Assembly (NCBI GenBank): GCA_020426595.1
Contig: JAGQPS010000002.1
Location: 1 to 61,302 of the forward strand
Origin: Planctomycetales bacterium
GTDB taxonomy: Bacteria > Planctomycetota > Planctomycetia > Pirellulales > Pirellulaceae
Direction of reading: 5' to 3'
DNA: 61,302 nucleotides
The translations under genes and the position numbers were made by a program. Numbering within the stretch: the first letter of the stretch is position 1; the number at the start of each line of letters is the position of its first letter. This document shows, one piece after another, positions 1 to 61,302 of the stretch. The notes under the pieces are model-generated. The model saw nothing but the letters and a program-made list of their open reading frames with translations. It had not been told where the DNA came from and ran no database searches.

Positions 1-156
1 AACCTGGGGCGGTGCCCCAGGCTACGGTGTCGATTGACCTTCGGCCAATCGCATCACTCCCTCAATATCACGAAGGGCCGATCGGTTGACGCTGCCAAGA
101 CACGCTTTCACGAGGTGAAAGCCGACCATGGCATCCCGCCGTTCCAAGCCGAGCAA

Positions 157-248
157 TTTGATATTGCGCTCTTCACGCTTCGCCCAGTCGACCAATTCAG
201 AGTCGTGAAAAACCAAAGGAAACCCGAAGCGTCAGCGAGGGATTCTTC
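157..248 (-). repeat. Copy A of a ~92-bp dispersed repeat, inverted relative to copy B at 9851..9944
   Basis: The reverse complement of 157..248 (gaagaatccctcgctgacgcttcgggtttcctttggttttt...gcgcaatatcaaa) aligns end to end with 9851..9944, with about 13 mismatches and one 1-nt indel. An extra copy of the core agcgagggattctt lies at 334..347. Confidence 0.8.
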
Positions 249-540
249 GACTTCTCGAACAAGCCGCCAACTCGTGGCGCCACCAACAAACTCGCTTCGC
301 GTCATCACTGAACGCGCAATATCAAAGAGCATGAGCGAGGGATTCTTTTCCGGTGACTGCCGCGAACCACGGTCATCGCATTCGTGGAACGTAAGCCGAC
401 ACTTCCGCGGCTCGCCAGCATCGCCGCGGCGACCGTGTCAAACGGGCCCTCACGGGATGCCTCGAGGGCCGGTGTGGTAACGAGCCAATTGCGCTATAAT
501 CCGGTCACCTCTTGGCTCACCAAGATGATCTCCCCCCAGG

Positions 541-1254
541 ATGCCCGAAATGACCAACCTTCCGGACCTGCTCCGCACGCTGCATCGCATTCTCAAACAG
601 AAGACCGATCTCGAATCTCGCATGGCGCGGGGACCGAAGGTCGTGGCGGCGAATACGGCTCTGGTCAAGAACTGCGAGGACCAATTGAGCGCGGCCAAGG
701 AATTGTCGCTCAAGACTCGCATGGCGGCCGACGAGAAACAGGTCCAACTCAAGCAGCGTGAACAGCGAGTCGAACGGCTCAAGGGACAGCTCGACGCGGC
801 AGCCAATAACAAGGAATTTCAAACCCTGAAGGAACAGATCGCCGCCGACGAACAAGCCAATTCCGTGCTGGCCGATGAGATCCTCGAGTTGCTCGAGGCT
901 TACGACACGCGGGGCGAGGAGGTTAAGGAGGCCGAGGCGAAACTGGCCACGGCGCAGCGGGAATTGGCGGCGACTCAATCTCGAATCGATGCCGACCGCG
1001 CCATGCTGGAGGGTGAATTGGCTCGAGTCCTGGAAGAGCTCGCCAAGACGGAGGCCGACATCCCAGGCGACCTACTCGACACTTATCGTCGACAGGTGAA
1101 GGCGAAGGGGGAGAATTGCCTGGCCGAGGTCGATGGCAACATCTGCGGCAATTGTTACCAGACCCTCTCGCCCCAAGTGCTCAACTCGCTGATGCTCAAC
1201 CGCACCGTTCCCTGCGGCGGCTGCGGCAGCTTCCTCTACCTCGCCGAACGCTGA
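541..1254 (+). CDS. Coiled-coil protein with a C-terminal C4 zinc ribbon (COG1579/DUF164-like)
   Basis: 237-aa ORF. It is a long heptad-rich, Glu/Lys/Leu/Ala region ending in CLAEVDGNICGNCYQ...VPCGGCGSFLYL (CxxC...CxxC). Confidence 0.75.
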   Translation: MPEMTNLPDLLRTLHRILKQKTDLESRMARGPKVVAANTALVKNCEDQLSAAKELSLKTRMAADEKQVQLKQREQRVERLKGQLDAAANNKEFQTLKEQIAADEQANSVLADEILELLEAYDTRGEEVKEAEAKLATAQRELAATQSRIDADRAMLEGELARVLEELAKTEADIPGDLLDTYRRQVKAKGENCLAEVDGNICGNCYQTLSPQVLNSLMLNRTVPCGGCGSFLYLAER

Positions 1255-1290
1255 CACCAACGTCGGCGAGGAATCAGAGCGAGTCCAGGT

Positions 1291-2682
1291 TTAAGTGTGG
1301 ATCGCTCGGCCATTCACGGCGAGAGCCGCTTCCATCACGATCTCGCTAAGGGTCGGATGGGCGTGGCAGCAGCGGGCCAGGTCCTCGGAACTCGCTCCAA
1401 ATGTCATCGCCACGGCGCACTCGGCGATCAAGTCGCCGGCGTGCATGCCGATCGCGTGAACGCCAAGAATTCGATCGGTCTTCGCATCGGCCAGGATCTT
1501 GACTCGCCCATCGACGTCGCCAAGTGAGCGGGCTCGACCGTTCGCTCCATAGGGACAAACACCCTTGCGATACTCGATCCCTTCTTCCTTCAACTGCTGC
1601 TCGGTCTTGCCGATCATGGCGATCTCGGGATCGGTGTAGACGATCGCGGGAATCGCGTCGTAGTGCACCGAACCGTGGCCGGTCGCGAGCATTTCAACGC
1701 AGGCGATGCCTTCTTCCGAGGCTTTGTGAGCCAACATCGCTCCGCCGATGCAATCGCCGATCGCGTACACTCCCGGCACTCCCGTTTGGAACCGCCCATC
1801 GACTTGAATGGCTCCGCGTCGATCGAGTTGGATACCAATCGCGTCGGCTCCAATTTCGCCGGTGTTCGGGACTCGTCCCGTGCAGAGCAAGACGCGATCC
1901 GCCGTGATGGGATCGCGATCACGACACTTCACGACGCACTCGTCCCCTTCGACCACCGCCGATTCGACCCAGGCGCCGGTGACAAACTTGAGACCTTGCT
2001 TCTCGAAGAGTCGTCGAGCGACCTTGCCAATTTCCTCGTCGACTCCAGGCAACACTCGATCCATCGCCTCGAGAACCGTGACCTCCGAGCCCAAACGGCT
2101 CCAGACACTGCCTAGCTCGAGCCCGATGTAGCCGCCACCGATCACGACCAACCGCTTGGGGACTTCGGCATAGCTCAGCGCGGTCGTGCTATCGCCAATC
2201 CGGTCGCCGTCGTAAGCCACGCCATTCATCATCGCCGGACGACTCCCCACGGCGATGATCACATGCTTGGCATTGATGAAGACGGGAGCCTCGCGAGTCG
2301 CGATCATCAGCCGGTTGGGCGTTTCGAAACGGCCGCGGCCGACGTAGGTCGTTACCTTGTTCCGGTCGAGCAGCATCTTGATGCCACCCGTGAGCTTCTC
2401 GACGACGTCATCCTTGCGAGCCAACATCTTGGCCAAGTCGAGCTTCGCCTCGGAAACCGAGATGCCGTGATCGGCGAGCGAGTGGAGCGTGTCGGCGTAG
2501 CGATGGCTCGATTCCAGCAAGGCCTTGCTGGGAATGCAGCCAACTCGCAAACAAGTGCCGCCAAACCGAGGATTCTCGTCGATGCAGGCGACGTCCATGC
2601 CGAGTTGAGCCGCGCGAATCGCAGCCACGTAGCCACCGGGACCGCCACCAAGTACGACCAAATCGTGCGACTTCTCCATCAT
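1291..2682 (-). CDS. lpdA: Dihydrolipoyl dehydrogenase (E3)
   Basis: FAD-binding motif DLVVLGGGPGGYVAA and redox-active disulfide GGTCLRVGCIPSKALL. The C-terminal HAHPTLSE interface motif is present. It lies directly downstream of sucB. Confidence 0.95.
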   Translation of the reverse strand: MMEKSHDLVVLGGGPGGYVAAIRAAQLGMDVACIDENPRFGGTCLRVGCIPSKALLESSHRYADTLHSLADHGISVSEAKLDLAKMLARKDDVVEKLTGGIKMLLDRNKVTTYVGRGRFETPNRLMIATREAPVFINAKHVIIAVGSRPAMMNGVAYDGDRIGDSTTALSYAEVPKRLVVIGGGYIGLELGSVWSRLGSEVTVLEAMDRVLPGVDEEIGKVARRLFEKQGLKFVTGAWVESAVVEGDECVVKCRDRDPITADRVLLCTGRVPNTGEIGADAIGIQLDRRGAIQVDGRFQTGVPGVYAIGDCIGGAMLAHKASEEGIACVEMLATGHGSVHYDAIPAIVYTDPEIAMIGKTEQQLKEEGIEYRKGVCPYGANGRARSLGDVDGRVKILADAKTDRILGVHAIGMHAGDLIAECAVAMTFGASSEDLARCCHAHPTLSEIVMEAALAVNGRAIHT

Positions 2683-2948
2683 GACCGCTTTGCTAACGAG
2701 AGGGATCGGGGATCAGGCGGACCCGCCAGATGTGCCCGCGCGAGGCAATTAGCGTGAAGCAAGGGGCCCGACGAGGAATCGTCCCACTTGCGAATCGTTC
2801 AAGGTACCCGCTGCCGCCAAAAACGACAGCAGGGCCACGAGCAGTTTCGAGGGCGACTTTCCCGATCAGCGGTTCATTCCCCCCGCGAGCCTCGGCGAGT
2901 CAACCCGCGAGCCGACGGCATGTCCTTGGAGACGACCGATGGCGCCGA

Positions 2949-4289
2949 TCAAACCTCGAGGAATAGCCGAGCCGGCTCCTCGAGCACTTCCTTGATCGAA
3001 CGGAGGAAGCCCACCGCCTCACGACCGTCGACAATCCGATGATCGTAGGTCAGCGCGATGTACATCATCGGACGAATCACGACCTGCCCCTCGACCGCGA
3101 TCGGCCGCTCTTGGATCGAGTGCATGCCGAGAATGCCGGACTGCGGAGGATTGACGATCGGCGTGCTCAACAACGAACCGTACACACCGCCGTTGCTGAT
3201 CGTGAACGTGCCACCCTCGAGGTCGGTTGGCTTGATCCGGTTCTCCTTGGCCGCCTTGGCATAGTCGTTGATCTGCTTCTCAATGGCGGCGAAGCTGAGC
3301 GTTTCGGCATTGCGGAGGATCGGTACGACGAGCCCCTTGCCGCCGCCGATGGCGATGCCGATGTCGAAGTAGTTCCGCGTGATCACGTCGGTACCGCGAA
3401 TCTCGCTGTTGACCGCGGGGTAACGCTTGAGCCCCTCGACGCAGCCCTTGACGAAGAAACTCATGAAGCCAAGTTTCACGCCGTGAATCTCAAGGAACTT
3501 GTCCTTGTACTTGTTCCGCAGGTCCATGACCGGCTTCATGTCGATTTCATTGAACGTCGTCAGCAGCGCGGCGGTTTGCTGAGCCTGCACGAGTCGCGCG
3601 GCGATCGTCCGGCGAATCATGCTCATCGGCTTGGTCTCTTCGCGCCGATCCGCGGGGCCGCTGACTTGCGGGCCGAGCGTCCCCACACCGGCCACGGGGA
3701 TCCCGGCGGCCTTGGGAGCCGGGCTGCTCACGCCCGCACCGGTGATGGCATTGGCCAAAGCCGAACTGTTGGCCGGTCCCGAACCTTGCCCGCCTGGCTG
3801 CAATCCCTGGGAATCGATGTAACGAATCACATCTTCCTTGAGCAATCGCCCTCCGGGGCCGGTCGCCTGGACACGGTCGGCCGAGATCTTGTACTCCGCC
3901 AACAATCGCTCGGCGGCCGGCATGACCGAGCTCGGTTCACCGAAGCTCGCTGGGCTTGGCGCGGGGGCCGCCGCGGCGGGTGCTGGGCTGGATGCGTTAC
4001 CGCTCGGCGAGGCAGGAGCGGCGCTCGAGGCCGCAGGAGCCGAGCCGGGCTGAGCGTTCTCGTCGAGTTCAGCGATGATCGTACCGATCGGCACGAACTC
4101 ACCGGTTTGCGACAGGATCTTGGTGAGCACGCCCGCGCTGGGAGCGGCGAGACTTTGAGCCGCTTTCTCCGACTCGAGCTCGACGATGTCCTCGTCCTTT
4201 TCGATCCAGTCGCCTTCCTTCTTCAGCCATTGGCTGATTTGGACTTCCTGGATCGACTCACCCAACTCCGGAACCTTGATCTCTGCCAT
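2949..4289 (-). CDS. sucB: Dihydrolipoyllysine-residue succinyltransferase (E2 of 2-oxoglutarate dehydrogenase)
   Basis: N-terminal lipoyl domain ([10 protein letters not shown]...[10 protein letters not shown]), an Ala/Pro-rich linker and a peripheral subunit-binding motif ([12 protein letters not shown]...[11 protein letters not shown]). The catalytic motif is [11 protein letters not shown]. Confidence 0.93.
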
Positions 4290-4375
4290 CCCGACTACCC
4301 ATCCCCTGGCTTGTGTCGCGAGTTCCCACGCCCTCGCGGCGGACTCGGTGATTCCTCGTCATCGCTCAATTCATG

Positions 4376-4411
4376 GTTGGCACCACGTCGCATGTTGGCA
4401 CCACATCGCAT
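4376..4411. repeat. Tandem 18-bp direct repeat (2 copies, 1 mismatch) in the sucA-sucB spacer
   Basis: gttggcaccacgtcgcat at 4376..4393 is followed directly by gttggcaccacatcgcat at 4394..4411. Confidence 0.85.
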
Positions 4412-4917
4412 GGTGACACTCCGACGCCTTTGCGATTCTCGCCGACATCGCGTCGCCAAGACGATCGCGCCACTCGCGCCACCGCAAGATGCCGCCGTGG
4501 GGCCAAGCAACCTCATTCGACTCCGTCCGGTGCGCGTTTCCGCCCGAGGCATGGGCTCCGCCGATGCGATGGCCCCGTATGGGCCAGGCCGCGTCGGTCT
4601 CGCCACAAGCCACTTGGGAAACACCGAGAAACAACCGGTACCCGCAAGGGTCGTATCGGCAGACCACCGCGACAACACTCACTGAGCTCGACCCGGACGG
4701 CACGAAATGGTTCAGGAACCTGGGCCAACGCGACTCGATCCGGCGGAGCAAAATCGCTAAGCCGAAACGTCAGCGCCGACACGTCAACCAAACCACCTTG
4801 CCCATTCTACGCAGTCAAGGAGTTTTGGGGACAGGCCCAGAGGAGCAACTCGGCCCAGCCGCGCGATTTATCAAAGCGACTCGGACCGGCGACTCGAAGC
4901 GACACGAGAGGGGCCGA

Positions 4918-7722
4918 TCAGCTGGGCACGGTTTGCTGCACGGTCATGGCACGTTCCCACAGCTCTTCCTGCTCGATCTTGTGCATCTTCTTGGAACCGG
5001 TCGATGGACTGGCCGATTCGGGGCGCGAGATGTAGGTCAGGGGCCAACGACCCTGGATCGAGTCACCGAAGTTCACCTTGATGAACCAAGCCGCGCCCAT
5101 GTTGGCGGGCTCTTCCTGGACCCAGAACACGGGAGTCCCGTCGGGCACGTGCTCGAGAGCCGCCTCCAGATGATTCTTGGGAAGCGGATAGAGCTGCTCC
5201 AACCGGACGATGCCGATATCCTCGCGCCCTTGTTCCTCGCGAAGCTTCAGCAATTCGAGCATGATCTTGCCGGTACCCAGCAGCACGCGTTCTGGCTTGC
5301 AACCCGGTCCCAGGCGTTCGTCGCCCAGGACGCGTTGGAACGTGCTAACCGAGCATTCGTCGAGACTCGACATCGACAAGTTCTCGCGGAGCATGCTCTT
5401 GGGCGTGAGCACGACGAGCGGCTTTCGCCAGGGGCGTTTGACTTGGCGGCGCAGCACATGGAAATACTGCGCGGCGGTGGTCGGCGCCACGATTTGAATA
5501 TTGTGTTCGGCGGTGAGCATCAGGAACCGCTCGACCCGCGCGCTGCAATGCTCGGGACCGGCCCCTTCAAAGCCGTGAGGCAAGAGCATCGTGATGCCGC
5601 TGAGCCGATGCCATTTGTCCTCGGCGCTGGTGATGAACTGATCGACGATGACCTGGGCTACGTTCCAGAAGTCACCAAACTGAGCCTCCCACAGCACCAG
5701 CCCTTCCGGGCGATCGAGGCTGTAGCCGTACTCGAAACCGAGCACGCCCGCCTCGCTCAACGGACTATTGATGATCTCGACTTGCGATTGATCATCGGAG
5801 AGCTGAGCCAGGATGTTGTGGCGGGCTCCCGATTCCGTATCGTGCAGGATCGCGTGACGCTGAGAAAACGTGCCGCGACCGCAGTCTTGTCCGCTCAATC
5901 GCACGCAGTGGCCCTCGACGGCCAGCGACCCGAACGCGGCGAGTTCCGCCGTCGCCCAATCCAACGGCCGTTTCCCCTCACCCATCTCACGCCGCTGCTG
6001 AAAGAGCCGCTTGAGTTTCGGGTTGAGGTTGAACGACTCGGGAATCGTCGACAACCGATTGATCACGTACGAGAGCTTCCCGAGAGCCACACCGGTATCC
6101 ACGTCCTCCGCCGGTTCGTCGCCGCCGGAGTAGTTGGTCCAGTAACCGGCCATCGTTTGCAGGTCGGGCGTGTAGGTCTCGCTTTGAGCCGCATCGAACT
6201 CACGTTGCAGTTCTTGTTTGCGTCGCTCGGCGATCGCGTCCGCCTCCTCGCGCGTCACCTCGTTCATCTTCATCAAGCGATGGAGATAGCTGTCGCGCAT
6301 CGTTGGCTTGGCGTCGATCAGCTTGTACATCATCGGCTGAGTGAAACGCGGCTCGTCGCTTTCGTTGTGTCCGAGGCGACGGTAGCAGTACACGTCGATC
6401 ACGACATCGCGGTGGAATTCTCGACGGAACTCCATCGCCAGGTTGACCGCTTGGGCCACGCTCTCCGGATCCTCGCCGTTGACGTGGAAGATCGGGATTT
6501 GCAGCATCTTGGCGACGTCGCTCGCGTAGGTCGTCGAGCGACTTTCGTTGGCCATCGTCGTGAAACCGATTTGGTTGTTCACGATCACATGCAACGTTCC
6601 ACCCACGCTGTAGCCCGCGAGCTCGCTCATGTTGAGCGTCTCTTGCACGACACCTTCACCCGCGAAGGCCGCGTCGCCGTGAATCAGGATCGGCATGACT
6701 TGCCGCCTGTCCACGTCACCCATGTGATCTTGCTTGGAACGAGCGCGACCGATCGCGACCGGATTGACGAATTCCAGGTGGCTCGGATTGAAGCAGAGCG
6801 AGATGTGAACCTTCTTACCGGTGCTCGTCAGCCAGTCATTGCTATGGCCGAGATGGTAGAGCACGTCGCCGCGCCCTCGATTCTCTTCCGGATGCGGGTC
6901 ATCGAATCCCCAAAAGATGTTCTGGGCCCGCTTGCCCATGATATTGGCCAGCACATTGAGGCGGCCACGATGAGCCATGCCGATCACGACCTGATTGACG
7001 TCGTGCTCTCCCGCCTTTTCCAAGGCGAGGTCGAGGAGCGGAATCAGCGTCTCGGCTCCCTCGAGCGAGAAGGTCTTCGCGCCAACGAACTTCTTTCGCA
7101 TGAACTCTTCGAAGATCACGGCATCGGTCAGCCGCGTGAGAATCCGCAGCTGGGTTTCTCGCGAAAGAGCCAACCGGTTCTCGGTCCCTTCCATCCGCTT
7201 CTGCAGCCAATCGCGCACGTCGTAGTCATCGATGTGCATGAACTGGGCGCCGATGTACCGGCAATAGGTACTGCGCATCTGCTGAACGATCTCGCCCAGC
7301 GTCCGCACGTTCTCGCCGTCGATGGTGCGAGTCGAGAAGAGCTTCTCCATGTCGCTCGGGAGCAATCCATAGGACTCCGGAGCCAACTCACGTTGCTCGG
7401 GACGAGGAAAGCCGAGCGGATCGATCTTTGCCGCCAAGTGTCCGCGGACTCGGAAACCGCGGATCAACTGGTCGACTCGGTCCTGCAACTGCGCCATCGA
7501 GAGGCTCGATGCCACGTTCTCGCCACCGAGAGGGGCCGAACGAGGCTCGGAAACCACGGCGGCTCGCGCGGCGGCGGCGGACGCCTGAGCCACGCTTTCG
7601 GCCGACTTGGCTTCGTTGCCAAACCGCTCGAAATACTCCCGCCAATCCGGCGGAATCGCCGCGGGATCACGCAGGAACTCTTGGTACCAGAAGTCGAGGT
7701 AGTCTCGGCTCGAGAGATTCAT
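4918..7722 (-). CDS. sucA: 2-oxoglutarate dehydrogenase E1 component
   Basis: The ORF runs to 7776. The ATG at 7722 gives MNLSSRDYLDFWYQEFLRDPAAIPPDWREYF, which is typical of SucA N-termini. The GMAHRGRLNVLAN and ThDP-binding region motifs are present, and the ~930-aa length fits. Confidence 0.93.
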   Translation of the reverse strand: MNLSSRDYLDFWYQEFLRDPAAIPPDWREYFERFGNEAKSAESVAQASAAAARAAVVSEPRSAPLGGENVASSLSMAQLQDRVDQLIRGFRVRGHLAAKIDPLGFPRPEQRELAPESYGLLPSDMEKLFSTRTIDGENVRTLGEIVQQMRSTYCRYIGAQFMHIDDYDVRDWLQKRMEGTENRLALSRETQLRILTRLTDAVIFEEFMRKKFVGAKTFSLEGAETLIPLLDLALEKAGEHDVNQVVIGMAHRGRLNVLANIMGKRAQNIFWGFDDPHPEENRGRGDVLYHLGHSNDWLTSTGKKVHISLCFNPSHLEFVNPVAIGRARSKQDHMGDVDRRQVMPILIHGDAAFAGEGVVQETLNMSELAGYSVGGTLHVIVNNQIGFTTMANESRSTTYASDVAKMLQIPIFHVNGEDPESVAQAVNLAMEFRREFHRDVVIDVYCYRRLGHNESDEPRFTQPMMYKLIDAKPTMRDSYLHRLMKMNEVTREEADAIAERRKQELQREFDAAQSETYTPDLQTMAGYWTNYSGGDEPAEDVDTGVALGKLSYVINRLSTIPESFNLNPKLKRLFQQRREMGEGKRPLDWATAELAAFGSLAVEGHCVRLSGQDCGRGTFSQRHAILHDTESGARHNILAQLSDDQSQVEIINSPLSEAGVLGFEYGYSLDRPEGLVLWEAQFGDFWNVAQVIVDQFITSAEDKWHRLSGITMLLPHGFEGAGPEHCSARVERFLMLTAEHNIQIVAPTTAAQYFHVLRRQVKRPWRKPLVVLTPKSMLRENLSMSSLDECSVSTFQRVLGDERLGPGCKPERVLLGTGKIMLELLKLREEQGREDIGIVRLEQLYPLPKNHLEAALEHVPDGTPVFWVQEEPANMGAAWFIKVNFGDSIQGRWPLTYISRPESASPSTGSKKMHKIEQEELWERAMTVQQTVPS

Positions 7723-8568
7723 TGCCAATTCACGGCGACGTTCGATGGGGGGAGCCACCTCCGTCCGCCTGTCCAAGGTGCTCTTTGGCAGCCACTTCTC
7801 AGTTGAGCTGACGCCACTTTGTATGGGGTTGAGCAGACACTGCGTCCGCCCATTGCGCCGTTCCGCGTTACTTCGCTTGGTCCCTGGTCAACGCACTTCG
7901 GAAATCATCCGGGCATCCACCAGTCCTGGCTCGCGACAGCCGATCGTCTCGTTCGCGACATCGAAATGTCGTGACCCGCGATCAATGCGGCTCCGTGCCC
8001 TTTACCGATTCGCGCGACGAACCGAACACACCGCGTTCCGTCCGAGCCACTCACACTTTTCCAATCGCTCGAGGACCGAGATATCCCACGATTGACGAAT
8101 CGGCCGGGCGAGGCGAGGCCAATTCAACTCTGGCTCTTACCAGAACCTTAACAATCAGCGGGTTGCAACGGGCGATCGAGCAAACTGGAGAGCATCCTCA
8201 TCAACGGCCAATGCCAATGAGCCTTGCGATTCGAAAGAGACGGAATCGATGCCTGCACGAAAGCCGTAGGTGTCTTTCGACGCCAGAGCGTTCCAAGCAA
8301 TCGCACGATTCTATCCATTCCGACTCGGCATGCGGAGTCCGGAATCGGCACAAAATGGCACGAACGTAAGGTCATTTCCATCCAGGCCGTCGAGACACTC
8401 GGGAGGCGGACCGCGTAAACCGAACAAAATACCCCAAGTCGCAGGATGGCGTGCGTGTCTTTTTGGAAAGGGAGACTCACGGAAAGCCCGGTGCCATGAA
8501 GCCAATGTCCGGCTTCCGAGCAAGCCGCCACGACATTCCAGCGTCTCCATGCTCTCCCGGTGGAGAGG

Positions 8569-9207
8569 TCAAGGAGTGATCAATCCATGCACGGGTCGAG
8601 CCGCGGAAACCATGTTGGCCGGAACGCGGGCCATCAGTTCGGCGAAACGGGGCTCACCCCTCAACGAGTCAAAAGAGCTGTTCCCGTCGATCAGCTCCAC
8701 CTCGCAAAATCCGCCGCGAATCGCTTCCTCGAGGCAATCCATGGCGGCTTCTCCATCGCCTCGTAGAGCCAAGCATTCGGAAAGCCCGTACAGAGTCGCG
8801 AGCCGGAAGTGGGGGAAGGTGACCGCTTGCCGCCAAGCGATCTCGGCCTTTTCGGGATTGCCCAATGCCATATGGGCCTGGCCCAACCAACGCCACACTT
8901 GGCCGTCGGTCGTTCGCAACTGGAGCAGTTGGCCCGAGCGTTCGACGACTTGAGCCCAATCCTTGTCCCGCACACGATCCCGCAGTTCGTTGCGTTGGCG
9001 ATCGTAGGAAGCTTGGTCCCACTGAGCCGCGGTCGCCAGTTCCGATTTCGATTCGGCCTCACCTCGGACGATGACCGACGCCACTTGATTCCAGGGCACC
9101 ACGAGGCCCAATACGACGGCGCCGCACACAAGAGTCGTTAACAGCGTCCGTTTCTCACTTTGAAGCCGAAGATGAGCGAGTCTCGGTAGATTCCAGCGAC
9201 GTCCCAT
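8569..9207 (-). CDS. Hypothetical membrane-anchored TPR-like protein
   Basis: The internal ATG at 9207 gives MGRRWNLPRL... followed by one hydrophobic helix (LLTTLVCGAVVLGLVV). The C-terminal half has TPR-like helices (WRWLGQAHMALGNPEKAEIAWRQAV...). The ORF extends to 9333. Confidence 0.5.
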   Translation of the reverse strand: MGRRWNLPRLAHLRLQSEKRTLLTTLVCGAVVLGLVVPWNQVASVIVRGEAESKSELATAAQWDQASYDRQRNELRDRVRDKDWAQVVERSGQLLQLRTTDGQVWRWLGQAHMALGNPEKAEIAWRQAVTFPHFRLATLYGLSECLALRGDGEAAMDCLEEAIRGGFCEVELIDGNSSFDSLRGEPRFAELMARVPANMVSAARPVHGLITP

Positions 9208-9850
9208 CGATTCGTCCCTCCGGAGTGGCACGGTTCGTATTCGTTGCTTGGCGACCAGCCCTGACTGGTGATGCGAGCCGACGGTGACAGGCCACCGATC
9301 GGGCGAACCCACAAGCCCAGGAACAGGAAGCAACTCGGGTTGGCCGGTCTTCGCTGACCGCTACACAGTCCCAAAACTGCCTCGTGTTAACGAACACGCT
9401 TGATTTCTTAATCAAAACATAGCAATCCCTCCATCAAAGCAAAACATCGGTCTGTTCCCAGGGCGATCCTCCCACGGTTGTCGGACCAGAGGACAAAAGG
9501 ACAGGATCTTCATATTCTCGTCCCCATCGCCCGCGAGTCTCGCGGTTCGCGCGCGCCCCGACGCGGACCGACTGGTGTCGCCTCGAACGGACTGGGTTTA
9601 GCGGGAACCGAGGATGGCTTACCGAGACACGACATCGTTCGTGAAGATGTGGAACTCCCTGCCGGGCGTTTAACGACGTCGCGATTTCTGGGTAGCAACT
9701 GGGAACATGTAGTGACCGTGAAACGAGCCGTTGGCTGATTCGCGAATTCGAAGAATCCCTCGCTGACCGGACTTAGATTTTGCGATTTCAGGGATACCGC
9801 TAGTCGGAAGTTCTGTTGGCGTAACGGGTTGTTGGCTTGTTCGACATTTT

Positions 9851-9944
9851 GAAGAATCCCTCGCTCACGCTTCGGGTTTCCTTTGATTTGCCACGCTTTT
9901 GAGCTGGTCGACCGGGGCGAAGCATGAAAAGCGCAACATCAAAA
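9851..9944 (+). repeat. Copy B of the ~92-bp dispersed repeat, with extra partial cores nearby
   Basis: It matches the reverse complement of 157..248. The core gaagaatccctcgct also occurs at 9750..9764, and the sub-motif ctcacgcttcgggtttcct is repeated at 9946..9964. The region is non-coding, with stops in the frame that is open in copy A. Confidence 0.8.
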
Positions 9945-10193
9945 CTCACGCTTCGGGTTTCCTTGGGTTTTCCGCGCTGTTGACTTGGTCGTTTGGACGG
10001 AGCCGTGGGAGCGCGTCAACGAAACGCGTGTTCCACCCCGTACTGACACGGCCCGATAAGCTCGTCAAAATCGTTGGCGTCATGGATCGAAATCGAGCCG
10101 GCTGTCCCGTCCTGGCGGAGAAGGAACCGGTGAACCAAGGCACATCGCATCGCACGTTTTAGGTTTTGCCACCCTCGCCGGAGTTTCGTTTCG

Positions 10194-11501
10194 ATGGATG
10201 TAGTCGCCTTGATCGAACGGAAACGCGACGGCGGGGAACTAGAAGACTCCGAGATACGATCGCTCATCGAGTCATTCGCGCGGGACCAGATCCCCGATTA
10301 CCAAATGGCGGCCTGGGCCATGGCGGTCGTCTGTCGTGGAATGACGCCGCTAGAAACCGCGGCTCTCACGCGTGCCATGCGAGATAGCGGAGAGTGCCTG
10401 ACTTGGCCCGAGGATCCCCGACCACTCATCGATAAACACTCGACGGGCGGTATCGGAGACAAGGTCTCGTTACTGCTCGCGCCGCTACTCGCCGCTTGTG
10501 GAGCTCGCGTACCGATGATCTCGGGTCGAGGGCTAGGATCGACCGGTGGAACGCTCGACAAACTCGAGAGTTATCAGAATCTGCGGGTGGGGCTTTCGAC
10601 CCAGGAGTTTCAAGACCAAGTTCAATCGATCGGTTGCGCGATCGTCGCGGCTTCCGCGGAACTAGCCCCGGCCGACCGTCGACTCTACGCCCTAAGGGAT
10701 GTGACCGGGACCGTGCCGTCCGTTCCCTTGATCACCGCCAGCATCCTCTCCAAGAAACTCGCGGAGAACCCACGAACGCTCGTGCTCGACGTCAAGGTTG
10801 GGAGCGGAGCGTTCATGAAGGACCTGAGTCAGGCTCGTGAATTGGCCCAGTCGCTTGTTCGCACCGCGACACGATTGGGCACGTCGGCGATGGCTTGGAT
10901 CACCGACATGAACCAACCTCTGGGCCGCATGGTCGGCAATGCTTGTGAAGTGATCGAGTCACGAGAACTACTGCGAACACCCGATTACGAATCTCCGCTG
11001 TGTCAGTTGGTCGTCGCCTTGGCGGCCGAGGGGCTCGTGGCGGCCGGTGCCGAGGCCAATGTCGAAGTCGCGACCGAGCGAGTGAAGCGGCAATGGGACC
11101 AGGGCGACGCCTACGAGTGCTTCGCCAGGATGATCGCGGCTCAAGGCGGAGCCCCCGAACAACCCTTGTCGCTCGCCCCATCGCATGTCCTTGTCGCCCC
11201 CGTGCGCGGCTGGGTCGAGTACATCAACGGCGAGCTACTCGGCCGGCTCGTGATCGCGATCGGTGGAGGCCGGCAACAGCTGGGAGATTCCGTGGACCAC
11301 GGGGTCGGACTCCAAATGCACGTGGGTCTGGGCAGCCAAGTGGAACCGGGGCAACCACTGCTGACCGTGTTCAGCCGCGAGCCGTTGAGTGAATCGCTAG
11401 AGACCTTGGCTCAAAGTGCTTTTCACTATGGAGACATGCCCAGTGCGATTGGCCCTTTGTTCTTGGAACGCATCGATCATTCGTCCGCCAGTTCCCTTTG
11501 A
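10194..11501 (+). CDS. deoA: Thymidine (pyrimidine-nucleoside) phosphorylase
   Basis: MDVVALIERKRDGGEL...YQMAAWAMAV...DKHSTGGIGDKVSL...ISGRGLGSTGGTLDKLES are the hallmark motifs of the family. The 435-aa length fits. Confidence 0.9.
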   Translation: MDVVALIERKRDGGELEDSEIRSLIESFARDQIPDYQMAAWAMAVVCRGMTPLETAALTRAMRDSGECLTWPEDPRPLIDKHSTGGIGDKVSLLLAPLLAACGARVPMISGRGLGSTGGTLDKLESYQNLRVGLSTQEFQDQVQSIGCAIVAASAELAPADRRLYALRDVTGTVPSVPLITASILSKKLAENPRTLVLDVKVGSGAFMKDLSQARELAQSLVRTATRLGTSAMAWITDMNQPLGRMVGNACEVIESRELLRTPDYESPLCQLVVALAAEGLVAAGAEANVEVATERVKRQWDQGDAYECFARMIAAQGGAPEQPLSLAPSHVLVAPVRGWVEYINGELLGRLVIAIGGGRQQLGDSVDHGVGLQMHVGLGSQVEPGQPLLTVFSREPLSESLETLAQSAFHYGDMPSAIGPLFLERIDHSSASSL

Positions 11502-11577
11502 CTGGATCAACTGACGAAGCGTTTGCGCGTCATCGCGTTTGCTCGCTTCGTCGACCTCGAGATCCTGGAACCTGTCC

Positions 11578-12039
11578 ATGTCCGACCAGCCTCCCGACGC
11601 ACTCGATCACCAAGGTCGGCGCATTGGAATGATCGCGGTCATCCAGCGGAATAACCGCCTGCTGACCATTCGACGCGCCGCCTCGGTGCGCAAGCCGGGT
11701 AAGGTCTGCTTTCCGGGCGGCGGACTCTGGCGGGGCGAGGAGGAAGAAGCGGCGGTGCGGCGCGAGGTCAAGGAAGAACTTGGCCTGACCGTCCGGCCGA
11801 TCGCATGCCTCGATCGAAGCGTGTCTCCCTGGGGCACGAGCTTGCGATGGTACTTGTGCCAACTCGTTGGGCGACCGTATTTGGAGCTCAAGACACACGA
11901 GGTCGCGGAGGTCTTTTGGTGCCACCCCGAAACGCTGCTCAATCATCCCGATCTTCTCGAAAGCAACGCGCCATTTCTCGAACGATGGCTACGAGGCGAA
12001 TTTCGCGAATTCGTCGCGTCGCTGGAAACGGGTTCCTAG
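11578..12039 (+). CDS. NUDIX hydrolase
   Basis: Nudix box GGGLWRGEEEEAAVRREVKEELGL. The ATG at 11578 is preferred over the TTG at 11539. Confidence 0.8.
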   Translation: MSDQPPDALDHQGRRIGMIAVIQRNNRLLTIRRAASVRKPGKVCFPGGGLWRGEEEEAAVRREVKEELGLTVRPIACLDRSVSPWGTSLRWYLCQLVGRPYLELKTHEVAEVFWCHPETLLNHPDLLESNAPFLERWLRGEFREFVASLETGS

Positions 12040-12127
12040 GAAGCCACCACCGAGCGTGGTAGCGCGAGCCATCTCACTTAAGAGCCATCTGACCCAAAGT
12101 CGGGCAACGGAATTGGCGATCCCGCGG

Positions 12128-13528
12128 TTAGCGAGGTTCGCCAGGAGTCGTCGGGCGAGGCGTGATGGGCATGTCGAGACGACGGGGCGAGAAGGCGGGC
12201 CGCGCACCAGAGGGATCGGTGGCGGGCTCTTGAACCGGTTCTTCGCGGGGCAATTCGCTTTGAGGCGGAAGCGCCAGACCGCCGCGTCGCAACTGCTCTC
12301 GCAACTCCCGGTATTGATTGAAGACACGTGGGTCGTAGGGGTCGTCCGCCGAGCCTCCCGCGGGGCTTCCCGTCGCCTCGGCATCGGGGCGGTAGGAAGC
12401 TTGGCGAATTCCACCGTCCGCATTGGGCCCGCCGGTTTCCACGAGCCTTTGTCGCTCGAGTCGCCTCACCCATTCCAGCCACGCTCGCAGTTCACTCGTC
12501 TTCGATTCGTCCTGTCGCCAGGCTCGTTCTCGACTACCGCCGTGACTTCTCATCGCCCAGTCAACGAGCGACTCGCCTTCCTCGGCCTGCAGCGCCCAAC
12601 GCTGAACTTCGCGGTAGTTCGCTTCGCTCATCCGGCGCGTCGGAGTCGCTCCTAGCTCGAGTCGCTCAAGGTGAAACCCCTCGACGCCCTGGGGACCATG
12701 GCATCGCGCGGCCGCGCAACCCACCAGCAACGGCGGTTGGATCCGTACGACGAAAGCACCAAACGCTTCCGAGTCGATCGAGACGAACTGCTCCGGCTCG
12801 GCATCGTCTTGGCGAGTCGCGGAAGTGTTCGTGGCGTGGGTGGAATCGACCGTGCCGGCGGGCGATGGGGTCGCTCCGGCGGATGCTTCCTCGCGTTCAT
12901 GCCGAGTCAACGCGAGTCGCTCGGTCGCTTCCAGAATCTGTCGCAATTGTCCGATCGTCGCGGCATCCGCTCCGTCTTGCTCGAGCCATTCGAGTTCCTT
13001 GCGGGCTTCCTCGAATCGTTCGTGCTTCATGCACAACCGGACGATCTTGAATCGTTGACTGACTTGCTCGCGTCCCGTGCGCGCATGCAGTTGTTCGAGC
13101 AGGTGATCGAAGTTTTCCGCGACGATGTCGACTTGATGGACCTCGAGGCGAATGATCGAGCCACGTCCCGAACGAACGGTCCAAAGATCGGGTTCTCGAG
13201 TCGCTTGTCCGTGAAGGACCATGCCCGTGTTGAGCAGTACAAGCTGCTCGTCGTCTTGTCGCGGTTGCCGCGCCGCGGCCGAAGATGTCGTGCCGGTCGG
13301 TTCCTGGGCCCACGCCTGCTGGCTCGGCGCCAACAGAAGACCAAAACCAAGAGCCCAAAAGAATGCGGTCGAAACTAGGAAGGGCCAACCGTATTCGAGC
13401 AGCCGCCACGGTCGCTCGGGCTTCGGACCGCCGTGCCCATGTTCACACTCTTGGCGCGGCGACGCGGGGACGAAACCACGGTGAGTGGCCGCGCGAGTGG
13501 CGAACGAATTGGCACGGAGGGAGTCCAT
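12128..13528 (-). CDS. Hypothetical secreted or membrane-anchored protein with a PSCyt1-like C-x4-CH motif
   Basis: There is a hydrophobic N-terminal segment (WPFLVSTAFFWALGFGLLLAPSQQAWAQEP). The internal motif is IQPPLLVGCAAARCHGPQGVEGFHLE and the C-terminus is Pro-rich. The ORF extends to 13624. Confidence 0.55.
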   Translation of the reverse strand: MDSLRANSFATRAATHRGFVPASPRQECEHGHGGPKPERPWRLLEYGWPFLVSTAFFWALGFGLLLAPSQQAWAQEPTGTTSSAAARQPRQDDEQLVLLNTGMVLHGQATREPDLWTVRSGRGSIIRLEVHQVDIVAENFDHLLEQLHARTGREQVSQRFKIVRLCMKHERFEEARKELEWLEQDGADAATIGQLRQILEATERLALTRHEREEASAGATPSPAGTVDSTHATNTSATRQDDAEPEQFVSIDSEAFGAFVVRIQPPLLVGCAAARCHGPQGVEGFHLERLELGATPTRRMSEANYREVQRWALQAEEGESLVDWAMRSHGGSRERAWRQDESKTSELRAWLEWVRRLERQRLVETGGPNADGGIRQASYRPDAEATGSPAGGSADDPYDPRVFNQYRELREQLRRGGLALPPQSELPREEPVQEPATDPSGARPAFSPRRLDMPITPRPTTPGEPR

Positions 13529-13698
13529 AGGGTGGGGACAGTAGCAACGAGGGACGAATCGGGTCAAGCCGAGTTTCGCACGGACAAAAATCCCCCTTCT
13601 TGTCGTGAACTCCCCGCGGGGCACGCCAGCGTCCCCCGAGCCGTCGATTGCCCGCTAACATGGTCGCTGGTCCCTTGAAACCCCGACGAGAAACAGCG

Positions 13699-14649
13699 AT
13701 GACAACCGCCGAATCACTGCCTTGGGTACTGGCCGATCAAGCCGACGAGCAAGTCCGCGAGTTCCTCGACGGCCAAGTCCGATGGGTGGCTTGGGATGAA
13801 TCGAATCGCGAGATCCTTGACCGAGTCACCGGCATCTACACCTATGGACACCCGACCGTCGATGGCAGGCTGATGGACCGAGTCCCAGGGGTGCGAGTCA
13901 TCTCCAACTACGGCGTGGGCGTCGATCACATCGACTTGGACGCCGCGCGCGAACGACAACTTCCGGTTGGAAACACGCCTGGGATATTGGATGGCGCGAC
14001 GGCCGACCAAGCCTGGACGTTGCTCCTCGCCGCCGCGCGTCGGCTGGTCGTGGGAGATCACTTCGCCCGAGGTGAAGGCTTTGATCGTTATGACCCCAGT
14101 CGGCTGTGGGGCACCGAGGTGCATGGGAGTAGGCTGGGGATCATCGGCATGGGGCGTATCGGCCGCGAGATCGCCAAGCGGGCCGTTGGCTTTTCCATGG
14201 AGTTGCTCTACCACAATCGCAATCCTCTCGGGCCCGGCATCGAATCGTATGGAGCCGTTTGGGTCGAGCTGGATGAGCTGCTCAAGCGGTCCGACTTTGT
14301 CGTGTTGGCTTGTCCGCTGACCGAGGCGACGCGGAATTTAATTGGCGCGGGTGAATTGGGACTGATGCCGGCCCATGCCATCCTGGTCAACATCGCGCGT
14401 GGAGGCGTCGTCGACACCGAGGCACTGACGGTCGCTCTCGAGACTGGCCAGATCGCGGCGGCGGGGTTGGATGTCACCGAACCGGAGCCGCTGCCGCGCG
14501 ACCATCGCCTGCTGCGATTGGAACAGGTCACCATCGCACCGCATCTAGGCAGCGCGACGAGCCGCACGAGACGTTTGATGGCGATGCGCAGCGCGGAGAA
14601 CCTCCTGCTGGGACTCCGGGGCGAACCGCTATGGCATCGTATCGTCTAA
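13699..14649 (+). CDS. D-isomer-specific 2-hydroxyacid dehydrogenase (glyoxylate/hydroxypyruvate reductase-like)
   Basis: NAD-binding motif GIIGMGRIGREIAKRA. Catalytic-region motifs are LVNIARGGVVD and PHLGSAT. Confidence 0.88.
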   Translation: MTTAESLPWVLADQADEQVREFLDGQVRWVAWDESNREILDRVTGIYTYGHPTVDGRLMDRVPGVRVISNYGVGVDHIDLDAARERQLPVGNTPGILDGATADQAWTLLLAAARRLVVGDHFARGEGFDRYDPSRLWGTEVHGSRLGIIGMGRIGREIAKRAVGFSMELLYHNRNPLGPGIESYGAVWVELDELLKRSDFVVLACPLTEATRNLIGAGELGLMPAHAILVNIARGGVVDTEALTVALETGQIAAAGLDVTEPEPLPRDHRLLRLEQVTIAPHLGSATSRTRRLMAMRSAENLLLGLRGEPLWHRIV

Positions 14650-14737
14650 AGGAAACCGCCTCGAAGAAACTGGTTGACCTCGACGCGGTTGCTTGAGAAT
14701 CGTCGCGCATGAATCACTAGGCCAAAGAGACGCTGTG

Positions 14738-15211
14738 ATGGACCCACGCCGTGTCCGCATCTGTGATTCGGCCGATGTAGCGGACTTGGCCGGGATCATG
14801 TTCGAGGCGGTTCGCCATGGACCGAGCCTGTACACCGAGGAGCAGCGCGCCGCCTGGGTCCCCGAGCGACGATCGGGGCCCGCCTGGGAGCAGCGATTGG
14901 CCGGTCAGTTCGTGTACGGAGTCGAGGATAGTGGGCGACTGGTCGGCTTCATGTCGCTCGAACCACAAGGCTACATCGACTTCGCCTATGTCCATCCGGC
15001 GGCTCAAGGGACCGGGGCCTTTCGGCTGCTTTATCAGGCGATCGAGGCCCGCGCGACCGAACTGAAACTCGATCGCCTCTGGGTTCACGCGAGTCTGATG
15101 GCCCGCCCCGCCTTCGCCTCCGTTGGCTTCGCGATCACGGAGGAACAAATCGTCGAAGTCGGAGGGGAATCGTTGCGTCGATTCGAGATGGAGAAGCGTT
15201 TGGAGGCTTGA
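14738..15211 (+). CDS. GNAT family N-acetyltransferase
   Basis: The ~157-aa size fits. The acetyl-CoA-binding-like motif is VHPAAQGTGAFRLLYQAIEARA. Confidence 0.8.
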   Translation: MDPRRVRICDSADVADLAGIMFEAVRHGPSLYTEEQRAAWVPERRSGPAWEQRLAGQFVYGVEDSGRLVGFMSLEPQGYIDFAYVHPAAQGTGAFRLLYQAIEARATELKLDRLWVHASLMARPAFASVGFAITEEQIVEVGGESLRRFEMEKRLEA

Positions 15212-15237
15212 CCGCGAACCCCGGACGGGGCGAGGTA

Positions 15238-16305
15238 CTACCGCACGGTGGACTCGAGTTCCGCCAACGTGCCGTATTCGTCGAGCACGACCATGCGCAC
15301 GCGAGCGCCGGGGTGCAAGATCCAGTGGTCGTCATTGGTTCGATTGCGAATGGTCGCGCGCACCGGAATGTACTTGCCCGCGACTTCGCGGAGTCCTTCC
15401 CAGGTGATGACCCCGTCGAACCGCTCGATTTCGCCTCGTGCCCGTTCGTGTTCGACGATCACGCGACGCATGTAGATTTCCTCGCGATTGAATAGCGTAT
15501 TGTCGAGCGTCCCTTCGACTCGTAGCCATTCCATGTTCACGAGTTTGATGAGTGGATCGCCGTCCGAAACCCATTCGCCTTCGTGCTTGATGATCTCGAC
15601 GACGTTGCCCGACGCGGGCGCGATCACCCTATGCAAGTCGACTTGTTGCTGGGCGTCCTCGACTTCCAGTTCCGACACTTGCAGACGCTTCTGGGCGAGT
15701 TCGTACTGCTTTTGTCGATTGGCTAACTTGAGTTCGGCCTGGGTCTTCTCCAACTCGGCGACTTCCAGGTCGACGTCGGTCTTGATGTTCTCACGATGCA
15801 ACTCTTGGGCGCGCTCGTAGTTGGCGGTGGCGAGCGCGAGCGTCGCCTCGGCTTCCTTGACGGCCGAGTTGTCGGCTGCCTCGAGCGTCGCGGCCTCGAG
15901 TCGAGCCTGGGCGAGCCGCACGGCGATTTGTGCCTTCGAGTCGTCGATTCGCGCGATGAGCGTTTGCTCGGCGATCATGTTGTTTTGTTGGACGTAGATC
16001 TGTGCGATCCGCCCGGTCACGGGAGTCGGCACCAAGACTTCTTGGTCGGGAAACACGGTCGCGCTTTCGACGACAATCCCCCGCGGATCACGCGTTGGAT
16101 CTCCGGCGGCTTGAGTACGCGGCAGGGACGCTTGATTGCCGCGACTTGTCGACTCGCCACTGTTGACCGAACGTGGTTCGTCTTGGGCCAACGAGAGCCC
16201 CGTGGATTGCGACCAAGCCACCAACGGGAGCCCCACGGCGGCCATTAAACCGCCGCCCAGCCATTGGCGTCGCGCCCATTGCCGAGTTCCGTCGTTCGCA
16301 CTCAT
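15238..16305 (-). CDS. HlyD-family periplasmic adaptor (membrane fusion protein)
   Basis: Tat-like N-terminus (RRQWLGGGLMAAVGL), a lipoyl-like hairpin (PVTGRIAQIYVQQNNMIAEQTLIARID), a long coiled coil, then APASGNVVEIIKHEGEWVSDGDPLIKL. It resembles the ORF at 57925..58833. Confidence 0.8.
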   Translation of the reverse strand: MSANDGTRQWARRQWLGGGLMAAVGLPLVAWSQSTGLSLAQDEPRSVNSGESTSRGNQASLPRTQAAGDPTRDPRGIVVESATVFPDQEVLVPTPVTGRIAQIYVQQNNMIAEQTLIARIDDSKAQIAVRLAQARLEAATLEAADNSAVKEAEATLALATANYERAQELHRENIKTDVDLEVAELEKTQAELKLANRQKQYELAQKRLQVSELEVEDAQQQVDLHRVIAPASGNVVEIIKHEGEWVSDGDPLIKLVNMEWLRVEGTLDNTLFNREEIYMRRVIVEHERARGEIERFDGVITWEGLREVAGKYIPVRATIRNRTNDDHWILHPGARVRMVVLDEYGTLAELESTVR

Positions 16306-16357
16306 GCAACCATCTCCGTCAATCAATCGCGGAATCAACTCCCGCGCTGGCCAGGAT

Positions 16358-18637
16358 TCAGCTCAACGGGAACAGCACTTGGCTCCGCAGCATCTGCCAG
16401 AAGTCGTTGAACAAGACGTAGGCGACGCTTCGTTGGCCCCCTTCGATCTTGGCGACGACTCGAGCACCAGCCACGCGCACTTCGGCTGGAATATCGTCGC
16501 GTTCGATCCGCACGCGCACCGCGATGGAATTGCCCTCGCCGCCTTGCACCGACGCGAAGCGATCGACCTCGACGATCGTGCCTTGGAAGACCTTGCCCGG
16601 AAGCGTGGCCAATTCAAAGCTCACGGTTAACTCGTCGCCGAGGTTCTCCTGCGCTTCGCGCAGTTCCCAAAGACGCTTCTCTGGGAGGTAGAGCTCCAGC
16701 TCCCAAGCCCCCGCGGGATTGACGAGCGTCAAGAGCTTTTGCCCTCGATCGACTCGCCGACGACGCAAGCGCTGAGTGATTTGATCATCGACAAGCGTTC
16801 CCGAAATCGGCGCGGTGACGGAAAGCAACTCGAGTTCCCGTCGCTTGCGGTCGAGCGTTCGTAGCAACGATGCGACTTCCGTTTGAGCCGCGGCTTGCTC
16901 GGCGTAAAGCTTGAGCTCGTCGCCTGGTGAGAGTTGCGCGGCGTTGCCCACCATCTGTTGCTTGATGCTCGTGATTTGTTGCTCGAGCTGGCGATGCCGA
17001 GTCTCGAGCGAACTGATTTCCTCGATCAACTGTTCGTTGGTGAGCTGAATCAAACGATCGCCGACAGCCACCTCACCTCCCGTGACGTCGATGATGTCGA
17101 CGGTGCCATCGATCGGTGAGTAAACGTCCTGGCGTTGACTTGGCGTGAGTTGTCCAGGCGTCTTGATGGAATAGGGGTACGGAATCACGAACAAACCGCC
17201 AATCACCGCCGCGACCGCCGCGAGCACCAACCCGACGGTCGAGAGGTTGCCGAAATGAAGCTCGCGCAGCCCTCGTCCGACGCGGCGCAGCGCGCGAGAG
17301 AATGGCACGGTTTCCAACTCGAGCGCGTTGGTCAGCGCCCGTTCCACATGGGCGGCGACAGCCGCGGCTCGTGGTCGATCGCGTTCGCTTCCGGCGCTCG
17401 TCAATCGTTCGAAGATCAAGCAGCCGTTGGGGTCGGGGTCGTCGGCCCGTTTTGATTCATCCTCCGCGCCCGTGGCGGGCGGGAATAACGGCACGATGCC
17501 GATCGACTTGGCGTGGGACAAATCAAGATATTCATGGAGCGGCGTTTCCAGCTGGGGAGGCAACTCCTGATCATCGCCGGTGTACCACAGCGGCTCGTTC
17601 ACTCGGCAAACGGACGCGACGAGTCGTGCGGCGGACTTGAGGTCGGCGCTGCGTCGCTCAATGCTGTCGAGGCCGCTCACCGCTCGAATTTGCCATCTTC
17701 CGCGGCGGCGAATGGCGATCGAGACCCGATCGACGCCAACGACATTTCTTCCCTCGTTGACGACGGCGAACAGCACCGACTCGAGTTCGAGATGCCGATG
17801 CACCTCGGCCGAGAACTGGTCGAGCCGTTCAAGCAACTCATGCCGCTCACGCAGTTCGCGATATTGGTGACTTTTGAGAAACGCGCTGGCATGCTCCGCC
17901 ATCTGCGCTAGAAAACGGAGGTAACCCCGTTGAGTCGCGGGGCCGCTTCCCGACCGTTGGAATACCTCCACCATGCCCACGACTTCATCGCCGACATGCA
18001 GGGGTGCCAAGACCAACACCGAATCGGTGGGGTTCACCAAACCGGTCTCGCCATGAGCTCCCGCGCGAGGTGGCACGAGTCCCGCCTCGCCACGTTCCAT
18101 GTGCCGTAGCAGAAGGCTTTGATGGCGAGAAAGATGAGCCGGGTCCGCTTCGATCAATTGGCTCGGGAGCTGAACCTGATAGGCAAGTTGCAGCCCGTCC
18201 TCGGGATCGTTGAGCCAAATGGCGGCTCCCTGCGACACCAAGGCTTGGGTGACTCGTGACAGAAAGCCTTCGTGAAACTCGATGAGCGATATTTCGGCTC
18301 GGGCGAGTGCGGCGATCTCCTGCGTCAATCGGCGGATCTGACGACGAGTCCGCTCGACCAAGTCATCCGCGTCAGCGCCAGAGTCCGCCGCGGATGTGCC
18401 TGTCGGAGCGGTTCCTGATGGAGTTCGCGGAAGTTGATCCGTGCGAGCTGGTTGACCGGGCCCCGTGCGCGAGCGAGTTTCCGGGGCACGCGTTCGCGAG
18501 CGCGGCGACGTGGGGTTTTCCGAGCCGGCCAGACTCGCATCCGCGCTCGCCGACCCTGGCGACCAAGGAATGGTCGGATCGGTGGCCCAGTTCGGTTCGC
18601 TGGGGAGTTCGGGATTCGGCGGAGGCGCGCTGGACAT
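16358..18637 (-). CDS. GAF-GAF-TM-HlyD-like protein, paralogue of 39105..41102
   Basis: A disordered Pro/Ser-rich N-terminus is followed by two GAF-like modules (...LAPLHVGDEVVGMVEVFQ... and ...VDRVSIAIRRRGRWQIRAVSG...). One TM helix (VGLVLAAVAAVIGGLFVIPYPY) precedes a HlyD-type hairpin, coiled coil and beta-barrel. The C-terminus is collinear with 39105..41102. The ORF extends to 18736. Confidence 0.75.
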   Translation of the reverse strand: MSSAPPPNPELPSEPNWATDPTIPWSPGSASADASLAGSENPTSPRSRTRAPETRSRTGPGQPARTDQLPRTPSGTAPTGTSAADSGADADDLVERTRRQIRRLTQEIAALARAEISLIEFHEGFLSRVTQALVSQGAAIWLNDPEDGLQLAYQVQLPSQLIEADPAHLSRHQSLLLRHMERGEAGLVPPRAGAHGETGLVNPTDSVLVLAPLHVGDEVVGMVEVFQRSGSGPATQRGYLRFLAQMAEHASAFLKSHQYRELRERHELLERLDQFSAEVHRHLELESVLFAVVNEGRNVVGVDRVSIAIRRRGRWQIRAVSGLDSIERRSADLKSAARLVASVCRVNEPLWYTGDDQELPPQLETPLHEYLDLSHAKSIGIVPLFPPATGAEDESKRADDPDPNGCLIFERLTSAGSERDRPRAAAVAAHVERALTNALELETVPFSRALRRVGRGLRELHFGNLSTVGLVLAAVAAVIGGLFVIPYPYSIKTPGQLTPSQRQDVYSPIDGTVDIIDVTGGEVAVGDRLIQLTNEQLIEEISSLETRHRQLEQQITSIKQQMVGNAAQLSPGDELKLYAEQAAAQTEVASLLRTLDRKRRELELLSVTAPISGTLVDDQITQRLRRRRVDRGQKLLTLVNPAGAWELELYLPEKRLWELREAQENLGDELTVSFELATLPGKVFQGTIVEVDRFASVQGGEGNSIAVRVRIERDDIPAEVRVAGARVVAKIEGGQRSVAYVLFNDFWQMLRSQVLFPLS

Positions 18638-18936
18638 GGCGGCGCAATCGCTTTGCAGTGACCGGTCAAAGAAACAGCGACCCCCTCGCGAAGGTCTAGG
18701 GGAGGGGACACTAGGGAAAATCGTCGACCAAGTCAAAGCCGATCGGGCCGGCTCCCGACCACGCTAGGGAGCTCCTCGACTGTCTAAGTCACGCCCCCCC
18801 ATCGTCACCAAGGACGACCTTAACAATTGAGAAAAGGCGGGGAGTTTCGGCGCTTTAAGCGAGTCGCGAATGACAAGCCTTGGCCTGACTTTTAGAATCG
18901 CTTGCGACGTCCCAGGCGGGCCTTGGCCTCCCTGGA

Positions 18937-20799
18937 ATGACTCCTCAGAACGATCCGCCGAGGCTTCGCATGTCCAGCGCTCCCACAGGCCGCACCGGTA
19001 AATCCGACGGTGCTTCATCCGACTCGCCGAAAAAGAGCTCCCCCAAGAAAGGCTCGAAGAAAGGGCGTCAGCCGCAACCGGCGGTGAAGATTGGCAAGCC
19101 TTTGCGAGAGCTGATCGACGCCGGCCGGAAGTCTCCGTTTCTCTGGGCACTCTCTGGCAACGAGGGGCAGGGGGCGTTGGTTTCGGACCTGGAATTGTGG
19201 CACTCGGGCGCCAGTCAGCGAAAGCTCGCCGAGGAAGCGATCGATCGGTTGGAACAATGGTTGGCGTCGACCATCGACGCTGGCTGCGATGAAGCGTTGC
19301 GGGCCCTGCAGTCCCTCGAGTTCCTACCTCAGCTGGCCAACCTGCGGTCCAAGCTCGAGATGCGATCCAAGACCGATACGACCGAATCCGAGATGCGGTT
19401 AATCGATTTGTCGCAGCGGATCATCGAACGGGCTGAGAATGTCGCGGCACTTTCGACCAGTAGCATGCCCGACGATATCCTGTGGCAGCTATTGACGACC
19501 GTGGAACTGCCCTTGGCCATCAGCGCGGTCGTGCGACGAGGGCGATCGTCGTTGGGACGATTCGACGGCATCCGCGAAGCGACTCACCGACTGCTGGATG
19601 ACTACTGTGACAACGATGGCCAACCTCGGGCGGGAGGCATCGATCAACTTCGTCCGCTCGTGGCATCGCTGGTCCGCAGCGCCCACTGGGCCCGCTCGCT
19701 GAAGATCAAGCTCCTGCAGCATGAGCTCCTCGGCCTATTCGATGGCTTGGTGGAACAGATGCTTCGTTTCACACGTCTGGATCGATCGGCCCTGGGCAAC
19801 GATCAGCGTGATTGGAGCTGGAGCAAACGATTGGTCGAGCGCGCCTTGGAACTCTGCTCGGACGACGAATTGCCGATGCTGTCGCATCTCGCCTGCCGAG
19901 TCGGTCGCAAGGAGACCCGCAATTATGTCGAATCGCTGCGGAGCGCCTCGTCGCACAGCGATTGGGCCAAGACGTCGATGCTGCGGAGTCGTTGGGAGGC
20001 GAAATCACCCAAGCTTCTCGTGACTCACGATCAAGGCCGCGTCCACTTGGAACTCGAGACCGTGCTGCCGATCCTCATGGGAGAGTGGCAGCTTTCGATC
20101 GACCGCAATGGCAAACCACTGCGCGGGGAAGGGGATTGGTCGGTCGTATGTTGGCACGAGGACGACTCCGTCGCCTACCTCGAATTGGAACGAACCTACG
20201 GCAAGGAGACTCGAGTCCAGCGGCAGATCTTGCTAGGCCGGGAAGATGAATTCGTCTATCTGAGCGATGTGATCCTCGGGACGGAGGAAGCGACCTGGGA
20301 TTATCGGGGCGAACTGCGACTCGCCGACGGCATGCATGTCATTCCCGAAGAGGAAACGCGCGAGCTTCGATTACGTGGACTCGGTCCCAAGAATGAGGAA
20401 CTGACCGCCGCGGCGATCGTTCCTCTAGCTCTGCCGGAATGGAAGCTGCCCCGCACCGATGGCAACTTGGAAAGCAGCTCGGACAAGATCGTTCACTACC
20501 AACACGCCGTCGGGGAGCGTCTCTATTTCCCACTCTTCCTCGACATTCGATCGTGGCGAGCGACGAGCCCGCTGACTTGGCGTCGCTTGACGGTCGCGGA
20601 ACACCTTTCGATCTGCGACCCGAACATCGCTCAGGCTTTCCGAGTGCAAGTCGGTTGGGAACAATGGGCGTTTTATCGCTCCCTCGCGGCTCCCAACAAT
20701 CGGACCTTCATGGGCGAGAATCTGATCTCGGAGTTCTTCGCCGGTCAATTCGATCAAGACGAAGGGATGAACGAGCTACTGCGCATCGAGGAAGAGTGA
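18937..20799 (+). CDS. Hypothetical protein; the C-terminal region is weakly reminiscent of a heparinase II/III-like beta-sandwich (unverified)
   Basis: 620-aa ORF with a Lys/Ser-rich N-terminus (SDSPKKSSPKKGSKKGRQ). I recognise no diagnostic catalytic motif. Confidence 0.55.
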   Translation: MTPQNDPPRLRMSSAPTGRTGKSDGASSDSPKKSSPKKGSKKGRQPQPAVKIGKPLRELIDAGRKSPFLWALSGNEGQGALVSDLELWHSGASQRKLAEEAIDRLEQWLASTIDAGCDEALRALQSLEFLPQLANLRSKLEMRSKTDTTESEMRLIDLSQRIIERAENVAALSTSSMPDDILWQLLTTVELPLAISAVVRRGRSSLGRFDGIREATHRLLDDYCDNDGQPRAGGIDQLRPLVASLVRSAHWARSLKIKLLQHELLGLFDGLVEQMLRFTRLDRSALGNDQRDWSWSKRLVERALELCSDDELPMLSHLACRVGRKETRNYVESLRSASSHSDWAKTSMLRSRWEAKSPKLLVTHDQGRVHLELETVLPILMGEWQLSIDRNGKPLRGEGDWSVVCWHEDDSVAYLELERTYGKETRVQRQILLGREDEFVYLSDVILGTEEATWDYRGELRLADGMHVIPEEETRELRLRGLGPKNEELTAAAIVPLALPEWKLPRTDGNLESSSDKIVHYQHAVGERLYFPLFLDIRSWRATSPLTWRRLTVAEHLSICDPNIAQAFRVQVGWEQWAFYRSLAAPNNRTFMGENLISEFFAGQFDQDEGMNELLRIEEE

Positions 20800-20902
20800 T
20801 GTCCCTCGAACCGTCGCGTGATTTCGTCCCCCGTGTGGTCCGAGAAGTGAATAGCGCGACATGGGAACCGCCACTCCTTATTTTCGTTCGTTGAGTCGTC
20901 TC

Positions 20903-23065
20903 ATGAAACCTGTCGATTCGTCGCGTGCTCGCGGCGTGCTGGTCATGGCCGTGGTCTCGTGGACCGTCCTAACGGGCGCGATTCTTCCAGCCCGAGCCCA
21001 GAATCCGGCCCCCGCCGATCCGCCCAAGCCAACGCGTCCCAACGTGCTCGTCATTCTGGCCGATGACTTGGGTTACTCGGACCTGGGATTCATGGGGAGC
21101 GAAATCGCGACGCCTCATTTGGATCGGCTCGCCAGCCGTGGCGTTCGCTTCACACAGTGCTACAACTCGGCGCGTTGTTGTCCGAGTCGCGCGTCGCTCA
21201 CCACGGGGCTGTATCCCCACCAAGCCGGAATCGGATCGTTCGCGACGAGCCGACCGAGTCCTGAAAAGGGGCCGGCCTATCTCGGGCACTTGAACGATCG
21301 TTGCGTCACGATGGCCGAGGTCCTGGGTGATGCCGGTTATCAGACCTTGATGGTTGGCAAATGGCATATGGAGGAGCCGGGCCCGATCGAGCGCGGTTTC
21401 GATGAGTTCTACGGGTTCGTACATGGCTATGAGCAGGACCAATGGGAGCCGCATCGCTACCAGCGATTGCCGGTGGGCCGGCCGCTTGAAATCCCTCTCG
21501 ACGACGACTTCTACGCGACCGATGCCTTCACGGAGTACGCGCTCGAGTTCCTCGATCAAGCACGATCGCGCCCTGACCAACCCTGGTTTCTCTATGTCGC
21601 TCACTCGGCGCCGCATTTCCCCGTTCAAGCGCCACGCGATAGTGTCGCCCCCTTGGTCGACACGTATCGTCAAGGTTGGGACCAGCTGCGACAAGCGCGC
21701 TGGGAACGGATGCGGGCCAGCGGACTCGCCGACGATACTTGGGCCTTGACCGATCGTTCCATCGTGCCGGTCGACGACCAACTCATCGCGAATGGCTTCT
21801 CCGGTCAACCCAATCCCGCGTGGGACGATGTCGAGCCGACTCGACGTGAGGATTTAGCGCACCGCATGGCGGTCTTCGCGGCAATGGTCCAACACGTCGA
21901 CACGGGCGTGGGTCGACTGCTCGCCGACCTTGAAGCGAATGGCGAACTCGACAACACCATCATCTTTTTCACGAGCGACAACGGCGCTTGCTACGAATGG
22001 GGTCCTTGGGGTTTTGACGGACCGAGTCGTCAGGGCGTCACGCTGCTGCACGAAGGCGACGCCTTGGAGGCGATGGGTGGCCCCGGCTCGTATCATGCCT
22101 ATGGAAGTGCCTGGGCCAACTTGGGTAACTCGCCTCTCAAGTCGTACAAGCACTTCACCTACGAAGGAGGCAATTGCTCGCCTTTGGTCGTGCATTGGCC
22201 GGCCGGTATTCAAGCTCCGGATCGCTGGTGTCGCCAGCCCGTTCATCTCTTTGATGTGCTGCCGACGATCTGCGACGTCACGGGAGCGGAGTATCCCGTC
22301 GAGCGCGCGGGACATGAGATTCAACCGCTCGAGGGACTCAGCCTAGCCAGTCTGCTGCGTGATCCTGAACGAGAACTTCCCGAGCGGCCGATCGCTTCGG
22401 AACACAACGGCGCACGTTCGCTAAGACAAGGTCGATGGAAAGTGGTGTGGTCGGTGCGGACGCCTTGGGAAGGCAAGTGGGAGCTGTACGACATCAGCGC
22501 CGATCGCTGTGAAACAACCGACCTAGCGGCCCGGCATCCCGAGGTCGTTTCGGAACTCGCGCGAACGTGGGTCGATTGGGCTCGCCGCGTTCAAGTCCAT
22601 CCGTTCCGAGAACAAGATGAACAAGCGGTCGACGATCTCCCCACGCCGCTCATCGCGAACCGCACGATTCACGCGTCATGCCGTGTGCGGCTAACGGACC
22701 GACGGAACGAGGGAGTCGTGTTGGCTCAAGGTGGAGACCAACTCGGTTACGCGATTCATATCGCCGATCAAAAGGTCGTGCTGACGGTGCGGGTACTGCG
22801 CGAGGCGACTCATATCACCGCCCCCTTGCCCGAGGCGAACGAATTTAAGGTCGAAGCCAAGTTGCTATCCGATGGCTCGTTGGAACTGTGGCTGGACGGC
22901 CAACGAGTCGCCGCGGGGCCGGGGCTTGGGCTGTTGCCGCGCGAGCCCCAGGATCGACTCTGCGTCGGACGCGACGATCAGTCATCGGTCGGTGACTACG
23001 ACGGTCCGTTCACGTTTTCGGGACGAGTCGAATCGGTCGAGGTCTCCACGCAATTGGTGGACTAG
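20903..23065 (+). CDS. Arylsulfatase with a C-terminal LamG-like extension
   Basis: Signal peptide, then PNVLVILADDLGYSDLG and the formylglycine motif CCPSRASLTTG. The ~220-aa C-terminal beta-rich domain is (...LELWLDGQRVAAG...). Confidence 0.9.
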   Translation: MKPVDSSRARGVLVMAVVSWTVLTGAILPARAQNPAPADPPKPTRPNVLVILADDLGYSDLGFMGSEIATPHLDRLASRGVRFTQCYNSARCCPSRASLTTGLYPHQAGIGSFATSRPSPEKGPAYLGHLNDRCVTMAEVLGDAGYQTLMVGKWHMEEPGPIERGFDEFYGFVHGYEQDQWEPHRYQRLPVGRPLEIPLDDDFYATDAFTEYALEFLDQARSRPDQPWFLYVAHSAPHFPVQAPRDSVAPLVDTYRQGWDQLRQARWERMRASGLADDTWALTDRSIVPVDDQLIANGFSGQPNPAWDDVEPTRREDLAHRMAVFAAMVQHVDTGVGRLLADLEANGELDNTIIFFTSDNGACYEWGPWGFDGPSRQGVTLLHEGDALEAMGGPGSYHAYGSAWANLGNSPLKSYKHFTYEGGNCSPLVVHWPAGIQAPDRWCRQPVHLFDVLPTICDVTGAEYPVERAGHEIQPLEGLSLASLLRDPERELPERPIASEHNGARSLRQGRWKVVWSVRTPWEGKWELYDISADRCETTDLAARHPEVVSELARTWVDWARRVQVHPFREQDEQAVDDLPTPLIANRTIHASCRVRLTDRRNEGVVLAQGGDQLGYAIHIADQKVVLTVRVLREATHITAPLPEANEFKVEAKLLSDGSLELWLDGQRVAAGPGLGLLPREPQDRLCVGRDDQSSVGDYDGPFTFSGRVESVEVSTQLVD

Positions 23066-23116
23066 CCGACGAACGCCAACGGTTCTTCCTCATCATCGCC
23101 TTATTAGCGAGCCCAA

Positions 23117-23839
23117 ATGTCCGCCGCGATCGTCGAACAATTCCGCGAGAACTTGGCGAACGTTGAAAGCCGAATCGCCGAGGCGTCCCGCGCCGCGGGT
23201 CGGCCAACGAATGATGTGCGGTTGATCGCCGTCTCGAAGTACGCCCCCGCGCCGATCGTGCAGTGCCTGGTCGATGCGGGAGCGACCGATCTTGGCGAAA
23301 GTCGCCCGCAAGCGTTATGGGATAAAGCGGAGGTGATTCGCGATGCGAGTGGACAATCGCCTCGGTGGCATTTGATCGGTCACCTACAACGCAATAAGGT
23401 CAAACGCACCTTACCTCTCGTGCACGCGATCCATTCGCTCGATAGCCGTCGTTTGCTCGATGAGATCGAGAAGGAAGCGGCGGAGACGCAACGGACGGTC
23501 CGCGGTTTTCTGGAAGTCAACGTCTCCCAAGACTCGAGCAAAACGGGACTTTCACCATCGGCGGCGATCGAACTGTTGGCATCACGCGAGACTTGGCCGC
23601 ACATGGAGTGGGTGGGCCTGATGGGGATGGCGAGCCTTGATGGCAACACCGCGGAAGCGAGACGGGAGTTCTCCCTCATTCGAGAGCTCCGCGACGATTT
23701 GTCGCACCGCTCGGGGCTCCCGCTTCCCGCGTTGTCGATGGGCATGAGCGGCGACTTCGAGGCCGCGATCGCCGAGGGAGCGACGCACGTCCGTATCGGT
23801 TCAAGCTTGTTCGCTGGTATCGACACGCGCCTTCCATGA
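23117..23839 (+). CDS. yggS: YggS-family pyridoxal-phosphate homeostasis protein
   Basis: Motifs VRLIAVSKYAP, WHLIGHLQRNKVK, LSMGMSGDFEAAIAEGATHVRIGS. Confidence 0.9.
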   Translation: MSAAIVEQFRENLANVESRIAEASRAAGRPTNDVRLIAVSKYAPAPIVQCLVDAGATDLGESRPQALWDKAEVIRDASGQSPRWHLIGHLQRNKVKRTLPLVHAIHSLDSRRLLDEIEKEAAETQRTVRGFLEVNVSQDSSKTGLSPSAAIELLASRETWPHMEWVGLMGMASLDGNTAEARREFSLIRELRDDLSHRSGLPLPALSMGMSGDFEAAIAEGATHVRIGSSLFAGIDTRLP

Positions 23840-24189
23840 GGTTTCCACCAGTGGCTCAGTCTTCCTATCGGCAACCGATGCCGGACGACGAGTTCGCGAG
23901 TTGGCAAGTCCGTGAAACCGCCGACGGTGTCGTTGTCGCGGTGAAGGGAATGCCTGGATCGCGCAAGCCAGGTTTGCGTGGGATTCAGGCTGGTTCGCTG
24001 CGAGTCGGCGTGACTCAGGTCGCCGAGAAGGGGCGTGCCAACGAGGCGATACTCGAGGTGCTCGCCAAGGCGTTGGGGATTCGTTCGAGTCGCTTGGAGT
24101 TGGTCGCCGGCCAGACCAGTCGCGAGAAGCAAGTTTTGATTCGCGACATGAATCTCGCCGAACTGACCGTCTTGATCCAGCAGTCCTAG
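23836..24189 (+). CDS. DUF167 (YggU-like) protein
   Basis: The start overlaps the yggS stop by 4 bp (ATGA). The sequence VAVKGMPGSRKPGLRGIQAGSLRVGVTQVAEKGRANEAILEVLAKALG is typical of DUF167. Confidence 0.8.
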   Translation: MRFPPVAQSSYRQPMPDDEFASWQVRETADGVVVAVKGMPGSRKPGLRGIQAGSLRVGVTQVAEKGRANEAILEVLAKALGIRSSRLELVAGQTSREKQVLIRDMNLAELTVLIQQS

Positions 24190-24613
24190 GGGTGCGCCGA
24201 ATCGCCGAAACGACGCTCGACAGTCGTTAGTCTTCAATGGCGAAGTAGGCGACCTTGCGGCCCGCTATTGTCTCGCATCGCCCCCGGCGTGTCGGTAAAA
24301 TGGAGGGAACGAAGTCGATCTGCCCGGTGGGTGGGAAGGAAACTTCCTACCTAGCCTGGGATGCGGCTTCGGGTCGACAAACGTTGGCCATGTTTGGAAC
24401 GGAGCAGTAAGTGCCTAGCGAGCGGCGACGCCGGTTGTCGCGAGGGCGCTCCCACCCGCTGCTCCCCACCCACTCGCGATTTCGCCGACTCGTTCGGTCG
24501 ACATGCGCGATTTGCTTCCCGTACGATGCCACCGACGTTCGTTGGATCAGAGCCCTCGGTTACTGATGCGCGAGTCGGACATTTCGCTAATCCTTGATTC
24601 AAGGATGCTCGCC

Positions 24614-27600
24614 ATGAACCACTTGTTCCATGTTGACTCGGTCCATCCTTCCTCCGAGCTCGGTGTCGGCCCGAGTCACAAGCCGCGCCCGCGCGGTCTG
24701 ATGATTCTCGTCGCGGTGATGGCGGCATGCGGGATGTCATCGACAGCCCGCGTGATGTCCCAGGAACCAACCGTCGACTTCGCGACGGAAGTTCGGCCGA
24801 TCTTCTCGGACCACTGTTTCGCATGCCACGGCCCGGCCGACGCCGATCGTGAAGGCGGATTCCGGCTCGACGTTAGGGAATCGGGCATGGGTGTGGGTGA
24901 TTCGGGTGTGCCACTGATCGTGCCAGGCAAGCCCGAGCAAAGTTTGGTGTTTGAACGAATCATCAGTGACGACGAATCGGAGCGGATGCCGCCGGTCGGT
25001 CACAACAAGGATCTGTCGGCCGAACAAATCGAGACCATCCAGCGGTGGATCGAGCAGGGCGCGAGTTGGAGTGAACACTGGGCTTTCGTGCCGCCGACTC
25101 GTCCCGAGATTCCCAACGTCGATCCGGCCAATTGGGCTCGTGATGACATCGATCGTTTGGTGCTCGCTCGCATGGCGACGGTTGGGCTAGCGCCGAGCGA
25201 ACCCGCGACTCGCATCGATTGGCTCCGCCGCGTGACGTTCGATCTCACCGGCTTGCCACCAACCCTCGAGGAAGTCCATGCGTTTCTCGAGGACGACTCC
25301 AACGAAGCCTACGAACGGGTAGTGGATCGTCTATTGGCCTCGGAGAATTACGGCGAGCACATGGCGAGGTTTTGGCTGGACGCCGCGCGGTACGGCGACA
25401 CCCATGGTCTGCACCTCGACAACTATCGCGAGATGTGGCTGTATCGCGATTGGGTCGTCCAGGCATTCAACCGCAACTTGCCTTACGACCAGTTCACGAT
25501 CGAACAGTTGGCGGGCGACTTGCTCCCCGATCCAACCGAGGACCAACTGATCGCCACCGGCTTCAACCGCTGCCACGTGACGACAAGCGAAGGTGGCTCG
25601 ATCGTCGAGGAAGTTCAGATGCGCAATGTGGTCGATCGCGTGGTGACCACCAGCACCGTGTTCATGGGCCTCACGTTTGATTGCACGCGATGCCACGATC
25701 ACAAGTTCGATCCGCTGACGATGCGCGACTTCTATTCGATGTATGCCTTCTTCAACAACATCGATGGCAGCCCGCTCGACGGAAACGCCAAGGATCCCGC
25801 GCCGGTACTGAAGGTGCTCACCGGCGAACAACGAGAGCGAATCGCCCAGCTCGACGCGCAAGAGCAACAGATCCTAGCGCGAATTGGCGAGCGGCTCGCC
25901 GCGATTGACTACGTGGAACCCGACCGAGCTTCCGAGCCGCGGGCGCCCGAGCCACGCGAGTTCGTGTGGATCGAGGACAGCCTTCCCGCCGGTGTCGCTC
26001 GGCAAGATGGCTGGAACTTCGTGGGGGCACCCAACCCGGTTTTCTCGGGCGAGAAGGTAACGACTCGCACCGCCCAAGGGTTGAGCCAACACTACTTCGA
26101 AGGATGCTCCTCGCCGCTTCGAGTTGGCGAGGGCGATACCTTGTTCGCCTACGTTTACCTCGATCCCAACAATCCTCCCAAGGAGATCATGCTCCAGTGG
26201 AACGACGGTAGTTGGAACCATCGAGCGTATTGGGGAGAGAACAATATCGATTGGGGCGACGAGGGTTCGCCGAGCCGGCTGCGCAAGGGCGACTTGCCCG
26301 CGACCGGTGAATGGGTGCGACTCGAGGTGACCGCCGCCGAAGTCGGCCTCGCGCCGGGAGCGATGATCAACGGCTGGGCCTTCACTCAATTCGATGGCAC
26401 GACCTTCTGGGACAAGGGAGGCATCGTGAGCACGCGCGATCAGGCTCCGACCTACGACTCGTTCGAGGCATGGCTCGCCGATCAACGCGCGGCGGGTGGA
26501 GTCGGCGTGCCGGAGCCGTTGAAGGGGGCGGCGACCGCGGCCCCCGAGGCTTTGACGGCCGAGCAACGCGCCGCGTTGCTCAATCATTTCCTCGAGTTCG
26601 TCTTCGTGGGAACACGCGACGAATTCAACGCCGCGCATGACGAATTGGCGACGGTGCGCAAGTCCCGCGACGATCTCCGGGCCGCCGCTCCCACCACGCT
26701 GGTCTTCCGCGAACGAGCGGAGCTGAATCCCGCCTACATGCTCAAGCGGGGCGAATACGATCAGCGCGGTGAGCAAGTCGAACGAGCGACTCCGCGAGCC
26801 TTGCCCCCCATGCCCGAGGGCGCGCCGCTCAATCGCCTTGGCTTCGCTCAGTGGCTACTTGATCCGAGCCACCCACTGACGGCGCGCGTGGCGGTCAATC
26901 GCCTCTGGCAGCAGGTGTTTGGAACGGGGATCGTGAAGACGAGCGAGGACTTCGGCTCACAAGGCGCTCCACCGACTCATCCGCTCTTGCTCGACTATCT
27001 GGCGGTGGAGTTCCGCGAAAGCGGCTGGGACGTCAAGGCGATGATGCGTCGGCTCGTGCTCTCCTCGACCTATCGACAAACATCCCGGGCCTCGAGCGAC
27101 TTGCAGCAACGCGATCCGGGCAATCGATTCCTGGCTCGTGGCCCTCGCTTCCGTTTGGATGCCGAGATGCTCCGTGATCAGGCGCTCGCCGTATCGGGAT
27201 TGCTCGTCGATCGACTCGGAGGTCCTGGCGTGAAGCCGCCTCAACCCGACCTCTGGATCTACGTCGGTTACAGCAGCAGCAACACCGTGCGGTTCGTGGC
27301 CGATACGACTCCGGACAAGACGCACCGGCGAACGATCTACACCTTCTTCAAGCGAACGGCTCCTCCACCGCAGATGAGTACCTTTGATGCGCCGAGCCGC
27401 GAGGCTTGCACGGTGCGGCGGGAACGAACCAACACGCCGTTGCAAGCGCTGTTGCTGTTGAACGACCCGCAGTATTTCGAAGCCGCTCGTGCTCTCGCGG
27501 GGCGCGTGCTGCGAGAAGCGGGGGGCAGCCCCGAGGAACGAGCCGCCTACATGTTTGAGTTGGCGACTTGCCGCCCGCCCAACGATTTGGAGCGAGACGA

Positions 27601-27781
27601 ACTCGTGGGCTTGTGGCTCGATCAACAGTCCCACTTCCAAGCTCAATCGGCCGAGGCGGCGCAAGTGGCCGGCGCGATGGACGATGTGTTGGTGATCGAA
27701 ACCAACGCCGCCGACGTGGCGGCTTGGACGGTCGTCGCCAACCTTGTGCTCAACCTCGACGAAGTGATCACGAAGAACTAA
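24614..27781 (+). CDS. PSCyt1/DUF1549(PSCyt2)/DUF1553(PSD1) domain protein (planctomycete cytochrome c-like)
   Basis: [27 protein letters not shown] is the PSCyt1 CxxCH motif. The ~1050-aa length and the DUF1501 partner immediately downstream fit. The start is uncertain (ATGs at 24503, 24605, 24614). Confidence 0.9.
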
Positions 27782-27863
27782 GTCGGGAACCACGAATTGT
27801 CATCGTGTTTGGCCAGCCGAGATCCGACTGGCTTATCCGATCACGAATAAAGGAGAGGACATC

Positions 27864-29348
<1,485 letters not shown>

Positions 29349-29470
29349 CCGCAAGGGTTGAGCGAACTTCGCGATTGGCCGCCGCGAACGCAGGTATCGT
29401 GGCGGCGCCCGTTCGTCATTCGCCCGCCCGTCGCCCATGGTTGACCGTTCCATTCCCGAGGCAATCTCCA

Positions 29471-30256
29471 GTGATTTCTCTCCGTGGCCGAACAGCGCTG
29501 GTGACCGGTTCGAGCCATGGTGTCGGCGCGGCGATCGCCGAGTACCTCGCCAAGTCCGGAGCGAACGTCGTCGTTCACGGTCTCGATCCGACGCAAGTGG
29601 AAGCCGAGCGAGCCAAGTGCGCGGCGCAGGGAGTCTCGGCGTTCGGCGTCACCGGTGACCTCATCGAGAATCAACCGGCGGGCGTGGCGGCCGTCGTGGA
29701 GTCGGCGTTTGAGCAGGCTGGCGGTATCGATCTGCTCGTCGCCAATGCCGGCACCTACATCGACACTCCCTTCCTCGAGATGTCGTACGAGTTGCTCGAC
29801 CGCACGATGAAGCTCAACGTCTACAGTTACTTCTTGACCGTGCAGGAAGTCGCGCGGCGTTGGGTCGCGTCGGGAACCGAGGGGCGAGTCGTCCTGGTGG
29901 GCTCGATCAATGGTCGGCTTTCCGAGGACGTGCACGTCGCCTACGACGCGAGCAAGGGAGCGGTCGATGCGATGGTTCGGTCGCTGGCCGTCTCGCTCGC
30001 TCGTCGCAAGATCCGCGTCAACGGAATGGCACCCGGACTTGTCGAGACTCCGCTCACCGCTCCCGCGTTCGCCGATCCGAGGTTTCGCGCGTGGATGGAA
30101 CTGCACACTCCCAATGGACTCGTGCCGGGTCCCGAGGCATGTGCCTCGACCGTGGCGTTCCTACTGTCCGATGATGCGTGGCATGTTCATGGGCAGATGT
30201 TGCTCGTGGACGGCGGCATGAGCATCTGGCAGCAACCCGACTTGCCGGCGGAATAA
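29471..30256 (+). CDS. SDR-family oxidoreductase (FabG-like)
   Basis: LRGRTALVTGSSHGVGAAIA is the TGxxxGxG motif, and YDASKGAV is the YxxxK motif. The GTG at 29471 is preferred; the ORF is open from 29375. Confidence 0.85.
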   Translation: MISLRGRTALVTGSSHGVGAAIAEYLAKSGANVVVHGLDPTQVEAERAKCAAQGVSAFGVTGDLIENQPAGVAAVVESAFEQAGGIDLLVANAGTYIDTPFLEMSYELLDRTMKLNVYSYFLTVQEVARRWVASGTEGRVVLVGSINGRLSEDVHVAYDASKGAVDAMVRSLAVSLARRKIRVNGMAPGLVETPLTAPAFADPRFRAWMELHTPNGLVPGPEACASTVAFLLSDDAWHVHGQMLLVDGGMSIWQQPDLPAE

Positions 30257-30386
30257 TCAACCGCGCCGAGGTGGCTCCGGCGTGCTTGCTTGGGTCAAGA
30301 ACCAGCAAGAGCCCACCTCTCGGCGAGAGATGGGCTCCGTGGGTTAAGGAACCAAGGCATGGGGCACTGCTCCGTGACGACTACCT

Positions 30387-30950
30387 TTAGACCGCCACGA
30401 GCGGCTCGACTTCCTTGGCCAGTCGCTTACGAGCGACGTGCAGCCGACGCTTGATCGTTCCGACCGGAGCGTCGAACTCATCGCTCATCTCGATCAGGCT
30501 CTGACCGCGAACATAGAACGCCTCCAGCGTCTCTCGGTCCAGGTCGCCGAGGCGATCCAAACCAGCTCGCAGGTGCACTCCATCCTCGCGTCGAATCGCG
30601 TCCGCCACCGGGCAGCGCTCGTCCTGACACGTTGCCTCCAACGTCTCCGGCTCGGCCGCCACCTCGGGAGCTCGCCGCGTTCCACGGTTGATCGCCGTAC
30701 GATGCGCGATCGTGCGCAACCAACCCGCGAAGGCCTCCGGCTCACGCAGCTGGCCCAACTTCTCCATGACTTGCACGAAGACGTCCTGCACCAACTCCTG
30801 AGCCTCGTGGTCGTTACGCAGTCGAGCTCGAGCGATCAAGAAGATGTGACGCTCGAACCGCGTGAACAACTCACCCAAAGCCTCTCGGTCGCCAGCCTGA
30901 GCTCGACGAACCAACGCCAACACAATCAGTTTGTCATCCTGGAAAGTCAT
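30387..30950 (-). CDS. ECF-type RNA polymerase sigma-70 family factor
   Basis: Region 2 is ALGELFTRFERHIFLIARARLRNDHEAQELVQDVFVQV. Region 4 is LDRETLEAFYVRGQSLIEMSDEFDAPVGTIKRRLHVARKRL. I recognise no anti-sigma gene next to it. Confidence 0.9.
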   Translation of the reverse strand: MTFQDDKLIVLALVRRAQAGDREALGELFTRFERHIFLIARARLRNDHEAQELVQDVFVQVMEKLGQLREPEAFAGWLRTIAHRTAINRGTRRAPEVAAEPETLEATCQDERCPVADAIRREDGVHLRAGLDRLGDLDRETLEAFYVRGQSLIEMSDEFDAPVGTIKRRLHVARKRLAKEVEPLVAV

Positions 30951-31429
30951 AATCCTATCTCTCACGAAATCTCGAGTCCTTTGCTCGAGTTACTGATTTC
31001 CATCACGCGGAACGCCAGTGCGCGACTGCGGACTTTCGTCGCCGCGACACGTAGGCGGGCTAGTGGAAACGCGGCTCTCGTGAACCGATCGTGTTTGATC
31101 ACGTGCCAAGGAGCGCGTGATCAAAACGGGGTTGACGAAAGCGATTCGACGGCGGGTGAACCGAGATAGGAGAGCGTCCATCGCGTTGGCCGACGAAGGT
31201 CGACGAAACGAAACGGAGATCCCACTCGGAGCAGGGTGAGTAACGGCCGGGATCGAGGTGAGGGAGAGAGGGTGGTTCGTGAACGCAATCGCTCACGACC
31301 AACTCCGTCTTTCCGATCGATCTCTGTCCCGACGAGTCGTGTTCATCCAATCGCCGTGCTCAGCCCATAGCCGAGCCCAGCGACAACACCGCGACGTCGA
31401 GCGTTTGAATTAGGAGGAGCCGAATTCGC

Positions 31430-31774
31430 TTAGCGAACGGCTATGCCTAATCCACATAAGCCCGAGCCAAACGAGCCCAAACACAACCGACCGAACCCGC
31501 CGCCTAGCGGTGGATTCAGGCCGGCAAGTCGTTTGGACTTGCCCCAGCCTCCTGGGAATGGCTTGGATGCGGGAACCTTGGAGCCTTCGGTCACGGGACA
31601 ATGTGTCTCGTGACTGAGCGTCGTATGACGCCGGCGCCTCGGTTCCCATCCGCGTTGATAGAGGCGGCCACGGAGTTGCTGAGCGATGCTCAGATCACCC
31701 GCGGCAACCATGTCCGAAGCCTTCGCTACCGAGGCAACCATGGAATTGGCGATTGCGATCATCGAATTCATCAC
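31430..31774 (-). CDS. Hypothetical small protein with a Gly/Cys-rich tail
   Basis: A strong Shine-Dalgarno site lies upstream (caggaggttgagtgATG on the minus strand). The 114-aa product ends in GGGFGRLCLGSFGSGLCGLGIAVR. I recognise no homology. Confidence 0.35.
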   Translation of the reverse strand: MMNSMIAIANSMVASVAKASDMVAAGDLSIAQQLRGRLYQRGWEPRRRRHTTLSHETHCPVTEGSKVPASKPFPGGWGKSKRLAGLNPPLGGGFGRLCLGSFGSGLCGLGIAVR

Positions 31775-31891
31775 TCAACCTCCTGTGCTAACCGCACATC
31801 TGGAGAGATACAGAAAGACGTCTTCAAACCTTGATGCACCGAGCTCCGTCTTCAAGCCCGGTAGGTATATAGTGTCGGCCCCGCTGCCATT

Positions 31892-31943
31892 CGCGGCGGG
31901 GCCGCATTGTTTTGGTCCGCGGCGGGGCCGCATTGTTCTGGTC
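31892..31943. repeat. Tandem 26-bp direct repeat (2 copies, 1 mismatch) overlapping a GC-rich hairpin
   Basis: cgcggcggggccgcattgttttggtc at 31892..31917 is followed by cgcggcggggccgcattgttctggtc at 31918..31943. The upstream arm cggccccgc (31876..31884) can pair with gcggggccg in either copy. Confidence 0.85.
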
Positions 31944-32382
31944 TTCGTGACGTTTGGGTTTCGTCGGCAACGATCAAGTCATGCAACGAACGACTCGTGG
32001 CACGAACCTCGAATGACCTCAGTTCGTCTTGTGACTCGCTTCCTTGCCGGCGGGTAAGCAAAATATCTCGTCGGCGGGTGGATGTCCGATTTCCCGCGAC
32101 TCGATGCTTGGCTGAAGCCGCCCAACCAGTCGGTCTCATAACATAGTCGAGTCTCGGAAAAGAGCCAAACCAAAACGCCTCACGGCACTTTTAGCCGTCG
32201 TCGGTCTAGGCCTGTTTCCTGGTCTCGTCCCGAGCAGGGAATGAGGCTTTGTGCTCCCCGCCCCTTCGCCAGGCTCTGGGAGCGGCAGCGAAAGTCGAAG
32301 ATCCTCTTCCCGTACGGAACGGTTAGACACTTGGTTTTCGGTTCGGTTCGCCTCGAAAGTAGAACTTCAAGGAAAAATCTCG

Positions 32383-32907
32383 ATGGTTCGATTCCGTTGC
32401 CCTCATTGCCGAGCCTCGATGGAACACCTGGGTGAGAAGGCAGGCGAAATGGGTGTCTGCGAGAAGTGTGCGGGCTTGTTTGTTAGACCGTCCGACCCGA
32501 TGCCCGGAATGGTCGCTCTCCCCTGGGACGTGGCGCCCGCGGACGTGGAGCCTCCCACGGAAACAGCGACAAAAGCCAAGGAATCGGCTCGTGAATCGGA
32601 ATCTGGCTCTCCACGCCGCACTCATGGTTCGGTAGGAAAAGGGAGGCGGTTGGACCGCTTTGACACCCGAGAACTGCTCACGCCGCTCAACGAACTCGGT
32701 TTGCATGGGATCCTGGTCGCCTGGTCACCCAAGCAACCTGGGAATCTGAAGGTGGGAACCACATCGGGCTGCCCCAAGGACGAGGCGGACCGGAAGATCC
32801 TCGACCTGGCCCTCGCCTGGATTAAAGCGAGGTCCCCCCAGCTTTACGCCAAACTGCTGGTCGAATTGGCTCGGCTCGATCCCGCTCAGCGGGTTGACGA
32901 TGAATAA
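32383..32907 (+). CDS. Hypothetical protein with an N-terminal zinc ribbon
   Basis: The ATG at 32383 is preceded by aaggaaaaa. The N-terminus is MVRFRCPHCRASMEHLGEKAGEMGVCEKCAG (CxxC...CxxC). Confidence 0.5.
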   Translation: MVRFRCPHCRASMEHLGEKAGEMGVCEKCAGLFVRPSDPMPGMVALPWDVAPADVEPPTETATKAKESARESESGSPRRTHGSVGKGRRLDRFDTRELLTPLNELGLHGILVAWSPKQPGNLKVGTTSGCPKDEADRKILDLALAWIKARSPQLYAKLLVELARLDPAQRVDDE

Positions 32908-33120
32908 CAAACGCACCTTCAAACGACTTCGACATCACCGGGTGATTCGCGGGCGTTTCATGACGCTCGACCTCCGCGAATCGCAAAGTTCTTGACGAGC
33001 CGGGGGCTCGTCTGGCACCTTACTACTAAGTCGTGGGGGCGACTTGCAATCAGTCGACGACCATTGCCAACGGCAAGGGACATCGACTCGGTCGCTTATT
33101 TGACACAGGAGCCCGACAGG

Positions 33121-34953
33121 ATGCTTGCGCAGGATTGCAGGAGAACGATGCGGTGGATGATGGCGACTCTCGTCGTCGCGTTCGCGTTCCATCCGCCGAC
33201 TCTGACGGCCCAAGACCGATTTGACGCGACTCGATTTGATCGGCTCGTGCAAACAGGTGAGTTCGTACCCGCGCAGCGGATGGCGGCGAGCCTCGAAGAT
33301 GCGACTCTTCGCGATGCGTCGCTCGCGCGGCTCGCGGCGGCTCAGCGCGACGCGGGTCTCTTCCGTCAAGCTGATCGCACGGTCGCGTCCGTTCGCTCGG
33401 GCGAAGCGTTCCGACAGTTCCTGGCTCAGGAACTACCCGGCGGCCCAGGCCTAGGCGGCAGCGGTGGTTTCCTCGGCGCGGGAACTCCGGGAGGTCGCGG
33501 CATGGGCCCTGGCATGGGCGCGGGCCGAATGGGACGAGGCGGTGCCATCCAAGCCGACTTCGATCCACTGATCGAGCTAATCCAAGCCACGGTCTCACCC
33601 GAATCTTGGGAGGAGCTCGGTGGTCCTGGTCGGATGCAGGAATTCGTCTCGGGCGTGCACATCGATCCCGCTGGCCGACTGGACCGAGTCCTGGCCGATG
33701 AGACGTCGGGGTCGTTGGCCCGCATGCGTGAGTCGGCCCGCTCGGGCCGAGCCGCAGGGCCGGTGGCTCGCGAATCGATGTTGCGCATGGTGAGCCTGAC
33801 GCGGCTCGAGCGAGCGGTGCAAGCGCGACTGGCGATGGGCCTCGCTCCGACCGAGGAGATGAAACACCTGGCCGGCATTCGTCGCATCGAAGCGGTTTTC
33901 GTGTATCCCGACACCGGTGATCTGGTGATCGCCGGTCCCGCGGGCGACTGGGAGCTCGATGCCTCGGCGCGAGCCATTCATGTCGAGACCGGGGCTCCGG
34001 TCTTGCTGCTCGATGATCTGGTCGACTGCTTGCGAGCGATGCGCGAAGGGGACGGCTTGATCAGCTGCTCGATCGATCCCCGACCCGAGAACCTTCAAGC
34101 AACTCAAGATTACTTGGCCAACCACCCTGGATCGGATCGACGTTGGCAAGAGGGGCTCCGAACCGCCCTGGGCTCGCAGGTCATCACGACTTCCGGCGTC
34201 CAGCCCGACTCGCACGCCGCTTTCGCCATCGTGGCCGCCGACTACCACATGAAGCTCGTCGGCATGGGCATCGAACCGGGCGTGGCGGGTGTCGAGGATG
34301 TGCTGACGTTGATGGCCAGTGAAGAGGGGCGACCGCGAGACACGTCGCTGATTCGCTGGTGGTTCGCGCTCAATTACGACCATGTCACCACGACTCCCGA
34401 TCGCGACGCGTTTCACCTTGAAGGATCGGTGGCCCGAGTCCTAACCGAGACCGAACACTTGTCGGAAACCGGCGAGCGCGTGGGGACCGGTCGAGCCGAG
34501 GGGCCCAACGCCGAGTTCGCTCATTCCTTCACCAACCACTTCGATCAGCTTTGCCAAAAGTACCCGGTCTATGGCGAGCTGCGGAATGTGTTTGAAGTGG
34601 CGATGGTCGCCGGGCTGATCGATCGCTTCGACCTCGATTCCCAAGTCGGTTGGGATCGTGGCTGTTTTCGACGTGAGGGAAGCGGCAACGCGATCTATCA
34701 AGTCGAATCGTTCGGAGTGCCGCGTGAAGTCGAGACGGTGATGAACGTTAAGCAGTTCACGCGACGAGCCGGCGGACGAACGACCCGCGAGATGTTGCTC
34801 GGAGTGAGCGGCGGCGTTCGTGCCGATGTGCGCGAACAAGTGTCGAACGTTGAGCTGGTCACCGACGATTACGACGTGCTCGATGCCCGCCGTGTTCAGG
34901 CCGAACCCGCCGATTGGGATTCGAGCCAGTGGTGGTGGGATGCCAACCGGTAG
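33121..34953 (+). CDS. Hypothetical secreted protein (possibly DUF1598-like, unverified)
   Basis: Signal-like N-terminus (MRWMMATLVVAFAFHPPTLTAQD), a Gly-rich linker and a ~450-aa conserved-looking body. It is followed by a clean intrinsic terminator. Confidence 0.65.
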   Translation: MLAQDCRRTMRWMMATLVVAFAFHPPTLTAQDRFDATRFDRLVQTGEFVPAQRMAASLEDATLRDASLARLAAAQRDAGLFRQADRTVASVRSGEAFRQFLAQELPGGPGLGGSGGFLGAGTPGGRGMGPGMGAGRMGRGGAIQADFDPLIELIQATVSPESWEELGGPGRMQEFVSGVHIDPAGRLDRVLADETSGSLARMRESARSGRAAGPVARESMLRMVSLTRLERAVQARLAMGLAPTEEMKHLAGIRRIEAVFVYPDTGDLVIAGPAGDWELDASARAIHVETGAPVLLLDDLVDCLRAMREGDGLISCSIDPRPENLQATQDYLANHPGSDRRWQEGLRTALGSQVITTSGVQPDSHAAFAIVAADYHMKLVGMGIEPGVAGVEDVLTLMASEEGRPRDTSLIRWWFALNYDHVTTTPDRDAFHLEGSVARVLTETEHLSETGERVGTGRAEGPNAEFAHSFTNHFDQLCQKYPVYGELRNVFEVAMVAGLIDRFDLDSQVGWDRGCFRREGSGNAIYQVESFGVPREVETVMNVKQFTRRAGGRTTREMLLGVSGGVRADVREQVSNVELVTDDYDVLDARRVQAEPADWDSSQWWWDANR

Positions 34954-34994
34954 TCCCGGCATCCAGTAAACGCCTGATCGGGATCGCAAGAAAG

Positions 34995-35026
34995 GGCTGC
35001 TCACATTCGTGTGAGCAGCCTTTTTT
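34995..35026 (+). terminator. Rho-independent terminator
   Basis: ggctgctcaca-ttcg-tgtgagcagcc forms an 11-bp stem with a TTCG loop, followed directly by tttttt. It lies 42 nt after the stop at 34953. Confidence 0.8.
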
Positions 35027-35303
35027 CGTATCGCGAGACGATGCCACCTCTTGGTCCAAGCGTTGGTACTGAAATGGCGAGCTGCGCGGTTACGGTGACT
35101 TTGTCGCTGCCAACGGGCATTGCGTCGCTGCGGACAGGGCAAGGAGTGCGCGTGGCGGGTCGCGTGCTGGTACGGGACATGGGATTCGACCGATAACCGT
35201 TCCACGGCGGATTCGTTGGGCTTTGGATGAGCGAGGCCTTGGTCCCTCGTTATTTCGCCATGCTTCCTGTTAGGTGATTCGAGCAGGGGATCGGAGCCGT
35301 TTC

Positions 35304-36491
35304 ATGTGGTGCCGCCACTGTCAGCAAGATGTCGCCGGAACTCGCCAACCTCAATCGGCTAGTTTCGCCTGTGCTCGCTGTGGTCATGCGTTCGCGCGGC
35401 ATGGCTCAACGGAGGTTGGTTCCCAGGCGATTGCCGCCCCGGCGGTTCCTTCGCCCGGCCAATACAGCGAGTTCGCCACGTTCTGCGACAGTGAAACGGG
35501 GTGGTCCACCTCCCCGCCGCAAGCGAAGCCTCCCAAGACCGTGCCGAACGTCCCTGTCTCGACCGCGACTGGCTCTTCGATTTCGAGCCGTTCGTCCGCG
35601 GGCGGCGAGCAACGCAACTCGGAACAGCTTCGAGTCACTCTCGACGTGATCGATGGCGCGCTCCAGCAGATCGCCAACCCGCGACTGGCCCCTTCGGCGG
35701 CAAGTGATGTTCCAGCGAGACCTGAATCGCTACGTGAAATCACGCGTGCCGAATTGCCGCCGAGTACGCCAACGCGGGAAGTGCCGCCCACGGAACGTTC
35801 GCGTCGAACGATCGATGCCCTGGATCGCGAAATTCGCGCGGTCGAGGAAGTGTTGCGCGGATGGCAGCCACGTCGCACGACTCGGGAGGACCTCCCAAGT
35901 CAACAATTGGTCCGACACTTTGGCTCGACCGATTCCTCCGCGTCATCTAGCGAAAGTCCGAGCGGCCCTACATCGTTCGATCGATCGATCCCGGAGGCGC
36001 CCGGTCGAGGCGACATTCGCGGCGTTAAGTCACGGCGCATCGGGTTTCGTTCGGAAGTCGTGGCGGTGCTCAACGAACTGCGTCTGCACGAGCGACAACT
36101 CGGCATGGCCTTGTTCGCCAACTTAATGTTGCTCTGTGTCGTCGGCTCGGTCTACGCCTGGGATGTCATGTCGGGCGTCGCGTTTCCGACGAGCAAGATT
36201 CTTGTGTTGATGCTCACCGGACTCATGCTCAACCTCTTGGGGCTCGGATGGTTTGTCGGTCAAGCCCGCGCGTACGCCGACAATCTGGAGTCGGCCGAGC
36301 AAGAGAACGAACCGGCGCGTGCTGGGACGGAACATGCCGGATCACCGCGAGCTCGGTCCGGCTCGAACTCGGCCGCCCGGCATCAGCCTCGATACGTTGA
36401 AGCCTCTGATGAGTCCCCTGCGACCAGGACGACATTGAGTCCGAGGTTTTCCAACATCGAGATTACCAGCCAAAGCCATGATGTCACTTGA
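35304..36491 (+). CDS. Hypothetical zinc-ribbon protein with a disordered middle and C-terminal TM helices
   Basis: MWCRHCQQDV...FACARCGHAF is a CxxC...CxxC motif. It is followed by a long Ser/Pro/Arg-rich region and then hydrophobic helices (LGMALFANLMLLCVVGSVYAW and ILVLMLTGLMLNLLGLGWFV). Confidence 0.5.
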   Translation: MWCRHCQQDVAGTRQPQSASFACARCGHAFARHGSTEVGSQAIAAPAVPSPGQYSEFATFCDSETGWSTSPPQAKPPKTVPNVPVSTATGSSISSRSSAGGEQRNSEQLRVTLDVIDGALQQIANPRLAPSAASDVPARPESLREITRAELPPSTPTREVPPTERSRRTIDALDREIRAVEEVLRGWQPRRTTREDLPSQQLVRHFGSTDSSASSSESPSGPTSFDRSIPEAPGRGDIRGVKSRRIGFRSEVVAVLNELRLHERQLGMALFANLMLLCVVGSVYAWDVMSGVAFPTSKILVLMLTGLMLNLLGLGWFVGQARAYADNLESAEQENEPARAGTEHAGSPRARSGSNSAARHQPRYVEASDESPATRTTLSPRFSNIEITSQSHDVT

Positions 36492-36624
36492 GGCACGAGC
36501 GAACAGCGACGATCGGATCACGATACCGGTTGCCAGCAATGCCTCGTCGTTCGGATTCAAGGAACGTCGACAACCGTGGTGGCGGCATGCCATGACATCG
36601 TGCGTCGGATCCGTTAGTGCGAAG

Positions 36625-38850
36625 CTACAAACTGAGATCGAACGTCTCTTCAATCGTTCTCAACGCTCTCGTTGCCAATGAAACTGGCTCGGAAAGAAAC
36701 CTTGCTTCGCCTTGTGCGCCCACGTGCAAGTGATGCACCTGTTCGGGAACCGATACGACGACTTGGTAAATCACGGACGCGGTTTCTTCCGTTCCATCGT
36801 GAAGCGTCGTCGTGGGCAATGTCCCCTGATACTTGGTCGAGAGTGAGTTAGGCACTTGTGTCGTGTAGTGACGTGAAATGGAGAGGATTTCTCCGACATG
36901 GACAGCGTCCGGCAGGTGCCTAAATTTCATTCGTAGAGTTTCTCCTTCGGCCAACTGATCGCGATGTCGTTGGTCGACGTAGATCACCGCGACGAACTCG
37001 GACCGATTCGGGGCCACACTTCCCAGTTCCGTCCCTCGCTGAAGAAACGCTCCGATGTTTCCTCGCTCAAGCGGCTGTCCGATCCATTGCGAGAGAGTCT
37101 TGTGTTGAGCGTCCCTCGGTCGTTCGTCGCGCACGGTAGGGGGCGCGATGAAGTGACCGTCACTCGGAGACTTGACGACGAGTTCATCCAACCTCCGTCG
37201 CATATCATCTCGTTGAGCCCGCAAACTGGCAGCGCGCCCTTCCGCTAGTTCGGCTCCGACTCCATCCAAATCCCTTCGTTTCTGTGCTGCCTCCGACTCC
37301 GCCACGGAAAGTCGGCCTTCCAGTTCGGCGAGTTGCAGTTCCAAGGCCGGATCGACGAGTCGAGCAATGACTTGCCCCGCATCGACTGGCCCGCCATCAA
37401 CAACGCCAACGAACTCCAACCGTCCCGCCGTGGGCAACATCAAACGCTGGGATCCCTTCGATTCAATGACGAATGGTGAAGTCGAGAACCACGGGAACGG
37501 CACGGCGAAGACAAGCACGAAGGTTACGGCCAAAACACTCAGAGTGACACCAACCTTTTTCATGTCGAGCCTCTCATTTCGTTCGATCCAGAGGGTTTTG
37601 TATCCCTGCCAGAGAGCGCCACCAACCATTTTGCCAATCGAGACAACGCCGACAATCAGCCCTAGGTTCTGCAAGCCGTAGGGCTGTAGCCAACGAAACA
37701 GGAAGACGGTGATCCCCACGATCAAAACCAACTGATACACCATCGATCCAAGGGAATAGACGATGAACCAGGTTCGCCGTCCGCGCGGCATGAAGGGGTC
37801 CTCCTTCGGCTCGATACCGAAGCAGTGCCAGTAAATCGCCGACTGAAGGAACTTCGTGGCCTTGGTCCGCAGGTTGGGAATCTCGAGGAAGTCCGCCAAT
37901 GCGTAGTATCCGTCGAACTTCATGAGCGGATTGGCGTTGACCAAGACGGTGCTCATCGAAGTGACAAAGATCACGTTGAGGGCCAAGTGGTTTAACACGC
38001 CCGGCGTCGTCCTCCACCAAATAAAAATCGCGATCGCGGAAAGCAGCAATTCCACGACGACACCCGCGAAGGCGACCGCAATCCGCTTCCACTTGTTTTC
38101 AAACATCCATGAATCGGAAACATCGCAGTACAGGGTTGGCGAGAAAACGAGCACCATGATCCCCATGTCATGGCACTCGCCGCCGTAGTATTTGCAGGCG
38201 AGTCCATGGCCGAATTCGTGAAGGACCTTGATGAGTGCCAGGAGACACCACAGATAGAGAACATTCGGCCCCGAGAAGAACTGTTGAAACGTGGGCAGCC
38301 GAGATTGGAATAGATCAAAATTCGCGGCGACGCTTAGCCAAGCCACGGCAACGAGAAATGCGAAAAAGCACAATACGACCGGCTTAAAGATCCATCCGAT
38401 CCAGGGCACCATCCGATCGAGCATTCGATCGGGATCCCATCCGGGAAGTCGGATCGAAAGAAAGTTGGCCACGGTTTGCCGTGCCTGTCGCCACCACTCC
38501 TTGCGAGATTTGATAACGAGTGCCACTCCGCGTCCCGATCGATCGGTGATCAGCAGATTCTTGGCATGTAAGTCGCCAACCAACGTCTGGATGTCCTTGA
38601 TAGCTACCCATGTCCATGGGTACTTCGCGACCATGGCATCCCGCAGCACGGAGAGACTGTGGGTCCCATCAAGCTGCTGAAGCAAGTAGTACTGCTCATC
38701 CTCCAGACGATAGTACTTCAGCGCTATGGGGTCCTTGCAAACCCAATAGCCCTTTCCCTCGAACCCAATCCGACGAAAGACCAAATCTTGTCGCGGACGA
38801 AAAGGAACAGGACGCTGGCTCGCGGATTGAAAAGCCGCCTCTTGGCTCAT
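36625..38850 (-). CDS. Tri-domain protein: PqqD-like (RRE-like) N-terminus, M50/site-2-protease-like membrane metalloprotease and C-terminal HlyD-type adaptor
   Basis: A strong SD site (aaggagag) precedes the ATG. The N-terminus YYRLEDEQYYLLQQLDGTHSLSVLRDAMVAKYPW...LVGDLHAKNLLI follows the PqqD pattern. The polytopic region has HEFGH and a downstream NANPLMKFDGYY (NxxPxxxxDG). After a last TM helix comes a HlyD-like hairpin and coiled coil (GQVIARLVDPALELQLAELEGRL...VVKSPSDGHFI). Confidence 0.85.
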   Translation of the reverse strand: MSQEAAFQSASQRPVPFRPRQDLVFRRIGFEGKGYWVCKDPIALKYYRLEDEQYYLLQQLDGTHSLSVLRDAMVAKYPWTWVAIKDIQTLVGDLHAKNLLITDRSGRGVALVIKSRKEWWRQARQTVANFLSIRLPGWDPDRMLDRMVPWIGWIFKPVVLCFFAFLVAVAWLSVAANFDLFQSRLPTFQQFFSGPNVLYLWCLLALIKVLHEFGHGLACKYYGGECHDMGIMVLVFSPTLYCDVSDSWMFENKWKRIAVAFAGVVVELLLSAIAIFIWWRTTPGVLNHLALNVIFVTSMSTVLVNANPLMKFDGYYALADFLEIPNLRTKATKFLQSAIYWHCFGIEPKEDPFMPRGRRTWFIVYSLGSMVYQLVLIVGITVFLFRWLQPYGLQNLGLIVGVVSIGKMVGGALWQGYKTLWIERNERLDMKKVGVTLSVLAVTFVLVFAVPFPWFSTSPFVIESKGSQRLMLPTAGRLEFVGVVDGGPVDAGQVIARLVDPALELQLAELEGRLSVAESEAAQKRRDLDGVGAELAEGRAASLRAQRDDMRRRLDELVVKSPSDGHFIAPPTVRDERPRDAQHKTLSQWIGQPLERGNIGAFLQRGTELGSVAPNRSEFVAVIYVDQRHRDQLAEGETLRMKFRHLPDAVHVGEILSISRHYTTQVPNSLSTKYQGTLPTTTLHDGTEETASVIYQVVVSVPEQVHHLHVGAQGEARFLSEPVSLATRALRTIEETFDLSL

Positions 38851-39104
38851 CCGGCCTCTCCTTGTCGGACACTAGTGGATCGCGTCTCGTTCGGCCATCT
38901 CGGCATCGAGGTACAATGTGCGAGGCAAGCCGTTTCCGCAAGAGTTGTTCGGCCAAAACACCCGCGCGGGGCGTTTCGTGCGTTCCCGGTCTAACTTGTC
39001 CGATTTGCCGCCCAAGCCCTTGACGAATGCTTCTCCGCTTATTGAGATTGTCGCGTTCGCTCCCATCGACTGTTTAAGTTGGAGATTGGGCCATTGACGG
39101 GGAA

Positions 39105-41102
39105 GTGGAAAGCCGGCTTGATCGGCTAACATCACGTATCGACGACTTGCAGGGGCGCGCCGGGGATGTCCGGGTTTTCCTTGGCGCCTTTTTGCCGATA
39201 GTCGTCGAGGAGACCCGAGCCGACGCGGGCGTCGTTTGGCGTCCTGTGTCGGCGACACAGTGGGCGGCCGTCGTCGACGTGGGACTCGATCAAACCTTGT
39301 TGCCGGAGTCCGCCGAGGCGATTGAAGACAATAATCGACGGCTCGTGGCCTGCTTCGAGAGTGGCGAAGCTTCATTGGGCCTCGATGCCTCGGAAACGGA
39401 CTCGCCTCTCGGTCGCTATTGGGTTGTCGTTTGCCCGTTGTTTATCCAACGCCAACCGGCGGGCTGCCTGCAGCTTTTCTTTGATCGAACGGCCGACAAG
39501 GAACCGGAACTTGCCTTGGAACTCGCCGAGCATGCCGCGGGTTTGGCTAGTCTCGAACTGGAACGTTCAACGCGAGCTCCCGACTCTGGCGCCATTTCCA
39601 GCGCGACGCCAACACGCGAATCGATCGGCGAGCTGTCCCTGAAATTACATCGAAGCCTGAGCCTCGAATTGACTTGTGCCGTTGGAGCGAACGACGGTCG
39701 CCTGTTCCTCGACGCGGACCGTGTTTCGGTGTTTGTGTCTCGCGGCAAGTCGACTCGCGCGTTGGCCATAAGCGGTCAAGAAAAGGTGAATCAACATGCC
39801 GTGTTGGTCCGCAAGCTAACCGCTGTCGCGCGACTCGTGGCCGATCGAAAGTCACCGATGACGTATCTCGGGGCGAGTGAAGCGCTCGATGCGGAGGCTC
39901 AGGAAGTCGTCGCGGAATTGATCGACGAATCGGGCTTGAGGAATCTGGTCGCGATCCCGCTCCTCGCCGAGGATGAAGTGACGCTTGATGAATCGTCACT
40001 GCGTCGACGCCGCCGGTCTGGCTCGAGTCCGGCGTTGGTGGGTGTTCTGTTGGCGGAATGGTCGGGTGACGCGCGGCGTCCGACTCACCAATTGGCCAAC
40101 CTCGAGACCCTCGGCCAACATTTAGCTAGTTCGATCCACGGTTCACTGCATTTTCGCCGTGTACTTTTATTGGAGACTCGATATCGAATTGGTCTCGCCT
40201 GGGAGTGGTTCCATGGCCGACGCCTACAATTGGCCGCACTTATTCTGACAGCGGTCATCGGTGTTCTTTTGGCATTGGTCCTGGTTCCATGGACCTATCG
40301 TGTGAAGGCGGATGGTCGCGTGCTCCCAGCGACTCGCGCCAACGTATTCGCTCCCGCCGACGGCTACTTGAGATCCGCGAACCTGTCGGTTGCTTCCAAC
40401 CAGCGAGTTCACCAGGGCGATGTGTTGCTGCGTTTGGAGAGTGATTCCCTCGAGCAAGAACTTCATCGGGTCGACGGGGAACGGGCGGAATTGGAGAGTC
40501 GTGCCCTCGCATTACAAGCTCAGATCCACGCCACGGTTCTCGACCGGGAAGCCAATCAATTGCGACTCGATCTCGCGCAGACGCAGAGTCAATTGCAGTC
40601 CGTCGAAACGTCGCTCGGCTTATTGAGAAAACAGCTTGACGACTTGACGATCACCGCTCCGATCGATGGAGTCGTGATTACTTTTCAGGTCGAGAAGTGG
40701 TTGACCGATCGGCCTGTGAATCGAGGGGAATTGCTGCTGGAGATCATGGACGATTCAGGCCCTTGGCACTTGGAAGTGCGAGTTCCCGCGAAACGCATCG
40801 AGCATGTGGAAACGATGCGCGATCAGCTGGGAGAATCGTCGCCGCTGACGGCGGAGTTCTTTCTCGTGGCGGCCCCGGAGCAAGTTTTGGAGGGGCCGGT
40901 CTCGCGGATTTCTTCACGAGTTGAAAGCACGGGACAAGAAGGTCCAACTATCGAGATGATCGTGGAGCTCAACGGCATTGAATTCGCTCGACCCAAAATC
41001 GGAGCCGAGGCGCGGTGTCGTATTCCCTGCGGCAAGCAGCCGCTCGGGTACGTCCTCTTTGGAGACGTGGTCGACTATTTGCGAACTCGCCTCTGGTTCT
41101 AG
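39105..41102 (+). CDS. GAF-GAF-TM-HlyD-like protein
   Basis: GTG start, divergent from 36625..38850. It has two GAF-like modules, one TM helix (LAALILTAVIGVLLALVLVPW), a HlyD hairpin (APADGYLRSANLSVASNQRVHQGDVLLRLES), a coiled coil and a beta-barrel. It is collinear with 16358..18637. Confidence 0.8.
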   Translation: MESRLDRLTSRIDDLQGRAGDVRVFLGAFLPIVVEETRADAGVVWRPVSATQWAAVVDVGLDQTLLPESAEAIEDNNRRLVACFESGEASLGLDASETDSPLGRYWVVVCPLFIQRQPAGCLQLFFDRTADKEPELALELAEHAAGLASLELERSTRAPDSGAISSATPTRESIGELSLKLHRSLSLELTCAVGANDGRLFLDADRVSVFVSRGKSTRALAISGQEKVNQHAVLVRKLTAVARLVADRKSPMTYLGASEALDAEAQEVVAELIDESGLRNLVAIPLLAEDEVTLDESSLRRRRRSGSSPALVGVLLAEWSGDARRPTHQLANLETLGQHLASSIHGSLHFRRVLLLETRYRIGLAWEWFHGRRLQLAALILTAVIGVLLALVLVPWTYRVKADGRVLPATRANVFAPADGYLRSANLSVASNQRVHQGDVLLRLESDSLEQELHRVDGERAELESRALALQAQIHATVLDREANQLRLDLAQTQSQLQSVETSLGLLRKQLDDLTITAPIDGVVITFQVEKWLTDRPVNRGELLLEIMDDSGPWHLEVRVPAKRIEHVETMRDQLGESSPLTAEFFLVAAPEQVLEGPVSRISSRVESTGQEGPTIEMIVELNGIEFARPKIGAEARCRIPCGKQPLGYVLFGDVVDYLRTRLWF

Positions 41103-41365
41103 GGTTTCGCCTGGGCCAGCGAAGTTCCTCGGCCCTTTCTGGCGGCCTTGCTCGAGGAATGTCCGCCCCGAGCCCGTGGGCTGGTCGAGTCTTTTCTTGT
41201 GCTCGTTGTGTCCGCGTTCGCTTCGAGCTTCCGCTCCAAAGCAAAACGTCCTCGACCATTTCGTTGACGATTACCAAGGCGGCTCCTCTTGGGAACCCTA
41301 GTTCGCATGGTCACGCGGGAATCCCTTGAAGTGAGTGGGCGGATGCCGGCACAAGGAAATAAGGC

Positions 41366-44300
41366 ATGAACCGACTCCGAATTGACGACCTCCACGTCGT
41401 ATCTCCGGTTAATGAGTCCGAGCAGGATCAGAGTTTTGGAGCCGGCTTGCGGCGACGGCGGCCCAAGGAATTTCGTGGCGGTGCCGTCGAGGTGTTGGAA
41501 GCCAAGCAGATGCTATCCGCCACGGCGGCCGTAGTGCTCAAGAATGGGGTTTTGTCGGTCCGAGGCACGGAGCGAAATGATCGTATCGTCGTGGCGGAGA
41601 AGCGAGGGCTGATTCGTGTGTCGATCAATGGCCGCTCCGTCAATATTTCAAATGCCGGAAAGGCCGCGAAGGCGTCCGCGGTGAAGCGAGTCGAGGTGTC
41701 GGGTCTGGGAGGAAATGACCGAATTGATGTCCGAACTCTCCGGCGATCGGCGGTGTTGCGTGGTGGTGCCGGTAATGACACGTTGCTAGGCGGCGGTCGT
41801 GCTGATCGCCTCGATGGCGGAAGTGGCAATGACACACTCCGAGGCTACGCCGGAAACGATCGAATACTCGGCGGATCTGGCAACGACTCGATCGACGGTG
41901 GTTCGGGAAACGATTATCTCGACGGACAGTCGGGCAACGACCGCATCAAGGGCGGTACCGGAAACGACGTCTTGCAGGGCGGCAGCGGCACGGATTCGCT
42001 CTACGGAGGCTCGGGAAATGATCGACTCACCGGTGGCGACGGCGCGGATCGTCTGTTCGGTGAAGCGGGCGACGATCGGCTCTGGGGCGACAAGCAAGAT
42101 ACGGTTCTCGACGACCGTTCGGGGAGTGATCGAGTCTCGATAGCCAACTCGGCACCCACCGACATACTCCTGAGCGCGCGACGGCTGACCGAGGGTGTTA
42201 ACGGTGCCGAGATCGGGCGAATTACGGTGGTCGACGCGGATGTGAACGACCAACATACGCTGACCGTTTCCGACAGCCGCTTTGAAGTTTTCAACGGCGT
42301 ACTCAAGCTCAAGGACAACGTAGCGATCGATTTCGAGACGGAACCGTCGGTGCAAATCTCGATTACGGCGAAGGATTCAAGCCAAGCCACCAAGACATCC
42401 GTGTTTTCGATCGAGGTAATCGATCTCAACGAGCTACCTGTCATCGGCAATCTGAAAACACTGGAGATCGGGCGTGATTCGGCGAGCACGCTTGTTAACC
42501 TCAGCATTGTCGATCCGGACGGAGATGCCTTTGAGGTTCATGCCTCGTCGAGCAGTGATCAAGTCTCCGCGACTATCGTCAATAATGCGCTCAAACTCAC
42601 GCCTGCCCTAGGATTTGTTGGAACATCGACGATCACGGTTCAAGTCAAGGACAAGACATCGGGCAAGTCCCTCGAGAAGGAGTTCCAACTTGTCGTTCGT
42701 GGCACGCGAGCCGAATTGGTAAATGGCGTCTTGGCGATTCGCGGATCCAATCAGGCCGACCACATTCGACTCAACGCGGAAGGCGCTTCCACTTCCGGCA
42801 AACTCGTCGTTCTGGATGGCGAGGCCGTGATTGGCACTTTCGAGGCCAAGAACGTTCGAGCGATTCAAGTCGAAGCGGGCGCCGGAGATGACATCATCGA
42901 CCTGACACAGGCCGTGATGAGTGCTTGGGTCCATGGCGGAAGTGGCAACGACACCATCCATGGTGGTTCAGGAGCCGATCACCTGTTTGGCTCGACGGGA
43001 GTCGACAAGATCTACGGCAATTCCGGCGCGGATGTGATCTACGGAGGCGACGATCAGTTCAACGATAAGGGAGAGTTGGTCGGAGTGGTGGACGGAGGCA
43101 CGGATGTTGACTTCCTTTCCGAAGGTACCGGCCGCAAGCTAGTCGCCTCAACCGATGATCGAGACATCGAAGCCATGGACTTCGAGGAGCGATCCTACTT
43201 CGATCTGTTGCACCAGTTTCGAGATGCCCATGGCTTTGTAATCTCCCAGACCGGTGACGGAATCGACCAGCGTGGCGACGCCATGCTTTTCACCGGACTG
43301 GCGGCGACGTTGGCTGCCCAGCGTGGTGATTCCGGTGCGGTGCTCGAACTGCTCAAGACCTTGAAAGACGAGCCGTTTGTTGACGAACTTGGGCGAACTC
43401 GCCTCGTGAGACATCCCGAGGTTTGGGATTACGTCAATGAGAACGGAGTTTATGTGCGGGAACGCCATGCCCCCGTGACCAAGGACGGCGTTGTCGGTGT
43501 TATCTCGGCCGTCTACTACGCATTCAAGGCTGGCGGCATGACGGAAGAGGTCCGTTCGTTGGCCAAGGAGGTCGCGACAAAGTACATCGATTATCTAATC
43601 GCCAATAACTGGATGACGATCGACCGGTACCCAGAGCATTACTGGGAAACTCGAGAACTCCCATCCGACGAAAACGACCCCGACAGTGACAAGAAGTCGT
43701 ACTTCTCGAACGTCTTTGGCGAGGGTGGTACCCGGGTCATGTACAAGGGAGTCGACGGTTACGCGTTGATGCCCAACGACCGATACGCGCTGAAGAACGC
43801 CGCGGCGGAAATGGGAATCGCCACCCAAGGCTGGTCGGTATGGGGTGGCCTAGGGGTGACGTTGGGCAAGGTCCTGGGTGATACCACCGCCGACTTTATC
43901 AGCGGTGTCGCCGACGATCTCGGCGATTGGGCAAGCGAGCGCGTGGGTGTATTCCTCAAGAGTATCTCGTTTGACGAGAGCTATAGCTTTCATGTGATTC
44001 CGGGACTGGATTGGACCCTCGTCAAGGGCGACGTCAAGCTCGAGATCTCGTCAGCCAACCGTGCGGGTATCGCCAACCTCGTGGGCGACGCCATTCGGTC
44101 CACGATCAAGACTCTCTTGGGTTCCACCATCGACAATGGCACGGAACTGGTCGCCCTGGCTAAGCAACTCTCGGATCTCCAAGGTCGTATCGTCGACCAG
44201 TTGTTGGATTCACTCCCCTCGTGGCTGCAAGGTGATAAGTGGCGTCCCTTGGTTGGCGACGCGATCCAGCAAGTCCTACCTTGGCTCAGTGGTGATGTAT

Positions 44301-45781
44301 TCGGTGAGCTGATTGCCTTCACGGTCTCGCATCGCATGGGAGAGTCCGACAACATCGTGGCTCACCTTTCATTCTGGCCAACATTGGTGGCCCTTGAGTC
44401 TCGGCCTGAACTCGTCGATTTGCTCATGCCTTCGATTCGGAACCTCGACAAGAAACTGAATCCCAGTTCGAGCGATGATTTCTTCGACACCGGCGCCTCC
44501 AAGATGGACATGGCTCTCTATGCGTGGCTCGCCGGTGAAGACAAGTTGGTGAGCAAGTACATCGAGTTGTTTGAATCGGATCGTCGATTCGACGCTCTCG
44601 CCTATGCGTGGAAGAAGGACCACAAGGAAAACGTCGAAAAGATCCTCGGTGATGGCGCGGGCACGAAGGATTCGGGCAATCATCGCCTGGAATATTTGCT
44701 GCTCAAGTCGTTGCAGCGGAGAGGCACTCCGCCCGCGTTCAGCGCGATCAAGAACGACTGGATCAAGCATTGGCGGGAGCAACTGAAGGCAATCGGAGAT
44801 CAGGCGGCCAAGGCTTGGCAGGACCTAAAATCCAACTTGGTGAAATTCGCTCAGGCCCTCGCGAAAGAGTTTGGAGTCGGCCTGGACAAGATCGGCTCGG
44901 CTCTCTGGAAAGTTTCCCAAAGTGTCGAGGGAATCGCGGCGGCTCTTTGGTCGGTCGAACAAAACCTGGGCAAGGTGGCCGCGACGCTCTGGAGCTTGAA
45001 ACCCGATCTAGGGCAAGTCGCATCGGCGCTTTGGAGCGTCAAGCAAGATGCCGTGCAAGTCTTCCAAGCAATGCTCAACGGAGCCAAGGTTGGGTTCGTT
45101 GACGCCATTCAAGCGGTCGTCGATGGCAAGCTCATTTCGGGCAACGCCGCCAGCGTGGCGAAGTTCTTGATCCTCGACGTGAAGACGGGCATTGGTACGG
45201 GAATCCTGCAACTCAAGAACTGGCTCAATGGCGATCTCGCCGGAGCTTTTTGGGGCGCGGTCAACGGTGCCAACTTGGGTTGGAAGGATGCGTTGAATGG
45301 CCTAACTTCCTCGGGCTTGGTTGCGAACAATTCCTACGAAATGGCCAAGTTCCTACTCAACACCGCCAAAGCGAATTTGAGTACCACGGCGACCGCCATC
45401 TCTCAATGGCTCAACGGAAACGTCAGTGCCGCCTTCTGGGCGATCTGCACTGGAGCGGGCAAGTCGCTCAAGGACGCGGTCAACGGAATCGTCTGGGCGG
45501 GACTCGTGAAGAACAACTCCTACGAAGTCGCCAAGTTCCTCCTCAACTCCGCCGGTGCCGGACTCTCCAAGACCGCCAAGGCGATCTCCGACTGGCTGGG
45601 TGGCGATCGTGATGCCGCCTTCTGGGCGATCGCATCCGGAGCTGGGAAGGGGTATGTCGACGCGACAAAGGCCCTGATCTGGGCTGATCTCCTCGGCAAC
45701 TCGTATACGACGGTGCTGAATTACCTTAAGTCGAAGCTTGGCCTTACCAGCGCTTTGAAAGTCGTCAACAGCATCTTCTAG
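41366..45781 (+). CDS. Large RTX (hemolysin-type calcium-binding repeat) protein with cadherin/Ig-like modules and a repeat-rich C-terminus
   Basis: 1471 aa. The N-terminal block has about 12 GGxGxD nonapeptides (GGAGNDTLLGG...GGSGNDRLTGGDGADRLFGEAGDDRLWGD). A cadherin-like module (ITVVDADVNDQHTL...VIDLNELPV) and a second RTX block (HGGSGNDTIHGGSGADHLFG...) follow. Next come ~700 aa of unknown function and then two kinds of tandem repeat. Confidence 0.9.
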   Translation: MNRLRIDDLHVVSPVNESEQDQSFGAGLRRRRPKEFRGGAVEVLEAKQMLSATAAVVLKNGVLSVRGTERNDRIVVAEKRGLIRVSINGRSVNISNAGKAAKASAVKRVEVSGLGGNDRIDVRTLRRSAVLRGGAGNDTLLGGGRADRLDGGSGNDTLRGYAGNDRILGGSGNDSIDGGSGNDYLDGQSGNDRIKGGTGNDVLQGGSGTDSLYGGSGNDRLTGGDGADRLFGEAGDDRLWGDKQDTVLDDRSGSDRVSIANSAPTDILLSARRLTEGVNGAEIGRITVVDADVNDQHTLTVSDSRFEVFNGVLKLKDNVAIDFETEPSVQISITAKDSSQATKTSVFSIEVIDLNELPVIGNLKTLEIGRDSASTLVNLSIVDPDGDAFEVHASSSSDQVSATIVNNALKLTPALGFVGTSTITVQVKDKTSGKSLEKEFQLVVRGTRAELVNGVLAIRGSNQADHIRLNAEGASTSGKLVVLDGEAVIGTFEAKNVRAIQVEAGAGDDIIDLTQAVMSAWVHGGSGNDTIHGGSGADHLFGSTGVDKIYGNSGADVIYGGDDQFNDKGELVGVVDGGTDVDFLSEGTGRKLVASTDDRDIEAMDFEERSYFDLLHQFRDAHGFVISQTGDGIDQRGDAMLFTGLAATLAAQRGDSGAVLELLKTLKDEPFVDELGRTRLVRHPEVWDYVNENGVYVRERHAPVTKDGVVGVISAVYYAFKAGGMTEEVRSLAKEVATKYIDYLIANNWMTIDRYPEHYWETRELPSDENDPDSDKKSYFSNVFGEGGTRVMYKGVDGYALMPNDRYALKNAAAEMGIATQGWSVWGGLGVTLGKVLGDTTADFISGVADDLGDWASERVGVFLKSISFDESYSFHVIPGLDWTLVKGDVKLEISSANRAGIANLVGDAIRSTIKTLLGSTIDNGTELVALAKQLSDLQGRIVDQLLDSLPSWLQGDKWRPLVGDAIQQVLPWLSGDVFGELIAFTVSHRMGESDNIVAHLSFWPTLVALESRPELVDLLMPSIRNLDKKLNPSSSDDFFDTGASKMDMALYAWLAGEDKLVSKYIELFESDRRFDALAYAWKKDHKENVEKILGDGAGTKDSGNHRLEYLLLKSLQRRGTPPAFSAIKNDWIKHWREQLKAIGDQAAKAWQDLKSNLVKFAQALAKEFGVGLDKIGSALWKVSQSVEGIAAALWSVEQNLGKVAATLWSLKPDLGQVASALWSVKQDAVQVFQAMLNGAKVGFVDAIQAVVDGKLISGNAASVAKFLILDVKTGIGTGILQLKNWLNGDLAGAFWGAVNGANLGWKDALNGLTSSGLVANNSYEMAKFLLNTAKANLSTTATAISQWLNGNVSAAFWAICTGAGKSLKDAVNGIVWAGLVKNNSYEVAKFLLNSAGAGLSKTAKAISDWLGGDRDAAFWAIASGAGKGYVDATKALIWADLLGNSYTTVLNYLKSKLGLTSALKVVNSIF
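44891..45058 (+). repeat. Intragenic 4 x 42-bp (14-aa) tandem repeat in RTX protein 1
   Basis: The units are IGSALWKVSQSVEG, IAAALWSVEQNLGK, VAATLWSLKPDLGQ and VASALWSVKQDAVQ. Confidence 0.85.
45158..45715 (+). repeat. Intragenic 3 x 186-bp (62-aa) tandem repeat in RTX protein 1
   Basis: The unit is AKFL(I/L)L..........I..WL(N/G)G.....AFW.A..GA.....DA.....W..L..NNSYE. Copies start at 45158, 45344 and 45530, and a half unit precedes them. Confidence 0.85.
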
Positions 45782-45876
45782 TTGTTGTCGATCCCCAGTC
45801 TTGTTCGTCGCCTAAGTCGACCTCCATCAGCTTCGCTGAATCGTTATCCCATAAGACTCTCGAGGAGTTCCTAGCC

Positions 45877-46080
45877 ATGCCGAACCAACCAGCAATCACC
45901 GAGGGTGCGTTGCCGGACGATCGTCCGATGAAGGCCGCCATGGAACCTGATTCGCCCGATCCTGGGCCAGTGTTTGGAGCGGATGTCGATCCTTCCGAGG
46001 ATTGGGACCGCTCCGTTTCCAGCGATGCCACGGAATCGCAATTCGATTCGATTGAGCCTGTTTCAGGCGAAGCCGAGTAA
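45877..46080 (+). CDS. Small, very acidic Pro/Asp-rich hypothetical protein (67 aa)
   Basis: GAGGAG lies 9 nt upstream of the ATG. The gene starts 95 bp downstream of RTX gene 1. Its composition resembles the ORF at 49871..50122 (many DP, EP and SD dipeptides, with few basic residues: three Arg and one Lys). Confidence 0.4.
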   Translation: MPNQPAITEGALPDDRPMKAAMEPDSPDPGPVFGADVDPSEDWDRSVSSDATESQFDSIEPVSGEAE

Positions 46081-46578
46081 GCAACGACAAACGACCCAGT
46101 CGTTTGGTTCCACTCGAACCGTTGAGCTGGGCGAAAGTGATGTCGGCTTGGTGGACACAAGCGATGGTCACCGCGCCCCGCTTTCAACGTTTGATTGACC
46201 TTCAAGCATGGCAATCCTCTGGCCTGCCGAGGCGCTTGGAGTTGGGGTTCCGAGCCCCCGCATAGGTGCCTTGGGATGCGCCAAACCGCTTCTAACCTCA
46301 CCCGCACATGTTTCTCGGGACGCTTGATGCGGCATGCTCCCCTATTTCGGGTTTGCCTCGAACGCCGCACGACTCGCGGATGACAATCCGTTGATAACTG
46401 AGTTTTATTCCTGACCGCGCGACCTGACGGCGTTCGCTCTTCGATTCACTTAGGTCGATTTCCTAGGAAATGCCTGGTTGGTACTTTCCGAGCGAGGCCC
46501 CCGGGATGGACAATCCTGCCGCCTCCCTACCAAGACCTTGACGGTTCGCCAAAATGCCTCTCATAAGGATCGAGGGCC

Positions 46579-49500
46579 ATGAGTCGTCTCACTATCACTG
46601 ATCTCGTCATTTCATCGACTCCGAGTCTCGAGGATCAAGACCAGCAATTCGGAGCCGGTATTCGTCGGCGACGTTTGCGGGAATTCCAGTCAGCGACGGC
46701 GGAAGTGCTCGAGTCGAAGCAGATGCTCTCGGCGACGGCGACCGCGGTGTTCAAGAACGGCGTCCTGACGGTGAATGGCACGAGCCGCAGCGAGAAGATC
46801 GCGGTTACCGAAAACAAAGGCCAACTCCGAGTCCAAGTCAACGGCAAGAGCCTGCGGATCGCGGGGGCCGGCAGCCAGGTCGCCGCGACTCGAGTGAAAC
46901 AAGTGGCGGTCAACGGCAAGGCCGGCAACGATCGCATCGATGTTTCGTCCGTCAATCGAGTAACTAGGCTCGATGGCGGAGCGGGCAATGACACGATCCT
47001 TGGCGGCAAGAAAGGTGACACGATTTTCGGTGGATCGGGCAATGATCGACTCTACGGCCGAGCCGGCAATGACCGGATTTTCGGTGGGTCGGGCAACGAC
47101 CTCCTCGAGGGTGGATCGGGCAATGACTTTCTCGACGGACAATCGGGAAAGGACCGCATTAAGGGTGGCAGCGGGAACGATACGCTCAAGGGTGGAACGG
47201 AAAACGATCAGTTGATCGGCAACGAGGGGTCCGACCGACTGTATGGCGAATCGGGTGATGACGTTTTGATCGGAGGCGACTCCACCGACGTGTTGTATGG
47301 AGGTGCTGGGAACGATGAGTACATGGTCGGGAACGATGGCGACACAAGCGTCATTCGGGACGACCAGAAGGTTGAGGCCAATGATGGGAGCATCGAGAAA
47401 TTCATCAGCAAGCCGAAGGTAAACGTCAACTCTGTCAACACTCGGCGACCGACCCTGTTGGTAATCACACAAGGAGCGGCCACGACCAATGTTGGTGGGG
47501 CTGGCACGGGACGCCATGTGTATCCGTGGCAAGAGACCTTGGCTCAAGCGATGGAGGACGACTTGCGCAAGGCGGGCTCGCAAGTCCACACCATGGTCGT
47601 GAGCTGGAATTCCCTCGCTACGAATACGACTCAAACTGAGCGAGTCGCCAACCACATCAAGGAGTTTCTCGCCGCTCGATCCCAGCAGTGGGATGTTGTA
47701 TTGGTCGGACATAGCCGAGGAGCGATCTTCAACCAAGAGATTGCGGGACTTCTGGGCGATCCCAAGAACATGAATGTGTTGCAACACGTCATGATCGACC
47801 CGACGGCCGCGACTTCGATGGGCGATCAATATCCTCAGGGAACACCTAGGAATGTCGATCGAGCCATTGTCTACGACGATGGCTATCAGTTTCTTCCATT
47901 CGCGGCTGTTCGTGATGGTGAGCGAGTTGCCGGAGCGGAGTATCAACGAGTATCGCTGCCGGATACCGGGTATTACGATACCGCGGCGAGTCACAATCGA
48001 ATCGCTAAGTGGTATGCCCAAGGCGCTTACCATGCGGATCTTGACTGGCTGCTCTCGCAGAAGTCGACCGGACGGTATGCCGGCGAACAGACGAGTGACA
48101 ATGGTCGCGAATATGTCAGTGTCTCTGGCCCGGCCAAGGAACAGAACCTGATCGACGTCGGCTTCGATCCCAATCGCAACGGCGACATGCATGGTTACAT
48201 CAGCGTGCTGGGCGTCGGTGGAGTCGACATCAAGATCGGCAAGAGTGGGGTGCAAGCCGGAGGCGGCGTGACTTTTGGTGGATCAGCGGGAGTCGGCCTT
48301 TCCCAGGATGGCGTTTCGATCCATGTCACCGGTCCCGGTGCCGGGCCGCTCAATTACGGCTACGGGGTTGTCATCACCAAGGACGAGGCCACGGTCAACG
48401 CGGATGTCGGACCGCTCAATATCACGCTCAGCACCAAGGGTGGATCGATCTATGTCGGCGGAAAGAGAATCACGTTCAACAAGACGGTCGACAAGGCGGG
48501 CAAGTGGGTCGTAAACCAAATCCTGGCTTCGCGCGAACGCATCTCGACCACGCTGCAGAACTTCGAGCGCGTTCGGATCGAGAAGTTCGATCAAGCCGGA
48601 AAGCTCGTGGCCAAAGGCTGGAAGAATGGCTCGCAATGGGTGTCCCAGTCACTCAACAGCGCTGGCAAGGTATTGCTTCAGTGGACCTACCACGGCGGGT
48701 ATGGTTCGGCTCTCAAGATCTTGTCGCAATACGATGCTCAAGGAGCATTGTTGGCCACCCAGGAATTCGCCACGAATGGCGTTCGCTTGATCAACAAGTA
48801 CATCAACTCAAGCGGTCAGTGGGTCTCGCAGAAGTTCGATTCGGCCGGAAAGATGGTGAGCGAGTGGATTTATCACGGCAAACTCGGCTCTCAGCTCAAG
48901 CAATGGCGGGCCTGGACCTCGGCCGGCTTATCGAATTGGAAGGAATACGCAACCAATGGAGTGATGGTCGCCGAACGGTTCCTCGACAGTGCAGGGAAGT
49001 GGATCTCCAAGTCGTTCGACACCGCTGGCAAGCTGCTCAATCAGTGGAGCTACTTTGGCGGTTACGGGTCGGCGCTCCAGCAATGGAAATCGTGGAACGC
49101 CGCCGGAACATTCACCGGCATGCGGGAGTACCTCTCCAACGGAGTCAAGACTCTTGATCGTTGGTTGAACTCGAGTGGCAACTGGATCTCGCAGAAATTC
49201 AACTCGACTGGTCGGCTCGTAAATGAATGGATGTACCACGGCGGATACGGCTCCGTTCTGAAGCAATACAAAGCCTGGAGCGCGTCGGGGACGTTCACCA
49301 ACTGGTCTGAGTACTCGACCAACGGTGTCAAGACAGCCACTCGCTGGCTCGATTCAAGGGGACGGTGGATTTCCCAACGCCTTAACAGCGCGGGCAAGGT
49401 CCTCAATCAATGGCTCTACTTCGGAGGCTATGGCTCGAAGCTCCAGGAATGGGCCGAATGGTCGAGCGGCGGCAAGTTGCTCAATCTCGAGCGGTTCGCG

Positions 49501-49695
49501 ACCAACGGACTCAAGACCCTCGACGCTTACTGGTCAACCGCCGGCAATTGGGTGGAACGCACCTATCAGGACGGTAAGGAGATCGCCGTGAAGATCTGGG
49601 ACTCGGCCGGAAAGTACTTGGGCGACCAGTACAAGAACTTCAAGGACGCCGCGTCCAAGTTGGATCCGACCACAAAGAACTGGTGGCCATTCTAA
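46579..49695 (+). CDS. RTX protein with an alpha/beta-hydrolase (lipase-like) domain and C-terminal ~60-aa tandem repeats
   Basis: 1038 aa. The first ~240 aa are collinear with RTX protein 1, including the GGxGxD block. The central region has a nucleophile elbow VLVGHSRGA (GxSxG). The C-terminal repeats are listed separately. Confidence 0.9.
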   Translation: MSRLTITDLVISSTPSLEDQDQQFGAGIRRRRLREFQSATAEVLESKQMLSATATAVFKNGVLTVNGTSRSEKIAVTENKGQLRVQVNGKSLRIAGAGSQVAATRVKQVAVNGKAGNDRIDVSSVNRVTRLDGGAGNDTILGGKKGDTIFGGSGNDRLYGRAGNDRIFGGSGNDLLEGGSGNDFLDGQSGKDRIKGGSGNDTLKGGTENDQLIGNEGSDRLYGESGDDVLIGGDSTDVLYGGAGNDEYMVGNDGDTSVIRDDQKVEANDGSIEKFISKPKVNVNSVNTRRPTLLVITQGAATTNVGGAGTGRHVYPWQETLAQAMEDDLRKAGSQVHTMVVSWNSLATNTTQTERVANHIKEFLAARSQQWDVVLVGHSRGAIFNQEIAGLLGDPKNMNVLQHVMIDPTAATSMGDQYPQGTPRNVDRAIVYDDGYQFLPFAAVRDGERVAGAEYQRVSLPDTGYYDTAASHNRIAKWYAQGAYHADLDWLLSQKSTGRYAGEQTSDNGREYVSVSGPAKEQNLIDVGFDPNRNGDMHGYISVLGVGGVDIKIGKSGVQAGGGVTFGGSAGVGLSQDGVSIHVTGPGAGPLNYGYGVVITKDEATVNADVGPLNITLSTKGGSIYVGGKRITFNKTVDKAGKWVVNQILASRERISTTLQNFERVRIEKFDQAGKLVAKGWKNGSQWVSQSLNSAGKVLLQWTYHGGYGSALKILSQYDAQGALLATQEFATNGVRLINKYINSSGQWVSQKFDSAGKMVSEWIYHGKLGSQLKQWRAWTSAGLSNWKEYATNGVMVAERFLDSAGKWISKSFDTAGKLLNQWSYFGGYGSALQQWKSWNAAGTFTGMREYLSNGVKTLDRWLNSSGNWISQKFNSTGRLVNEWMYHGGYGSVLKQYKAWSASGTFTNWSEYSTNGVKTATRWLDSRGRWISQRLNSAGKVLNQWLYFGGYGSKLQEWAEWSSGGKLLNLERFATNGLKTLDAYWSTAGNWVERTYQDGKEIAVKIWDSAGKYLGDQYKNFKDAASKLDPTTKNWWPF
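48625..49533 (+). repeat. Intragenic tandem repeat: 5 full units of ~60-61 aa, plus partial units on both sides
   Basis: The unit is (N/D)S.G.W(I/V)SQ.F(N/D)(S/T)AGK....W.Y.GGYGS.L.QW..W...G.......EY.TNGV.....(W/F)L. Confidence 0.85.
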
Positions 49696-49707
49696 GGAGC
49701 CTTGACT

Positions 49708-49740
49708 CGGCCACCCGGTTGATCGCCGGGTGGCCGTTTT
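49708..49740 (+). terminator. Probable Rho-independent terminator or attenuator after RTX gene 2
   Basis: cggccacccgg-ttgatcg-ccgggtggccg forms an 11-bp GC-rich stem, followed by tttt cctggtttt. It lies 13 nt after the stop at 49695. Confidence 0.65.
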
Positions 49741-49870
49741 CCTGGTTTTGATCCGACTGACGCACTAGCGCATGTCGAGCGATTTTTCTGTTCGGCGAGA
49801 ATGAAATCATCGCCTCCCACTCGTAAGCCATCCGAACCTGTTCGACGACCAATACTCAAAGGCTTCTTCC

Positions 49871-50122
49871 ATGTCCTCCGAGACGACCTCGTCAATCAAT
49901 GTGTCCGACACGATCCCGGCCGATCGCCAAGTTCTCAGTCAGGATGATAAGACCGACCTAGCCGAAGCGATTGGCCAGACGGGATCGCCCGGTATCGAAG
50001 ATGACCCAGCATTCGATCCAGAACCTTCCATCGGGCCGGATTCCGATCTCATCGACTCGCCCGTTGATGTTGATCCTCTCGCCGATCCAGGGGTCGAGGA
50101 ATCCATCGATGCTACCGAGTAG
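49871..50122 (+). CDS. Small, very acidic Pro/Asp-rich hypothetical protein (83 aa)
   Basis: ATG start with only a weak SD site. It ends 12 nt before the GTG of the cNMP/C39 ORF. Its composition resembles 45877..46080 (DDPAFDPEPSIGPDSDLIDSPVDVDPLADPG). Confidence 0.4.
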   Translation: MSSETTSSINVSDTIPADRQVLSQDDKTDLAEAIGQTGSPGIEDDPAFDPEPSIGPDSDLIDSPVDVDPLADPGVEESIDATE

Positions 50123-50133
50123 ATCGTGAGTCG

Positions 50134-52086
50134 GTGAGCGCGCGTCGATTTGAATGCAATACGGATTCCCTCAAGTCAATCGAGTGTTGGAACAGAGCTT
50201 CCCACACACGTCACTTGTCGACCTTGCTCGTTTTACTATCCCAGGTGGTGTCTCTCGTGGCGTTGCCCTCGCCGATGTTGTCCCTGCGTCAGTGCTTCCA
50301 GCTTCAACTGGCCGGTCCATGCCAGTTCGAGCCGTGGGATACCCGGCTTGAACTGCTCGAGTATCGAGCGGGCCAGGTGCTATTCGAGCCAGACGAAGAA
50401 GGCTCGGCCGCGTTTCTACTCGTCGCGGGGCGGCTCAGACTATACGGCCGCAACTCAACGATGGGACAGGTTGCTCCCGGGACATTGGTCGGTGGCCATA
50501 GCCGGGCCGAACAATGGAATCGGCAGTTGGGATGCCGGGCATCCGAGCACTCCTGGGTCTACCGGTGGCCTCGTGTTGATTTCGATGATTTCCTACGGGC
50601 TCACCCGCGCTTGGTTCCGGTTTTCGATAAGACGTTGGCGGAGGCCGCGTTCCTTGAGCTGTCAAAGCTCTCCCGCCTCTTGGCGACCGTTCCATCCCAA
50701 CTGCTCATGCCGCTGGTCGATCAGTTGGTTTGGCACGAATTCGATGAACAAGAGATCGAGCTGGACGCGGAGCTCGTGCAGGATGTCTTCGCCGTCGTGC
50801 AGGGCTCGATCGAATTAACAAGCGTCAATGCCTCCGACGGACGCCCCGTATGCGCCTTCGGCCCTGGCGAATTGTTCACATTGCAGGAGTGGCCGCCTGG
50901 CGAAAGACTAAATGTCGCGACGAGCGGCGACGCCATTTGTTATCGTCTCCCGTCGGACGTCCTGGCCCAGTATCGATCCGAATTACCCCTGCTTGAACCG
51001 GCGATTCGGCGTACGTTTCGTCCACCGTCGGAGGTCGCCGATAAACCAGACATGGATCGGTATTCGTTGGTTTTGCGATCCGAAGACGACGGCACACCGA
51101 CGAATTTCAGCGGCGATCCACGAGCCACTCATGAGCAGGACGACAAACTCAAGCTCCGCCCGCTTCTTGAGTTGCTACGGATGGAAGCCCTCGCCAGTTG
51201 CCTACCGCCGCGCCGAATCCTCGGTCTAATCGATTCGGCGCGCGAGCGGCTGTTTGTCGATGGTTCATTGCTCCATGTAACGGGCCATTCGCTCGGAGTC
51301 GAGCAAGAGTGGATTTGTTTGTTGGTCGAGGGAAGTGTCGATGTCGTCGCGGTATCGCCGGTCGAGCGACGCATGGTCGCCAAATTGCTGCCTGGAGAAT
51401 TCTTCCTAATTGAACAACAGGAGTCTCACAAAGTGGGCTCCCTGCCAAAGCACTACGTGGCCAATGGACATGTGCGTTGTCTGATCTTTCCATTGACGGA
51501 CGTATTGCGAGGCTCGTCCACGCCCGAGCAAGCAGCGACGATTCTCGCTCGGCTCTCGGATCGAGAAATCGCGTTCTTAAAACGACGAACCTTGGCGGCG
51601 TCCCAAGGTAACCCGATCCGCCACGCGTCTCGATCTCGAGAGCGATCGATCATTGATCAGCAATATCCATGGATCGGACAAGCCCAGGAATCCGAATGCG
51701 GACTGATCGCACTGGCGACGGTCGCGAGATTTCACCAGTTGCCGGTCAACATCGACGAATTGCGCGGCCGAATTCAGCTGATGCCGCTGGGCCTCAGCCT
51801 TCTAGAAATGCAGCGGATCGCCGAGTCAATCGGTCTGGATGCCGAAGTCCTCCACGCCAACGAGCAAACGCTTGAGACGATAGAACTGCCGGCGGTCTTG
51901 CATTGGAAAGACTCGCATTACGTCGTGCTTTACCGAATTGGAAATGGAACGGTGCTTTACGCCGATCCGGAGATTGGTTTGATCAAGACAACGGTACGTC
52001 ACCTGTTGTCGTCCTGGAATGGACGGCTACTGGCCGTTTCGCCGCGAACTTCGTATCGATCCGACGCGGAATTCAATCCGGTCTAG
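50134..52086 (+). CDS. cNMP-binding-like domains (up to three, degenerate) fused to a C-terminal peptidase C39 domain, with no ABC transporter part
   Basis: The C-terminus QQYPWIGQAQESECGLIALATVARFHQLPV...LPAVLHWKDSHYVVLYRIGNGTVLYADPEIG shows the C39 Cys, His and Asp pattern. The upstream segments resemble CAP/cNMP beta-barrels (EYRAGQVLFEPDEEGSAAFLLVAGRLRLY and VFAVVQGSIELT...FGPGELF and WICLLVEGSVDVV...LLPGEFF). The start may instead be the ATG at 50275. Confidence 0.85.
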   Translation: MSARRFECNTDSLKSIECWNRASHTRHLSTLLVLLSQVVSLVALPSPMLSLRQCFQLQLAGPCQFEPWDTRLELLEYRAGQVLFEPDEEGSAAFLLVAGRLRLYGRNSTMGQVAPGTLVGGHSRAEQWNRQLGCRASEHSWVYRWPRVDFDDFLRAHPRLVPVFDKTLAEAAFLELSKLSRLLATVPSQLLMPLVDQLVWHEFDEQEIELDAELVQDVFAVVQGSIELTSVNASDGRPVCAFGPGELFTLQEWPPGERLNVATSGDAICYRLPSDVLAQYRSELPLLEPAIRRTFRPPSEVADKPDMDRYSLVLRSEDDGTPTNFSGDPRATHEQDDKLKLRPLLELLRMEALASCLPPRRILGLIDSARERLFVDGSLLHVTGHSLGVEQEWICLLVEGSVDVVAVSPVERRMVAKLLPGEFFLIEQQESHKVGSLPKHYVANGHVRCLIFPLTDVLRGSSTPEQAATILARLSDREIAFLKRRTLAASQGNPIRHASRSRERSIIDQQYPWIGQAQESECGLIALATVARFHQLPVNIDELRGRIQLMPLGLSLLEMQRIAESIGLDAEVLHANEQTLETIELPAVLHWKDSHYVVLYRIGNGTVLYADPEIGLIKTTVRHLLSSWNGRLLAVSPRTSYRSDAEFNPV

Positions 52087-52128
52087 AATGATTGATCCGT
52101 GTCCCATCACATTCCCAAGGTGTTTTCC

Positions 52129-52908
52129 ATGTCCGAGGTTCATGCATCCACGGTATTAGGGACAGTCAACGGCTCGCCCGTGAAATGGACCACGTTCCTC
52201 AGCGCGCTGAAGTGCGAGGGAGCCTGGAGTGCCAGCGTGGCGGCCTTGCTTCGATACGTTTTCATCGCCGAGCTCGCTTCTCGCCATCAAATAGCGATCG
52301 CCGACTCGGAGTTGCAGGCGGCGGCGGACCAATTTCGGGCGCGACGAGGCTTGCACAAGGCAAGCGATACCTATCAGTGGATCGCGCAAGAGTTGATCGA
52401 GGAGGATGAATTTGCTCGCCTTGTCGAGCATGAGTTGATCGTCGACAAGTTGAAGCGAGTCTTCTCGGACGAGGCGGTCCAGAACAAGTTCACCGCGGAA
52501 CGGAACCGTTTTGATCGGGCAAGACTGGCGCAAATCGTGGTCGACTCGAAGGGCCTGGCGGACGAGCTGCTAACTCGATTGGTCGAGGATGGCGACGACT
52601 TCTCAACGCTCGCCCGCCAACATTCGTTGGATCAGGACTCGAAGGACAACGGCGGATTTCTCGGCATCTTGAACCGAACCGATATGTCTTCGGAAGTCGC
52701 CGACACCGTATTCGCCAGTCAACCAGGAAACACGCTCGGCCCCTTTCGCATCGCCGGCGCCTACCACCTCGTGAAGACTCTCGAGCTACTCCCGGCGAGT
52801 CTCGATGAGGCGACTAGTGAGTTACTCCGCAATGAGATGCTCGACGAGGCGATCACACTGGCGATCGCGGCCGCGGATATCGAATTGAGGTTTGATATCG
52901 AGGACTAA
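52129..52908 (+). CDS. PpiC/parvulin-type peptidyl-prolyl cis-trans isomerase (SurA/PrsA-like)
   Basis: An N-terminal chaperone-like helical part is followed by ARLAQIVVDSKGLADELLTRLVEDGDDFSTLARQHSLDQDSKDNGGFLGIL...GNTLGPFRIAGAYHLVK. The ORF is open from the GTG at 52099. Confidence 0.85.
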   Translation: MSEVHASTVLGTVNGSPVKWTTFLSALKCEGAWSASVAALLRYVFIAELASRHQIAIADSELQAAADQFRARRGLHKASDTYQWIAQELIEEDEFARLVEHELIVDKLKRVFSDEAVQNKFTAERNRFDRARLAQIVVDSKGLADELLTRLVEDGDDFSTLARQHSLDQDSKDNGGFLGILNRTDMSSEVADTVFASQPGNTLGPFRIAGAYHLVKTLELLPASLDEATSELLRNEMLDEAITLAIAAADIELRFDIED

Positions 52909-53007
52909 TCGTGGCTCGCTGGGGCGAGCAAGGTGTTGCATGGATTAGAGCGAGGTACGGGAATTCCGCTCCGGCCATCGCGTCACGCGGGGAGGTCGAT
53001 ACCTTTC

Positions 53008-54912
53008 ATGTTGGACCGTGTCATCAACCCCTACCGCATTCAGCGATGGTGGCGGCTCGCCGATCGCGCGATTCGACTCTCCGATTCATGGCAACGGCTC
53101 TCCTTGGATGATCTTGCGGTTCAAGCGAGGCAACTGTCGGGACGGATTCGGTCCGGGAGTCCGGTTCGAGAACATCGGGTGGAGTTAGGGGCCGTCGTGC
53201 GGGAGGCGGCTCGTCGTTTGCTCGGTACTCCGCACTACCATGTGCAGCTCGTGGGCGGATTTGCCATTCTCGAAGGCAACATCGCAGAGATGCAGACCGG
53301 CGAGGGTAAGACGCTGACGGCGATCCTGCCCGCGTTCGCGCGTGCGTCGGCGGCCCATGGATGTCACGTGCTGACCTCGAACGATTATCTTGCCGAAAGA
53401 GACGCGGCTAAGCTCCGTCCCGTGTACGAACTGTTGGGGCAGTCCGTCGGCTGCGTCATCGCGGAGATGGAGCCGGAGCAACGCCGAGCCGCGTATCGAT
53501 GCGATGTGACGTATAGCACCGCCAAGGAAGTTGGGTTCGATTTTCTACGCGACCGAATTGCACGGGGCGTGAGCACGACGGCTCATGAGATCCCTCGAGT
53601 AACCCTGATGCGTTCCGATCAAGAGCCGCTTCAGCGAGGACACTACTTCGCCTTGGTTGACGAAGCGGACGCCATTCTGATTGACGAGGCCACCACGCCG
53701 CTCATCATTTCGGCCCCCGAGTCTCCGGATCCGCCGACCGTCTCGTTGTACCGGTGGGCCAGCCGGTTCTGTCAAACTCTCGATCCAACGGCCGACTTTG
53801 ACTTTGATGCGAAACGCCGACAAGTGAGACTCGGAGAGTCGGGCTGCCGCCTCGCACTTCTCGCACCCAAGCCGGCGATCCTGAATCGAATCGAAACCGA
53901 ACGCATCTACACCCAGGTCGAAAACGCCCTCTGCGCGCGGCTTGCTTACCTTCGCGACAAGGAATACGTCGTCGTGGATGGAAAAGTGGTCATTGTCGAT
54001 GAGTCCACGGGCCGAATCATGGACGGTCGAAAATGGCAAGACGGTATTCACCAGGCGATCGAGGCGAAGGAACATCTTCCGATCAGCGGAAGCACCGGTA
54101 GCGCCGCGCAAATCGCGTCCCAGGCGTACTTCAAGCTATACACGCATCTTGGCGGAATGACGGGGACGGCCGCGTCGGCGCGACGCGAACTCAAGAAGAC
54201 GTATGAGCTGCGCGTCGCGTCTGTCCCACCTCATCGCCGGAATCAGCGAAGAGGATTTCGTCCTCGCGTTTTTGTCACTGCCAATGCCAAGTGGCGCGCG
54301 ATCGCTCAAGAAGTTCAGGCTTACGTACGGGGAGGGCGTCCCGTCCTCGTAGGTACGCCCTCGGTGGAATCCTCCGAATGCCTGGGCGCCGTGCTTGCGG
54401 AACTGGGAATTACCGCCTCGATCTTGAATGCCAAGTTTCATCGTCAGGAAGCCGAGATCATCGCTCGCGCCGGACAGCCTGGATCGGTGACGATCGCCAC
54501 GAACATGGCCGGACGAGGCACGGACATCTTGCTTGAAGGACAAGTCAAGTCGGCGGGTGGACTGCACGTCATCGCGACCGAGATTCACAGCTCTCCTCGG
54601 ATCGATCGGCAACTCGTTGGACGAGCGGGACGCCAAGGTGACCCAGGGTCGTTTCGGTTTTTCATGTCGCTTGACGACGAACTGCTTCGAGTGCTACCCC
54701 AGTCTCGCCGTAAGTTGCTGCAACGCTGGGCCGCGTGGATGGCTATCCGAGGCGAATTACCCAGCAGCTTCGCGAGACTCTTCCGGGCCACGCAGTCTGG
54801 CCTGGAGCGGCGTGGTCGTAGCCAACGAGGTCGAATGCTGAAGTTCGAGCAGCAAAGAAAGGAACGCTACGACCTTCTTTGTCTTGATCCCTACCTCGAG
54901 TACGTGTCGTAA
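53008..54912 (+). CDS. SecA-like ATPase with NBD1, PPXD and NBD2, truncated at the start of the helical scaffold domain
   Basis: SecA-type N-terminus MLDRVINPYRIQRWW...LSLDDLAVQARQL, Walker A MQTGEGKTL and Walker B LVDEADAILIDEATTPLIIS. The PPXD core is VIVDESTGRIMDGRKWQDGIHQAIEAKE. NBD2 motifs are GRPVLVGTPSVESSE, LNAKFHRQEAEIIARAGQPGSVTIATNMAGRGTDI and RIDRQLVGRAGRQGDPGSFRFFMSLDDELL. Only ~70 aa follow, giving ~634 aa in total. Confidence 0.85.
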   Translation: MLDRVINPYRIQRWWRLADRAIRLSDSWQRLSLDDLAVQARQLSGRIRSGSPVREHRVELGAVVREAARRLLGTPHYHVQLVGGFAILEGNIAEMQTGEGKTLTAILPAFARASAAHGCHVLTSNDYLAERDAAKLRPVYELLGQSVGCVIAEMEPEQRRAAYRCDVTYSTAKEVGFDFLRDRIARGVSTTAHEIPRVTLMRSDQEPLQRGHYFALVDEADAILIDEATTPLIISAPESPDPPTVSLYRWASRFCQTLDPTADFDFDAKRRQVRLGESGCRLALLAPKPAILNRIETERIYTQVENALCARLAYLRDKEYVVVDGKVVIVDESTGRIMDGRKWQDGIHQAIEAKEHLPISGSTGSAAQIASQAYFKLYTHLGGMTGTAASARRELKKTYELRVASVPPHRRNQRRGFRPRVFVTANAKWRAIAQEVQAYVRGGRPVLVGTPSVESSECLGAVLAELGITASILNAKFHRQEAEIIARAGQPGSVTIATNMAGRGTDILLEGQVKSAGGLHVIATEIHSSPRIDRQLVGRAGRQGDPGSFRFFMSLDDELLRVLPQSRRKLLQRWAAWMAIRGELPSSFARLFRATQSGLERRGRSQRGRMLKFEQQRKERYDLLCLDPYLEYVS

Positions 54913-55044
54913 GCGCCCCGTGGTCAAAACGCACCGCATGCCGAATAAGTACCGCCGTGGAGATCCGTTTATCTCGTCGCGTCGAGGCGAGGGCCTTGAT
55001 ATCACCTGCGGCGGTGGGTACGCGGTCGCCCCCATTCACCGAGA

Positions 55045-55680
55045 TCAGTGATTCACTGGCTGGGATGATCGTCGGCTGGAAACAGGTAACCACTCGCTGG
55101 GGTGAGGGACTGGCGTGAGCACACTTTGGCGAATGGGAGGCACGCAATTGCCCGGTCGTTCCATTCCCAATTGGTAATGGAGCCGTGTCGGCGGATCCTG
55201 CAGCATGCGATAGGGTAGCAAGAGCGTATCCGCCACGAATCGGCCACCGCTAACGAAGGGCTGCACCAAGGGACGCCGTGTTAGACCGTATCGCTCTAGA
55301 GCGACATCCTCGCAGTAATTCGTATTCTGTATTACCGCTGGAGCCTCCCACGTGGTGACGGCTCCAACACCGCGACTAGAAGATGTCGGGGTGGGATGCG
55401 ACTCTCGACCAATCATGCCCGCATTTTCAAGGTGAGCCGGGAGTTCAGGTGCGATGCGAAAGTCTATTTCGCTAAGTGGTTTCTCGTCTTGAAAGCCACG
55501 AGCGCGGTCCACCGTTGCTCCGGAAGTCCGCAAGGATCTGATGACGAGCGGTTCCTGGGCGGATGAAACTTGGAGGGACGAAACTTGGGCGAGCAGACAC
55601 AGTATCATTCCCAGTTTGCTCAATCGGCCCGCCACCTGAATCAAATCCCGCTTGATCACTCGACTGGTGGTCGCATTCAT
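55045..55680 (-). CDS. Hypothetical secreted protein
   Basis: Signal peptide-like LGMILCLLAQVSSLQVSSAQEP. The conserved-looking core is NTNYCEDVALERYGLTRRPLVQPFVSGGRFVADTLLLPYRML. Confidence 0.55.
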   Translation of the reverse strand: MNATTSRVIKRDLIQVAGRLSKLGMILCLLAQVSSLQVSSAQEPLVIRSLRTSGATVDRARGFQDEKPLSEIDFRIAPELPAHLENAGMIGRESHPTPTSSSRGVGAVTTWEAPAVIQNTNYCEDVALERYGLTRRPLVQPFVSGGRFVADTLLLPYRMLQDPPTRLHYQLGMERPGNCVPPIRQSVLTPVPHPSEWLPVSSRRSSQPVNH

Positions 55681-55864
55681 GATTACCTACCCCAAGCATG
55701 CGAAGGCCGTGGCGAAGCCAGACGAGTTCGGTATCGGACCGAGTTGCTCTTGAGGCTGAGTGATTCTTGAGTAGCTGGCTCCCACCGCCGCTAGCTCTTT
55801 CGGCATTGGTTCCTGGCGTTGGCGGCTCTGCCATCCAACCTCGGCAGGGTACCGAGATCTGCCG

Positions 55865-57928
55865 TTGACGCGATTTATTGCCGCGTCTACAAGCCCAGCG
55901 GAGACTTTGTCGCGGTTAGGGAGAATCTCAAATCGGGGCTGGTGCGTGGCAGGTATTCGGACATTTCTCGTTTTAGTCACTTCGACGATTGCCTTGGCTG
56001 GCTGCAACCTCTGGCGAACCGGGACCGAACATTCGGGGCCGATTCGAGAGCTGGAGTGGGCTCAATCGCTGGCGATTGAATATCCCGATGCCTTGACCGA
56101 AGCGGCGGACGAGCAAGAACTTCCCTCGAGGCCGCGTAGTGTTGCTGGCGAGACGCCCGACACGTTTCACGACATCACCTTATCCGCGGCCATTGAATTC
56201 GCGCTTCAAAACAGCGAGGTCTTGCGAGATCTGGGTGGCCGAATATTGGTCAGTCCAGACTCGGCGGTCACGCGACTGGATCCTGCCATTCGTGAGAGCG
56301 ATCCGCTGTTTGGAGTCGAGGGAGCCCTCAGTCAGTTCGATGCTCAATTCACAAGTAGCCTCTTCAGCAGCTACAACGACCGGGGACTAAACAATGTGCT
56401 TACGAGCGGAGGAGCTCGTGAACTGGCGCAGGACACGCTGGAATTCCAAACGGAAATCAGCAAGCTCGCGGCCACCGGCACTCGTTTCAGCCTTCGCAAC
56501 GTTACCGGACATGACCGCAGCAACCAGAGCGGCAATCTCTTTCCGGCCGCATGGGACGTGCAATACGAGGCGACCGCGCGGCAACCGTTGTTGCAGGGTG
56601 CGGGAGTTACGTTCAATCGGATCGCTGGACCATCCGCTCGACCTGGTTTCAATTTCTCGAATGGCGTTCTGATCGCGCGTATTAACACCGACGTTTCGCT
56701 CGCGGATTTCGAGGCCAGTTTGCTGAGCTTCCTGAGCGACATCGAGGAAGCGTATTGGGACCTCTACTTCGCCTACCGCGACCTAGACGCCAAGATTGCG
56801 GCGCGCGACAGCGCGCTGGAAACATGGCGGCGAGTAAAGGCGGCCGCTGAGGCAAGTTTGGAGGGGGGCGAGGCATATCAAGAGGCGCAGGCTCGGGCCC
56901 AATATCTGCAATTCCAACAGGCGGTTCACGATGCGCTCAACGGAACGCGTGAAGCTGGATCGGCCAACGGGGTTTACCTCACCGAGCGTCGACTTCGCCG
57001 CATGCTAGGCATGGTGGCGACCGACGATGTCCTGTTACGTCCCTCGGAGGAGCCCACTCGGGCGGAAGTGCGAGTCGATTGGTTTAGCAGCCTAAACCAA
57101 GCACTTGCTCAAAGAAATGAACTGCGACGCTCGGCATGGAATATCGAGAAAAGCCAATTGGAGTTGCTCGCCGCCAAGAACTTTACCTTGCCACGTCTTG
57201 ACGCGATCGGCACCTATCGCTGGCGGGGATTTGGCCAAGAACTCTCCGGCCCAGGATCGACTCGATTCGCGAGTGCTTATGACGATTTGGCCAGTGGCGA
57301 TCACCAAGAGTGGCAGCTTGGCATGGAGCTTAGCATGCCGTTTGGCCAACGACAGGCATGGGCCGGAGTACGCAATGCCGAGCTCAAACTGTCACGAGCA
57401 CGAGCCATTCACCGAGAGCTCGAGCACCAAGTGGCTCACGACCTGAGCGACGCGGTCGCCGAAGTCGAACGGGCTCACCTGGCTCTCGTCGTTCAAGGCG
57501 ATCAGCTACGGGCGGCCCGCGAACGTCGAGATGCAACGACCGCGGCATACCAGACTGATAAGGTGCGGCTCGACCTCCTGCTCGATGCCCAGAGGTCGCT
57601 CGCGGACGTCGAATCGACTTATTACCGCTCGCTCGCCGGCTATGCCAAAGCCCTCAAGGACTTCCACGTCTCACAGGGGACGCTCTTAACTTACAACCAA
57701 GTTTTTCTAGAGGAGGGCCCGTCGCCGATCAAAGCCTACTCCGACGCGGCGAGGTTCCGGGAGAAGTGGCCGTTGGTTCCGCCCGATCAACGAATCATCG
57801 AGCCAATGCCGATTTCACGAGGTGCGTTAGTCGAGGAGATTACTTTCGTGGAAACCGCATCAGCCGCGAACAACCCAACCCTCGAGGAAGCGAACGGACT
57901 CCCTTCGCACGGCGAGGCGAACGATTAG
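55865..57928 (+). CDS. TolC-family outer membrane efflux protein (probable lipoprotein)
   Basis: Lipobox TSTIALAGC. Two OEP-type repeats have the typical pattern (LSAAIEFALQNSEVL...; LNQALAQRNELRRSAWNIEKSQLELLAAK...). The TTG start at 55865 is uncertain. Confidence 0.85.
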   Translation: MTRFIAASTSPAETLSRLGRISNRGWCVAGIRTFLVLVTSTIALAGCNLWRTGTEHSGPIRELEWAQSLAIEYPDALTEAADEQELPSRPRSVAGETPDTFHDITLSAAIEFALQNSEVLRDLGGRILVSPDSAVTRLDPAIRESDPLFGVEGALSQFDAQFTSSLFSSYNDRGLNNVLTSGGARELAQDTLEFQTEISKLAATGTRFSLRNVTGHDRSNQSGNLFPAAWDVQYEATARQPLLQGAGVTFNRIAGPSARPGFNFSNGVLIARINTDVSLADFEASLLSFLSDIEEAYWDLYFAYRDLDAKIAARDSALETWRRVKAAAEASLEGGEAYQEAQARAQYLQFQQAVHDALNGTREAGSANGVYLTERRLRRMLGMVATDDVLLRPSEEPTRAEVRVDWFSSLNQALAQRNELRRSAWNIEKSQLELLAAKNFTLPRLDAIGTYRWRGFGQELSGPGSTRFASAYDDLASGDHQEWQLGMELSMPFGQRQAWAGVRNAELKLSRARAIHRELEHQVAHDLSDAVAEVERAHLALVVQGDQLRAARERRDATTAAYQTDKVRLDLLLDAQRSLADVESTYYRSLAGYAKALKDFHVSQGTLLTYNQVFLEEGPSPIKAYSDAARFREKWPLVPPDQRIIEPMPISRGALVEEITFVETASAANNPTLEEANGLPSHGEAND

Positions 57929-58833
57929 CGAGATTCGGGGATGGCATCGAAATGAAGTGTTCCAACTTCTCCCGGCTTCACCCGCAGCTCTCGGTTGTCT
58001 AGTTCGGCCCATACTCGCACGAGGTTCCGAACTGGCTGTACCTCGGGATCGATGAAGACGATTTTCCCCGTCAACTCGATTGGCTCGTTCCGAGCGTCAC
58101 TGGGGCGAAATACGACCTGTTGTTGCGGAGTTAGCGACCGGGCGAATGCCGCGTTCACATAAATCTCCGCCCTGACGACATCCAAGCGTATGAGACGCAC
58201 GACGGGGTCGCCCGGATTAACCCACTCGGCATTCTCGTGATGCCGTTTGACGACGATGCCGGTGAACGGCGCCGTTATTCGACGTCGAGCCACGCGTACC
58301 TGGGCAAGATTGGCCTCGCGCTCCTTGAGTTGAGCGGTGAGTTCCGCCTCGTCATGATCGCGTTGAGCCTGCTCCAGCGACAAGCGGGATTTCTCCAACT
58401 CGAGCTGAAGCTTCTCCAGTTCCGTGCGGGACACCGTGTTGGTGAACAGCTCGTTCGCATAATGGGACATCCGAAGCTGGGAATCGTTGACTTCAATGGT
58501 CTTTTGGGCCAGTCGCTGATCCACGTCGCTCGATGCCTTGATAATTGCAATTTGGTGGCCCAGCAACGCCACCTCGAGTTCGGCGTCGGCTAAATCGCTA
58601 TCGAGCCGGGCAATCAAATCTCCCTTTTGTATCGTCTCTCCTGGCTCGAATTTAATCTCCTCGATCACGCCCGCTTCGCGCGCCGGAACATCGATATCGG
58701 CGACCGGAAACAACTGAGCCTGATAGGAAGTTTCTCCCTCTTGAGCGCGAGCCGTCACCGCTTGCCCTACGGCCCAGACGTAACACCACATCGTTCCCAT
58801 CGCGATAACCGCGTATTGTGTTCCACGAGACAT
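57925..58833 (-). CDS. HlyD-family periplasmic adaptor
   Basis: One TM helix (YAVIAMGTMWCYVWAVGQAV), a lipoyl-like hairpin (AREAGVIEEIKFEPGETIQKGDLIARLD), a coiled coil, then APFTGIVVKRHHENAEWVNPGDPVVRL. Its stop overlaps the TolC stop by 4 bp (convergent). The ORF is open to 58923. Confidence 0.85.
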   Translation of the reverse strand: MSRGTQYAVIAMGTMWCYVWAVGQAVTARAQEGETSYQAQLFPVADIDVPAREAGVIEEIKFEPGETIQKGDLIARLDSDLADAELEVALLGHQIAIIKASSDVDQRLAQKTIEVNDSQLRMSHYANELFTNTVSRTELEKLQLELEKSRLSLEQAQRDHDEAELTAQLKEREANLAQVRVARRRITAPFTGIVVKRHHENAEWVNPGDPVVRLIRLDVVRAEIYVNAAFARSLTPQQQVVFRPSDARNEPIELTGKIVFIDPEVQPVRNLVRVWAELDNRELRVKPGEVGTLHFDAIPESR

Positions 58834-59585
58834 CTTATGTCCTCGATTGATTCCCAGACGGTGATTGTTCCAAACCGTTTTCCAACTCGTTCGCTCACCA
58901 CGAGAAGACAGTACACCCTCCATCGCCTTACTCCTGAAAAACAGCCACGATAGGAAGCGTCTTGGCCATGTTCCGATTCAAGGGCAACAAGCCGGCATCC
59001 GGTGAGACGCCTCTCGATATGGCACTGGCGATAACGGTAACCGCAGTTTGCTAGCAGCCGAGAATTGGCAAGCTGATTGTATTCACGGACACTCGCTGAA
59101 TTCCGCATCGACCGGTCTAGAACGCCGAAATTTGTTGGGTCACGGCGTATCCTCTCCGCCATTCAGCTCATCGATTGTAGGACCACTTCCACAGCCCAAC
59201 GGGTGGCGAATGGCCTGTCCGTTCAGCCTTGACTCGTTGGGGCGAATGCCGACAATTTCGACTCGTTGGCTCGACAAGGATGCCGGTCATTCCCTCGCGA
59301 ATGACGTGGGAATTCCTAGCCTAGAAACTCGCTCGACTCGAACGAAACGGCTCATGCAAGTGCCTTTCATTCCCGGAGAGCGAGGCCTGGTCGGCTCATC
59401 TATCGGAGCGGACCACGGGTTTGGATTCCGACTGCCAACATGCGTCGGTTCGAGTTGCTCCGCCATGTCGGAGTGGCTCGATCGTCGTGGAGATCGATTG
59501 CGACCGAGGCGACTGAGTCGTCTTGCTCGCAGGGACTCGACATCATTGATTTCAAGCGATCGAATTCGGCAAGGAGGCCGATGAG

Positions 59586-61124
59586 ATGCATCAACTCTCG
59601 TCATCGCGCGATGTCTCTTTTCGCGATCTGCCCTGTGACGTCCGAGGCTCGGGGAGCGAGCAATTCCGCTTCTCTTCCTGTGCCTCGACTTGGCGTGAAT
59701 GCCAACCGGGCGACCTGTTCATCGCGATCACTCGAGCTGATTCCGATGGACATGACGATGTCGATGAAGCTCGTCGACGAGGCGCCGTCGCGGTACTGGC
59801 GGAGCGCTACTTGCCGACGGATTTGCCGGTATTCCTAACCGAGGATACGCGCGAGGCGTATGGCCATATCTGTCACGCTTTGGCGGGGCATCCGACGCGT
59901 GAGATGCATGGGATCGGCATCGCCGGCACGAGTGGCAAGACGAGCACGGCGCGACACTTGAACGCGATTCTGCGAGCGGCGGGACGACTCAGCGTCTCGG
60001 CCACCGACGAGCGGTGGTTTGATCCTCAGCCGATGGAATCTCGCCCCGTGACAACCGCGCCGCGGATCGTCGCCGGTCTCTCGGACGCGGCCGCCTGCGG
60101 CTACCAACATGCGGTGCTCGAGTTGCACTCGCCCCACTTGGCTCGGCGTGTCTGGAGCGGCACCGAACTCGACACCCTCGTGCTCACCAATGCGACCGCC
60201 GATTTTCGCGGACTGCATAACTCGGCCGACAATCACCGCCGCGCCGTCCTGCGTTCCTTGGGGCTGCTCAAACCGCACGGCATGGTCATCGTCAACGCCG
60301 ACGACGCGGCACTGCGATCGTGGCTCGAAACATGCGAGATGCCGGCGATTAGCTACGGTCTCAAGCACGACGCGACGATCGAAGGCGAGATCTTGGAAGA
60401 GACGCCGTACGACCAACTGCTCATCGTGCATGCGGGCTGTGAATCGGCCCCGATTCGATTGGCTCGCCCCGGAAGACACAACGCGTCCAACGCCTTGGCC
60501 GCGATCGCGACCGGACTAAGCCTTGGCATCGATCTCGCGACGATGGCTCGTGCCCTCGAACTCAGCTCGCCGGCCGAGCGTGTCCTCGAGCCCCTGCAAC
60601 TTGATCCCGATTATCCGCGCGTGTTCGTGGACCGTGGAACCTTACCCGATCGGCTGCGCACGACTCTCTCAACGATCCGTCGAACGACAACCGGCAAGCT
60701 CTGGGTGGTCTATGAGACGCCGGCGGATCTCGCCAAGGACCATCGTCCCGCCGTGGGAACATTACTCGAACGCTATGCGTCCCATGCCGCGCTCTGCGTT
60801 CATGCGAGCATCGGTCATCGAGCGCTGAACACGCTGCACGACCTGTTGGACGGTTACGAGGATTCGGGACGCGATTGCGTCGCCGTCCGACTCGAACAGG
60901 CGATCGATTGGGTCTGCCAACGAGTCGCTCCGGGCGACGCATTGGTGGTGGTCGGCGAAACTCCGCACGCCGGTCAGCTCGTTCAAGAAGCCCTCGCGGC
61001 TCGCCACGCCGACTTCGAGGCGGCGGGCAACCTCGCGGCGGTGCTGCCATTCGCGCCGACGAACGCTTCGGTCGAGGCACCACCCAAGATCTTGAAGTTC
61101 GAGGACTTCCGACGATCGGCATGA
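59586..61124 (+). CDS. murE: Mur ligase family protein, most likely UDP-N-acetylmuramoyl-L-alanyl-D-glutamate--2,6-diaminopimelate ligase
   Basis: CQPGDLFIAI..., the P-loop GIAGTSGKTSTA and a central domain with NADDA. The ~510-aa length fits MurE. Confidence 0.8.
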   Translation: MHQLSSSRDVSFRDLPCDVRGSGSEQFRFSSCASTWRECQPGDLFIAITRADSDGHDDVDEARRRGAVAVLAERYLPTDLPVFLTEDTREAYGHICHALAGHPTREMHGIGIAGTSGKTSTARHLNAILRAAGRLSVSATDERWFDPQPMESRPVTTAPRIVAGLSDAAACGYQHAVLELHSPHLARRVWSGTELDTLVLTNATADFRGLHNSADNHRRAVLRSLGLLKPHGMVIVNADDAALRSWLETCEMPAISYGLKHDATIEGEILEETPYDQLLIVHAGCESAPIRLARPGRHNASNALAAIATGLSLGIDLATMARALELSSPAERVLEPLQLDPDYPRVFVDRGTLPDRLRTTLSTIRRTTTGKLWVVYETPADLAKDHRPAVGTLLERYASHAALCVHASIGHRALNTLHDLLDGYEDSGRDCVAVRLEQAIDWVCQRVAPGDALVVVGETPHAGQLVQEALAARHADFEAAGNLAAVLPFAPTNASVEAPPKILKFEDFRRSA

Positions 61125-61302
61125 CGCACAACGAACGCCCCCGCGAACCGCGAGACCCGATCTTGCGATTCTTTGGGAGGTGTTGGCGGCTCGCCGAGTT
61201 GCTGGCTTGTTCGGGAACGCGAAGAGTCCCTTGCGCACCGGGCTGTCGATTTAATCAGACGCGCCGCATCGTGCGGCCGGGAGACGCCCATCGAGGTCGT
61301 CT

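Follow-up and report, generated by a model that had tools for sequence, protein, structure and literature searches.

A SecA2-associated, type-I-like secretion locus lacking an ABC transporter in a Planctomycetales bacterium, and how it might work

How might large RTX proteins leave the cell from a locus that encodes three HlyD adaptors and a TolC-family lipoprotein, and no ABC transporter? The question is raised by an island within the window analysed here, the term being used for the whole stretch of 61,302 nucleotides. A locus of this kind has been defined computationally by Kamneva, Poudel and Ward, as a short wingless SecA together with M50-HlyD, GAF-HlyD and HlyD proteins, with an optional TolC/OEP component and no ABC; the authors proposed that SecA is the ATPase and M50 the inner-membrane pore, gave STRING and neighbourhood statistics linking SecA2 with three HlyD proteins, and described META1p2399-2402 of Methylobacterium extorquens as an example (Kamneva et al., PLoS One 2015; PMC4452313). 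The core combination, which the original prediction had taken to be undescribed, was thus already in print; no experimental follow-up on its function, interactions or role in secretion was found in the searchable literature. The island is securely identified as a full and elaborated copy of this SecA2-associated, ABC-less, type-I-like secretion locus, while its mechanism is something that we infer.

Anatomy and conservation of the island

The features are collected in Table 1, and the domains named in the original prediction are all in place by Pfam and NCBIfam, the PqqD-like one by way of orthologues.

Table 1. Features of the island and of a paralogous gene pair elsewhere in the window.
Feature	Position	Strand	Basis
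PqqD/RRE-like cytoplasmic domain, polytopic M50 (site-2-type) metalloprotease and periplasmic HlyD adaptor, 741 aa	36625..38850	-	Pfam, NCBIfam
GAF-GAF cytoplasmic sensor, one TM helix and periplasmic HlyD, 665 aa	39105..41102	+	Pfam, NCBIfam
Candidate cargo 1, RTX, 1471 aa	41366..45781	+	HemolysinCabind (1.6e-41), Big_9
Small acidic proline-rich ORF, 67 aa, 3' of candidate cargo 1	45877..46080	+	Composition, independent gene caller
Candidate cargo 2, RTX, 1038 aa	46579..49695	+	HemolysinCabind (2.5e-54)
Terminator-like hairpin between cargo genes and processing/motor operon	49708..49736	+	Stem and T-run
Small acidic ORF, 83 aa, opening the downstream operon	49871..50122	+	Composition, independent gene caller
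cNMP-binding-like repeats and C-terminal C39 peptidase, free cytoplasmic	50134..52086	+	cNMP_binding (3e-17), Peptidase_C39 (1.1e-29)
Parvulin-type PPIase, cytoplasmic, SurA/PrsA-like N-terminal domain	52099..52908	+	PpiC rotamase
Short "wingless" SecA2	52933..54912	+	SecA_DEAD, SecA_PP_bind, P-loop_SecA only
Hypothetical secreted protein, 211 aa	55045..55680	-	Signal-peptide-like N-terminus
TolC-family outer-membrane lipoprotein	55865..57928	+	OEP domain, lipobox LAGC
Periplasmic HlyD/RND_mfp adaptor, 332 aa, signal-peptide-like N-terminus	57925..58923	-	Pfam/NCBIfam 8.8e-35
Paralogous pair of GAF-HlyD (792 aa) and HlyD (366 aa), outside the island	15238..18736	-	Domain content

The M50-HlyD protein, which matches Peptidase_M50 and HlyD_3 in Pfam, has at least five transmembrane helices, and residues H211, E212 and H215 of its HExxH motif, as well as N305..P308..D313-G314, are unchanged across 52 orthologues. 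In its AlphaFold2 model (pLDDT 83) the adaptor part shows an alpha-hairpin, and the C-terminal part matches MexA, MacA, ZneB, AcrA and EmrA (E about 1e-10 to 1e-11). The PqqD-like domain that had been predicted for this protein was not detected by a PqqD search on the window's own copy, but it is detected in 24 of the 52 orthologues (M50 in all 52, HlyD in 50). Divergent from this gene, GAF-HlyD is built in the order GAF_3, GAF, TM helix (376-394) and HlyD, and along its entire length shares 36% identity with its Lignipirellula orthologue. The second GAF-HlyD/HlyD pair has no M50-HlyD partner of its own.

The hairpin directly 3' of the stop codon of the second RTX gene has a stem of 12 bp, of which 10 are G-C, and a T-run comes after it. 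In the operon beyond it, the gene starts are probably to be revised to about 50257 for C39 (609 aa), 52129 for the PPIase and 53008 for SecA2 (634 aa). When the C39 domain is compared with PCAT1 (4RY2), the residues aligned to the Gln/Cys/His/Asp positions, which we take to be catalytic, are all conserved; the whole protein is 26% identical to its Lignipirellula orthologue over its full length. The PPIase carries no signal peptide. SecA2 consists of NBD1, PPXD, NBD2 and one scaffold helix, aligns with residues 9-610 of the 841 of Bacillus subtilis SecA, and ends in GLDPYLE, a C-terminus conserved family-wide. Its AlphaFold2 model terminates in one long helix (586-623), and a fold search with it returned SecA chains, including the E. 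coli truncation SecA-N68 (target-normalised TM-score 0.63). It has retained the ATPase motor and also the preprotein clamp, and is devoid of the wing domain, the C-terminal tail and the two-helix finger, which in SecA is thought to engage the channel. The hypothetical protein at 55045..55680, originally counted as part of the island, has no family match, is missing from the related Lignipirellula locus and probably lies outside the system.

No ABC ATPase is encoded anywhere in the 61 kb window, as had been predicted: a scan of its real ORFs for Walker-A and LSGGQ motifs gave no ABC protein, the sole P-loop being the GEGKT of SecA at 53299. The original prediction had also considered that an ABC exporter might always adjoin these genes elsewhere. 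Across about 34 loci related to the island and drawn from many lineages, about 0.65 Mb in all, the same motif scan found no ABC protein within about 10 kb, and as positive controls it did detect ABC proteins in loci L029 and L031.

The core is syntenic in 24 genome loci plus further contigs. HlyD and M50-HlyD adjoin, in that order, in nearly all of them, with a free HlyD of about 320 aa directly 5' of M50-HlyD in nearly all of the 24, while GAF-HlyD, TolC and SecA2 adjoin in subsets (TolC homologues in L005, L012, L028 and L037). The expected co-conservation thus holds for this core but not for the accessory genes, since C39 and the PPIase are conserved together in one other genome only, that of Lignipirellula cremea (two genomes in all), and SecA2 lies apart from the adaptor genes in four of the nine contexts examined. 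In L. cremea the genes for cNMP-C39, PPIase, SecA2, GAF-HlyD, M50-HlyD and HlyD are contiguous, at only 26-55% identity. At the majority of core loci neither SecA2 nor a cargo gene is adjacent.

The RTX proteins and their two-part leader

That the two RTX proteins are cargo is something we infer and do not observe. Both begin with a leader made of a double-glycine-type peptide ending in FGAG and an arginine-rich ExLExRxMLSA motif, itself a variant form of the "Planctomycete extracellular" signal (PF07595). In candidate cargo 1 the first part spans residues 1-27 and the second residues 28-53, where an arginine-rich stretch and EVLEAKQMLSA form the Planc_extracel-like motif; RTX nonapeptide repeats (residues 133-231 and 524-559), Big_9 and a large C-terminal domain without assigned function come after. 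In candidate cargo 2 a leader of the same kind is followed by RTX repeats (residues 133-249), by a region that resembles lipase-type alpha/beta-hydrolases and contains GHSRG, and by C-terminal YwqK/MORN-type repeats. Neither protein has a hydrophobic Sec-type signal peptide. In both, the repeats lie near the N-terminus and there is no RTX block by the C-terminus, the opposite of what is seen in classical type I substrates. Together with the N-terminal signal, this arrangement implies export from N to C.

A protein of 1889 aa encoded beside the Lignipirellula locus begins MAKIQINNLPDVESISLEELDEAFGAGLRLRKRKQFHAAPAEVLEVRQMLSAT, which is the leader of both window RTX proteins, and a small acidic ORF lies 3' of its gene as well. 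When a profile of the leader was run against 1.84 billion representative proteins, only the window RTX proteins, this Lignipirellula protein and one metagenomic fragment of 361 aa were recovered, which confines the leader to about three lineages. Both the fragment and the Lignipirellula protein are in the canonical double-glycine register, with hydrophobic residues at -15, -12 and -7, Ser at -11, Glu at -8 and Gly-Ala at -2/-1, position -4 being Ile in the fragment and only Ala in the Lignipirellula protein. The window leaders fit this consensus poorly at -4 and -7, and PF07595 itself stays below any reportable score on them.

The free C39 peptidase co-occurs exactly with cargos that carry the FGAG leader. 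At loci without C39, large neighbours with Planc_extracel-type N-termini are found, namely those of L034 (4820 aa) and L019 and the RTX proteins of L013, L014, L016 and L026. The L013-type RTX proteins have repeats near the C-terminus as well, so that they could leave the cell through classical type I secretion. Planc_extracel proteins are numerous (52 in one genome; PMC8567305), and that some should lie no more than 10 kb from the system is about what chance would give.

A putative export route and its alternatives

The anatomy and the absence of an ABC protein have stood up to analysis, and a SecA-like motor in place of the ABC protein is still the leading hypothesis. On balance, we lean towards reading the island as an envelope-spanning exporter that passes its cargo N-terminus first. 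The three HlyD adaptors (M50-fused, GAF-GAF-fused and free) would join the TolC-like lipoprotein to form a tunnel across the periplasm, the M50 membrane domain would provide passage through the inner membrane, and SecA2 would feed the two island-encoded RTX proteins, unfolded, into this conduit. The cytoplasmic SurA-like parvulin could hold the cargo export-competent; the ExLExRxMLSA motif would dock onto the PqqD/RRE domain of the M50 protein and may be cut by the M50 protease, and the free C39 peptidase would remove the double-glycine-type part. Outside the cell the RTX repeats might fold with calcium and so serve as a ratchet, and the GAF and cNMP-binding domains may gate the machine on a second messenger. 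Several points weigh against this route. To our knowledge, no M50 protease has been found to serve as a pore for proteins, SecA2 lacks the two-helix finger, C39 and the PPIase accompany the system in two genomes only, SecA2 is not linked to the adaptor genes in four of nine contexts, and the window leaders match the double-glycine consensus imperfectly.

Could the island instead be a set of separate modules that happen to lie side by side? We consider this possible but unlikely. The HlyD triad and TolC would then serve in efflux, envelope stress or signalling, for example through GAF-controlled regulated intramembrane proteolysis, with small molecules or peptides as substrates; the RTX proteins would leave by a classical ABC type I system elsewhere in the genome or by whichever route Planc_extracel proteins take in general, and SecA2 would be an accessory Sec ATPase of planctomycetes at large, working with SecYEG. 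Such a view would readily accommodate the contexts in which SecA2 stands alone, the majority of triad loci, where an adjacent cargo, SecA2 or TolC is missing, the second GAF-HlyD/HlyD pair of the window with no cargo beside it, the abundance of Planc_extracel proteins per genome and the C-terminal repeats of the L013-type proteins. It is harder to reconcile with a leader this rare being shared by a gene beside the same six-gene set in so divergent a genome, with the exact tracking of FGAG-leader cargos by the free C39, with the window RTX proteins having no repeats near the C-terminus, and with the published SecA2-HlyD statistics (PMC4452313).

It is improbable that the island is a bacteriocin or RiPP-like maturation cluster, in which RRE-M50, C39 and PPIase would process short precursors, perhaps the acidic ORFs, HlyD and TolC would export the products, and the RTX proteins would be bystanders, immunity factors or adhesion factors. 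The N-terminal 400 residues of M50-HlyD are indeed nearest to the daptide intramembrane metalloprotease (daptide_HExxH, NF041824, residues 34-408, 1.3e-60), the PPIase resembles TIGR04500, a family that includes the graspetide partner protein MirC (PMC13097080), C39 is the leader peptidase classically associated with bacteriocins, and a small ORF follows each cargo gene, that of Lignipirellula included. Yet both NCBIfam scores are well under their cut-offs (205 against 300 for the daptide family, 105 against 180 bits for TIGR04500), and no modifying enzyme such as an ATP-grasp, radical SAM or dehydratase is found in the island. The small ORFs (Asp+Glu 25-27% in the two of the window, both also called independently) are conserved in position and composition only, sharing neither sequence homology nor a Gly-Gly site when compared, and the conserved double-glycine leader sits on the large proteins. 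Equally doubtful is a classical type I system with an HlyB-like or PCAT-type ABC protein borrowed from another locus and C39 as its split-off peptidase domain: the view is limited to 61 kb of the genome and OMF genes are often unlinked from type I operons (PMC4452313), but neither the related loci nor the 2015 survey has an ABC protein nearby, the cargo signal and repeats are N-terminal, and three adaptors, two of them fused to membrane or cytoplasmic modules, are unlike an HlyB-docking adaptor.

Comparison with known systems

With classical type I secretion (HlyB-HlyD-TolC, exporting HlyA or other RTX proteins), the island shares HlyD/MFP adaptors with an alpha-hairpin, a TolC-family factor and RTX-bearing substrates; it differs in having no ABC protein, three different adaptors in place of a single one, and a SecA-like ATPase. 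In classical substrates the signal is C-terminal and that end is the first to be exported, whereas here both the signal and the RTX repeats are N-terminal. More than one adaptor paralogue per tripartite assembly is also seen in the TriABC-OpmH efflux pump, in which two different adaptors serve one RND-driven pump for small molecules.

Like PCAT1, ComA, LahT and CvaB (colicin V), the island combines a C39 domain bearing Gln/Cys/His/Asp with a double-glycine-type leader, cut at GG, GA or GS. Here, however, cNMP-binding-like domains take the place of the ABC membrane domain and ATPase as fusion partners of C39, the cargos are not peptides but measure 1000-1900 aa, and a second signal motif follows the leader. 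The succession of a PqqD-like domain and an M50 HExxH membrane protease recalls the RRE-containing leader peptidases (NF041824 of daptides, YydH/LiaK), from which the island protein differs by a score under the family cut-off, the HlyD fusion and the lack of RiPP-modifying enzymes nearby.

Giant proteins of Omnitrophota embed wingless SecA domains and, in at least one case, C39-like domains (bioRxiv 10.1101/2023.11.21.568195). The SecA DEAD and PPXD domains without scaffold or wing, the tie to very large surface proteins, the C39-like peptidases and the PVC superphylum are common to both, but there the domains lie inside one giant protein, whereas in the island each has a gene of its own, accompanied by HlyD and TolC partners.

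The closest counterpart is the locus of Kamneva et al. (PMC4452313), with the same short SecA minus the wing/scaffold region, the same M50/HlyD, GAF/HlyD and HlyD/Biotin_lipoyl proteins, an optional OEP, no ABC and the same phylum. Of the features seen here, their paper makes no mention of the free cNMP-C39 and the SurA-like parvulin PPIase, which with SecA2 form an accessory operon syntenic in Lignipirellula cremea, the PqqD/RRE domain on the M50 protein, the small acidic ORFs, or candidate cargos within the locus bearing the two-part leader.

Gene content of the island and absence of an ABC protein

Each component announced for the island by the original prediction was recovered in its place by ORF listing and profile scans. 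The claim that the window lacks an ABC signature was likewise upheld: in a six-frame scan covering the complete window, real ORFs contained neither a Walker-A nor an LSGGQ motif, the sole P-loop in a real ORF being the GEGKT of the short SecA (SecA2). Across about 0.65 Mb of loci related to the island, the motif scan found no ABC protein, while as a positive control it picked up the ABC proteins of two control loci. No SecY-like or Asp-like protein was found when all island ORFs were scanned, the island contains no RiPP core modifying enzyme, and a PADLOC scan matched no defence system.

Protein-coding features of the island (positions in the window)
Feature	Position	Strand	Domains and evidence
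M50-HlyD	36625-38850	(-)	M50 metalloprotease and HlyD adaptor fusion; ORF listing, profile scans
GAF-HlyD	39105-41102	(+)	GAF-GAF, one transmembrane helix, HlyD; profile scans
RTX1 (candidate cargo 1)	41366-45781	(+)	HemolysinCabind (RTX) repeats, E 1.6e-41
RTX2 (candidate cargo 2)	46579-49695	(+)	HemolysinCabind (RTX) repeats, E 2.5e-54
cNMP-C39	50134-52086	(+)	cNMP_binding and C-terminal Peptidase_C39
PPIase	52099-52908	(+)	Parvulin rotamase
SecA2	52933-54912	(+)	DEAD, PPXD and P-loop domains only
TolC lipoprotein	55865-57928	(+)	OEP/TolC, lipobox LAGC
HlyD adaptor	57925-58923	(-), convergent	HlyD/RND_mfp

The island also includes two small acidic ORFs (67 and 83 aa, Asp plus Glu 25-27%), which a second, independent gene caller also predicted on the same DNA in a public contig. 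Directly 3' of RTX2 lies a 12-bp, G-C-rich hairpin followed by a T-run.

The surroundings of the island are of planctomycete type, with PSD1, PSCyt, DUF1501 and DUF1598 among the domains of neighbouring genes. Genes further upstream, for a PSCyt1/PSCyt2/PSD1 protein with its DUF1501 partner and for a sulfatase (24503-29348 and 20861-23065), appear unrelated to it. A second, paralogous pair made of a GAF-HlyD (792 aa) and an HlyD (366 aa) is encoded 18 kb upstream of the island (15238-18736, minus strand), with no adjoining M50-HlyD. A 498-aa ORF (12128-13624) was considered as its diverged M50 partner and rejected, as it has no such similarity. In three related loci (L019, L022 and L027), the GAF-HlyD found beside HlyD and M50-HlyD is of the subtype of this 792-aa paralogue.

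Conservation in related genomes

The short SecA family (about 620-650 aa, 52-58% identity to the window protein) is widespread in Planctomycetota, as is the M50-HlyD family (40-45% identity). Scanning one genome per species with the M50-HlyD alignment yielded 24 loci, which were mapped by phmmer with the island proteins. Almost every one has an HlyD of about 320 aa immediately upstream of M50-HlyD, and GAF-HlyD is adjacent in about one third. TolC is adjacent in four (L005, L012, L028 and L037), and SecA2 in L020, L023, L034 and the Lignipirellula locus. In four of the nine contexts examined (Fuerstiella and three other contigs), SecA2 is encoded away from the adaptor genes.

The counterpart of the island in Lignipirellula cremea has cNMP-C39, PPIase, SecA2, GAF-HlyD, M50-HlyD and HlyD in contiguous order, at only 26-55% identity to the window proteins. 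Such contiguity at so low an identity argues that the accessory C39-PPIase-SecA2 operon and the core are functionally linked. The alternative that independent modules have come to lie side by side by chance is considered rather unlikely. Among the genomes surveyed, this extended form, core plus accessory operon, occurs only in those of the window and of L. cremea. A word-indexed search for homologues of the cNMP-C39 protein returned the query itself alone, and a metagenome scan with a two-sequence C39 alignment gave only three C39-domain matches, with an ABC protein flagged in two of the three loci.

Genes for a resolvase, a recombinase and a DDE transposase border the Lignipirellula locus (L038:1-2999, L002:2014-6887), and from about 36 kb on the window is poorer in G+C, at about 57-59% against about 61-62% before. 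Each of these findings would agree with the horizontal mobility that was proposed for the locus in 2015 (Kamneva et al., 2015; PMC4452313).

Peptidases, putative motor and candidate cargo

The catalytic motifs of M50-HlyD are intact, HExxH and N..P....DG being invariant in 52 orthologues; a PqqD domain (RRE) is detected in 24 of the 52. The protein has at least five transmembrane helices, and its model (pLDDT 83) ends in an adaptor that includes a hairpin of two 25-residue helices and matches MexA, MacA, ZneB, AcrA and EmrA. The C39 domain aligns with that of PCAT1 (4RY2), its Gln, Cys, His and Asp being conserved. In the C39-like domain of HlyB the catalytic Cys is lost.

A RiPP- or bacteriocin-like peptide maturation cluster could be read from several of these likenesses. 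The best NCBIfam match of M50-HlyD (residues 34-408) is an RRE-containing daptide intramembrane metalloprotease (1.3e-60), and the PPIase, which has no signal peptide and a SurA/PrsA-like N-terminal region, resembles TIGR04500, the family of MirC, an essential partner protein in graspetide maturation (PMC13097080). These scores are however all under their cut-offs (205 against 300 for M50-HlyD and NF041824, 105 against 180 for the PPIase), and while daptide and graspetide clusters combine a core modifying enzyme with a short precursor, the island has no such enzyme and its small ORFs are unconserved in sequence, making this reading improbable. As conserved precursors, the small acidic ORFs were rejected: they resemble neither each other nor the Lignipirellula ORF to a significant degree, they have no family matches, and they are conserved as a feature of position and composition only.

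In SecA2, the profile scan detected SecA_DEAD, PP_bind and P-loop_SecA and nothing else, and the protein aligns to residues 9-610 of the 841 of Bacillus subtilis SecA. The last elements of its AlphaFold2 model (pLDDT 78) are a single helix of 38 residues and a short C-terminal one; in structural comparison it comes closest to SecA chains, among them the Escherichia coli truncation SecA-N68 (target-normalised TM-score 0.63). Going by the published SecA domain map, we take wing domain, two-helix finger and C-terminal tail to be missing from it. Members of the family share a GLDPYLE motif at the C-terminus. The conserved end reads MGLDPYLELTE, with Asp, Pro and Glu invariant in the 40 sequences of alignment A6, and the window protein closes with CLDPYLEYVS (54880-54909). 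This peptide may serve to dock a partner protein.

RTX1 and RTX2 lack a hydrophobic Sec-type signal and start with 60 near-identical residues (M.RL.I.DL........Q.DQ.FGAG.RRRR..EF.....EVLE.KQMLSAT). Next to the Lignipirellula locus, a 1889-aa protein without RTX repeats by Pfam begins MAKIQINNLPDVESISLEELDEAFGAGLRLRKRKQFHAAPAEVLEVRQMLSAT, and its gene too is followed by a small acidic ORF. The leader is very rare: when its profile was searched against 1.84 billion representative proteins, the only genuine matches were RTX2 itself, the Lignipirellula protein (2.6e-11) and P0246, a 361-aa metagenomic fragment (about 1e-3). Two further matches were repetitive sequences, discarded as false positives.

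PCAT leaders are defined by hydrophobic residues at -4, -7, -12 and -15 and by GG, GA or GS at -2/-1. With cleavage placed after FGA, all four leaders have Gly-2/Ala-1. Those of P0246 and of the Lignipirellula protein are hydrophobic at -15, -12 and -7, with Ser at -11 and Glu at -8; position -4 is Ile in the former and only Ala in the latter. By sequence, they appear to fit the classical double-glycine register, the Lignipirellula leader largely so given this Ala. The window leaders keep Gly-2/Ala-1 and the acidic -8, and are degenerate at -4 and -7.

In its second half (RRRR..EVLExKQMLSA), the leader was likened by eye only to the PF07595 consensus RRLxxExLExRxLLA, a motif regarded as a planctomycete-specific cell-surface signal to which no export machinery has been assigned (Studholme, 2004, as cited in PMC8567305). 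In Tuwongella immobilis, 8 of the 10 longest proteins bear this "Planctomycete extracellular" N-terminal signal (PMC8567305). Contrary to PF07595 proteins, which carry the motif at the Pfam threshold, the window RTX N-termini gave no PF07595 match even at E ≤ 10. In loci without C39, large neighbour genes encode PF07595-type N-termini lacking the double-glycine part: in L034 a protein of 4820 aa, in the L013/14/16/26 clade the RTX proteins, and in L019 one protein. The L019 protein scores 24.6 bits against a cut-off of 25.5, while L034 and L013 score about 11 bits. Motif-bearing proteins within 10 kb of the system are about as numerous as genome-wide frequency predicts; since PF07595 proteins are common, proximity is weak evidence, and automatic neighbour calls are unreliable because of spurious antisense ORFs in these GC-rich loci.

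Several of these proteins deserve mention in their own right. The locus of the L034 gene (L034:15730-21953) has the order GAF-HlyD, SecA2, HlyD, M50-HlyD; the gene itself begins 470 bp downstream of the last of these, and its product begins MVKFDWLYQLKQSI...RHRRRLRR...LEPRILLSA. The RTX proteins of L013, L014, L016 and L026 start with M.FNNWLSSVQ.RI, a sequence that suggests a second conserved leader subtype. The Lignipirellula leader-bearing gene (L038:13726-19395, minus strand; WP_145053021.1) is annotated by NCBI as "YwqK family antitoxin"; its product has no Pfam match, its YwqK/MORN-like repeats resemble the C-terminal half of RTX2, and its C-terminus is lysozyme-like by eye, which hints at an effector or toxin cargo. 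RTX2 itself may be a secreted lipase or esterase, residues ~340-395 (window 47600-47760) containing a GHSRG motif with weak Abhydrolase_6, Lipase_3 and LIDHydrolase matches (E 0.01-0.09).

RTX nonapeptides occupy residues 133-231 and 524-559 of the 1471 of RTX1 and residues 133-249 of the 1038 of RTX2, with none near either C-terminus. A classical type I substrate carries a C-terminal signal preceded by RTX; the window proteins are its mirror image, with RTX just after the leader. A classical type I system borrowing a distant ABC exporter is therefore hardly probable: the cargo polarity is wrong and no ABC protein is encoded near any of the related loci scanned. The L013-type RTX proteins differ in repeat placement and could use a classical type I system.

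Proposed pathway and comparison with known systems

We tentatively consider it possible that SecA2, RRE-M50-HlyD, GAF-HlyD, HlyD and TolC form a distinct one-step, N-terminus-first pathway across both membranes, the exporter long sought for those surface proteins of planctomycetes that are marked by the orphan "Planctomycete extracellular" signal, with RRE as signal receptor, M50 as signal peptidase and pore, and SecA2 as motor. An uncommon sub-variant would add a free, cNMP-regulated C39 that removes an extra double-glycine pro-leader and so licenses export. Independently of this wider reading, the domain identities, the intact catalytic motifs, the absence of an ABC protein, the synteny and the shared rare leader were observed, and the most likely mechanism is inferred from them. 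A cytoplasmic parvulin would keep the cargo export-competent, and the RRE domain of the M50 protein would dock the second leader motif. SecA2 would push the unfolded cargo, N-terminus first, through the inner-membrane passage provided by the M50 membrane domain and into a periplasmic tunnel formed by the three adaptors onto TolC. The free C39 would remove the double-glycine pro-leader, the N-proximal RTX block could fold with calcium outside the cell and act as a ratchet, and the GAF and cNMP domains would impose second-messenger control. The weak points of this mechanism, besides the commonness of PF07595 proteins and the possible classical export of the L013-type RTX proteins, are that SecA2 is often unlinked, that the C39-PPIase module is rare, and that a pore made of an M50 protease has, to our knowledge, no precedent.

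If SecA2 does drive adaptor/TolC export with no ABC, RND or MFS partner, a tripartite envelope machine would be powered in a new way, and the SecA motor put to a new use apart from SecYEG. The island would also be a concrete candidate machine for the Planctomycete-specific surface-protein signal, a possible link that is raised here.

How does the island compare with described systems? As in classical type I secretion, it has a membrane-fusion protein and a TolC-family outer-membrane factor, but no ABC transporter of the HlyB type, with membrane domain and ATPase, accompanies the adaptor in the window or in the related loci. Like PCATs, it has a C39 with the Cys, His, Gln and Asp set; in PCATs this domain is the N-terminus of the ABC transporter, whereas in the island it is the C-terminus of a soluble cNMP-binding protein of about 610 aa. 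In accessory Sec, SecA2 is encoded with SecY2 and Asp proteins, for which the island has no counterpart.

The nearest relative is the locus described by Kamneva, Poudel and Ward in PLoS One, in which a secondary SecA, additional to a canonical full-length SecA encoded elsewhere in the same genome, lies in a conserved neighbourhood with Peptidase_M50/HlyD, GAF/HlyD and HlyD/Biotin_lipoyl families, in some cases with an OEP protein, and where an ABC transporter is absent (Kamneva et al., 2015; PMC4452313). In the authors' proposal, SecA acts as the ATPase and the M50 protein forms the pore in the membrane. All defining features of that locus that can be read from the 61-kb window are found in the island: a SecA_DEAD protein without wing and scaffold C-domain, Peptidase_M50 and HlyD combined in one protein, a GAF protein with GAF_3, GAF, HlyD_3, HlyD_D23 and Biotin_lipoyl_2, and a separate HlyD/Biotin_lipoyl adaptor, with no ABC transporter at the locus. 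The view that the combination was undescribed is thus wrong as regards the core: the computational prediction of 2015 already contained it, together with the same hypothesis on how it is energised. No experimental follow-up was found in the literature, and a comprehensive review of tripartite and type I systems (Chem Rev, 2021) does not cover the locus; the core is of a known kind, experimentally uncharacterised. The 2015 article mentions neither C39, cNMP, rotamase, PqqD or RTX proteins nor any substrate, and a prediction with no substrate or signal is hard to test. To that locus the island adds the cNMP-C39/PPIase accessory operon, the RRE domain, candidate substrates, which are the first, and an N-terminal leader that is rare, conserved and made of two parts, on proteins with N-proximal RTX. 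Taken with the locus of Lignipirellula, it supplies candidate substrates, a short leader whose cleavage site is predicted, a free peptidase to match and a receptor-like RRE, and so makes the hypothesis of a SecA-powered, ABC-less exporter directly testable.

Follow-up and report, generated by a model that had tools for sequence, protein, structure and literature searches.

The window analyzed, that is, the whole stretch of 61,302 nucleotides, contains on its minus strand an ORF encoding a predicted RRE/PqqD-fold domain, an M50 site-2 protease core and a HlyD-type adaptor (Table 1). This fusion is accompanied by genes for two further HlyD-type adaptors, two RTX proteins, a soluble C39 peptidase, a PpiC-like protein, a truncated SecA paralog and a TolC-like outer-membrane channel. 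The initial annotation had placed the three modules on one polypeptide without naming a strand, and we found the same ORF at the same coordinates. The strings quoted in it were located at residues 46-102 (YYRLEDEQYYLLQQLDGTHSLSVLRDAMVAKYPW...DLHAKNLLI), 211-215 (HEFGH) and 305-314 (NANPLMKFDG), and its description of the GAF-HlyD and RTX neighbors agreed with the Pfam matches.

Table 1. Coordinates of the fusion, its modules and motifs, and the surrounding genes in the window
Feature	Position	Strand	Basis or remarks
RRE-M50-HlyD fusion ORF, including stop	36625..38850	-	741 aa, uninterrupted, ATG start
HlyD-type adaptor module, residues 455-741	36628..37488	-	Pfam HlyD_3, Foldseek, profile vs PDB
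M50 membrane core, residues 141-449; seven TM helices and re-entrant beta hairpin 228-243	37504..38430	-	Pfam, NCBIfam, hydropathy, AF2
NANPLMKFDG (N305, N307, P308, D313, G314); Asp as third zinc ligand	37909..37938	-	Invariant in 102 homologs
HEFGH zinc-binding/catalytic motif (H211, E212, H215)	38206..38220	-	Invariant in 102 homologs
RRE/PqqD-fold domain, residues 17-102, predicted cytoplasmic	38545..38802	-	AF2, Foldseek, profile vs PDB sequences
GAF-GAF-TM-HlyD protein, 665 aa, divergent from fusion	39105..41102	+	Pfam GAF, HlyD_3, HlyD_D23; single TM 376-394
RTX protein 1 (RTX1), 1471 aa; leader approximately residues 1-56 (nucleotides 41366-41563 aligned); RTX nonapeptides 133-231, 524-560	41366..45781	+	
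Small acidic ORF, 67 aa, just 3' of RTX1	45877..46080	+	Membership uncertain
RTX protein 2 (RTX2), 1038 aa; leader as in RTX1; RTX repeats 133-249; GHSRG motif	46579..49695	+	
Small acidic ORF, 83 aa, just 3' of RTX2	49871..50122	+	Membership uncertain
Soluble cNMP-binding and C39 peptidase protein without ABC part	50134..52086	+	Pfam cNMP_binding, Peptidase_C39; start possibly 50257 (609-aa gene call P0269)
PpiC-like protein, TIGR04500 "putative peptide maturation system protein"	52099..52908	+	NCBIfam E 3.5e-30; Pfam Rotamase
Truncated SecA paralog, 659 aa, DEAD motor and preprotein-binding domain	52933..54912	+	"Secondary SecA_DEAD" of PMC4452313
OEP/TolC-like outer-membrane channel, 687 aa	55865..57928	+	Pfam OEP E 4.8e-22
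Short HlyD-type adaptor, 332 aa	57925..58923	-	Pfam HlyD_3, HlyD_D23, Biotin_lipoyl

Scanning genome contigs with the single protein as query returned one locus, L001; a query with an alignment worked on metagenomes. An M50 ORF was present in all 86 related loci, and in nearly all of them a single ORF carried both M50 and HlyD, which answers the concern that resequencing might reveal two genes. A few of the 86 loci were truncated by the end of a contig, the fusion of L013 was interrupted by a stop codon, and the HlyD part of L001 is known from Pfam alone. Homologs formed 12,415 clusters at 50% identity, were mostly about 740 aa long and ranged over Planctomycetota and Acidobacteriota. Since hundreds of them are intact and full length, the fusion is genuine, and an assembly or frameshift artifact was ruled out. 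Homologs are named "HlyD family efflux transporter periplasmic adaptor subunit" at NCBI and "putative peptide zinc metalloprotease" in JGI/KEGG.

The neighborhood was conserved to differing degrees. Of 66 related loci, 57 had the short HlyD gene directly upstream of the fusion, and the GAF-HlyD gene was found in 45 of the 51 with sufficient flank. Among 24 loci with long flanks, 8 had the SecA paralog, which thus lay within 10 kb in only about one-third of loci, and OEP was located downstream of the fusion operon in the closest relatives. An Acidobacteriota metagenome-assembled genome, at 27% identity, had the same operon and an RTX protein. However, most of the 86 loci contained the fusion and the two other HlyD paralogs with neither an RTX gene nor an adjacent cargo gene. 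In 27 of 73 loci, the operon had as its neighbor a gene for a DUF3467 protein (~110 aa, highly conserved along its entire length); a homolog was sought in the window and was absent. The cNMP-C39 protein has no TM helix and has kept the catalytic C522, H595 and D611 motifs; as a database query, it retrieved only itself. No wing/scaffold domain was detected in the SecA paralog.

Domain architecture and topology of the fusion

A PqqD/RRE-like N terminus had been proposed from the sequence. Pfam PqqD (PF05402) scored 15.3 bits against the fusion (E 0.026), below its gathering score of 23.4, so the proposal was not supported by this profile, whereas it was supported by the predicted fold. The AF2 model of the domain (pLDDT 90.8) has a beta3-alpha3 winged-helix fold, with strands at residues 24-30, 33-40 and 45-49 and helices at 51-59, 66-76 and 84-96. 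Its 11 best PDB matches in Foldseek were all RRE domains, including those of TfuB1, PqqD, TbiB1, TigE, CteB and TglHI. The three best, TfuB1 (6jx3_B), PqqD (5sxy) and TbiB1 (5v1v), are stand-alone RRE proteins and were matched with a probability of 1.00 and a TM-score on target of 0.61-0.73. In a profile search against PDB sequences the top match was PqqD (3g2b, E 0.014), and PF05402 has precomputed matches on several homologs, L001 scoring E 4e-4. The beta3/alpha3 surface of the domain was nearly invariant among 102 aligned homologs. As judged from the model, the N-terminal domain of the fusion is an RRE fold. RRE domains are a standard handle for the discovery of RiPP substrates.

The assignment of the core to M50 was upheld: Peptidase_M50 (PF02163) matched residues 202-278 with 30.6 bits, above its cutoff of 27.2 (E 2.7e-7), and the HExxH and NxxPxxxxDG motifs are invariant and situated in TM helices. 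NCBIfam NF041824 (daptide RRE-site-2-protease) matched residues 34-408 (205.5 bits, E 1.3e-60), and NF058609 (YydH/LiaK) matched residues 161-328 with 44 bits against a cutoff of 225 (E 1.4e-11). Hydropathy and the AF2 model place HEFGH at the cytoplasmic end of TM2 and NANPLMKFDG at that of TM4, and predict a cytoplasmic RRE domain that is connected through seven TM helices to a periplasmic adaptor. The topology, named in the initial annotation as a check, is coherent: the RRE and the two catalytic motifs face the cytoplasm, and the adaptor is in the periplasm. The motifs and the model suggest that the fusion is a catalytically intact site-2 protease with its active site toward the cytoplasmic leaflet. 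A sequence profile search against PDB sequences detected no solved site-2 protease, returning adaptors only, and adaptors also dominated the Foldseek matches of the full-length model (pLDDT 86.9).

The C-terminal part likewise corresponded to the expected TM helix followed by a HlyD adaptor. HlyD_3 (PF13437) matched with 33.7 bits (cutoff 22.2, E 6e-8), and in the AF2 model TM7 (430-449) precedes lipoyl-like strands, an alpha-hairpin (501-555), a beta-barrel and a C-terminal amphipathic helix. Foldseek matched the adaptor to ZneB, MexA, MacA, EmrA and AcrA (E 1e-11 to 1e-9), and the sequence profile matched MacA among PDB sequences (E 2.8e-10). Some variants of the fusion (P0113, P0118) have a PDZ domain inserted within the periplasmic adaptor. 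No ABC, RND or MFS transporter was found in the cluster, and the ABC signature was absent from the whole window.

RTX proteins and their N-terminal leader

RTX1 and RTX2 share an N-terminal leader of ~55 residues that is composed of a double-glycine-type site (FGAG), a basic patch and the element EVLExKQMLSA. In Lignipirellula (L002), the same leader heads an unrelated protein of 1889 aa that is encoded next to the same cluster and whose similarity to RTX1 is confined to residues 1-63 (E 6e-13). From these sequence comparisons, the RTX N terminus is a genuine portable leader. In L017, L020, L026 and L078, giant proteins encoded downstream of the operon bear motifs similar to those of the window leaders (RRRR…EVLEAKQMLSA). 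An alignment of the three leaders gave 77 word candidates in a database of 5.8 billion proteins, none of them significant. No Sec-type hydrophobic signal was found on the cargo proteins, which, together with the N-proximal RTX repeats, fits export with the N terminus first.

In the initial annotation this leader was considered a possible substrate of the fusion. Its portability is illustrated by the L002 protein, but it does not accompany the fusion in general: among the 86 loci the RTX-type leader occurred only together with a stand-alone, catalytically intact cNMP-C39 peptidase and a PpiC-like gene, namely, in the window and in L002. Because of this co-occurrence the C39 peptidase is a rival of M50 for the role of leader protease, and the leader may belong to the C39/PpiC module rather than to M50. 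The small acidic ORFs had been suggested as an alternative substrate; one follows each cargo gene, including that of L002, but they are alike in composition only and no leader-like motif was found in them.

Comparison with known systems

Kamneva, Poudel and Ward (2015, PLoS One; PMC4452313) described a conserved "secondary SecA_DEAD" locus with an M50/HlyD protein and no ABC transporter in Planctomycetes and other phyla, and left its function open. The locus has also been recorded in Verrucomicrobia, Proteobacteria, Nitrospirae and Chlorobi. Its gene set is the one found here: M50/HlyD, GAF/HlyD, HlyD/biotin-lipoyl, a truncated SecA paralog and sometimes OEP (PMC4452313); all five proteins are encoded at 36.6-58.9 kb of the window. 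The passages of that paper on the locus report weak M50 similarity only and name no RRE/PqqD domain, cargo, leader, C39 or PpiC. Compared with these passages, the modeled RRE fold, the apparently intact active site, the predicted topology and the candidate leader-bearing cargo are new. In the literature searched, there was no follow-up to the 2015 locus, no paper joining RRE, M50 and HlyD, none on an RRE in this locus and none proposing a substrate signal.

RRE-site-2-protease fusions are already known from daptide biosynthesis, in which MpaP has an RRE fused N-terminally to the protease and was assigned RRE-dependent removal of leaders with an ELExMEAP motif (PMC10028931). Neither these fusions nor the 2015 locus with its SecA paralog had been noted in the initial annotation. 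MpaP and the fusion share the RRE-M50 order, with homology spanning both domains (residues 34-408). However, the 205.5 bits of the fusion compare with an equivalog cutoff of 300 for NF041824, and the fusion has in addition a seventh TM helix and a periplasmic adaptor of 290 residues. It comes from a Gram-negative planctomycete, and its putative cargo exceeds 100 kDa. Furthermore, Pfam and NCBIfam revealed no daptide biosynthetic genes among the neighbors, and the window ORFs include no ELExMEAP/C-terminal-Thr precursors. Membership in the daptide family was rejected on account of the sub-cutoff score and the lack of pathway genes and precursors. YydH/LiaK is also an M50 protease that processes an exported peptide (epipeptide maturation), but the NF058609 match is limited to the M50 core (residues 161-328) and leaves out the RRE and the adaptor.

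The cluster resembles type I systems (HlyB-HlyD-TolC) in its TM-anchored HlyD-type adaptor, TolC-like channel and RTX-repeat cargo, and peptidase-containing ABC transporters in its C39 peptidase and double-glycine-type leader. In contrast to both, C39 resides here on a soluble cNMP-binding protein and there is no ABC transporter, for which reason classical type I and peptidase-containing ABC systems were rejected. Differences from type I also comprise the N-terminal, rather than C-terminal, location of leader and RTX repeats, the three distinct adaptor paralogs and the additional SecA-like ATPase. With SpoIVFB and RseP the fusion shares the orientation of the HExxH and NxxPxxxxDG helices, the position of the active site close to the cytoplasmic face, and the re-entrant beta hairpin, whereas it has no CBS domain, and PDZ is found only in some variants, inside the adaptor.

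Possible role in protein export

We tentatively favor, with somewhat less than even confidence, the reading that the fusion is the leader-recognizing and leader-cleaving inner-membrane subunit of a type-I-like exporter devoid of an ABC transporter. Among site-2 proteases, SpoIVFB is an example of an enzyme that frees a non-membrane protein of its N-terminal prosequence. The envelope-spanning machine would be the one encoded by the "secondary SecA" locus that Kamneva et al. (2015) described. In it, the RRE would capture the N-terminal leader of unfolded cargo and the protease would remove this leader at the membrane face, by analogy with SpoIVFB acting on pro-sigma-K and MpaP on daptide precursors. 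The SecA-like motor would supply the energy, and the three adaptor paralogs would link up to the outer-membrane channel. The two RTX proteins are the likely cargo in the window; their FGA|G site is probably cleaved by the soluble cNMP-C39 peptidase, and the EVLExKQMLSA that follows the basic patch is a candidate element for the RRE and M50. Site-2 proteases are not known to act as protein-conducting channels, and this reading thus does not explain the route of proteins above 100 kDa across the inner membrane. Also against it are the lack of an adjacent cargo gene in most loci and the presence of the SecA paralog within 10 kb in only about one-third of them. Moreover, the ligand of the highly conserved RRE surface could be a constant partner (the DUF3467 protein or a subunit tail, for example) instead of variable leaders.

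The RRE and M50 might instead process a short precursor in a RiPP- or bacteriocin-like pathway whose product is passed by the adaptor to the channel, the RTX proteins being handled by the C39, PpiC and SecA-like genes only. We consider this unlikely. The nearest named families are indeed RiPP leader peptidases (NF041824, E 1e-60; YydH/LiaK, E 1e-11), and the JGI/KEGG label of the homologs points in the same direction, but the locus revealed no modification enzymes. Candidate precursors exist in the DUF3467 protein beside the operon and in the acidic ORF after each cargo gene; the former, however, is highly conserved from end to end, whereas a precursor would have a variable core, and it is absent from the window, as is a daptide-like leader motif, while the acidic ORFs resemble one another in composition only.

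Site-2 proteases such as RseP and SpoIVFB classically cleave single-pass membrane regulators. In regulated intramembrane proteolysis or quality control, the fusion would cut a membrane-anchored partner (GAF-HlyD, short HlyD or an anti-sigma-like factor) and thereby switch assembly or signaling, with the RRE binding the cytoplasmic tail of the partner. A near-invariant RRE surface is what a constant ligand would lead one to expect, the partners cross the membrane once and include sensory GAF domains, and the PDZ domain of some variants recalls RseP. We nevertheless judge this quite improbable, as it gives no reason for the fusion of a complete adaptor to the protease and does not account for the portable leaders on the adjacent cargo. 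An ECF sigma gene is present at 30387-30965, but it is ~6 kb away, and no anti-sigma neighbor was identified because the overlapping opposite-strand ORF at 30438-31169 matches no family. Finally, an ordinary efflux-pump adaptor with M50 as a mere membrane anchor, as the NCBI names and the drug and metal efflux adaptors that are the strongest structural matches of the C-terminal part would have it, is highly implausible, since the invariant HExxH, NxxPxxxxDG and RRE core argue for retained catalysis and ligand binding and the cluster is free of RND, ABC and MFS pumps.

Returning to leader-dependent export, a broader proposal, to which we give only a small chance of being correct, is an undescribed secretion system formed by RRE-M50-HlyD, GAF-HlyD, short HlyD, the SecA paralog and OEP. 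This system would export large unfolded proteins N terminus first via a non-hydrophobic N-terminal leader (basic patch and ExLExRxLL[AS]-type element) that is read by the RRE and removed by the intramembrane protease. If true, it would account for the exit of many giant planctomycetal proteins that have the leader motif and no Sec signal.

An RRE attached to the membrane core of this widespread, uncharacterized secretion-like apparatus raises the testable question of which leader is bound. If a small protein or one of the partner subunits turned out to be the ligand, this would still be a new use of the RRE-site-2-protease module. Should the cargo be the leader-bearing RTX and giant proteins, the locus would represent an ABC-independent route over both membranes, driven by a SecA paralog and with a polarity reversed relative to type I secretion, and the function of RRE domains would be extended from small peptides to proteins of more than 100 kDa.

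The fusion protein and its family

The initial annotation had described a PqqD/RRE-like domain, an M50 protease and a HlyD adaptor on one polypeptide; profiles, fold models and intact homologues confirm this observation. The coordinates indeed delimit a single ORF with an ATG start, and the quoted strings were all found, namely the PqqD-like stretch (residues 46-102), HEFGH (211-215) and NANPLMKFDG (305-314). In the HMM check proposed at that stage, Peptidase_M50 (30.6 bits, cutoff 27.2, E = 2.7e-7) and HlyD_3 (33.7 bits, cutoff 22.2, E = 6e-8) exceeded their Pfam cutoffs, whereas PqqD did not (15.3 bits, cutoff 23.4, E = 0.026). The NCBIfam matches are more telling than these Pfam scores: NF041824, the daptide RRE-site-2-protease model, spans residues 34-408 (E = 1.3e-60; 205 bits, under the equivalog cutoff of 300), and the YydH/LiaK model matched with an E value of 1.4e-11. 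An RRE fused N-terminally to a site-2 protease is already known from daptide clusters, where leader removal dependent on the RRE is ascribed to MpaP and an ELExMEAP motif occurs in the leaders (PMC10028931).

The predicted fold identifies the N-terminal domain as an RRE. An AlphaFold2 model built from an alignment of 26 N-terminal segments (pLDDT 90.8) contains three strands (24-30, 33-40, 45-49) followed by three helices (51-59, 66-76, 84-96), and its best 11 Foldseek matches in the PDB were exclusively RiPP recognition elements, led by the lasso-peptide protein TfuB1 with its leader (6jx3_B, TM-score on target 0.73), PqqD (5sxy) and TbiB1 (5v1v), and then TigE, CteB, further TbiB1 chains and TglHI. 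The best sequence-profile match in the PDB, PqqD 3g2b, reached an E value of only 0.014. Invariant or near-invariant positions in the 26-segment alignment lie in beta3 (L44, Y46, R48, L49) and alpha3 (Q88, D93, L94), the elements that make up the leader groove in solved RRE-leader complexes.

Seven TM helices (approximately 141-176, 194-221, 253-280, 285-305, 359-391, 394-421 and 430-449) emerge both from hydropathy and from the full-length model (pLDDT 86.9, pTM 0.70), and a beta hairpin (228-243) is similar to the site-2-protease re-entrant loop. A wrong-side HExxH had been named as an objection to the annotation; because this motif lies at the cytoplasmic end of TM2 and NxxPxxxxDG at that of TM4, given an RRE in the cytoplasm, the objection falls away. 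The protease core appears active, to judge from 102 homologues in which H211, E212, H215, N305, N307, P308, D313 and G314 do not vary. The region after HExxH contains conserved C219, C226, H227 and C242 and invariant D246, W248, K253 and W254; position 239 is Cys in most homologues and Thr in the window protein. This Cys/His cluster may bind a second metal or, as part of the cytoplasmic loop and hairpin, act in substrate gating.

In the same topology, TM7 carries the C-terminal module into the periplasm. This module is a membrane-fusion adaptor, as the initial annotation had it, with lipoyl-like strands, an alpha-hairpin (501-555) and a beta-barrel; it matched ZneB, MexA, MacA, EmrA and AcrA in Foldseek (E = 1e-11 to 1e-9) and MacA, EmrA and LipC by sequence profile. 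In some homologues (P0113, P0118, P0121; 822-828 aa), a PDZ domain (PF17820, PF00595, PF13180) interrupts the periplasmic adaptor part near residue 640, a feature reminiscent of RseP with its periplasmic PDZ domains.

The fusion is genuine and frequent. An exhaustive HMMER scan retrieved 12,415 homologous clusters at 50% identity (E ≤ 1e-3), including 4,190 at E ≤ 1e-30, and nearly all of the best 150 are 700-760 aa long and align end to end. A word-indexed search yielded over 1,382 matches, of which all named ones belong to Planctomycetota (Gimesia, Lignipirellula, Caulifigura, Planctomicrobium); an Acidobacteriota MAG carries a copy at 27% identity. Homologues are variously named "HlyD family efflux transporter periplasmic adaptor subunit", "PqqD family peptide modification chaperone" or "putative peptide zinc metalloprotease".

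Gene neighborhood and related loci

Features of the window and of the Lignipirellula cremea locus (L002)
Feature	Position	Strand	Remarks
PSCyt1/PSCyt2/PSD1, DUF1501, DUF1598 genes	24503-29348 and 32992-34953		cluster flanks
Second short HlyD	15238-16338		366 aa
Second GAF-HlyD	16358-18736	-	792 aa
ECF sigma factor gene	30387-30965
RRE-M50-HlyD fusion	36625-38850	-	741 aa
Cys/His cluster of fusion	38083-38196		residues 219-256
GAF-GAF-TM-HlyD protein	39105-41102	+	divergent from fusion
RTX1	41366-45781	+	RTX protein
Small acidic ORF	45877-46080
RTX2	46579-49695	+	RTX protein
Small acidic ORF	49871-50122
cNMP-binding C39 peptidase	50134-52086	+	soluble; Cys, His, Asp motifs intact; without transporter part
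PpiC-like protein	52099-52908	+	TIGR04500, "putative peptide maturation system protein"
Truncated SecA paralogue	52933-54912	+	motor and preprotein-binding domains kept; wing/scaffold domain not detected by Pfam
OEP/TolC-like protein	55865-57928	+
Short HlyD	57925-58923	-
Small acidic ORF, L. cremea	L002:13352-13675

The description of this "secondary SecA" locus by Kamneva et al. (2015; PMC4452313) lists secondary SecA_DEAD, Peptidase_M50/HlyD, GAF/HlyD, HlyD/biotin-lipoyl and sometimes OEP proteins, remarks on the missing ABC transporter, suggests the M50 protein as a possible membrane component and leaves the function open; its sections considered here report no RRE, cargo or leader, and the present analysis adds the RRE fold and candidate leader-bearing cargo. 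Literature searches returned no later work on the locus and no paper joining RRE, M50 and HlyD. No ABC signature motif occurs in the whole window.

We looked at 89 related loci. ORF and statistical analyses covered the first 86 (84 non-redundant), comprising 80 metagenomic loci, one from a genome collection and five look-ups of named homologues; three further look-ups were inspected by eye. A short HlyD lies directly upstream of the fusion on the same strand in 57 of 66 loci, and a GAF-HlyD is present in 45 of the 51 with enough flank. Among the 24 loci with at least 8 kb on both sides, 8 contain the SecA paralogue and one, that of L. cremea, C39 plus PpiC.

The second GAF-HlyD and the short HlyD that follows it, both on the minus strand, have no M50-HlyD beside them, and the window therefore contains two adaptor pairs and only one fusion. 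This second GAF-HlyD represents the type that precedes the fusion collinearly in most metagenomic loci; the GAF-HlyD is closer to it in 44 loci and to the divergently transcribed copy at 39105 in 9. In two metagenomic loci, the first hlyD-hlyD-M50 set is followed a few kb downstream by another, divergent one (L034:7437-11110, L035:18375-22191), so paralogous copies of the system can coexist in one genome.

In 27 of 73 loci there is a highly conserved DUF3467 protein (about 110 aa; PF11950, E = 1e-23) without a homologue in the window; it lies directly 3' of the fusion or before GAF-HlyD (e.g., L041:12222-12578; others include L001, from the Acidobacteriota MAG, L017, L020, L022-L024, L026, L028, L030, L033-L035 and L039). 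The protein has an acidic N-terminal tail and a conserved core YANFCRVTGSPEELIVDFGLN…AKRLL. It may be a chaperone, an adaptor subunit or the RRE ligand.

Upstream, GC content is about 0.60-0.63; over the secretion cluster as a whole (about 36000-61302) it falls to 0.57-0.59, which is compatible with the lateral transfer suggested in PMC4452313. The flanking genes are typical of planctomycetes and support a Planctomycetota origin of the window.

Leader and candidate cargo

RTX1 and RTX2 share the N-terminal leader MxRLxIxDL…(D/E)Q…FGAG(L/I)RRRR…EF…EVLExKQMLSAT. An 1889-aa Pfam-less protein adjoining the Lignipirellula cluster opens with the same module, MAKIQINNLPDVESISLEELDEAFGAGLRLRKRKQFHAAPAEVLEVRQMLSAT, and resembles RTX1 over residues 1-63 only (46% identity, E = 6e-13); this likeness between otherwise unrelated proteins shows that the leader is a portable module, presumably for targeting. 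A leader HMM found no further match in 9,989 ORFs of 86 loci, and the leader therefore follows the C39/PpiC module no less closely than it follows the fusion.

The first half of the leader has a double-glycine-type form. In L. cremea, I(-12), E(-8), L(-7), G(-2) and A(-1) agree with the classical C39 consensus, which gives a predicted cleavage site. The second half comprises a basic patch and then EVLExKQMLSA. In four loci (L017, L020, L026, L078), giant proteins encoded right behind the operon have N-termini resembling this second half, basic and then with an LExLExRxLLA-type motif, a likeness noted among operon-adjacent proteins. The candidate cargo proteins have no hydrophobic signal sequence, and RTX nonapeptides (133-231) stand right behind the leader, a polarity reversed relative to type I substrates.

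Over residues 1-268, which comprise the leader and the RTX block, RTX1 and RTX2 share 54% identity, and beyond that they diverge. RTX1 has cadherin/Big_9-like domains and C-terminal WLNG…FWA repeats; RTX2 has long C-terminal SAGK..xQWxYHGGYGS-type repeats and a GHSRG motif. It appears that cargo domains have been exchanged while the export module in front of them stayed constant. Behind every leader-bearing cargo gene comes a small ORF (67, 83 and 107 aa) that is very acidic and apparently disordered. The three are alike in position and composition and have no evident common sequence motif; these could be dedicated chaperones, immunity-like partners or no genes at all.

Possible role in export

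The most economical reading, to which we give somewhat less than even confidence, is that the fusion is the inner-membrane subunit that recognizes and cleaves the leader in a type-I-like exporter devoid of an ABC transporter. The fused adaptor would team with two paralogous adaptors and the OEP channel, and the SecA-like motor would supply the energy. In this window, the C39 peptidase would probably take off the leader's first half, and the second would be left to the RRE/M50 pair. Every mechanistic step past domain identity, topology and synteny is one that we infer. The initial interpretation is partly supported. It is unlikely that the fusion instead matures and exports a small protein, and slightly less probable still that it performs regulated proteolysis of a partner subunit. 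A plain efflux adaptor is very improbable, given the invariance of the catalytic residues and of the RRE core.

The fusion combines known kinds of protein, a putative RRE-site-2-protease leader peptidase and a HlyD-type adaptor, in a locus that was already described and never characterized. Through its RRE, the substrates of this very widespread, uncharacterized machine should become accessible to experiment.

Follow-up and report, generated by a model that had tools for sequence, protein, structure and literature searches.

Two large RTX proteins with a two-part N-terminal leader as candidate cargo of a planctomycete secondary SecA_DEAD locus

In classical RTX type I secretion, the substrates carry their repeats near the C-terminus and are exported by a HlyB-type ABC transporter with the aid of an uncleaved C-terminal signal. 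The C39-like domains of HlyB-type transporters lack the Cys. Double-glycine leaders follow the canonical consensus LSxxELxxIxGG (PMC1538908). A further targeting sequence, the export motif RRLxxExLExRxLLA of planctomycetes (Studholme 2004; Pfam PF07595, Planc_extracel), marks dozens of surface proteins in each genome, among them most of the largest (PMC8567305). Kamneva, Poudel and Ward (2015, PLoS One) described a secondary SecA_DEAD or type-I-like locus which encodes a SecA_DEAD protein without SecA_SW together with M50/HlyD, GAF/HlyD and HlyD/biotin-lipoyl proteins and often an OEP protein (PMC4452313). No substrate was named for this locus, and C39, cNMP-binding or PPIase partners do not appear in the main text (PMC4452313).

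Judged by its gene content, the cluster found in the window, a stretch of 61,302 nucleotides from a Planctomycetales bacterium, is the secondary SecA_DEAD locus of Kamneva et al. It comprises the following genes.

36625..38850, minus strand: M50 intramembrane metalloprotease fused to a HlyD-type adaptor, five predicted membrane helices
39105..41102, plus strand: GAF domain and HlyD-type adaptor, one membrane helix
41366-45781, plus strand: P1, 1471 amino acids, candidate substrate
46579-49695, plus strand: P2, 1038 amino acids, candidate substrate
50134..52086, plus strand: stand-alone cNMP-binding and C39 peptidase protein without ABC or membrane domain, candidate leader peptidase
52099..52908, plus strand: PpiC/parvulin-like protein
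52933..54912, plus strand: SecA paralogue of 659 amino acids with DEAD motor, preprotein-binding domain and second P-loop domain
55865..57928, plus strand: TolC/OEP-like outer-membrane channel
57925..58923, minus strand: short HlyD/RND-type membrane-fusion protein of 331 amino acids, corresponding to the third class of HlyD protein at the published locus

The SecA paralogue lacks the scaffold/wing domain. The C39 domain covers residues 511-639 of the cNMP-C39 protein (ca. nt 51664-52050), the gene for which is called in the database from the ATG at 50257 (609 amino acids); its Gln, Cys, His and Asp align to those of PCAT1, and three orthologues retain Cys, His and Asp. The PpiC-like protein is a distant relative of TIGR04500, annotated as 'peptide maturation system protein', a member of which acts as a chaperone partner (PMC13097080). 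An ABC transporter is absent from the 61-kb window, in which no ABC domain was found and no LSGGQ signature occurs in any frame; the genome could harbor such a transporter outside the window.

The N-termini of P1 and P2 are fixed by in-frame stops just upstream of both ATGs (two codons in P1, five codons in P2), and a purine-rich stretch resembling a ribosome-binding site precedes each start. A preliminary description had reported a collinear N-terminal module of ca. 240 residues, after which the proteins diverge. BLASTP confirmed this arrangement for ca. 260 residues (54% identity over residues 1-268, E 2e-79) and gave no meaningful similarity past residue 268, and the earlier count of 28 identical, ungapped positions among the first 50 was reproduced exactly. 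The RTX block (PF00353) after the beta-rich segment is likewise present in both proteins, at about residues 119-250, with 10-11 G-x-G-x-D units instead of the ca. 12 reported before. The similarity between P1 and P2 is not that of a recent copy. Over the module, identity is 56% at the amino acid level and 56% at the nucleotide level, and 91 of the 145 identical residues are encoded by differing codons, which argues that the protein sequence, including the leader, has been kept by selection. The N-terminal features of the two proteins are as follows.

41366..41443, plus strand: P1 double-glycine-type leader MNRLRIDDLHVVSPVNESEQDQSFGA, residues 1-26, predicted cut A26/G27
41444..41527, plus strand: P1 residues 27-54, basic linker GLRRRRPKEFRGG, then the planctomycete export motif in divergent form AVEVLEAKQMLSATA
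41528..42115, plus strand: P1 beta-rich module (NGVLxVxGT..D.I, residues 55-118) and first RTX block (residues 119-250)
46579..46656, plus strand: P2 double-glycine-type leader MSRLTITDLVISSTPSLEDQDQQFGA, residues 1-26
46657..46740, plus strand: P2 residues 27-54, basic linker and export motif GIRRRRLREFQSATAEVLESKQMLSATA
46741..47313, plus strand: P2 beta-rich module and RTX block

In P1 the two-part leader, beta module and RTX block are followed by a cadherin/Big_9-like region and by a second beta module with RTX block (residues 441-590); the C-terminal ca. 880 residues are unassigned, mostly helical sequence with repeats of ca. 62 residues at the C-terminus. In P2 the shared N-terminal module leads into an alpha/beta-hydrolase-like region (GHSRG, residue 377), and the C-terminus carries five repeats of ca. 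61 residues. The N-termini of both proteins are devoid of a hydrophobic segment of the Sec or Tat type, and no 19-residue window in either protein has a mean Kyte-Doolittle value above 1.6.

A profile built from the N-termini of P1 and P2 was used to search 1.84 billion proteins and gave 59 matches, 13 of which carry the leader, whereas 44 possess only a basic stretch and LE.LE.R.LLA at the extreme N-terminus. DNA-pattern scans added two leaders from genomes and seven from metagenomes. In total, the exhaustive profile search and these scans revealed ca. 29 related leaders, all of those with a named source being from Planctomycetota. Their consensus, RIxIEDLPxxExLSxEEMxxIFGA/G (the slash marks the predicted cut), appears to match the LSxxELxxIxGG pattern. 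Among the 22 leaders tabulated for position statistics, G(-2), A(-1), G(+1), L(-18) and an acidic residue at -8 are invariant, and hydrophobic residues occupy positions -3 (100%), -12 (95%), -4 (77%), -15 (68%) and -7 (59%). Position -11 is S or T in 18 of the 22, and at GAG the charge switches from acidic before to basic after. Leaders of the relatives also show weak matches to lantibiotic leader regions (lacticin 481, lichenicidin A2, Mersacidin family). The leader is not bound to one type of protein; in three relatives (P0003, L014 and L016) it is fused to unrelated passengers without beta module and RTX block.

The leaders of P1 and P2 are 26 residues long and end in G25-A26, in agreement with the definition of short leaders (ca. 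15-30 residues, Gly at -2, and Gly, Ala or Ser at -1). Both keep the conserved residues at -8, -3 and -18, and P1 additionally those at -12 and -15. Both are also degenerate, with a polar residue (S or Q) at -4 and Q at -7, and without the Pro(-17) that is kept in 20 of 22 relatives. The preliminary description placed the end of the leader after FGAG. The hydrophobic register instead favors FGA, and a cut after GA, one residue earlier, is most likely on comparison with the other leaders; the exact site is uncertain because the invariant G(+1) is foreign to classical double-glycine leaders. Nor does conservation fall off after FGAG: it is lower within the basic linker but rises again where the export motif begins. 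Residues 27-54 are in fact the best-conserved stretch between P1 and P2 (67% identity).

This stretch contains RRRR...EVLE[AS]KQMLSA at residues 29-52, that is, basic residues followed by an ExLExRxLLA-like sequence near the N-terminus, in proteins homologous to motif-bearing ones. The RRRR...LE.K.MLSA segment, likened earlier to an N-terminal motif of planctomycetal proteins, corresponds to RRLxxExLExRxLLA. Close relatives match PF07595 (E 1.5e-5 to 0.15, slightly below the gathering score). P1 and P2 themselves give no PF07595 match even at E<=10, their copies being too divergent. With the export motif following the double-glycine part after the basic linker, the leader is a two-part one, and among the ORFs of the 61-kb window the arrangement FGAG...RRRR...LE.K.MLSA occurs in P1 and P2 only. 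The earlier remark that it would be unusual for RTX proteins to be targeted through their N-terminus was only partly right: within Planctomycetota, RTX proteins with the motif at their start are common.

The gene neighborhood of leader-bearing genes is conserved in the 4-6 informative loci that form this small sample. The most constant neighbor is the PpiC-like gene, which adjoins the leader-bearing gene in every related locus with sufficient flanking DNA, and a stand-alone C39 gene with intact catalytic residues is also adjacent wherever the flank is long enough. Locus L001 has PpiC, cNMP-C39, M50 and GAF genes, L004 has PpiC and C39, and L003 and L040 have PpiC. In L002, which together with the window is the most complete locus, PpiC and cNMP-C39 are accompanied by a counterpart of the short HlyD protein and, as in the window, by M50-HlyD, GAF-HlyD and the truncated SecA paralogue (55% identical to that of the window). 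The SecA paralogue was found only in these two loci, the remaining contigs ending too early. Conservation across 22 leaders, the intact C39 residues, the linkage to C39 and PpiC genes and the absence of these genes beside three leaderless relatives (on contigs of 6-17 kb) lend comparative support to the original suggestion that P1 and P2 carry a candidate double-glycine leader for the neighboring C39 protease.

On balance, P1 and P2 are probably cargo of the surrounding cluster, with a leader cut by C39 and an export motif that directs SecA-driven export with the N-terminus first. The adjacent cytoplasmic cNMP-binding C39 protein would recognize the acidic leader of residues 1-26 and cut it at GA/G, leaving residues 27-54 as the new N-terminus, an Arg-rich stretch followed by the divergent RRLxxExLExRxLLA motif. 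The cargo would then leave N-terminus first through a type-I-like assembly spanning the envelope, in which the truncated SecA paralogue may replace the ABC transporter as ATPase and which would also contain M50-HlyD, GAF-HlyD, the short HlyD adaptor and the TolC-like channel. A holding function, either for the large cargo in its unfolded state or for the leader, is probable for the PpiC/SurA-like protein. Directly behind the signal, the RTX block would fold on calcium outside and help to pull the remainder through; classical RTX secretion, in which the C-terminus goes first, would thereby be mirrored. We regard it as possible but doubtful that the SecA/M50-HlyD/GAF-HlyD/TolC system is an ABC-independent N-terminus-first exporter of RRLxxExLExRxLLA proteins for which the leader serves as a cyclic-nucleotide-gated safety catch; the cNMP-binding C39 protein would then strip the leader on demand only, thereby baring the export signal.

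The alternative that survives best, although we consider it unlikely, is that the leader acts as a mask: the cyclic-nucleotide-sensing C39 protein would bare the motif, and export would follow the general RRLxxExLExRxLLA pathway instead of using the neighboring SecA-paralogue, HlyD and TolC genes. Such a role agrees with the position of the motif, which in 44 of the 59 relatives lies at the extreme N-terminus (median 19 residues from Met1) and after a GA/G cut would be placed 9-17 residues from the new end. It also agrees with the C39 and PpiC genes being more constant neighbors than the SecA paralogue, and with the leaderless relatives, which do not occur beside the secretion system (C39, PpiC and system genes are absent at three control loci, on short contigs of 6-17 kb). 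However, the SecA/M50-HlyD/GAF-HlyD set accompanies substrate and C39 gene in both the window and L002, M50 and GAF are also found at L001, and a dedicated envelope-spanning apparatus is encoded alongside P1 and P2 while other obvious cargo is absent.

It is less probable still that the targeting region is cleaved off by M50 rather than by C39, at GAG or else inside or behind LE.LE.K.MLSATA, with a different role for C39. The M50-HlyD protein does have an intact HExxH motif (HEFGH at residue 211) and an NxxPxxxxDG-like motif (NPLMKFDG at about residue 313), it resembles RiPP leader-removing metalloproteases (daptide_HExxH 1.3e-60, below cutoff; YydH/LiaK 1.4e-11), and M50 is conserved in L001 and L002. 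The conserved leader positions nevertheless obey the recognition rules of C39 and correspond to no known M50 site, and in L004 C39 and PpiC are present whereas M50 is absent from the part of the contig seen. This possibility is partly compatible with cleavage by C39, because both proteases could act successively.

A leader that remains uncut and serves as a docking or chaperone-binding tag, bound by C39 without cleavage as by the C39-like domain of HlyB, is very improbable. C39-like domains are substrate receptors in RTX transporters, one of which (3zua) is also matched by the C39 domain of the window, and the polar residues at -4 and -7 of the P1 and P2 leaders would suit such a tag; yet all four orthologues retain the catalytic Cys, His and Asp, unlike the Cys-less HlyB-type domains, and none of the 22 leaders deviates from G(-2) and A(-1). 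Hardly credible, finally, is the view that P1 and P2 are ordinary type I substrates with a C-terminal signal or Sec/Tat substrates whose shared N-terminus is merely a structural domain, as suggested by the RTX repeats, the nearby HlyD and TolC genes and the superficially twin-arginine-like RRRR, since 790-1220 residues separate the RTX block from the C-terminus, the C-termini are unrelated, the 61 kb are without an ABC transporter, no hydrophobic segment follows the arginines and the same leader occurs on non-RTX passengers.

Located inside a secretion cluster of which the cargo was previously unknown, P1 and P2 are its first candidate substrates, and they provide the secondary-SecA locus with a predicted cleavage site. 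They also tie the planctomycete export motif, for which no export machinery is known, to this locus by way of a C39-type leader. If the proposed model is true, double-glycine/C39 processing would reach from peptides to proteins of >1000 amino acids, and the locus would exemplify tripartite export with a SecA-like motor in place of an ABC transporter.

Compared to classical RTX type I secretion (HlyA with HlyB-HlyD-TolC), the system shares RTX nonapeptide repeats, HlyD-type adaptors and a TolC-type channel, but in P1 and P2 the RTX block and targeting are N-terminal rather than C-terminal, no ABC transporter is encoded in the window and the leader is probably cleaved. With the double-glycine/C39 systems (PCAT/AMS; class II bacteriocins, type 2 lantibiotics, ComC, microcins) it shares an acidic, probably helical leader of ca. 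26 residues with a G-A end and, in the family consensus, LSxxELxxIxG[GA] spacing, as well as a catalytically complete C39 encoded nearby. Whereas known cargo of these systems is a peptide, P1 and P2 measure 1038-1471 residues, and whereas the C39 domain of PCAT is fused to the ABC transporter, here it is free, cytoplasmic and fused to a cNMP-binding domain. Unlike classical double-glycine leaders, the P1/P2 family has an extra N-terminal RIxIEDLP element, G(+1), a hydrophobic residue at -3 and a second targeting motif beyond the cut site.

Similar to the Planc_extracel signal, P1 and P2 have a basic stretch and then E.LE.[RK].[LM]L[SA]A ahead of surface-type domains including RTX, although here the motif lies behind a 26-residue leader instead of at the extreme N-terminus, and the copies have Lys for Arg and QMLSA. 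The resemblance to the locus of Kamneva et al. extends to the truncated SecA paralogue, the M50-like protein with HlyD, GAF with HlyD, the short HlyD protein, OEP and the lack of an ABC transporter; new here are the C39, cNMP-binding and PPIase partners, along with candidate cargo bearing a dedicated leader.

The two RTX proteins of the window, P1 and P2, are encoded on the same strand:

41366-45781, + strand, P1, 1471 aa
46579-49695, + strand, P2, 1038 aa

Their N-termini are well defined, because in-frame stops lie 2 codons (P1) and 5 codons (P2) upstream of the ATG and both start codons are preceded by a purine-rich, ribosome-binding-site-like stretch. BLASTP aligned P1 residues 1-268 to P2 residues 1-259 (54% identity, E 2e-79); past this N-terminal module the similarity is at repeat level only. 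The paired proteins with a collinear N-terminal module reported in the preliminary description were confirmed by aligning both ORFs, and its count of 28 identical residues among the first 50, with no gaps, was exactly reproduced. RTX repeats (PF00353) occupy about residues 119-250 in both proteins, with 10-11 G-x-G-x-D units per block. The module copies are 56% identical in protein and 56% in DNA sequence, and of the 145 residues identical between them, 91 are specified by different codons. This indicates old copies and a leader that selection has maintained, rather than recent gene conversion. No ORF of the window besides P1 and P2 has the leader and motif arrangement, and an upstream DNA element common to the two genes was not found. 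The sole ORF in the 800 bp gap between them (45782-46578) is Arg-rich, lies on the minus strand (45765-46370), looks spurious and has no family match.

An exhaustive HMMER search of 1.84 billion representative proteins with a profile of the P1/P2 N-termini (aa 1-116) gave 59 matches at E<=1e-3. Thirteen of these (class A, leader-bearing) match from profile position 1 to 4 and have the layout RIxIEDLPxxExLSxEEMxxIFGAG, basic linker, LE.LE.R.LMAA and usually an NGVLxVxGT beta module. Class B (leaderless, 44 of the 59) is without the first part and opens with a basic stretch and LE.LE.R.LLA, the motif lying at a median distance of 19 residues from Met1. Two matches fall outside both classes, one with an ordinary Sec-type signal ahead of the beta module. 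With P1 aa 1-128 as query, a word-index search of proteins matched nothing, P1 itself included. Further class-A leaders were collected by profile search and by a degenerate DNA pattern over genome and metagenome collections. The profile search with the class-A alignment returned 11 short metagenome fragments only, and 10 of 15 genome and 16 of 23 metagenome matches to the DNA pattern were discarded as chance hits in unrelated taxa that do not fit the leader profile. In total about 29 class-A leaders are available, and all with a named source come from Planctomycetota, Gemmataceae among them. Since the leader precedes quite different passengers in protein P0003 and at the loci L014 and L016, it is a portable module. 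One leader-bearing RTX protein, P0045 (locus L003, 387-3077), has a Peptidase_C39_2 domain within its own passenger region.

C39 domains such as those of ComA, LahT and PCAT1 read a hydrophobic spacing at -4/-7/-12/-15. The class-A leaders were tabulated by position.

Residues in 22 class-A leaders, numbered relative to a cut after Gly-Ala
-21: Ile 20/22
-19: Asp 20/22
-18: Leu 22/22
-17: Pro 20/22
-15: hydrophobic 68%
-12: hydrophobic 95%, Leu in 16
-11: Ser/Thr 18/22
-8: Glu/Asp 22/22
-7: hydrophobic 59%
-4: hydrophobic 77%, Ile in 12
-3: hydrophobic 22/22, Phe in 15
-2: Gly 22/22
-1: Ala 22/22
+1: Gly 22/22
+2 to +6: Arg/Lys 45-64%

Judged by sequence, this pattern is the published double-glycine leader consensus, LSXXELXXIXGG (PMC1538908), and it shows the hydrophobic spacing read by C39 domains. 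The scissile bond is likely FGA↓G, because a cut after GAG would shift all tabulated positions out of register. Of the FGAG-ending leader postulated in the preliminary description, the double-glycine character is supported by the consensus, the adjoining C39 gene and synteny, and the predicted cut probably lies one residue earlier. The leaders of P1 and P2 are divergent members of class A: they retain I(-21), D(-19), L(-18), E/D(-8), F(-3), G, A and G, whereas position -4 is Ser/Gln, position -7 is Gln and the Pro at -17 is missing. Neither gave a significant match to a Pfam or NCBIfam model. Leaders of relatives match type-2 lantibiotic leader models (lacticin 481, lichenicidin A2, Mersacidin family) weakly and in the leader region only, at E 0.002-0.2, which is not significant alone. 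Asp-Leu-Pro at -19 to -17 is nearly invariant in class A (e.g. at loci L003, L004 and L025), and its Leu-Pro bond may be a target of the parvulin-type PpiC-like protein, the most constant neighbour.

The second part of the N-terminus is a basic linker followed by an export motif. RRLxxExLExRxLLA was described by Studholme et al. 2004 as a planctomycete extracellular signal in Rhodopirellula baltica and is modelled by Pfam PF07595; in Tuwongella immobilis a variant occurs in 52 proteins, including 8 of the 10 longest (PMC8567305). The motif behind the linker in P1 and P2 is this signal, in agreement with the preliminary description, which likened RRRR...LE.K.MLSA to a planctomycetal N-terminal motif. 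PF07595 matches relatives of both classes (E 1.5e-5 to 0.15) and misses P1 and P2 because their copies diverge (Lys for Arg; QMLSA). In class-A leaders the linker varies from 9 to 17 residues up to the LE.R core. The sharp drop in conservation past FGAG that had been proposed as a check is absent; conservation dips in the basic linker and rises again, and residues 28-54 are the best conserved P1-P2 stretch (67%). Gemmataceae-type class-A linkers (proteins P0004, P0006, P0014, P0066 and P0068, loci L014 and L016) often read R[RS].F[RQK]P.[FL]E past GAG; the likeness of R[RS].F to a twin-arginine motif (RRxF) is superficial, and no hydrophobic core follows.

For the passenger regions no relatives of solved structure were found by sequence. 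In P1, a second NGVLxxxGS..D.I beta module with a short RTX block behind it (aa 441-590, window 42686-43135) is 31% identical to the N-terminal copy, so that the passenger uses the module again. The last ~880 aa of P1 match nothing significantly in Pfam or the PDB, and its C-terminus (45200-45778) consists of ~62-aa repeats, ..AAFWAI..GAGK...A...L..NSYE.AKFLLN... The P2 passenger (47350-48200) has an alpha/beta-hydrolase-like core with GHSRG at aa 377 and a weak Abhydrolase_6 match (E 0.0018). Behind this core, at 48600-49600, stand five ~61-aa repeats, SAGK..QW.YHGGYGS.L.QW, for which neither Pfam nor the PDB gave a relative.

Scans with Pfam and NCBIfam placed both genes in a cluster of 22 kb with the following members:

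36625-38850, - strand, M50 metalloprotease fused to HlyD
39105-41102, + strand, GAF + HlyD
50134-52086, + strand, cNMP-binding domain + C39 peptidase, without ABC or membrane parts
52099-52908, + strand, PpiC-like protein, distant relative of TIGR04500
52933-54912, + strand, SecA paralogue, 659 aa, motor and preprotein-binding domains, lacking a scaffold/wing domain
55865-57928, + strand, TolC/OEP-like protein
57925-58923, - strand, short HlyD adaptor

The same scans found no ABC transporter domain in the window, and no LSGGQ motif occurs across the whole 61 kb. Two starts are possible for the C39 gene: the longest ORF begins at GTG 50134 and the database call (P0001, 609 aa) at ATG 50257, a position straddled by the sole hydrophobic stretch of the protein (aa 31-49), about half of which the later start removes. 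Queried with the C39 protein, a word-index search (threshold 1e-10) returned that protein alone, and a genome scan with it as single query gave no relative. Some 20 kb upstream of the cluster, on the - strand, lie another GAF-HlyD gene (791 aa, 16358-18736) and a short HlyD gene (365 aa, 15238-16338), with no SecA, C39 or substrate gene beside them. A typical planctomycete pair, PSCyt1/PSCyt2/PSD1 (1092 aa) and DUF1501 (494 aa), at 24503-29348, together with DUF1598 and sulfatase genes elsewhere in the window, marks the organism as a planctomycete.

Related loci of leader-bearing genes have these gene orders:

L001 (GCA_041398765.1): substrate, 985-aa protein, 96-aa protein, PpiC-like, cNMP-C39, M50, GAF
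L002 (CP036433.1): substrate, short HlyD, M50-HlyD, GAF-HlyD, SecA paralogue, PpiC-like, cNMP-C39
L004/L020 (Gemmataceae genome): substrate, 377-aa protein, PpiC-like, kinase, C39
L003: substrate, 311-aa protein, PpiC-like at contig end
L040 (metagenome contig, 121-1172): ORF of ~58 aa from Met with a perfect class-A leader, PpiC-like gene directly next

The M50-HlyD protein and SecA paralogue of L002 are 43% and 55% identical to those of the window. Beside three class-B controls (contigs of 6-17 kb) there are no C39, PpiC, M50-HlyD, GAF-HlyD or SecA-paralogue genes. In this small but consistent sample C39 and PpiC travel with the double-glycine-type leader and not with the export motif or RTX block, and in the two most complete loci the whole M50-HlyD/GAF-HlyD/SecA set does so as well. 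The short ORF of L040 represents a substrate that has been truncated or else a cargo of peptide size. In several loci one or two genes (96-985 aa) directly follow the leader-bearing gene (L001 12598-15906; L003 3364-4299; L004 12208-13341; L014 3113-4075); on contigs that extend far enough, they separate it from the PpiC-like gene. None has a significant Pfam family match, and they could be partner or immunity genes; in the window this position is taken by the second substrate, P2.

From these conserved features and their conserved synteny we infer a joint course of export that we hold to be somewhat probable. The C39 peptidase would cut P1 and P2 at GA↓G, the SecA paralogue would engage the exposed basic-plus-LE.LE.K.MLSA N-terminus, and the proteins would be threaded N-terminus first through an M50-HlyD/GAF-HlyD/HlyD/TolC assembly, so that the RTX block would emerge early. 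The cNMP-binding and GAF domains suggest cyclic-nucleotide control. A leader that merely masks the export motif, with export by the general pathway, is unlikely; class-B proteins, which open with the motif itself, speak for it, and the secretion gene set that accompanies the leader in the two most complete loci speaks against it. Cleavage by the M50 protease, in place of or besides C39, seems quite improbable; in its favour, the M50 domain has the motifs HEFGH and NPLMKFDG. We give little credence to an uncut docking tag: the C39 domain, aligned to PCAT1, has Gln, Cys, His and Asp all present, the catalytic Cys, His and Asp are kept in 4/4 orthologues, and the Gly-Ala ahead of the predicted cut is invariant. 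Still less credence goes to ordinary C-terminal type-I, Sec or Tat signals on P1 and P2, which we rejected: neither N-terminus has a Sec- or Tat-type hydrophobic segment, and the window encodes no ABC transporter.

The gene set of the window, as opposed to its cargo, is known: Kamneva, Poudel and Ward (PLoS One 2015) described it as the secondary SecA_DEAD locus, comprising a SecA paralogue without wing/scaffold, M50-like+HlyD, GAF+HlyD, HlyD/biotin-lipoyl and often OEP proteins, and no ABC transporter (PMC4452313). The main text of that study does not mention C39, cNMP, rotamase or RTX proteins and proposes no protein substrate (PMC4452313). In open-access full texts we found no later work on the locus and no paper tying double-glycine leaders to Planctomycetes. 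The PpiC-like protein scores below the TIGR04500 family cutoff; papers citing this family concern graspetide clusters and bear solely on a likely chaperone role. One characterised member, MirC, serves as a SurA-like chaperone partner in a cluster for peptide maturation, in which a PCAT is encoded too (PMC13097080); this by analogy supports a role of the window protein in holding or presenting cargo. The preliminary interpretation is thus supported and refined, to a two-part leader with a probably shifted cut in an identified system. Double-glycine leaders, C39 peptidases, the PF07595 signal and the secondary SecA locus are each known singly; a combination of all four on proteins of >1000 aa, in which the peptidase stands alone and an ABC transporter is missing, seems not to have been described before, and P1 and P2 are the first candidate cargo for this orphan secretion locus.

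Follow-up and report, generated by a model that had tools for sequence, protein, structure and literature searches.

The window (the whole stretch of 61,302 nucleotides analysed here, from Planctomycetales bacterium GCA_020426595.1, JAGQPS010000002.1:1-61302) carries a gene whose product is identified, by sequence and by comparison, as a predicted catalytically competent C39 peptidase of the double-glycine leader type, preceded by three CNB-like modules and joined to no ABC transporter. Its best explanation, which we hold to be rather probable, is a cytoplasmic, possibly ligand-gated pro-leader peptidase that would act on adjacent cargo proteins, followed by export linked to the ATPase SecA_DEAD. 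C39 leader peptidases are regarded as integral components of ABC exporters; a family of naturally soluble, sensor-fused ones with a parvulin partner would link leader removal and export in another way. Judging by its relatives, the 3xCNB-C39 architecture is not unique to the target and marks a conserved family; the surrounding locus type has been known since 2015 (PMC4452313).

Gene boundaries and the C39 peptidase domain

50257..52086, plus strand: 3xCNB-C39 gene, 609 aa from GTG 50257; the longest possible ORF would begin at GTG 50134
51664..52050, plus strand: C39 peptidase domain (Pfam, phmmer alignment, 44 relatives)

The open reading frame 50134..52086 on the plus strand was confirmed in the window, with its stop at 52086. 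The gene caller starts the product at 50257, yielding 609 aa (P0001), and in an alignment the starts of all 5 full-length relatives fall near this internal GTG; given these starts, the upstream extension from 50134, 41 moderately hydrophobic codons, is probably not translated. An N-terminal membrane anchor using the 50134 start was ruled out, because all relatives start at the equivalent of 50257. No TM segments are predicted in the 609-aa protein, which is predicted to be cytoplasmic and soluble, and the next gene begins 13 nt past its stop codon.

The match to Pfam Peptidase_C39 (PF03412; 103.4 bits against a cutoff of 22, E=1.1e-29) spans aa 511-639 in the 650-aa reading and profile positions 2-132 of 133. 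In the 609-aa numbering, Gln475 (nt 51679-51681), Cys481 (51697-51699), His554 (51916-51918) and Asp570 (51964-51966) align by phmmer with the oxyanion and catalytic residues of PCAT1 (4RY2) and LahT; across 44 relatives, the catalytic Cys, His and Asp are invariant and the oxyanion Gln nearly so. The preliminary description had assigned a catalytically complete C39 domain to the C terminus and had named a profile search as the check. Pfam and phmmer bear it out: the match is significant, Gln, Cys, His and Asp are all kept, and neither Cys nor His is lost on alignment. The target shares with PCAT1, ComA, LagD and LahT (MEROPS C39, PF03412) the fold family, the Gln/Cys/His/Asp set and the expected Gly-Gly/Ala/Ser specificity. 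However, those domains are naturally tethered to a transporter, so that cleavage is coupled to export, whereas in the target the domain is attached to sensor-type domains in a naturally soluble protein. The excised domain LahT150 sets a precedent for a C39 domain working as a soluble enzyme (PMC10885120). The C39-like domain (CLD) of HlyB (phmmer E=2e-4) is likewise a C39-fold module that handles RTX proteins in a type-I-like system, but it has lost the catalytic Cys, serves substrates with C-terminal signals and is part of an ABC transporter, whereas the target keeps the full catalytic set. A polymorphic-toxin (Tox-PL-C39) reading was dropped, since the C39 domain sits in a separate cytoplasmic protein and not in a C-terminal toxin module of a secreted protein.

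Earlier claims that the C39 domain is detached from any ABC transporter, with no TM helices or NBD following it, also held. No Pfam ABC_membrane or ABC_tran match occurs in the target, and the NCBIfam PCAT models (TIGR01193, TIGR03796) match only over their first ~130 positions, far below cutoff. Across the 61-kb window, neither the domain scan of the ORFs scanned nor tblastn (E<=1), for which two HetC-type relatives supplied their ABC halves as queries, revealed an ABC domain. The tblastn search rules out a hidden ABC domain or a frameshift, including the frameshifted ABC membrane domain that the preliminary description had named as a possible refutation.

CNB modules

50314..50721, plus strand: CNB-like domain 1, aa ~20-155 (Pfam stretch, alignment of relatives, model pLDDT >90)
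50722..51015, plus strand: CNB-like domain 2, aa ~156-253 (Pfam, alignment, model)
51130..51516, plus strand: CNB-like domain 3, degenerate, aa ~292-420 (alignment, model, Foldseek)

Pfam cNMP_binding (PF00027) matches 2 stretches of the protein (62.8 bits against a cutoff of 27.5), and the third barrel, after which comes a long helix at aa 423-449, is backed by alignment to relatives with 3 Pfam CNB domains. An AlphaFold model on the 44-sequence alignment (mean pLDDT 81), which replaced one from the single sequence (pLDDT 32), contains three beta-barrel modules and the C39 domain, and its top Foldseek matches are tandem-CNB proteins, namely Plasmodium PKG and PKA regulatory subunits, with E down to 1e-19. 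Where up to three CAP-like barrels had been suspected upstream of the peptidase, Pfam, alignment and model together give three CNB modules.

A pattern search for the canonical phosphate-binding cassette, FGE...R[ST]A[ST], returned 0 matches in the target, 0-1 in the 3xCNB relatives and 1-2 in 10 of 11 HetC-type exporters, with none in P0021. The domain 1 cassette reads VGGHS...R.LGCRA and has no Glu; in this domain His81, Trp87 and Cys93 are invariant in all 6 aligned 3xCNB-C39 proteins. The domain 2 cassette is degenerate in the target and near-canonical (FGE...R) in the 5 aligned relatives, 2 of which fit the strict pattern. One relative that retains a canonical cassette, P0010, is encoded beside a nucleotidyl cyclase. 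The earlier suggestion that the cassettes are degenerate is thus correct for the target. With no canonical cassette present, any ligand of these modules is unlikely to be cAMP or cGMP, and the degenerate pockets suggest that regulation by ligand may have been lost. Tandem CNB modules provide a precedent, in PKA regulatory subunits and PKG, for auto-inhibition of an attached or bound catalytic domain. Structurally, nothing matches the N-terminal two-thirds of the model better than these proteins, but in the target the effector is a peptidase and the cassettes lack the residues that contact the cyclic phosphate and the ribose.

A soluble family related to HetC-type exporters

The target belongs to an uncharacterised soluble family, found by an exhaustive representative search, that comprises 3xCNB-C39 (~600 aa) and 2xCNB-C39 (~400 aa) proteins. 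A word-indexed protein search, queried first by the target and later by a profile of six sequences, returned only the target itself and two unrelated proteins, and pattern scans of genome and metagenome contigs returned only classical exporters with an N-terminal C39 domain (L001, L008, L009). The nearest kin outside the family are HetC-type exporters of 2xCNB-C39-ABC architecture (P0005, P0006; 26-32% identity). The C39 domains of 5 of the 6 3xCNB proteins, of nearly all 2xCNB proteins and of the ABC-fused proteins form separate groups; together with the architecture shared within the family, this argues against a recent truncation. As far as its sequences indicate, the family is mainly planctomycetal and has either lost the ABC half of HetC-type exporters or never had it.

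In HetC of Nostoc PCC 7120 and other CNB-C39-ABC exporters, CNB domains likewise lie N-terminal to an active C39 domain. HetC depends on its CNB domain for function, and this domain binds ppGpp or GTP and not cAMP, which makes HetC a precedent for a CNB domain controlling a C39 exporter (PMC10986499). By contrast, the target has neither an ABC membrane domain nor a nucleotide-binding domain; it carries three CNB modules where those exporters have one or two, none of the three with a canonical cassette, and it has a conserved parvulin partner and presumed substrates of 1000-1900 aa.

The parvulin partner

52099..52908, plus strand: cytoplasmic parvulin/PpiC-like protein, 269 aa (Pfam Rotamase; no TM segment predicted)

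A gene for a Rotamase-domain protein adjoins the cNMP-C39 gene in 8 of 10 loci, and the partners of parvulin type are orthologous where compared (seven proteins, 25-49% identical to one another); the cNMP-C39 family is co-inherited with a cytoplasmic parvulin-like protein. The partner in the window scores 105.4 bits with TIGR04500 (PpiC-related peptide-maturation), below the cutoff of 180; it is a parvulin-fold relative of that family and not a member.

Candidate cargo and a bipartite leader

41366..45781, plus strand: candidate cargo 1, RTX/Ig protein, 1471 aa
41366-41443, plus strand: cargo 1 leader part 1, aa 1-26, ending in FGA
41444-41521, plus strand: cargo 1 leader part 2, GLRRRRPKEFRGGAVEVLEAKQMLSA
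46579..49695, plus strand: candidate cargo 2, RTX protein, 1038 aa, with C-terminal ~48-aa repeats
46579-46656 and 46657-46734, plus strand: cargo 2 leader, parts 1 and 2

Six large proteins encoded beside cNMP-C39 genes in five loci share a bipartite N-terminal leader. Part 1 resembles a double-glycine leader and ends in FGA|G; part 2 combines a basic stretch with EVLExKQMLSA and resembles the LEPR-XLL motif. GAG is invariant in all six, and a cut at FGA|G, the candidate C39 cleavage site on these neighbouring proteins, would leave Gly at -2 and Ala at -1. The rule for double-glycine cleavage is GG/GA/GS with hydrophobic residues at -4/-7/-12 (PMC10885120). With the cut placed at FGA|G, relatives have hydrophobic residues at -4, -7, -12 and -15, like canonical double-glycine leaders: those at -4/-7/-12 are present in the leaders of L003, L007 and L014 and nearly so in L012 (Ala at -4). 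The sixth leader, directly 3' of the 2xCNB-C39 gene in L014, was found in a locus added after the leader had been predicted (leader HMM E=1.3e-9 within the locus). The two leaders of the window are the least canonical: position -4 holds Ser or Gln and position -7 holds Gln, both sites at which LahT-type enzymes require hydrophobic residues (PMC10885120). Since these candidate substrates lack them, the sequence tolerance of the target may differ from that of LahT150, and a natural stand-alone double-glycine leader peptidase could be of practical interest.

Neither Pfam nor NCBIfam places a curated leader family on the N-termini of the window cargo, for which the predictions give neither TM segments nor classical signal peptides. 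The leaders of L003, L007 and L012 give weak, sub-threshold matches, covering the segment just before GAG, to models of lantibiotic leaders with GG/GA sites. The likeness of part 2 to LEPR-XLL (NF012209, "LEPR-8K"; F-E-A-L-E-P-R-L-L-L-S-A) comes from the motif and an 11-bit HMM alignment; the NF012209 model itself (24 positions) has no match at E<=10 in the window cargo or in that of L012, L003 and L007. Furthermore, LEPR-XLL sits near the N-terminus with no extension of double-glycine type, whereas in the window the motif lies behind a 26-aa extension. From the shared leader we infer that the two RTX proteins (41366, 46579) are substrates of the peptidase. The preliminary description had suggested a soluble leader peptidase serving adjacent cargo, and comparison supports this prediction through the conserved family and the common leader.

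The surrounding SecA_DEAD locus

36625..38850, minus strand: M50-HlyD protein, 741 aa, at least 6 TM segments
39105..41102, plus strand: GAF-HlyD protein, 665 aa, 1 TM segment; 36% identical to its Lignipirellula cremea orthologue
52933..54912, plus strand: secondary SecA_DEAD ATPase, 659 aa, aligning to Bacillus subtilis SecA over residues 9-610 only
55865..57928, plus strand: TolC-like outer-membrane factor (Pfam OEP)
57925..58923, minus strand: HlyD/RND-type periplasmic adaptor, 332 aa, sharing 27% identity with HlyD-343 of L. cremea

A secondary SecA_DEAD locus related to type I secretion was described in several phyla by Kamneva, Poudel and Ward in 2015, and its role was called "completely unknown" (PMC4452313). 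The window holds all of its components between 36625 and 58923: SecA_DEAD without scaffold/wing, GAF-HlyD, M50-HlyD, HlyD/biotin-lipoyl and OEP proteins, and as in the published locus type there is no ABC transporter. The SecA_DEAD protein keeps NBD1, the preprotein cross-linking domain, NBD2 and the start of the scaffold helix, and is without the helical wing domain, the two-helix finger and the C-terminal tail. The M50-HlyD protein consists of a weak PqqD-like (RRE-like) match, a membrane metalloprotease of the M50 type (HExxH) and an HlyD adaptor, and the daptide HExxH protease model matches it with E=1e-60, below cutoff. In L. cremea the C39, parvulin and SecA_DEAD genes stand in the identical operon order, and the locus adjoins orthologous GAF-HlyD, M50-HlyD and HlyD genes and the gene of a leader-bearing 1889-aa protein; the SecA_DEAD and M50-HlyD proteins are 55% and 43% identical, respectively, to their orthologues there. 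The L. cremea cargo (QDU94536.1) is more canonical in its leader than the two RTX proteins of the window. The parvulin partner, the truncated SecA paralogue and the 2015 description of this locus type had been missed in the preliminary description.

The 2015 report names no substrate, leader, C39, CNB protein or parvulin (PMC4452313), whereas the window has the C39-parvulin pair and the bipartite leader. Three alphaproteobacterial plasmid loci carry orthologous SecA_DEAD, M50-HlyD and HlyD genes, and in 2 of the 3 the giant proteins start with LEPR-XLL (NF012209 on the Mesorhizobium protein, 34.1 bits against a cutoff of 17). C39 and parvulin genes are absent from all three loci, and leader part 1 is absent from the two LEPR-XLL cargo proteins. 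The C39-parvulin module with the bipartite leader appears to be an add-on, observed here in planctomycetal loci. The bipartite leader gives the secondary SecA_DEAD locus concrete candidate substrates, a candidate targeting signal and one peptide bond, and, if the link to LEPR-XLL holds, it bears on the export of some of the largest bacterial proteins (10,000 aa or more).

Proposed mechanism and alternative readings

Under the preferred reading, the C39 domain would bind leader part 1 (aa 1-26) and cut after Gly-Ala in F-G-A|G, and the cut would expose part 2, with its LEPR-XLL-like basic stretch and E-V-L-E-x-K-Q-M-L-S-A. With the parvulin helping, the processed protein would then pass to the truncated SecA_DEAD ATPase, for presumed export through the M50-HlyD, GAF-HlyD, HlyD and TolC-like envelope proteins; by analogy with PKA regulatory subunits, PKG and HetC, the CNB modules might gate the peptidase activity. 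The leader cut at FGA|G is the step to which we commit, and export and CNB gating are the weakest. In favour of this reading we count the intact catalytic residues, the solubility, the lack of an ABC domain, the adjacent parvulin, the six shared leaders, the operon order in L. cremea and the alphaproteobacterial LEPR-XLL cargo that goes without C39, parvulin and part 1. Against it we count the non-hydrophobic -4/-7 positions of the window leaders, the failure of NF012209 to match the window cargo, the degenerate CNB pockets and the position of SecA_DEAD, since among the 5 loci with sufficient flanking sequence only 2 have it beside the C39 gene; moreover, M50-HlyD orthologues often occur without C39, and an ABC exporter could lie elsewhere in the genome, of which 61 kb were inspected.

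A more specific form, which we put forward as tentative and on balance doubtful, makes the target a signal-gated licensing protease: removal of the double-glycine-type pro-leader would unmask, on large surface proteins, an LEPR-XLL-like N-terminal export signal for an ABC-independent, type-I-like machine with the truncated SecA paralogue as motor and M50-HlyD, whose N-terminus has the weak match of PqqD (RiPP-recognition-element) type, as inner-membrane receptor or conduit. If true, this would supply the first substrates, targeting signal and regulatory step for an orphan secondary SecA_DEAD locus.

Among the alternatives, the target could be one half of a split PCAT, a detached HetC-type N-terminal half that docks on a peptidase-less ABC exporter encoded elsewhere, the SecA_DEAD and M50-HlyD genes being unrelated to it. 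Every characterised C39 leader peptidase acts with an ABC exporter (PMC10885120), the closest relatives outside the family, at 26-32% identity, are 2xCNB-C39-ABC proteins, and inspection of the genome covers 61 kb. However, the DNA within reach at 10 cNMP-C39 loci, several of them on contigs of only 2-5 kb, showed no ABC exporter gene (tblastn in the window and in L005, L010, L011 and L012, which yielded no ABC module; called genes elsewhere). Gene order and orthology tie the parvulin to the C39 gene and, in two genomes, place SecA_DEAD with them in one operon-like array, and the C39 domains of most soluble forms group away from the ABC-fused ones, so that we consider a split exporter unlikely.

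Alternatively, leader removal could serve maturation only, activating or releasing large proteins that leave by another route, with SecA_DEAD nearby by coincidence or for regulation. This would fit the C39-parvulin pairs that have no SecA_DEAD within 10 kb (3 of 5 evaluable loci) and the M50-HlyD family, which is large and near-ubiquitous in Planctomycetes with or without C39 nearby. Yet the cargo carries neither a TM segment nor a classical signal peptide, the N-terminus remaining after the cut resembles LEPR-XLL, a neighbour of the same machinery in other phyla, and components missing from a locus occur elsewhere in the same genomes (Kamneva et al., PMC4452313), all of which makes maturation alone distinctly unlikely.

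We regard as very improbable a signalling protease in which a second messenger prompts the CNB-C39 protein to cut, in place of cargo leaders, a regulatory target, for instance an anti-sigma factor or the parvulin. Such a role would suit the ECF sigma factors in L003 and L014, the Ser/Thr kinases in L005 and L014, the class III nucleotidyl cyclase in L005 and the FHA-GAF-SpoIIE phosphatase near P0002, but conservation across loci extends to the leader-bearing large proteins and the parvulin and to none of these signalling neighbours, and the invariant GAG leader matches the known C39 specificity. Finally, a non-proteolytic receptor or chaperone that only binds the substrate N-terminus and passes the substrate to the machinery, as HlyB-type C39-like domains bind RTX substrates without cutting, would accommodate the missing hydrophobic -4 and -7 residues of the window leaders but can be nearly dismissed, as those domains have lost the catalytic Cys and the target has Gln, Cys, His and Asp, the last three invariant across 44 relatives.

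Small acidic ORFs and intergenic features

45877-46080: acidic ORF that comes after cargo 1
49871..50122, plus strand: small acidic, Pro-rich ORF of 83 aa, first gene of the C39 operon and analogous to ORF 45877-46080
49708..49736, plus strand: terminator-like hairpin with a 12-bp stem (10 G-C pairs)

The products of the two small acidic ORFs had been proposed as possible cargo in the preliminary description; neither matches the bipartite leader, which makes them unlikely substrates. The 83-aa product has no family match in Pfam or NCBIfam. In L. cremea and L005, small ORFs of similar composition come after the upstream large-protein gene. The small ORFs upstream in other loci are unrelated to each other; a conserved family of small acidic ORFs was rejected, the likeness being compositional only. 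Rfam and tRNA scans of the window gave no matches. The terminator-like hairpin lies between the cargo 2 gene and the C39 operon.

A soluble C39 peptidase with cyclic-nucleotide-binding folds

The maximal open reading frame at 50134..52086 (+) was confirmed in the window, and the translation start is taken as the GTG at 50257 because 5 full-length relatives begin at the equivalent position, as does the 609-aa protein predicted by the gene caller (P0001); the mildly hydrophobic 41-codon extension from 50134 is taken as untranslated. Pfam matched Peptidase_C39 at the C-terminus (103 bits; cutoff 22) and cNMP_binding over two stretches (63 bits; cutoff 27.5), and only the first approximately 130 positions of the NCBIfam models for peptidase-containing ABC exporters align to the protein. 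Gln475, Cys481, His554, and Asp570 fall on the oxyanion and catalytic residues in alignments to PCAT1 and LahT chains, with the Cys, His, and Asp being invariant among 44 relatives. The structure predicted from the alignment of these relatives (mean pLDDT 81) has three beta-barrel modules together with a long helix and the C39 domain, and its top Foldseek matches are the tandem cyclic-nucleotide-binding (CNB) proteins PKG and PKA-R. No TM segment was predicted in the protein, the downstream gene begins 13 nt past the stop codon, and tblastn searches of the window gave no match to the ABC halves taken from two relatives. The preliminary description, which proposed a C39 peptidase with a complete catalytic set, preceded by up to three CAP-like barrels and followed by neither TM helices nor an ABC part, was borne out: a missing C39 match, a lost Cys or His, and a hidden ABC domain were each checked for and none applies. 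The predicted product is a soluble protein in which three CNB folds are fused to a C39 enzyme with its full catalytic set.

An exhaustive HMMER search yielded 4391 relatives at E ≤ 1e-3, and Pfam scans of a sample of these revealed the following architectures.

Architectures in the sampled family
3xCNB-C39, approximately 600 aa, without ABC part: type of the window's protein; relatives P0002, P0003, P0004, P0007, and P0010
2xCNB-C39, approximately 400 aa, without ABC part
2xCNB-C39-ABC, approximately 1030 aa: HetC type

The three architectures form largely separate groups in a C39-domain tree (neighbour-joining, without bootstrap), so the soluble forms did not arise by recent truncation. The window's protein is best read as a putative leader peptidase of the C39 type that belongs to the HetC lineage and occurs naturally without its transporter. 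The complete genome of Lignipirellula cremea encodes one member, labelled simply "cyclic nucleotide-binding domain-containing protein" or, apparently wrongly for a soluble 3xCNB-C39 protein, [quoted passage not shown] (QDU94529.1); elsewhere in the family, labels include "CRP-like cAMP-binding protein."

The suspected degeneracy of the phosphate-binding cassettes was also confirmed, with the strict pattern matching 0 times in the window's protein, 0–1 times in 3xCNB relatives, and 1–2 times in most HetC-type exporters; with such degenerate cassettes, cAMP or cGMP would be an unlikely ligand. The His, Trp, and Cys of CNB domain 1 are invariant over six aligned 3xCNB-C39 proteins. In HetC, the ligands of the CNB region are ppGpp and GTP, not cAMP (PMC10986499), and by analogy with PKA-R, PKG, and HetC, the CNB modules may gate the peptidase activity. 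In locus L005, a class III adenylate/guanylate cyclase gene (8350-10155, −) directly adjoins the C39–parvulin pair of P0010, CNB domain 2 of which retains a canonical cassette (FGERALLERGCRTAT), which hints at genuine cNMP control in some family members.

A conserved parvulin neighbour and no ABC exporter at the loci examined

Comparison of 10 loci with soluble cNMP-C39 genes, including the window, revealed a parvulin/PpiC-type gene immediately beside the C39 gene in 8. The parvulins of 7 loci (window included) are mutually 25–49% identical over nearly their full length, pointing to a conserved partner of the CNB-C39 protein; no TM segment was predicted in that of the window. The gene order C39, parvulin, truncated SecA is identical in the window and L. 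cremea (L012), where GAF-HlyD, M50-HlyD, HlyD, a small acidic ORF, and a 1889-aa protein follow. Identity between the two genomes is 55% for the SecA-like protein, 43% for M50-HlyD, 37% for the parvulin, 36% for GAF-HlyD, 29–36% for the C39 protein, and 27% for HlyD.

The DNA examined at all 10 loci contains no ABC exporter gene. A split PCAT, in which the protein works with a distant ABC partner, is the likeliest of the alternatives considered but still unlikely; the absence of such a gene from the DNA examined, 61 kb of it from this genome, and the separate grouping of most soluble forms speak against it.

Genes for planctomycete-type ECF sigma factors (PF07638) are found beside cNMP-C39 genes in L003 (184-789) and L014 (8381-8977), and L014 additionally encodes a Ser/Thr kinase along with a caspase-like protein. 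Small Pro-rich ORFs (67–108 aa) occur 3' of a large upstream protein gene in 4 instances from 3 loci.

Small ORFs following large genes
Window, 45877-46080
Window, 49871-50122
L012, 13352-13675
L005, 5412-5738

The three counted are very acidic (25–30% Asp+Glu); the likeness is compositional only, with no family match. These ORFs could be cargo-specific chaperones. Three of the 4 preceding large genes encode the leader described below, the N-terminus in L005 being lost at the contig end.

A bipartite leader on large neighbouring proteins

Two RTX proteins are encoded upstream of the C39 gene.

41366..45781 (+), cargo 1
46579..49695 (+), cargo 2

They are 54% identical across the first approximately 260 residues, and both N-termini read M-x-R-L-x-I-x-D-L ... 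D-Q-x-F-G-A-G-[LI]-R-R-R-R ... E-V-L-E-x-K-Q-M-L-S-A-T. This N-terminus recurs, on an otherwise unrelated body, in the 1889-aa protein of L. cremea. A pattern derived from the leader also matches N-termini in L007 and L003, in ORFs lying directly 3' of the C39 gene and of the C39–parvulin pair, respectively; no full leader was found elsewhere in approximately 190 kb of six-frame translation, where a looser pattern gave only two extra matches, both in non-leader contexts. In L014, a 2xCNB-C39 locus examined subsequently, the leader HMM detected a sixth copy starting 134 nt past the C39 stop. Its ORF (11304-11585), missed by the gene caller, lies in a different frame from the 544-aa gene body called at 11495-13126, reflecting either an assembly frameshift or a genuine one. 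The leader on these neighbouring large proteins is conserved and bipartite.

If the cut is assumed at F-G-A|G, the four leaders from outside the window carry G-A at −2/−1, hydrophobic residues at −7, −12, and −15, and at −4 a hydrophobic residue in 3 and Ala in the fourth, a pattern largely fitting the double-glycine leader rule (PMC10885120). Lantibiotic leader models gave weak, sub-threshold matches for three of these leaders, exactly over the pre-cut segment. The window's two leaders retain FGAG, −12, and −15, with −4 and −7 being polar, which is the main weakness of the leader-peptidase reading at this locus.

Cargo 2 contains about six repeats of approximately 48 aa (aa ~640-1000; window 48500-49600) of the form NGV...W(L/I)xSxGxW(I/V)SQxFxSAGKxxxxWxYxGGYGSxLxxW; the "YwqK family antitoxin"-like annotation of the L. 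cremea cargo suggests MORN/YwqK-type repeats.

Association with SecA_DEAD machinery

The window's SecA-like protein aligns only to residues 9-610 of Bacillus subtilis SecA, retaining both nucleotide-binding domains and the preprotein cross-linking domain and having no wing domain, two-helix finger, or tail. The surrounding machinery is a locus type already described by Kamneva et al. in 2015, with a secondary SecA_DEAD protein without the scaffold/wing domain, GAF-HlyD, Peptidase_M50-HlyD, HlyD/biotin-lipoyl, and sometimes OEP proteins, and no ABC transporter; SecA_DEAD was proposed to act as ATPase, with M50 possibly forming the pore, the biological role being "completely unknown" (PMC4452313). 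The window holds the complete component set. In the main text and text supplements of that paper, C39, CNB, rotamase, and leader go unmentioned and no substrate is named, and no later study following it up was found in the literature searched. The C39/parvulin module and the SecA_DEAD machinery are co-located in two genomes; this connection, together with the bipartite leader on large proteins, appears new and was not found in the literature searchable here.

Searching plasmids with the SecA-like protein (tblastn) identified alphaproteobacterial loci with orthologous SecA_DEAD, M50-HlyD, and HlyD genes, two of which have a giant-protein gene immediately upstream of these genes.

Giant-protein genes
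Mesorhizobium ciceri plasmid NZ_CP088148.1 (L015/L016), record 16982-48538, 31.5 kb: N-terminal basic stretch and F-E-A-L-E-P-R-L-L-L-S-A-D
Pseudosulfitobacter plasmid (L017/L019), record 324509-363265, 38.8 kb: N-terminal basic stretch and M-E-A-L-E-P-R-F-L-L-S-A-D

One giant protein is annotated "LEPR-XLL domain-containing protein" and the other scores above the NCBIfam NF012209 cutoff; this model did not match the window's cargo proteins. The LEPR motif aligns weakly (11 bits) with the second half of the HMM for the planctomycetal leader. Neither a C39 nor a parvulin gene occurs in the alphaproteobacterial SecA_DEAD loci, and the two giant proteins have no first-half extension; therefore, the double-glycine-type extension tracks with the C39 gene, albeit on small counts (five loci with both, two with neither).

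In Mesorhizobium, a gene for a DUF3467 protein separates the giant gene from the secretion genes; in Pseudosulfitobacter, a SapC-family protein is encoded between M50-HlyD and SecA_DEAD, and the "prepilin peptidase" label of the SecA_DEAD orthologue (L017 19863-21887; NZ_CP085155.1) looks wrong.

A putative processing and export pathway

The intact C39 domain, the lack of TM and ABC parts, and the leader on both RTX proteins support the earlier suggestion of a soluble leader peptidase serving the adjacent cargos. The enzyme would cut in the cytoplasm after Gly-Ala of FGAG, uncovering the LEPR-like part of the leader, and the SecA paralogue with the M50-HlyD, GAF-HlyD, HlyD, and TolC-like proteins would export the processed protein. 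A second processing or recognition step on the second leader part by M50-HlyD is conceivable, if speculative, because this protein has a weak PqqD-like (RiPP recognition element) match and is homologous to a daptide protease that removes leaders.

Maturation unconnected to the SecA_DEAD machine is also unlikely, somewhat less probable than a split PCAT. A signalling protease acting on another target is distinctly improbable beside the leaders on adjacent proteins. A non-proteolytic receptor is the least probable, given the invariant catalytic residues. With a leader peptidase tentatively linked to the export machine, what the secondary SecA_DEAD system does and acts on becomes a specific, experimentally addressable question.

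Further genes in the window

A second GAF-HlyD (792 aa, 1 TM segment; 30% identical to that of L. cremea) and HlyD (366 aa) pair at 15238-18736 (−) has no adjacent M50-HlyD, SecA_DEAD, or C39 gene; beside it lies a divergent 620-aa ORF (18937-20799) with no family match. A 211-aa ORF on the opposite strand between the SecA-like and TolC-like genes (55045-55680, −) has a signal-peptide-like N-terminus and no family match. The window is placed in Planctomycetota by members of hallmark planctomycetal families: a PSCyt1/PSCyt2/PSD1 protein with a DUF1501 protein after it (24503-29348), and DUF1598 (32992-34953).
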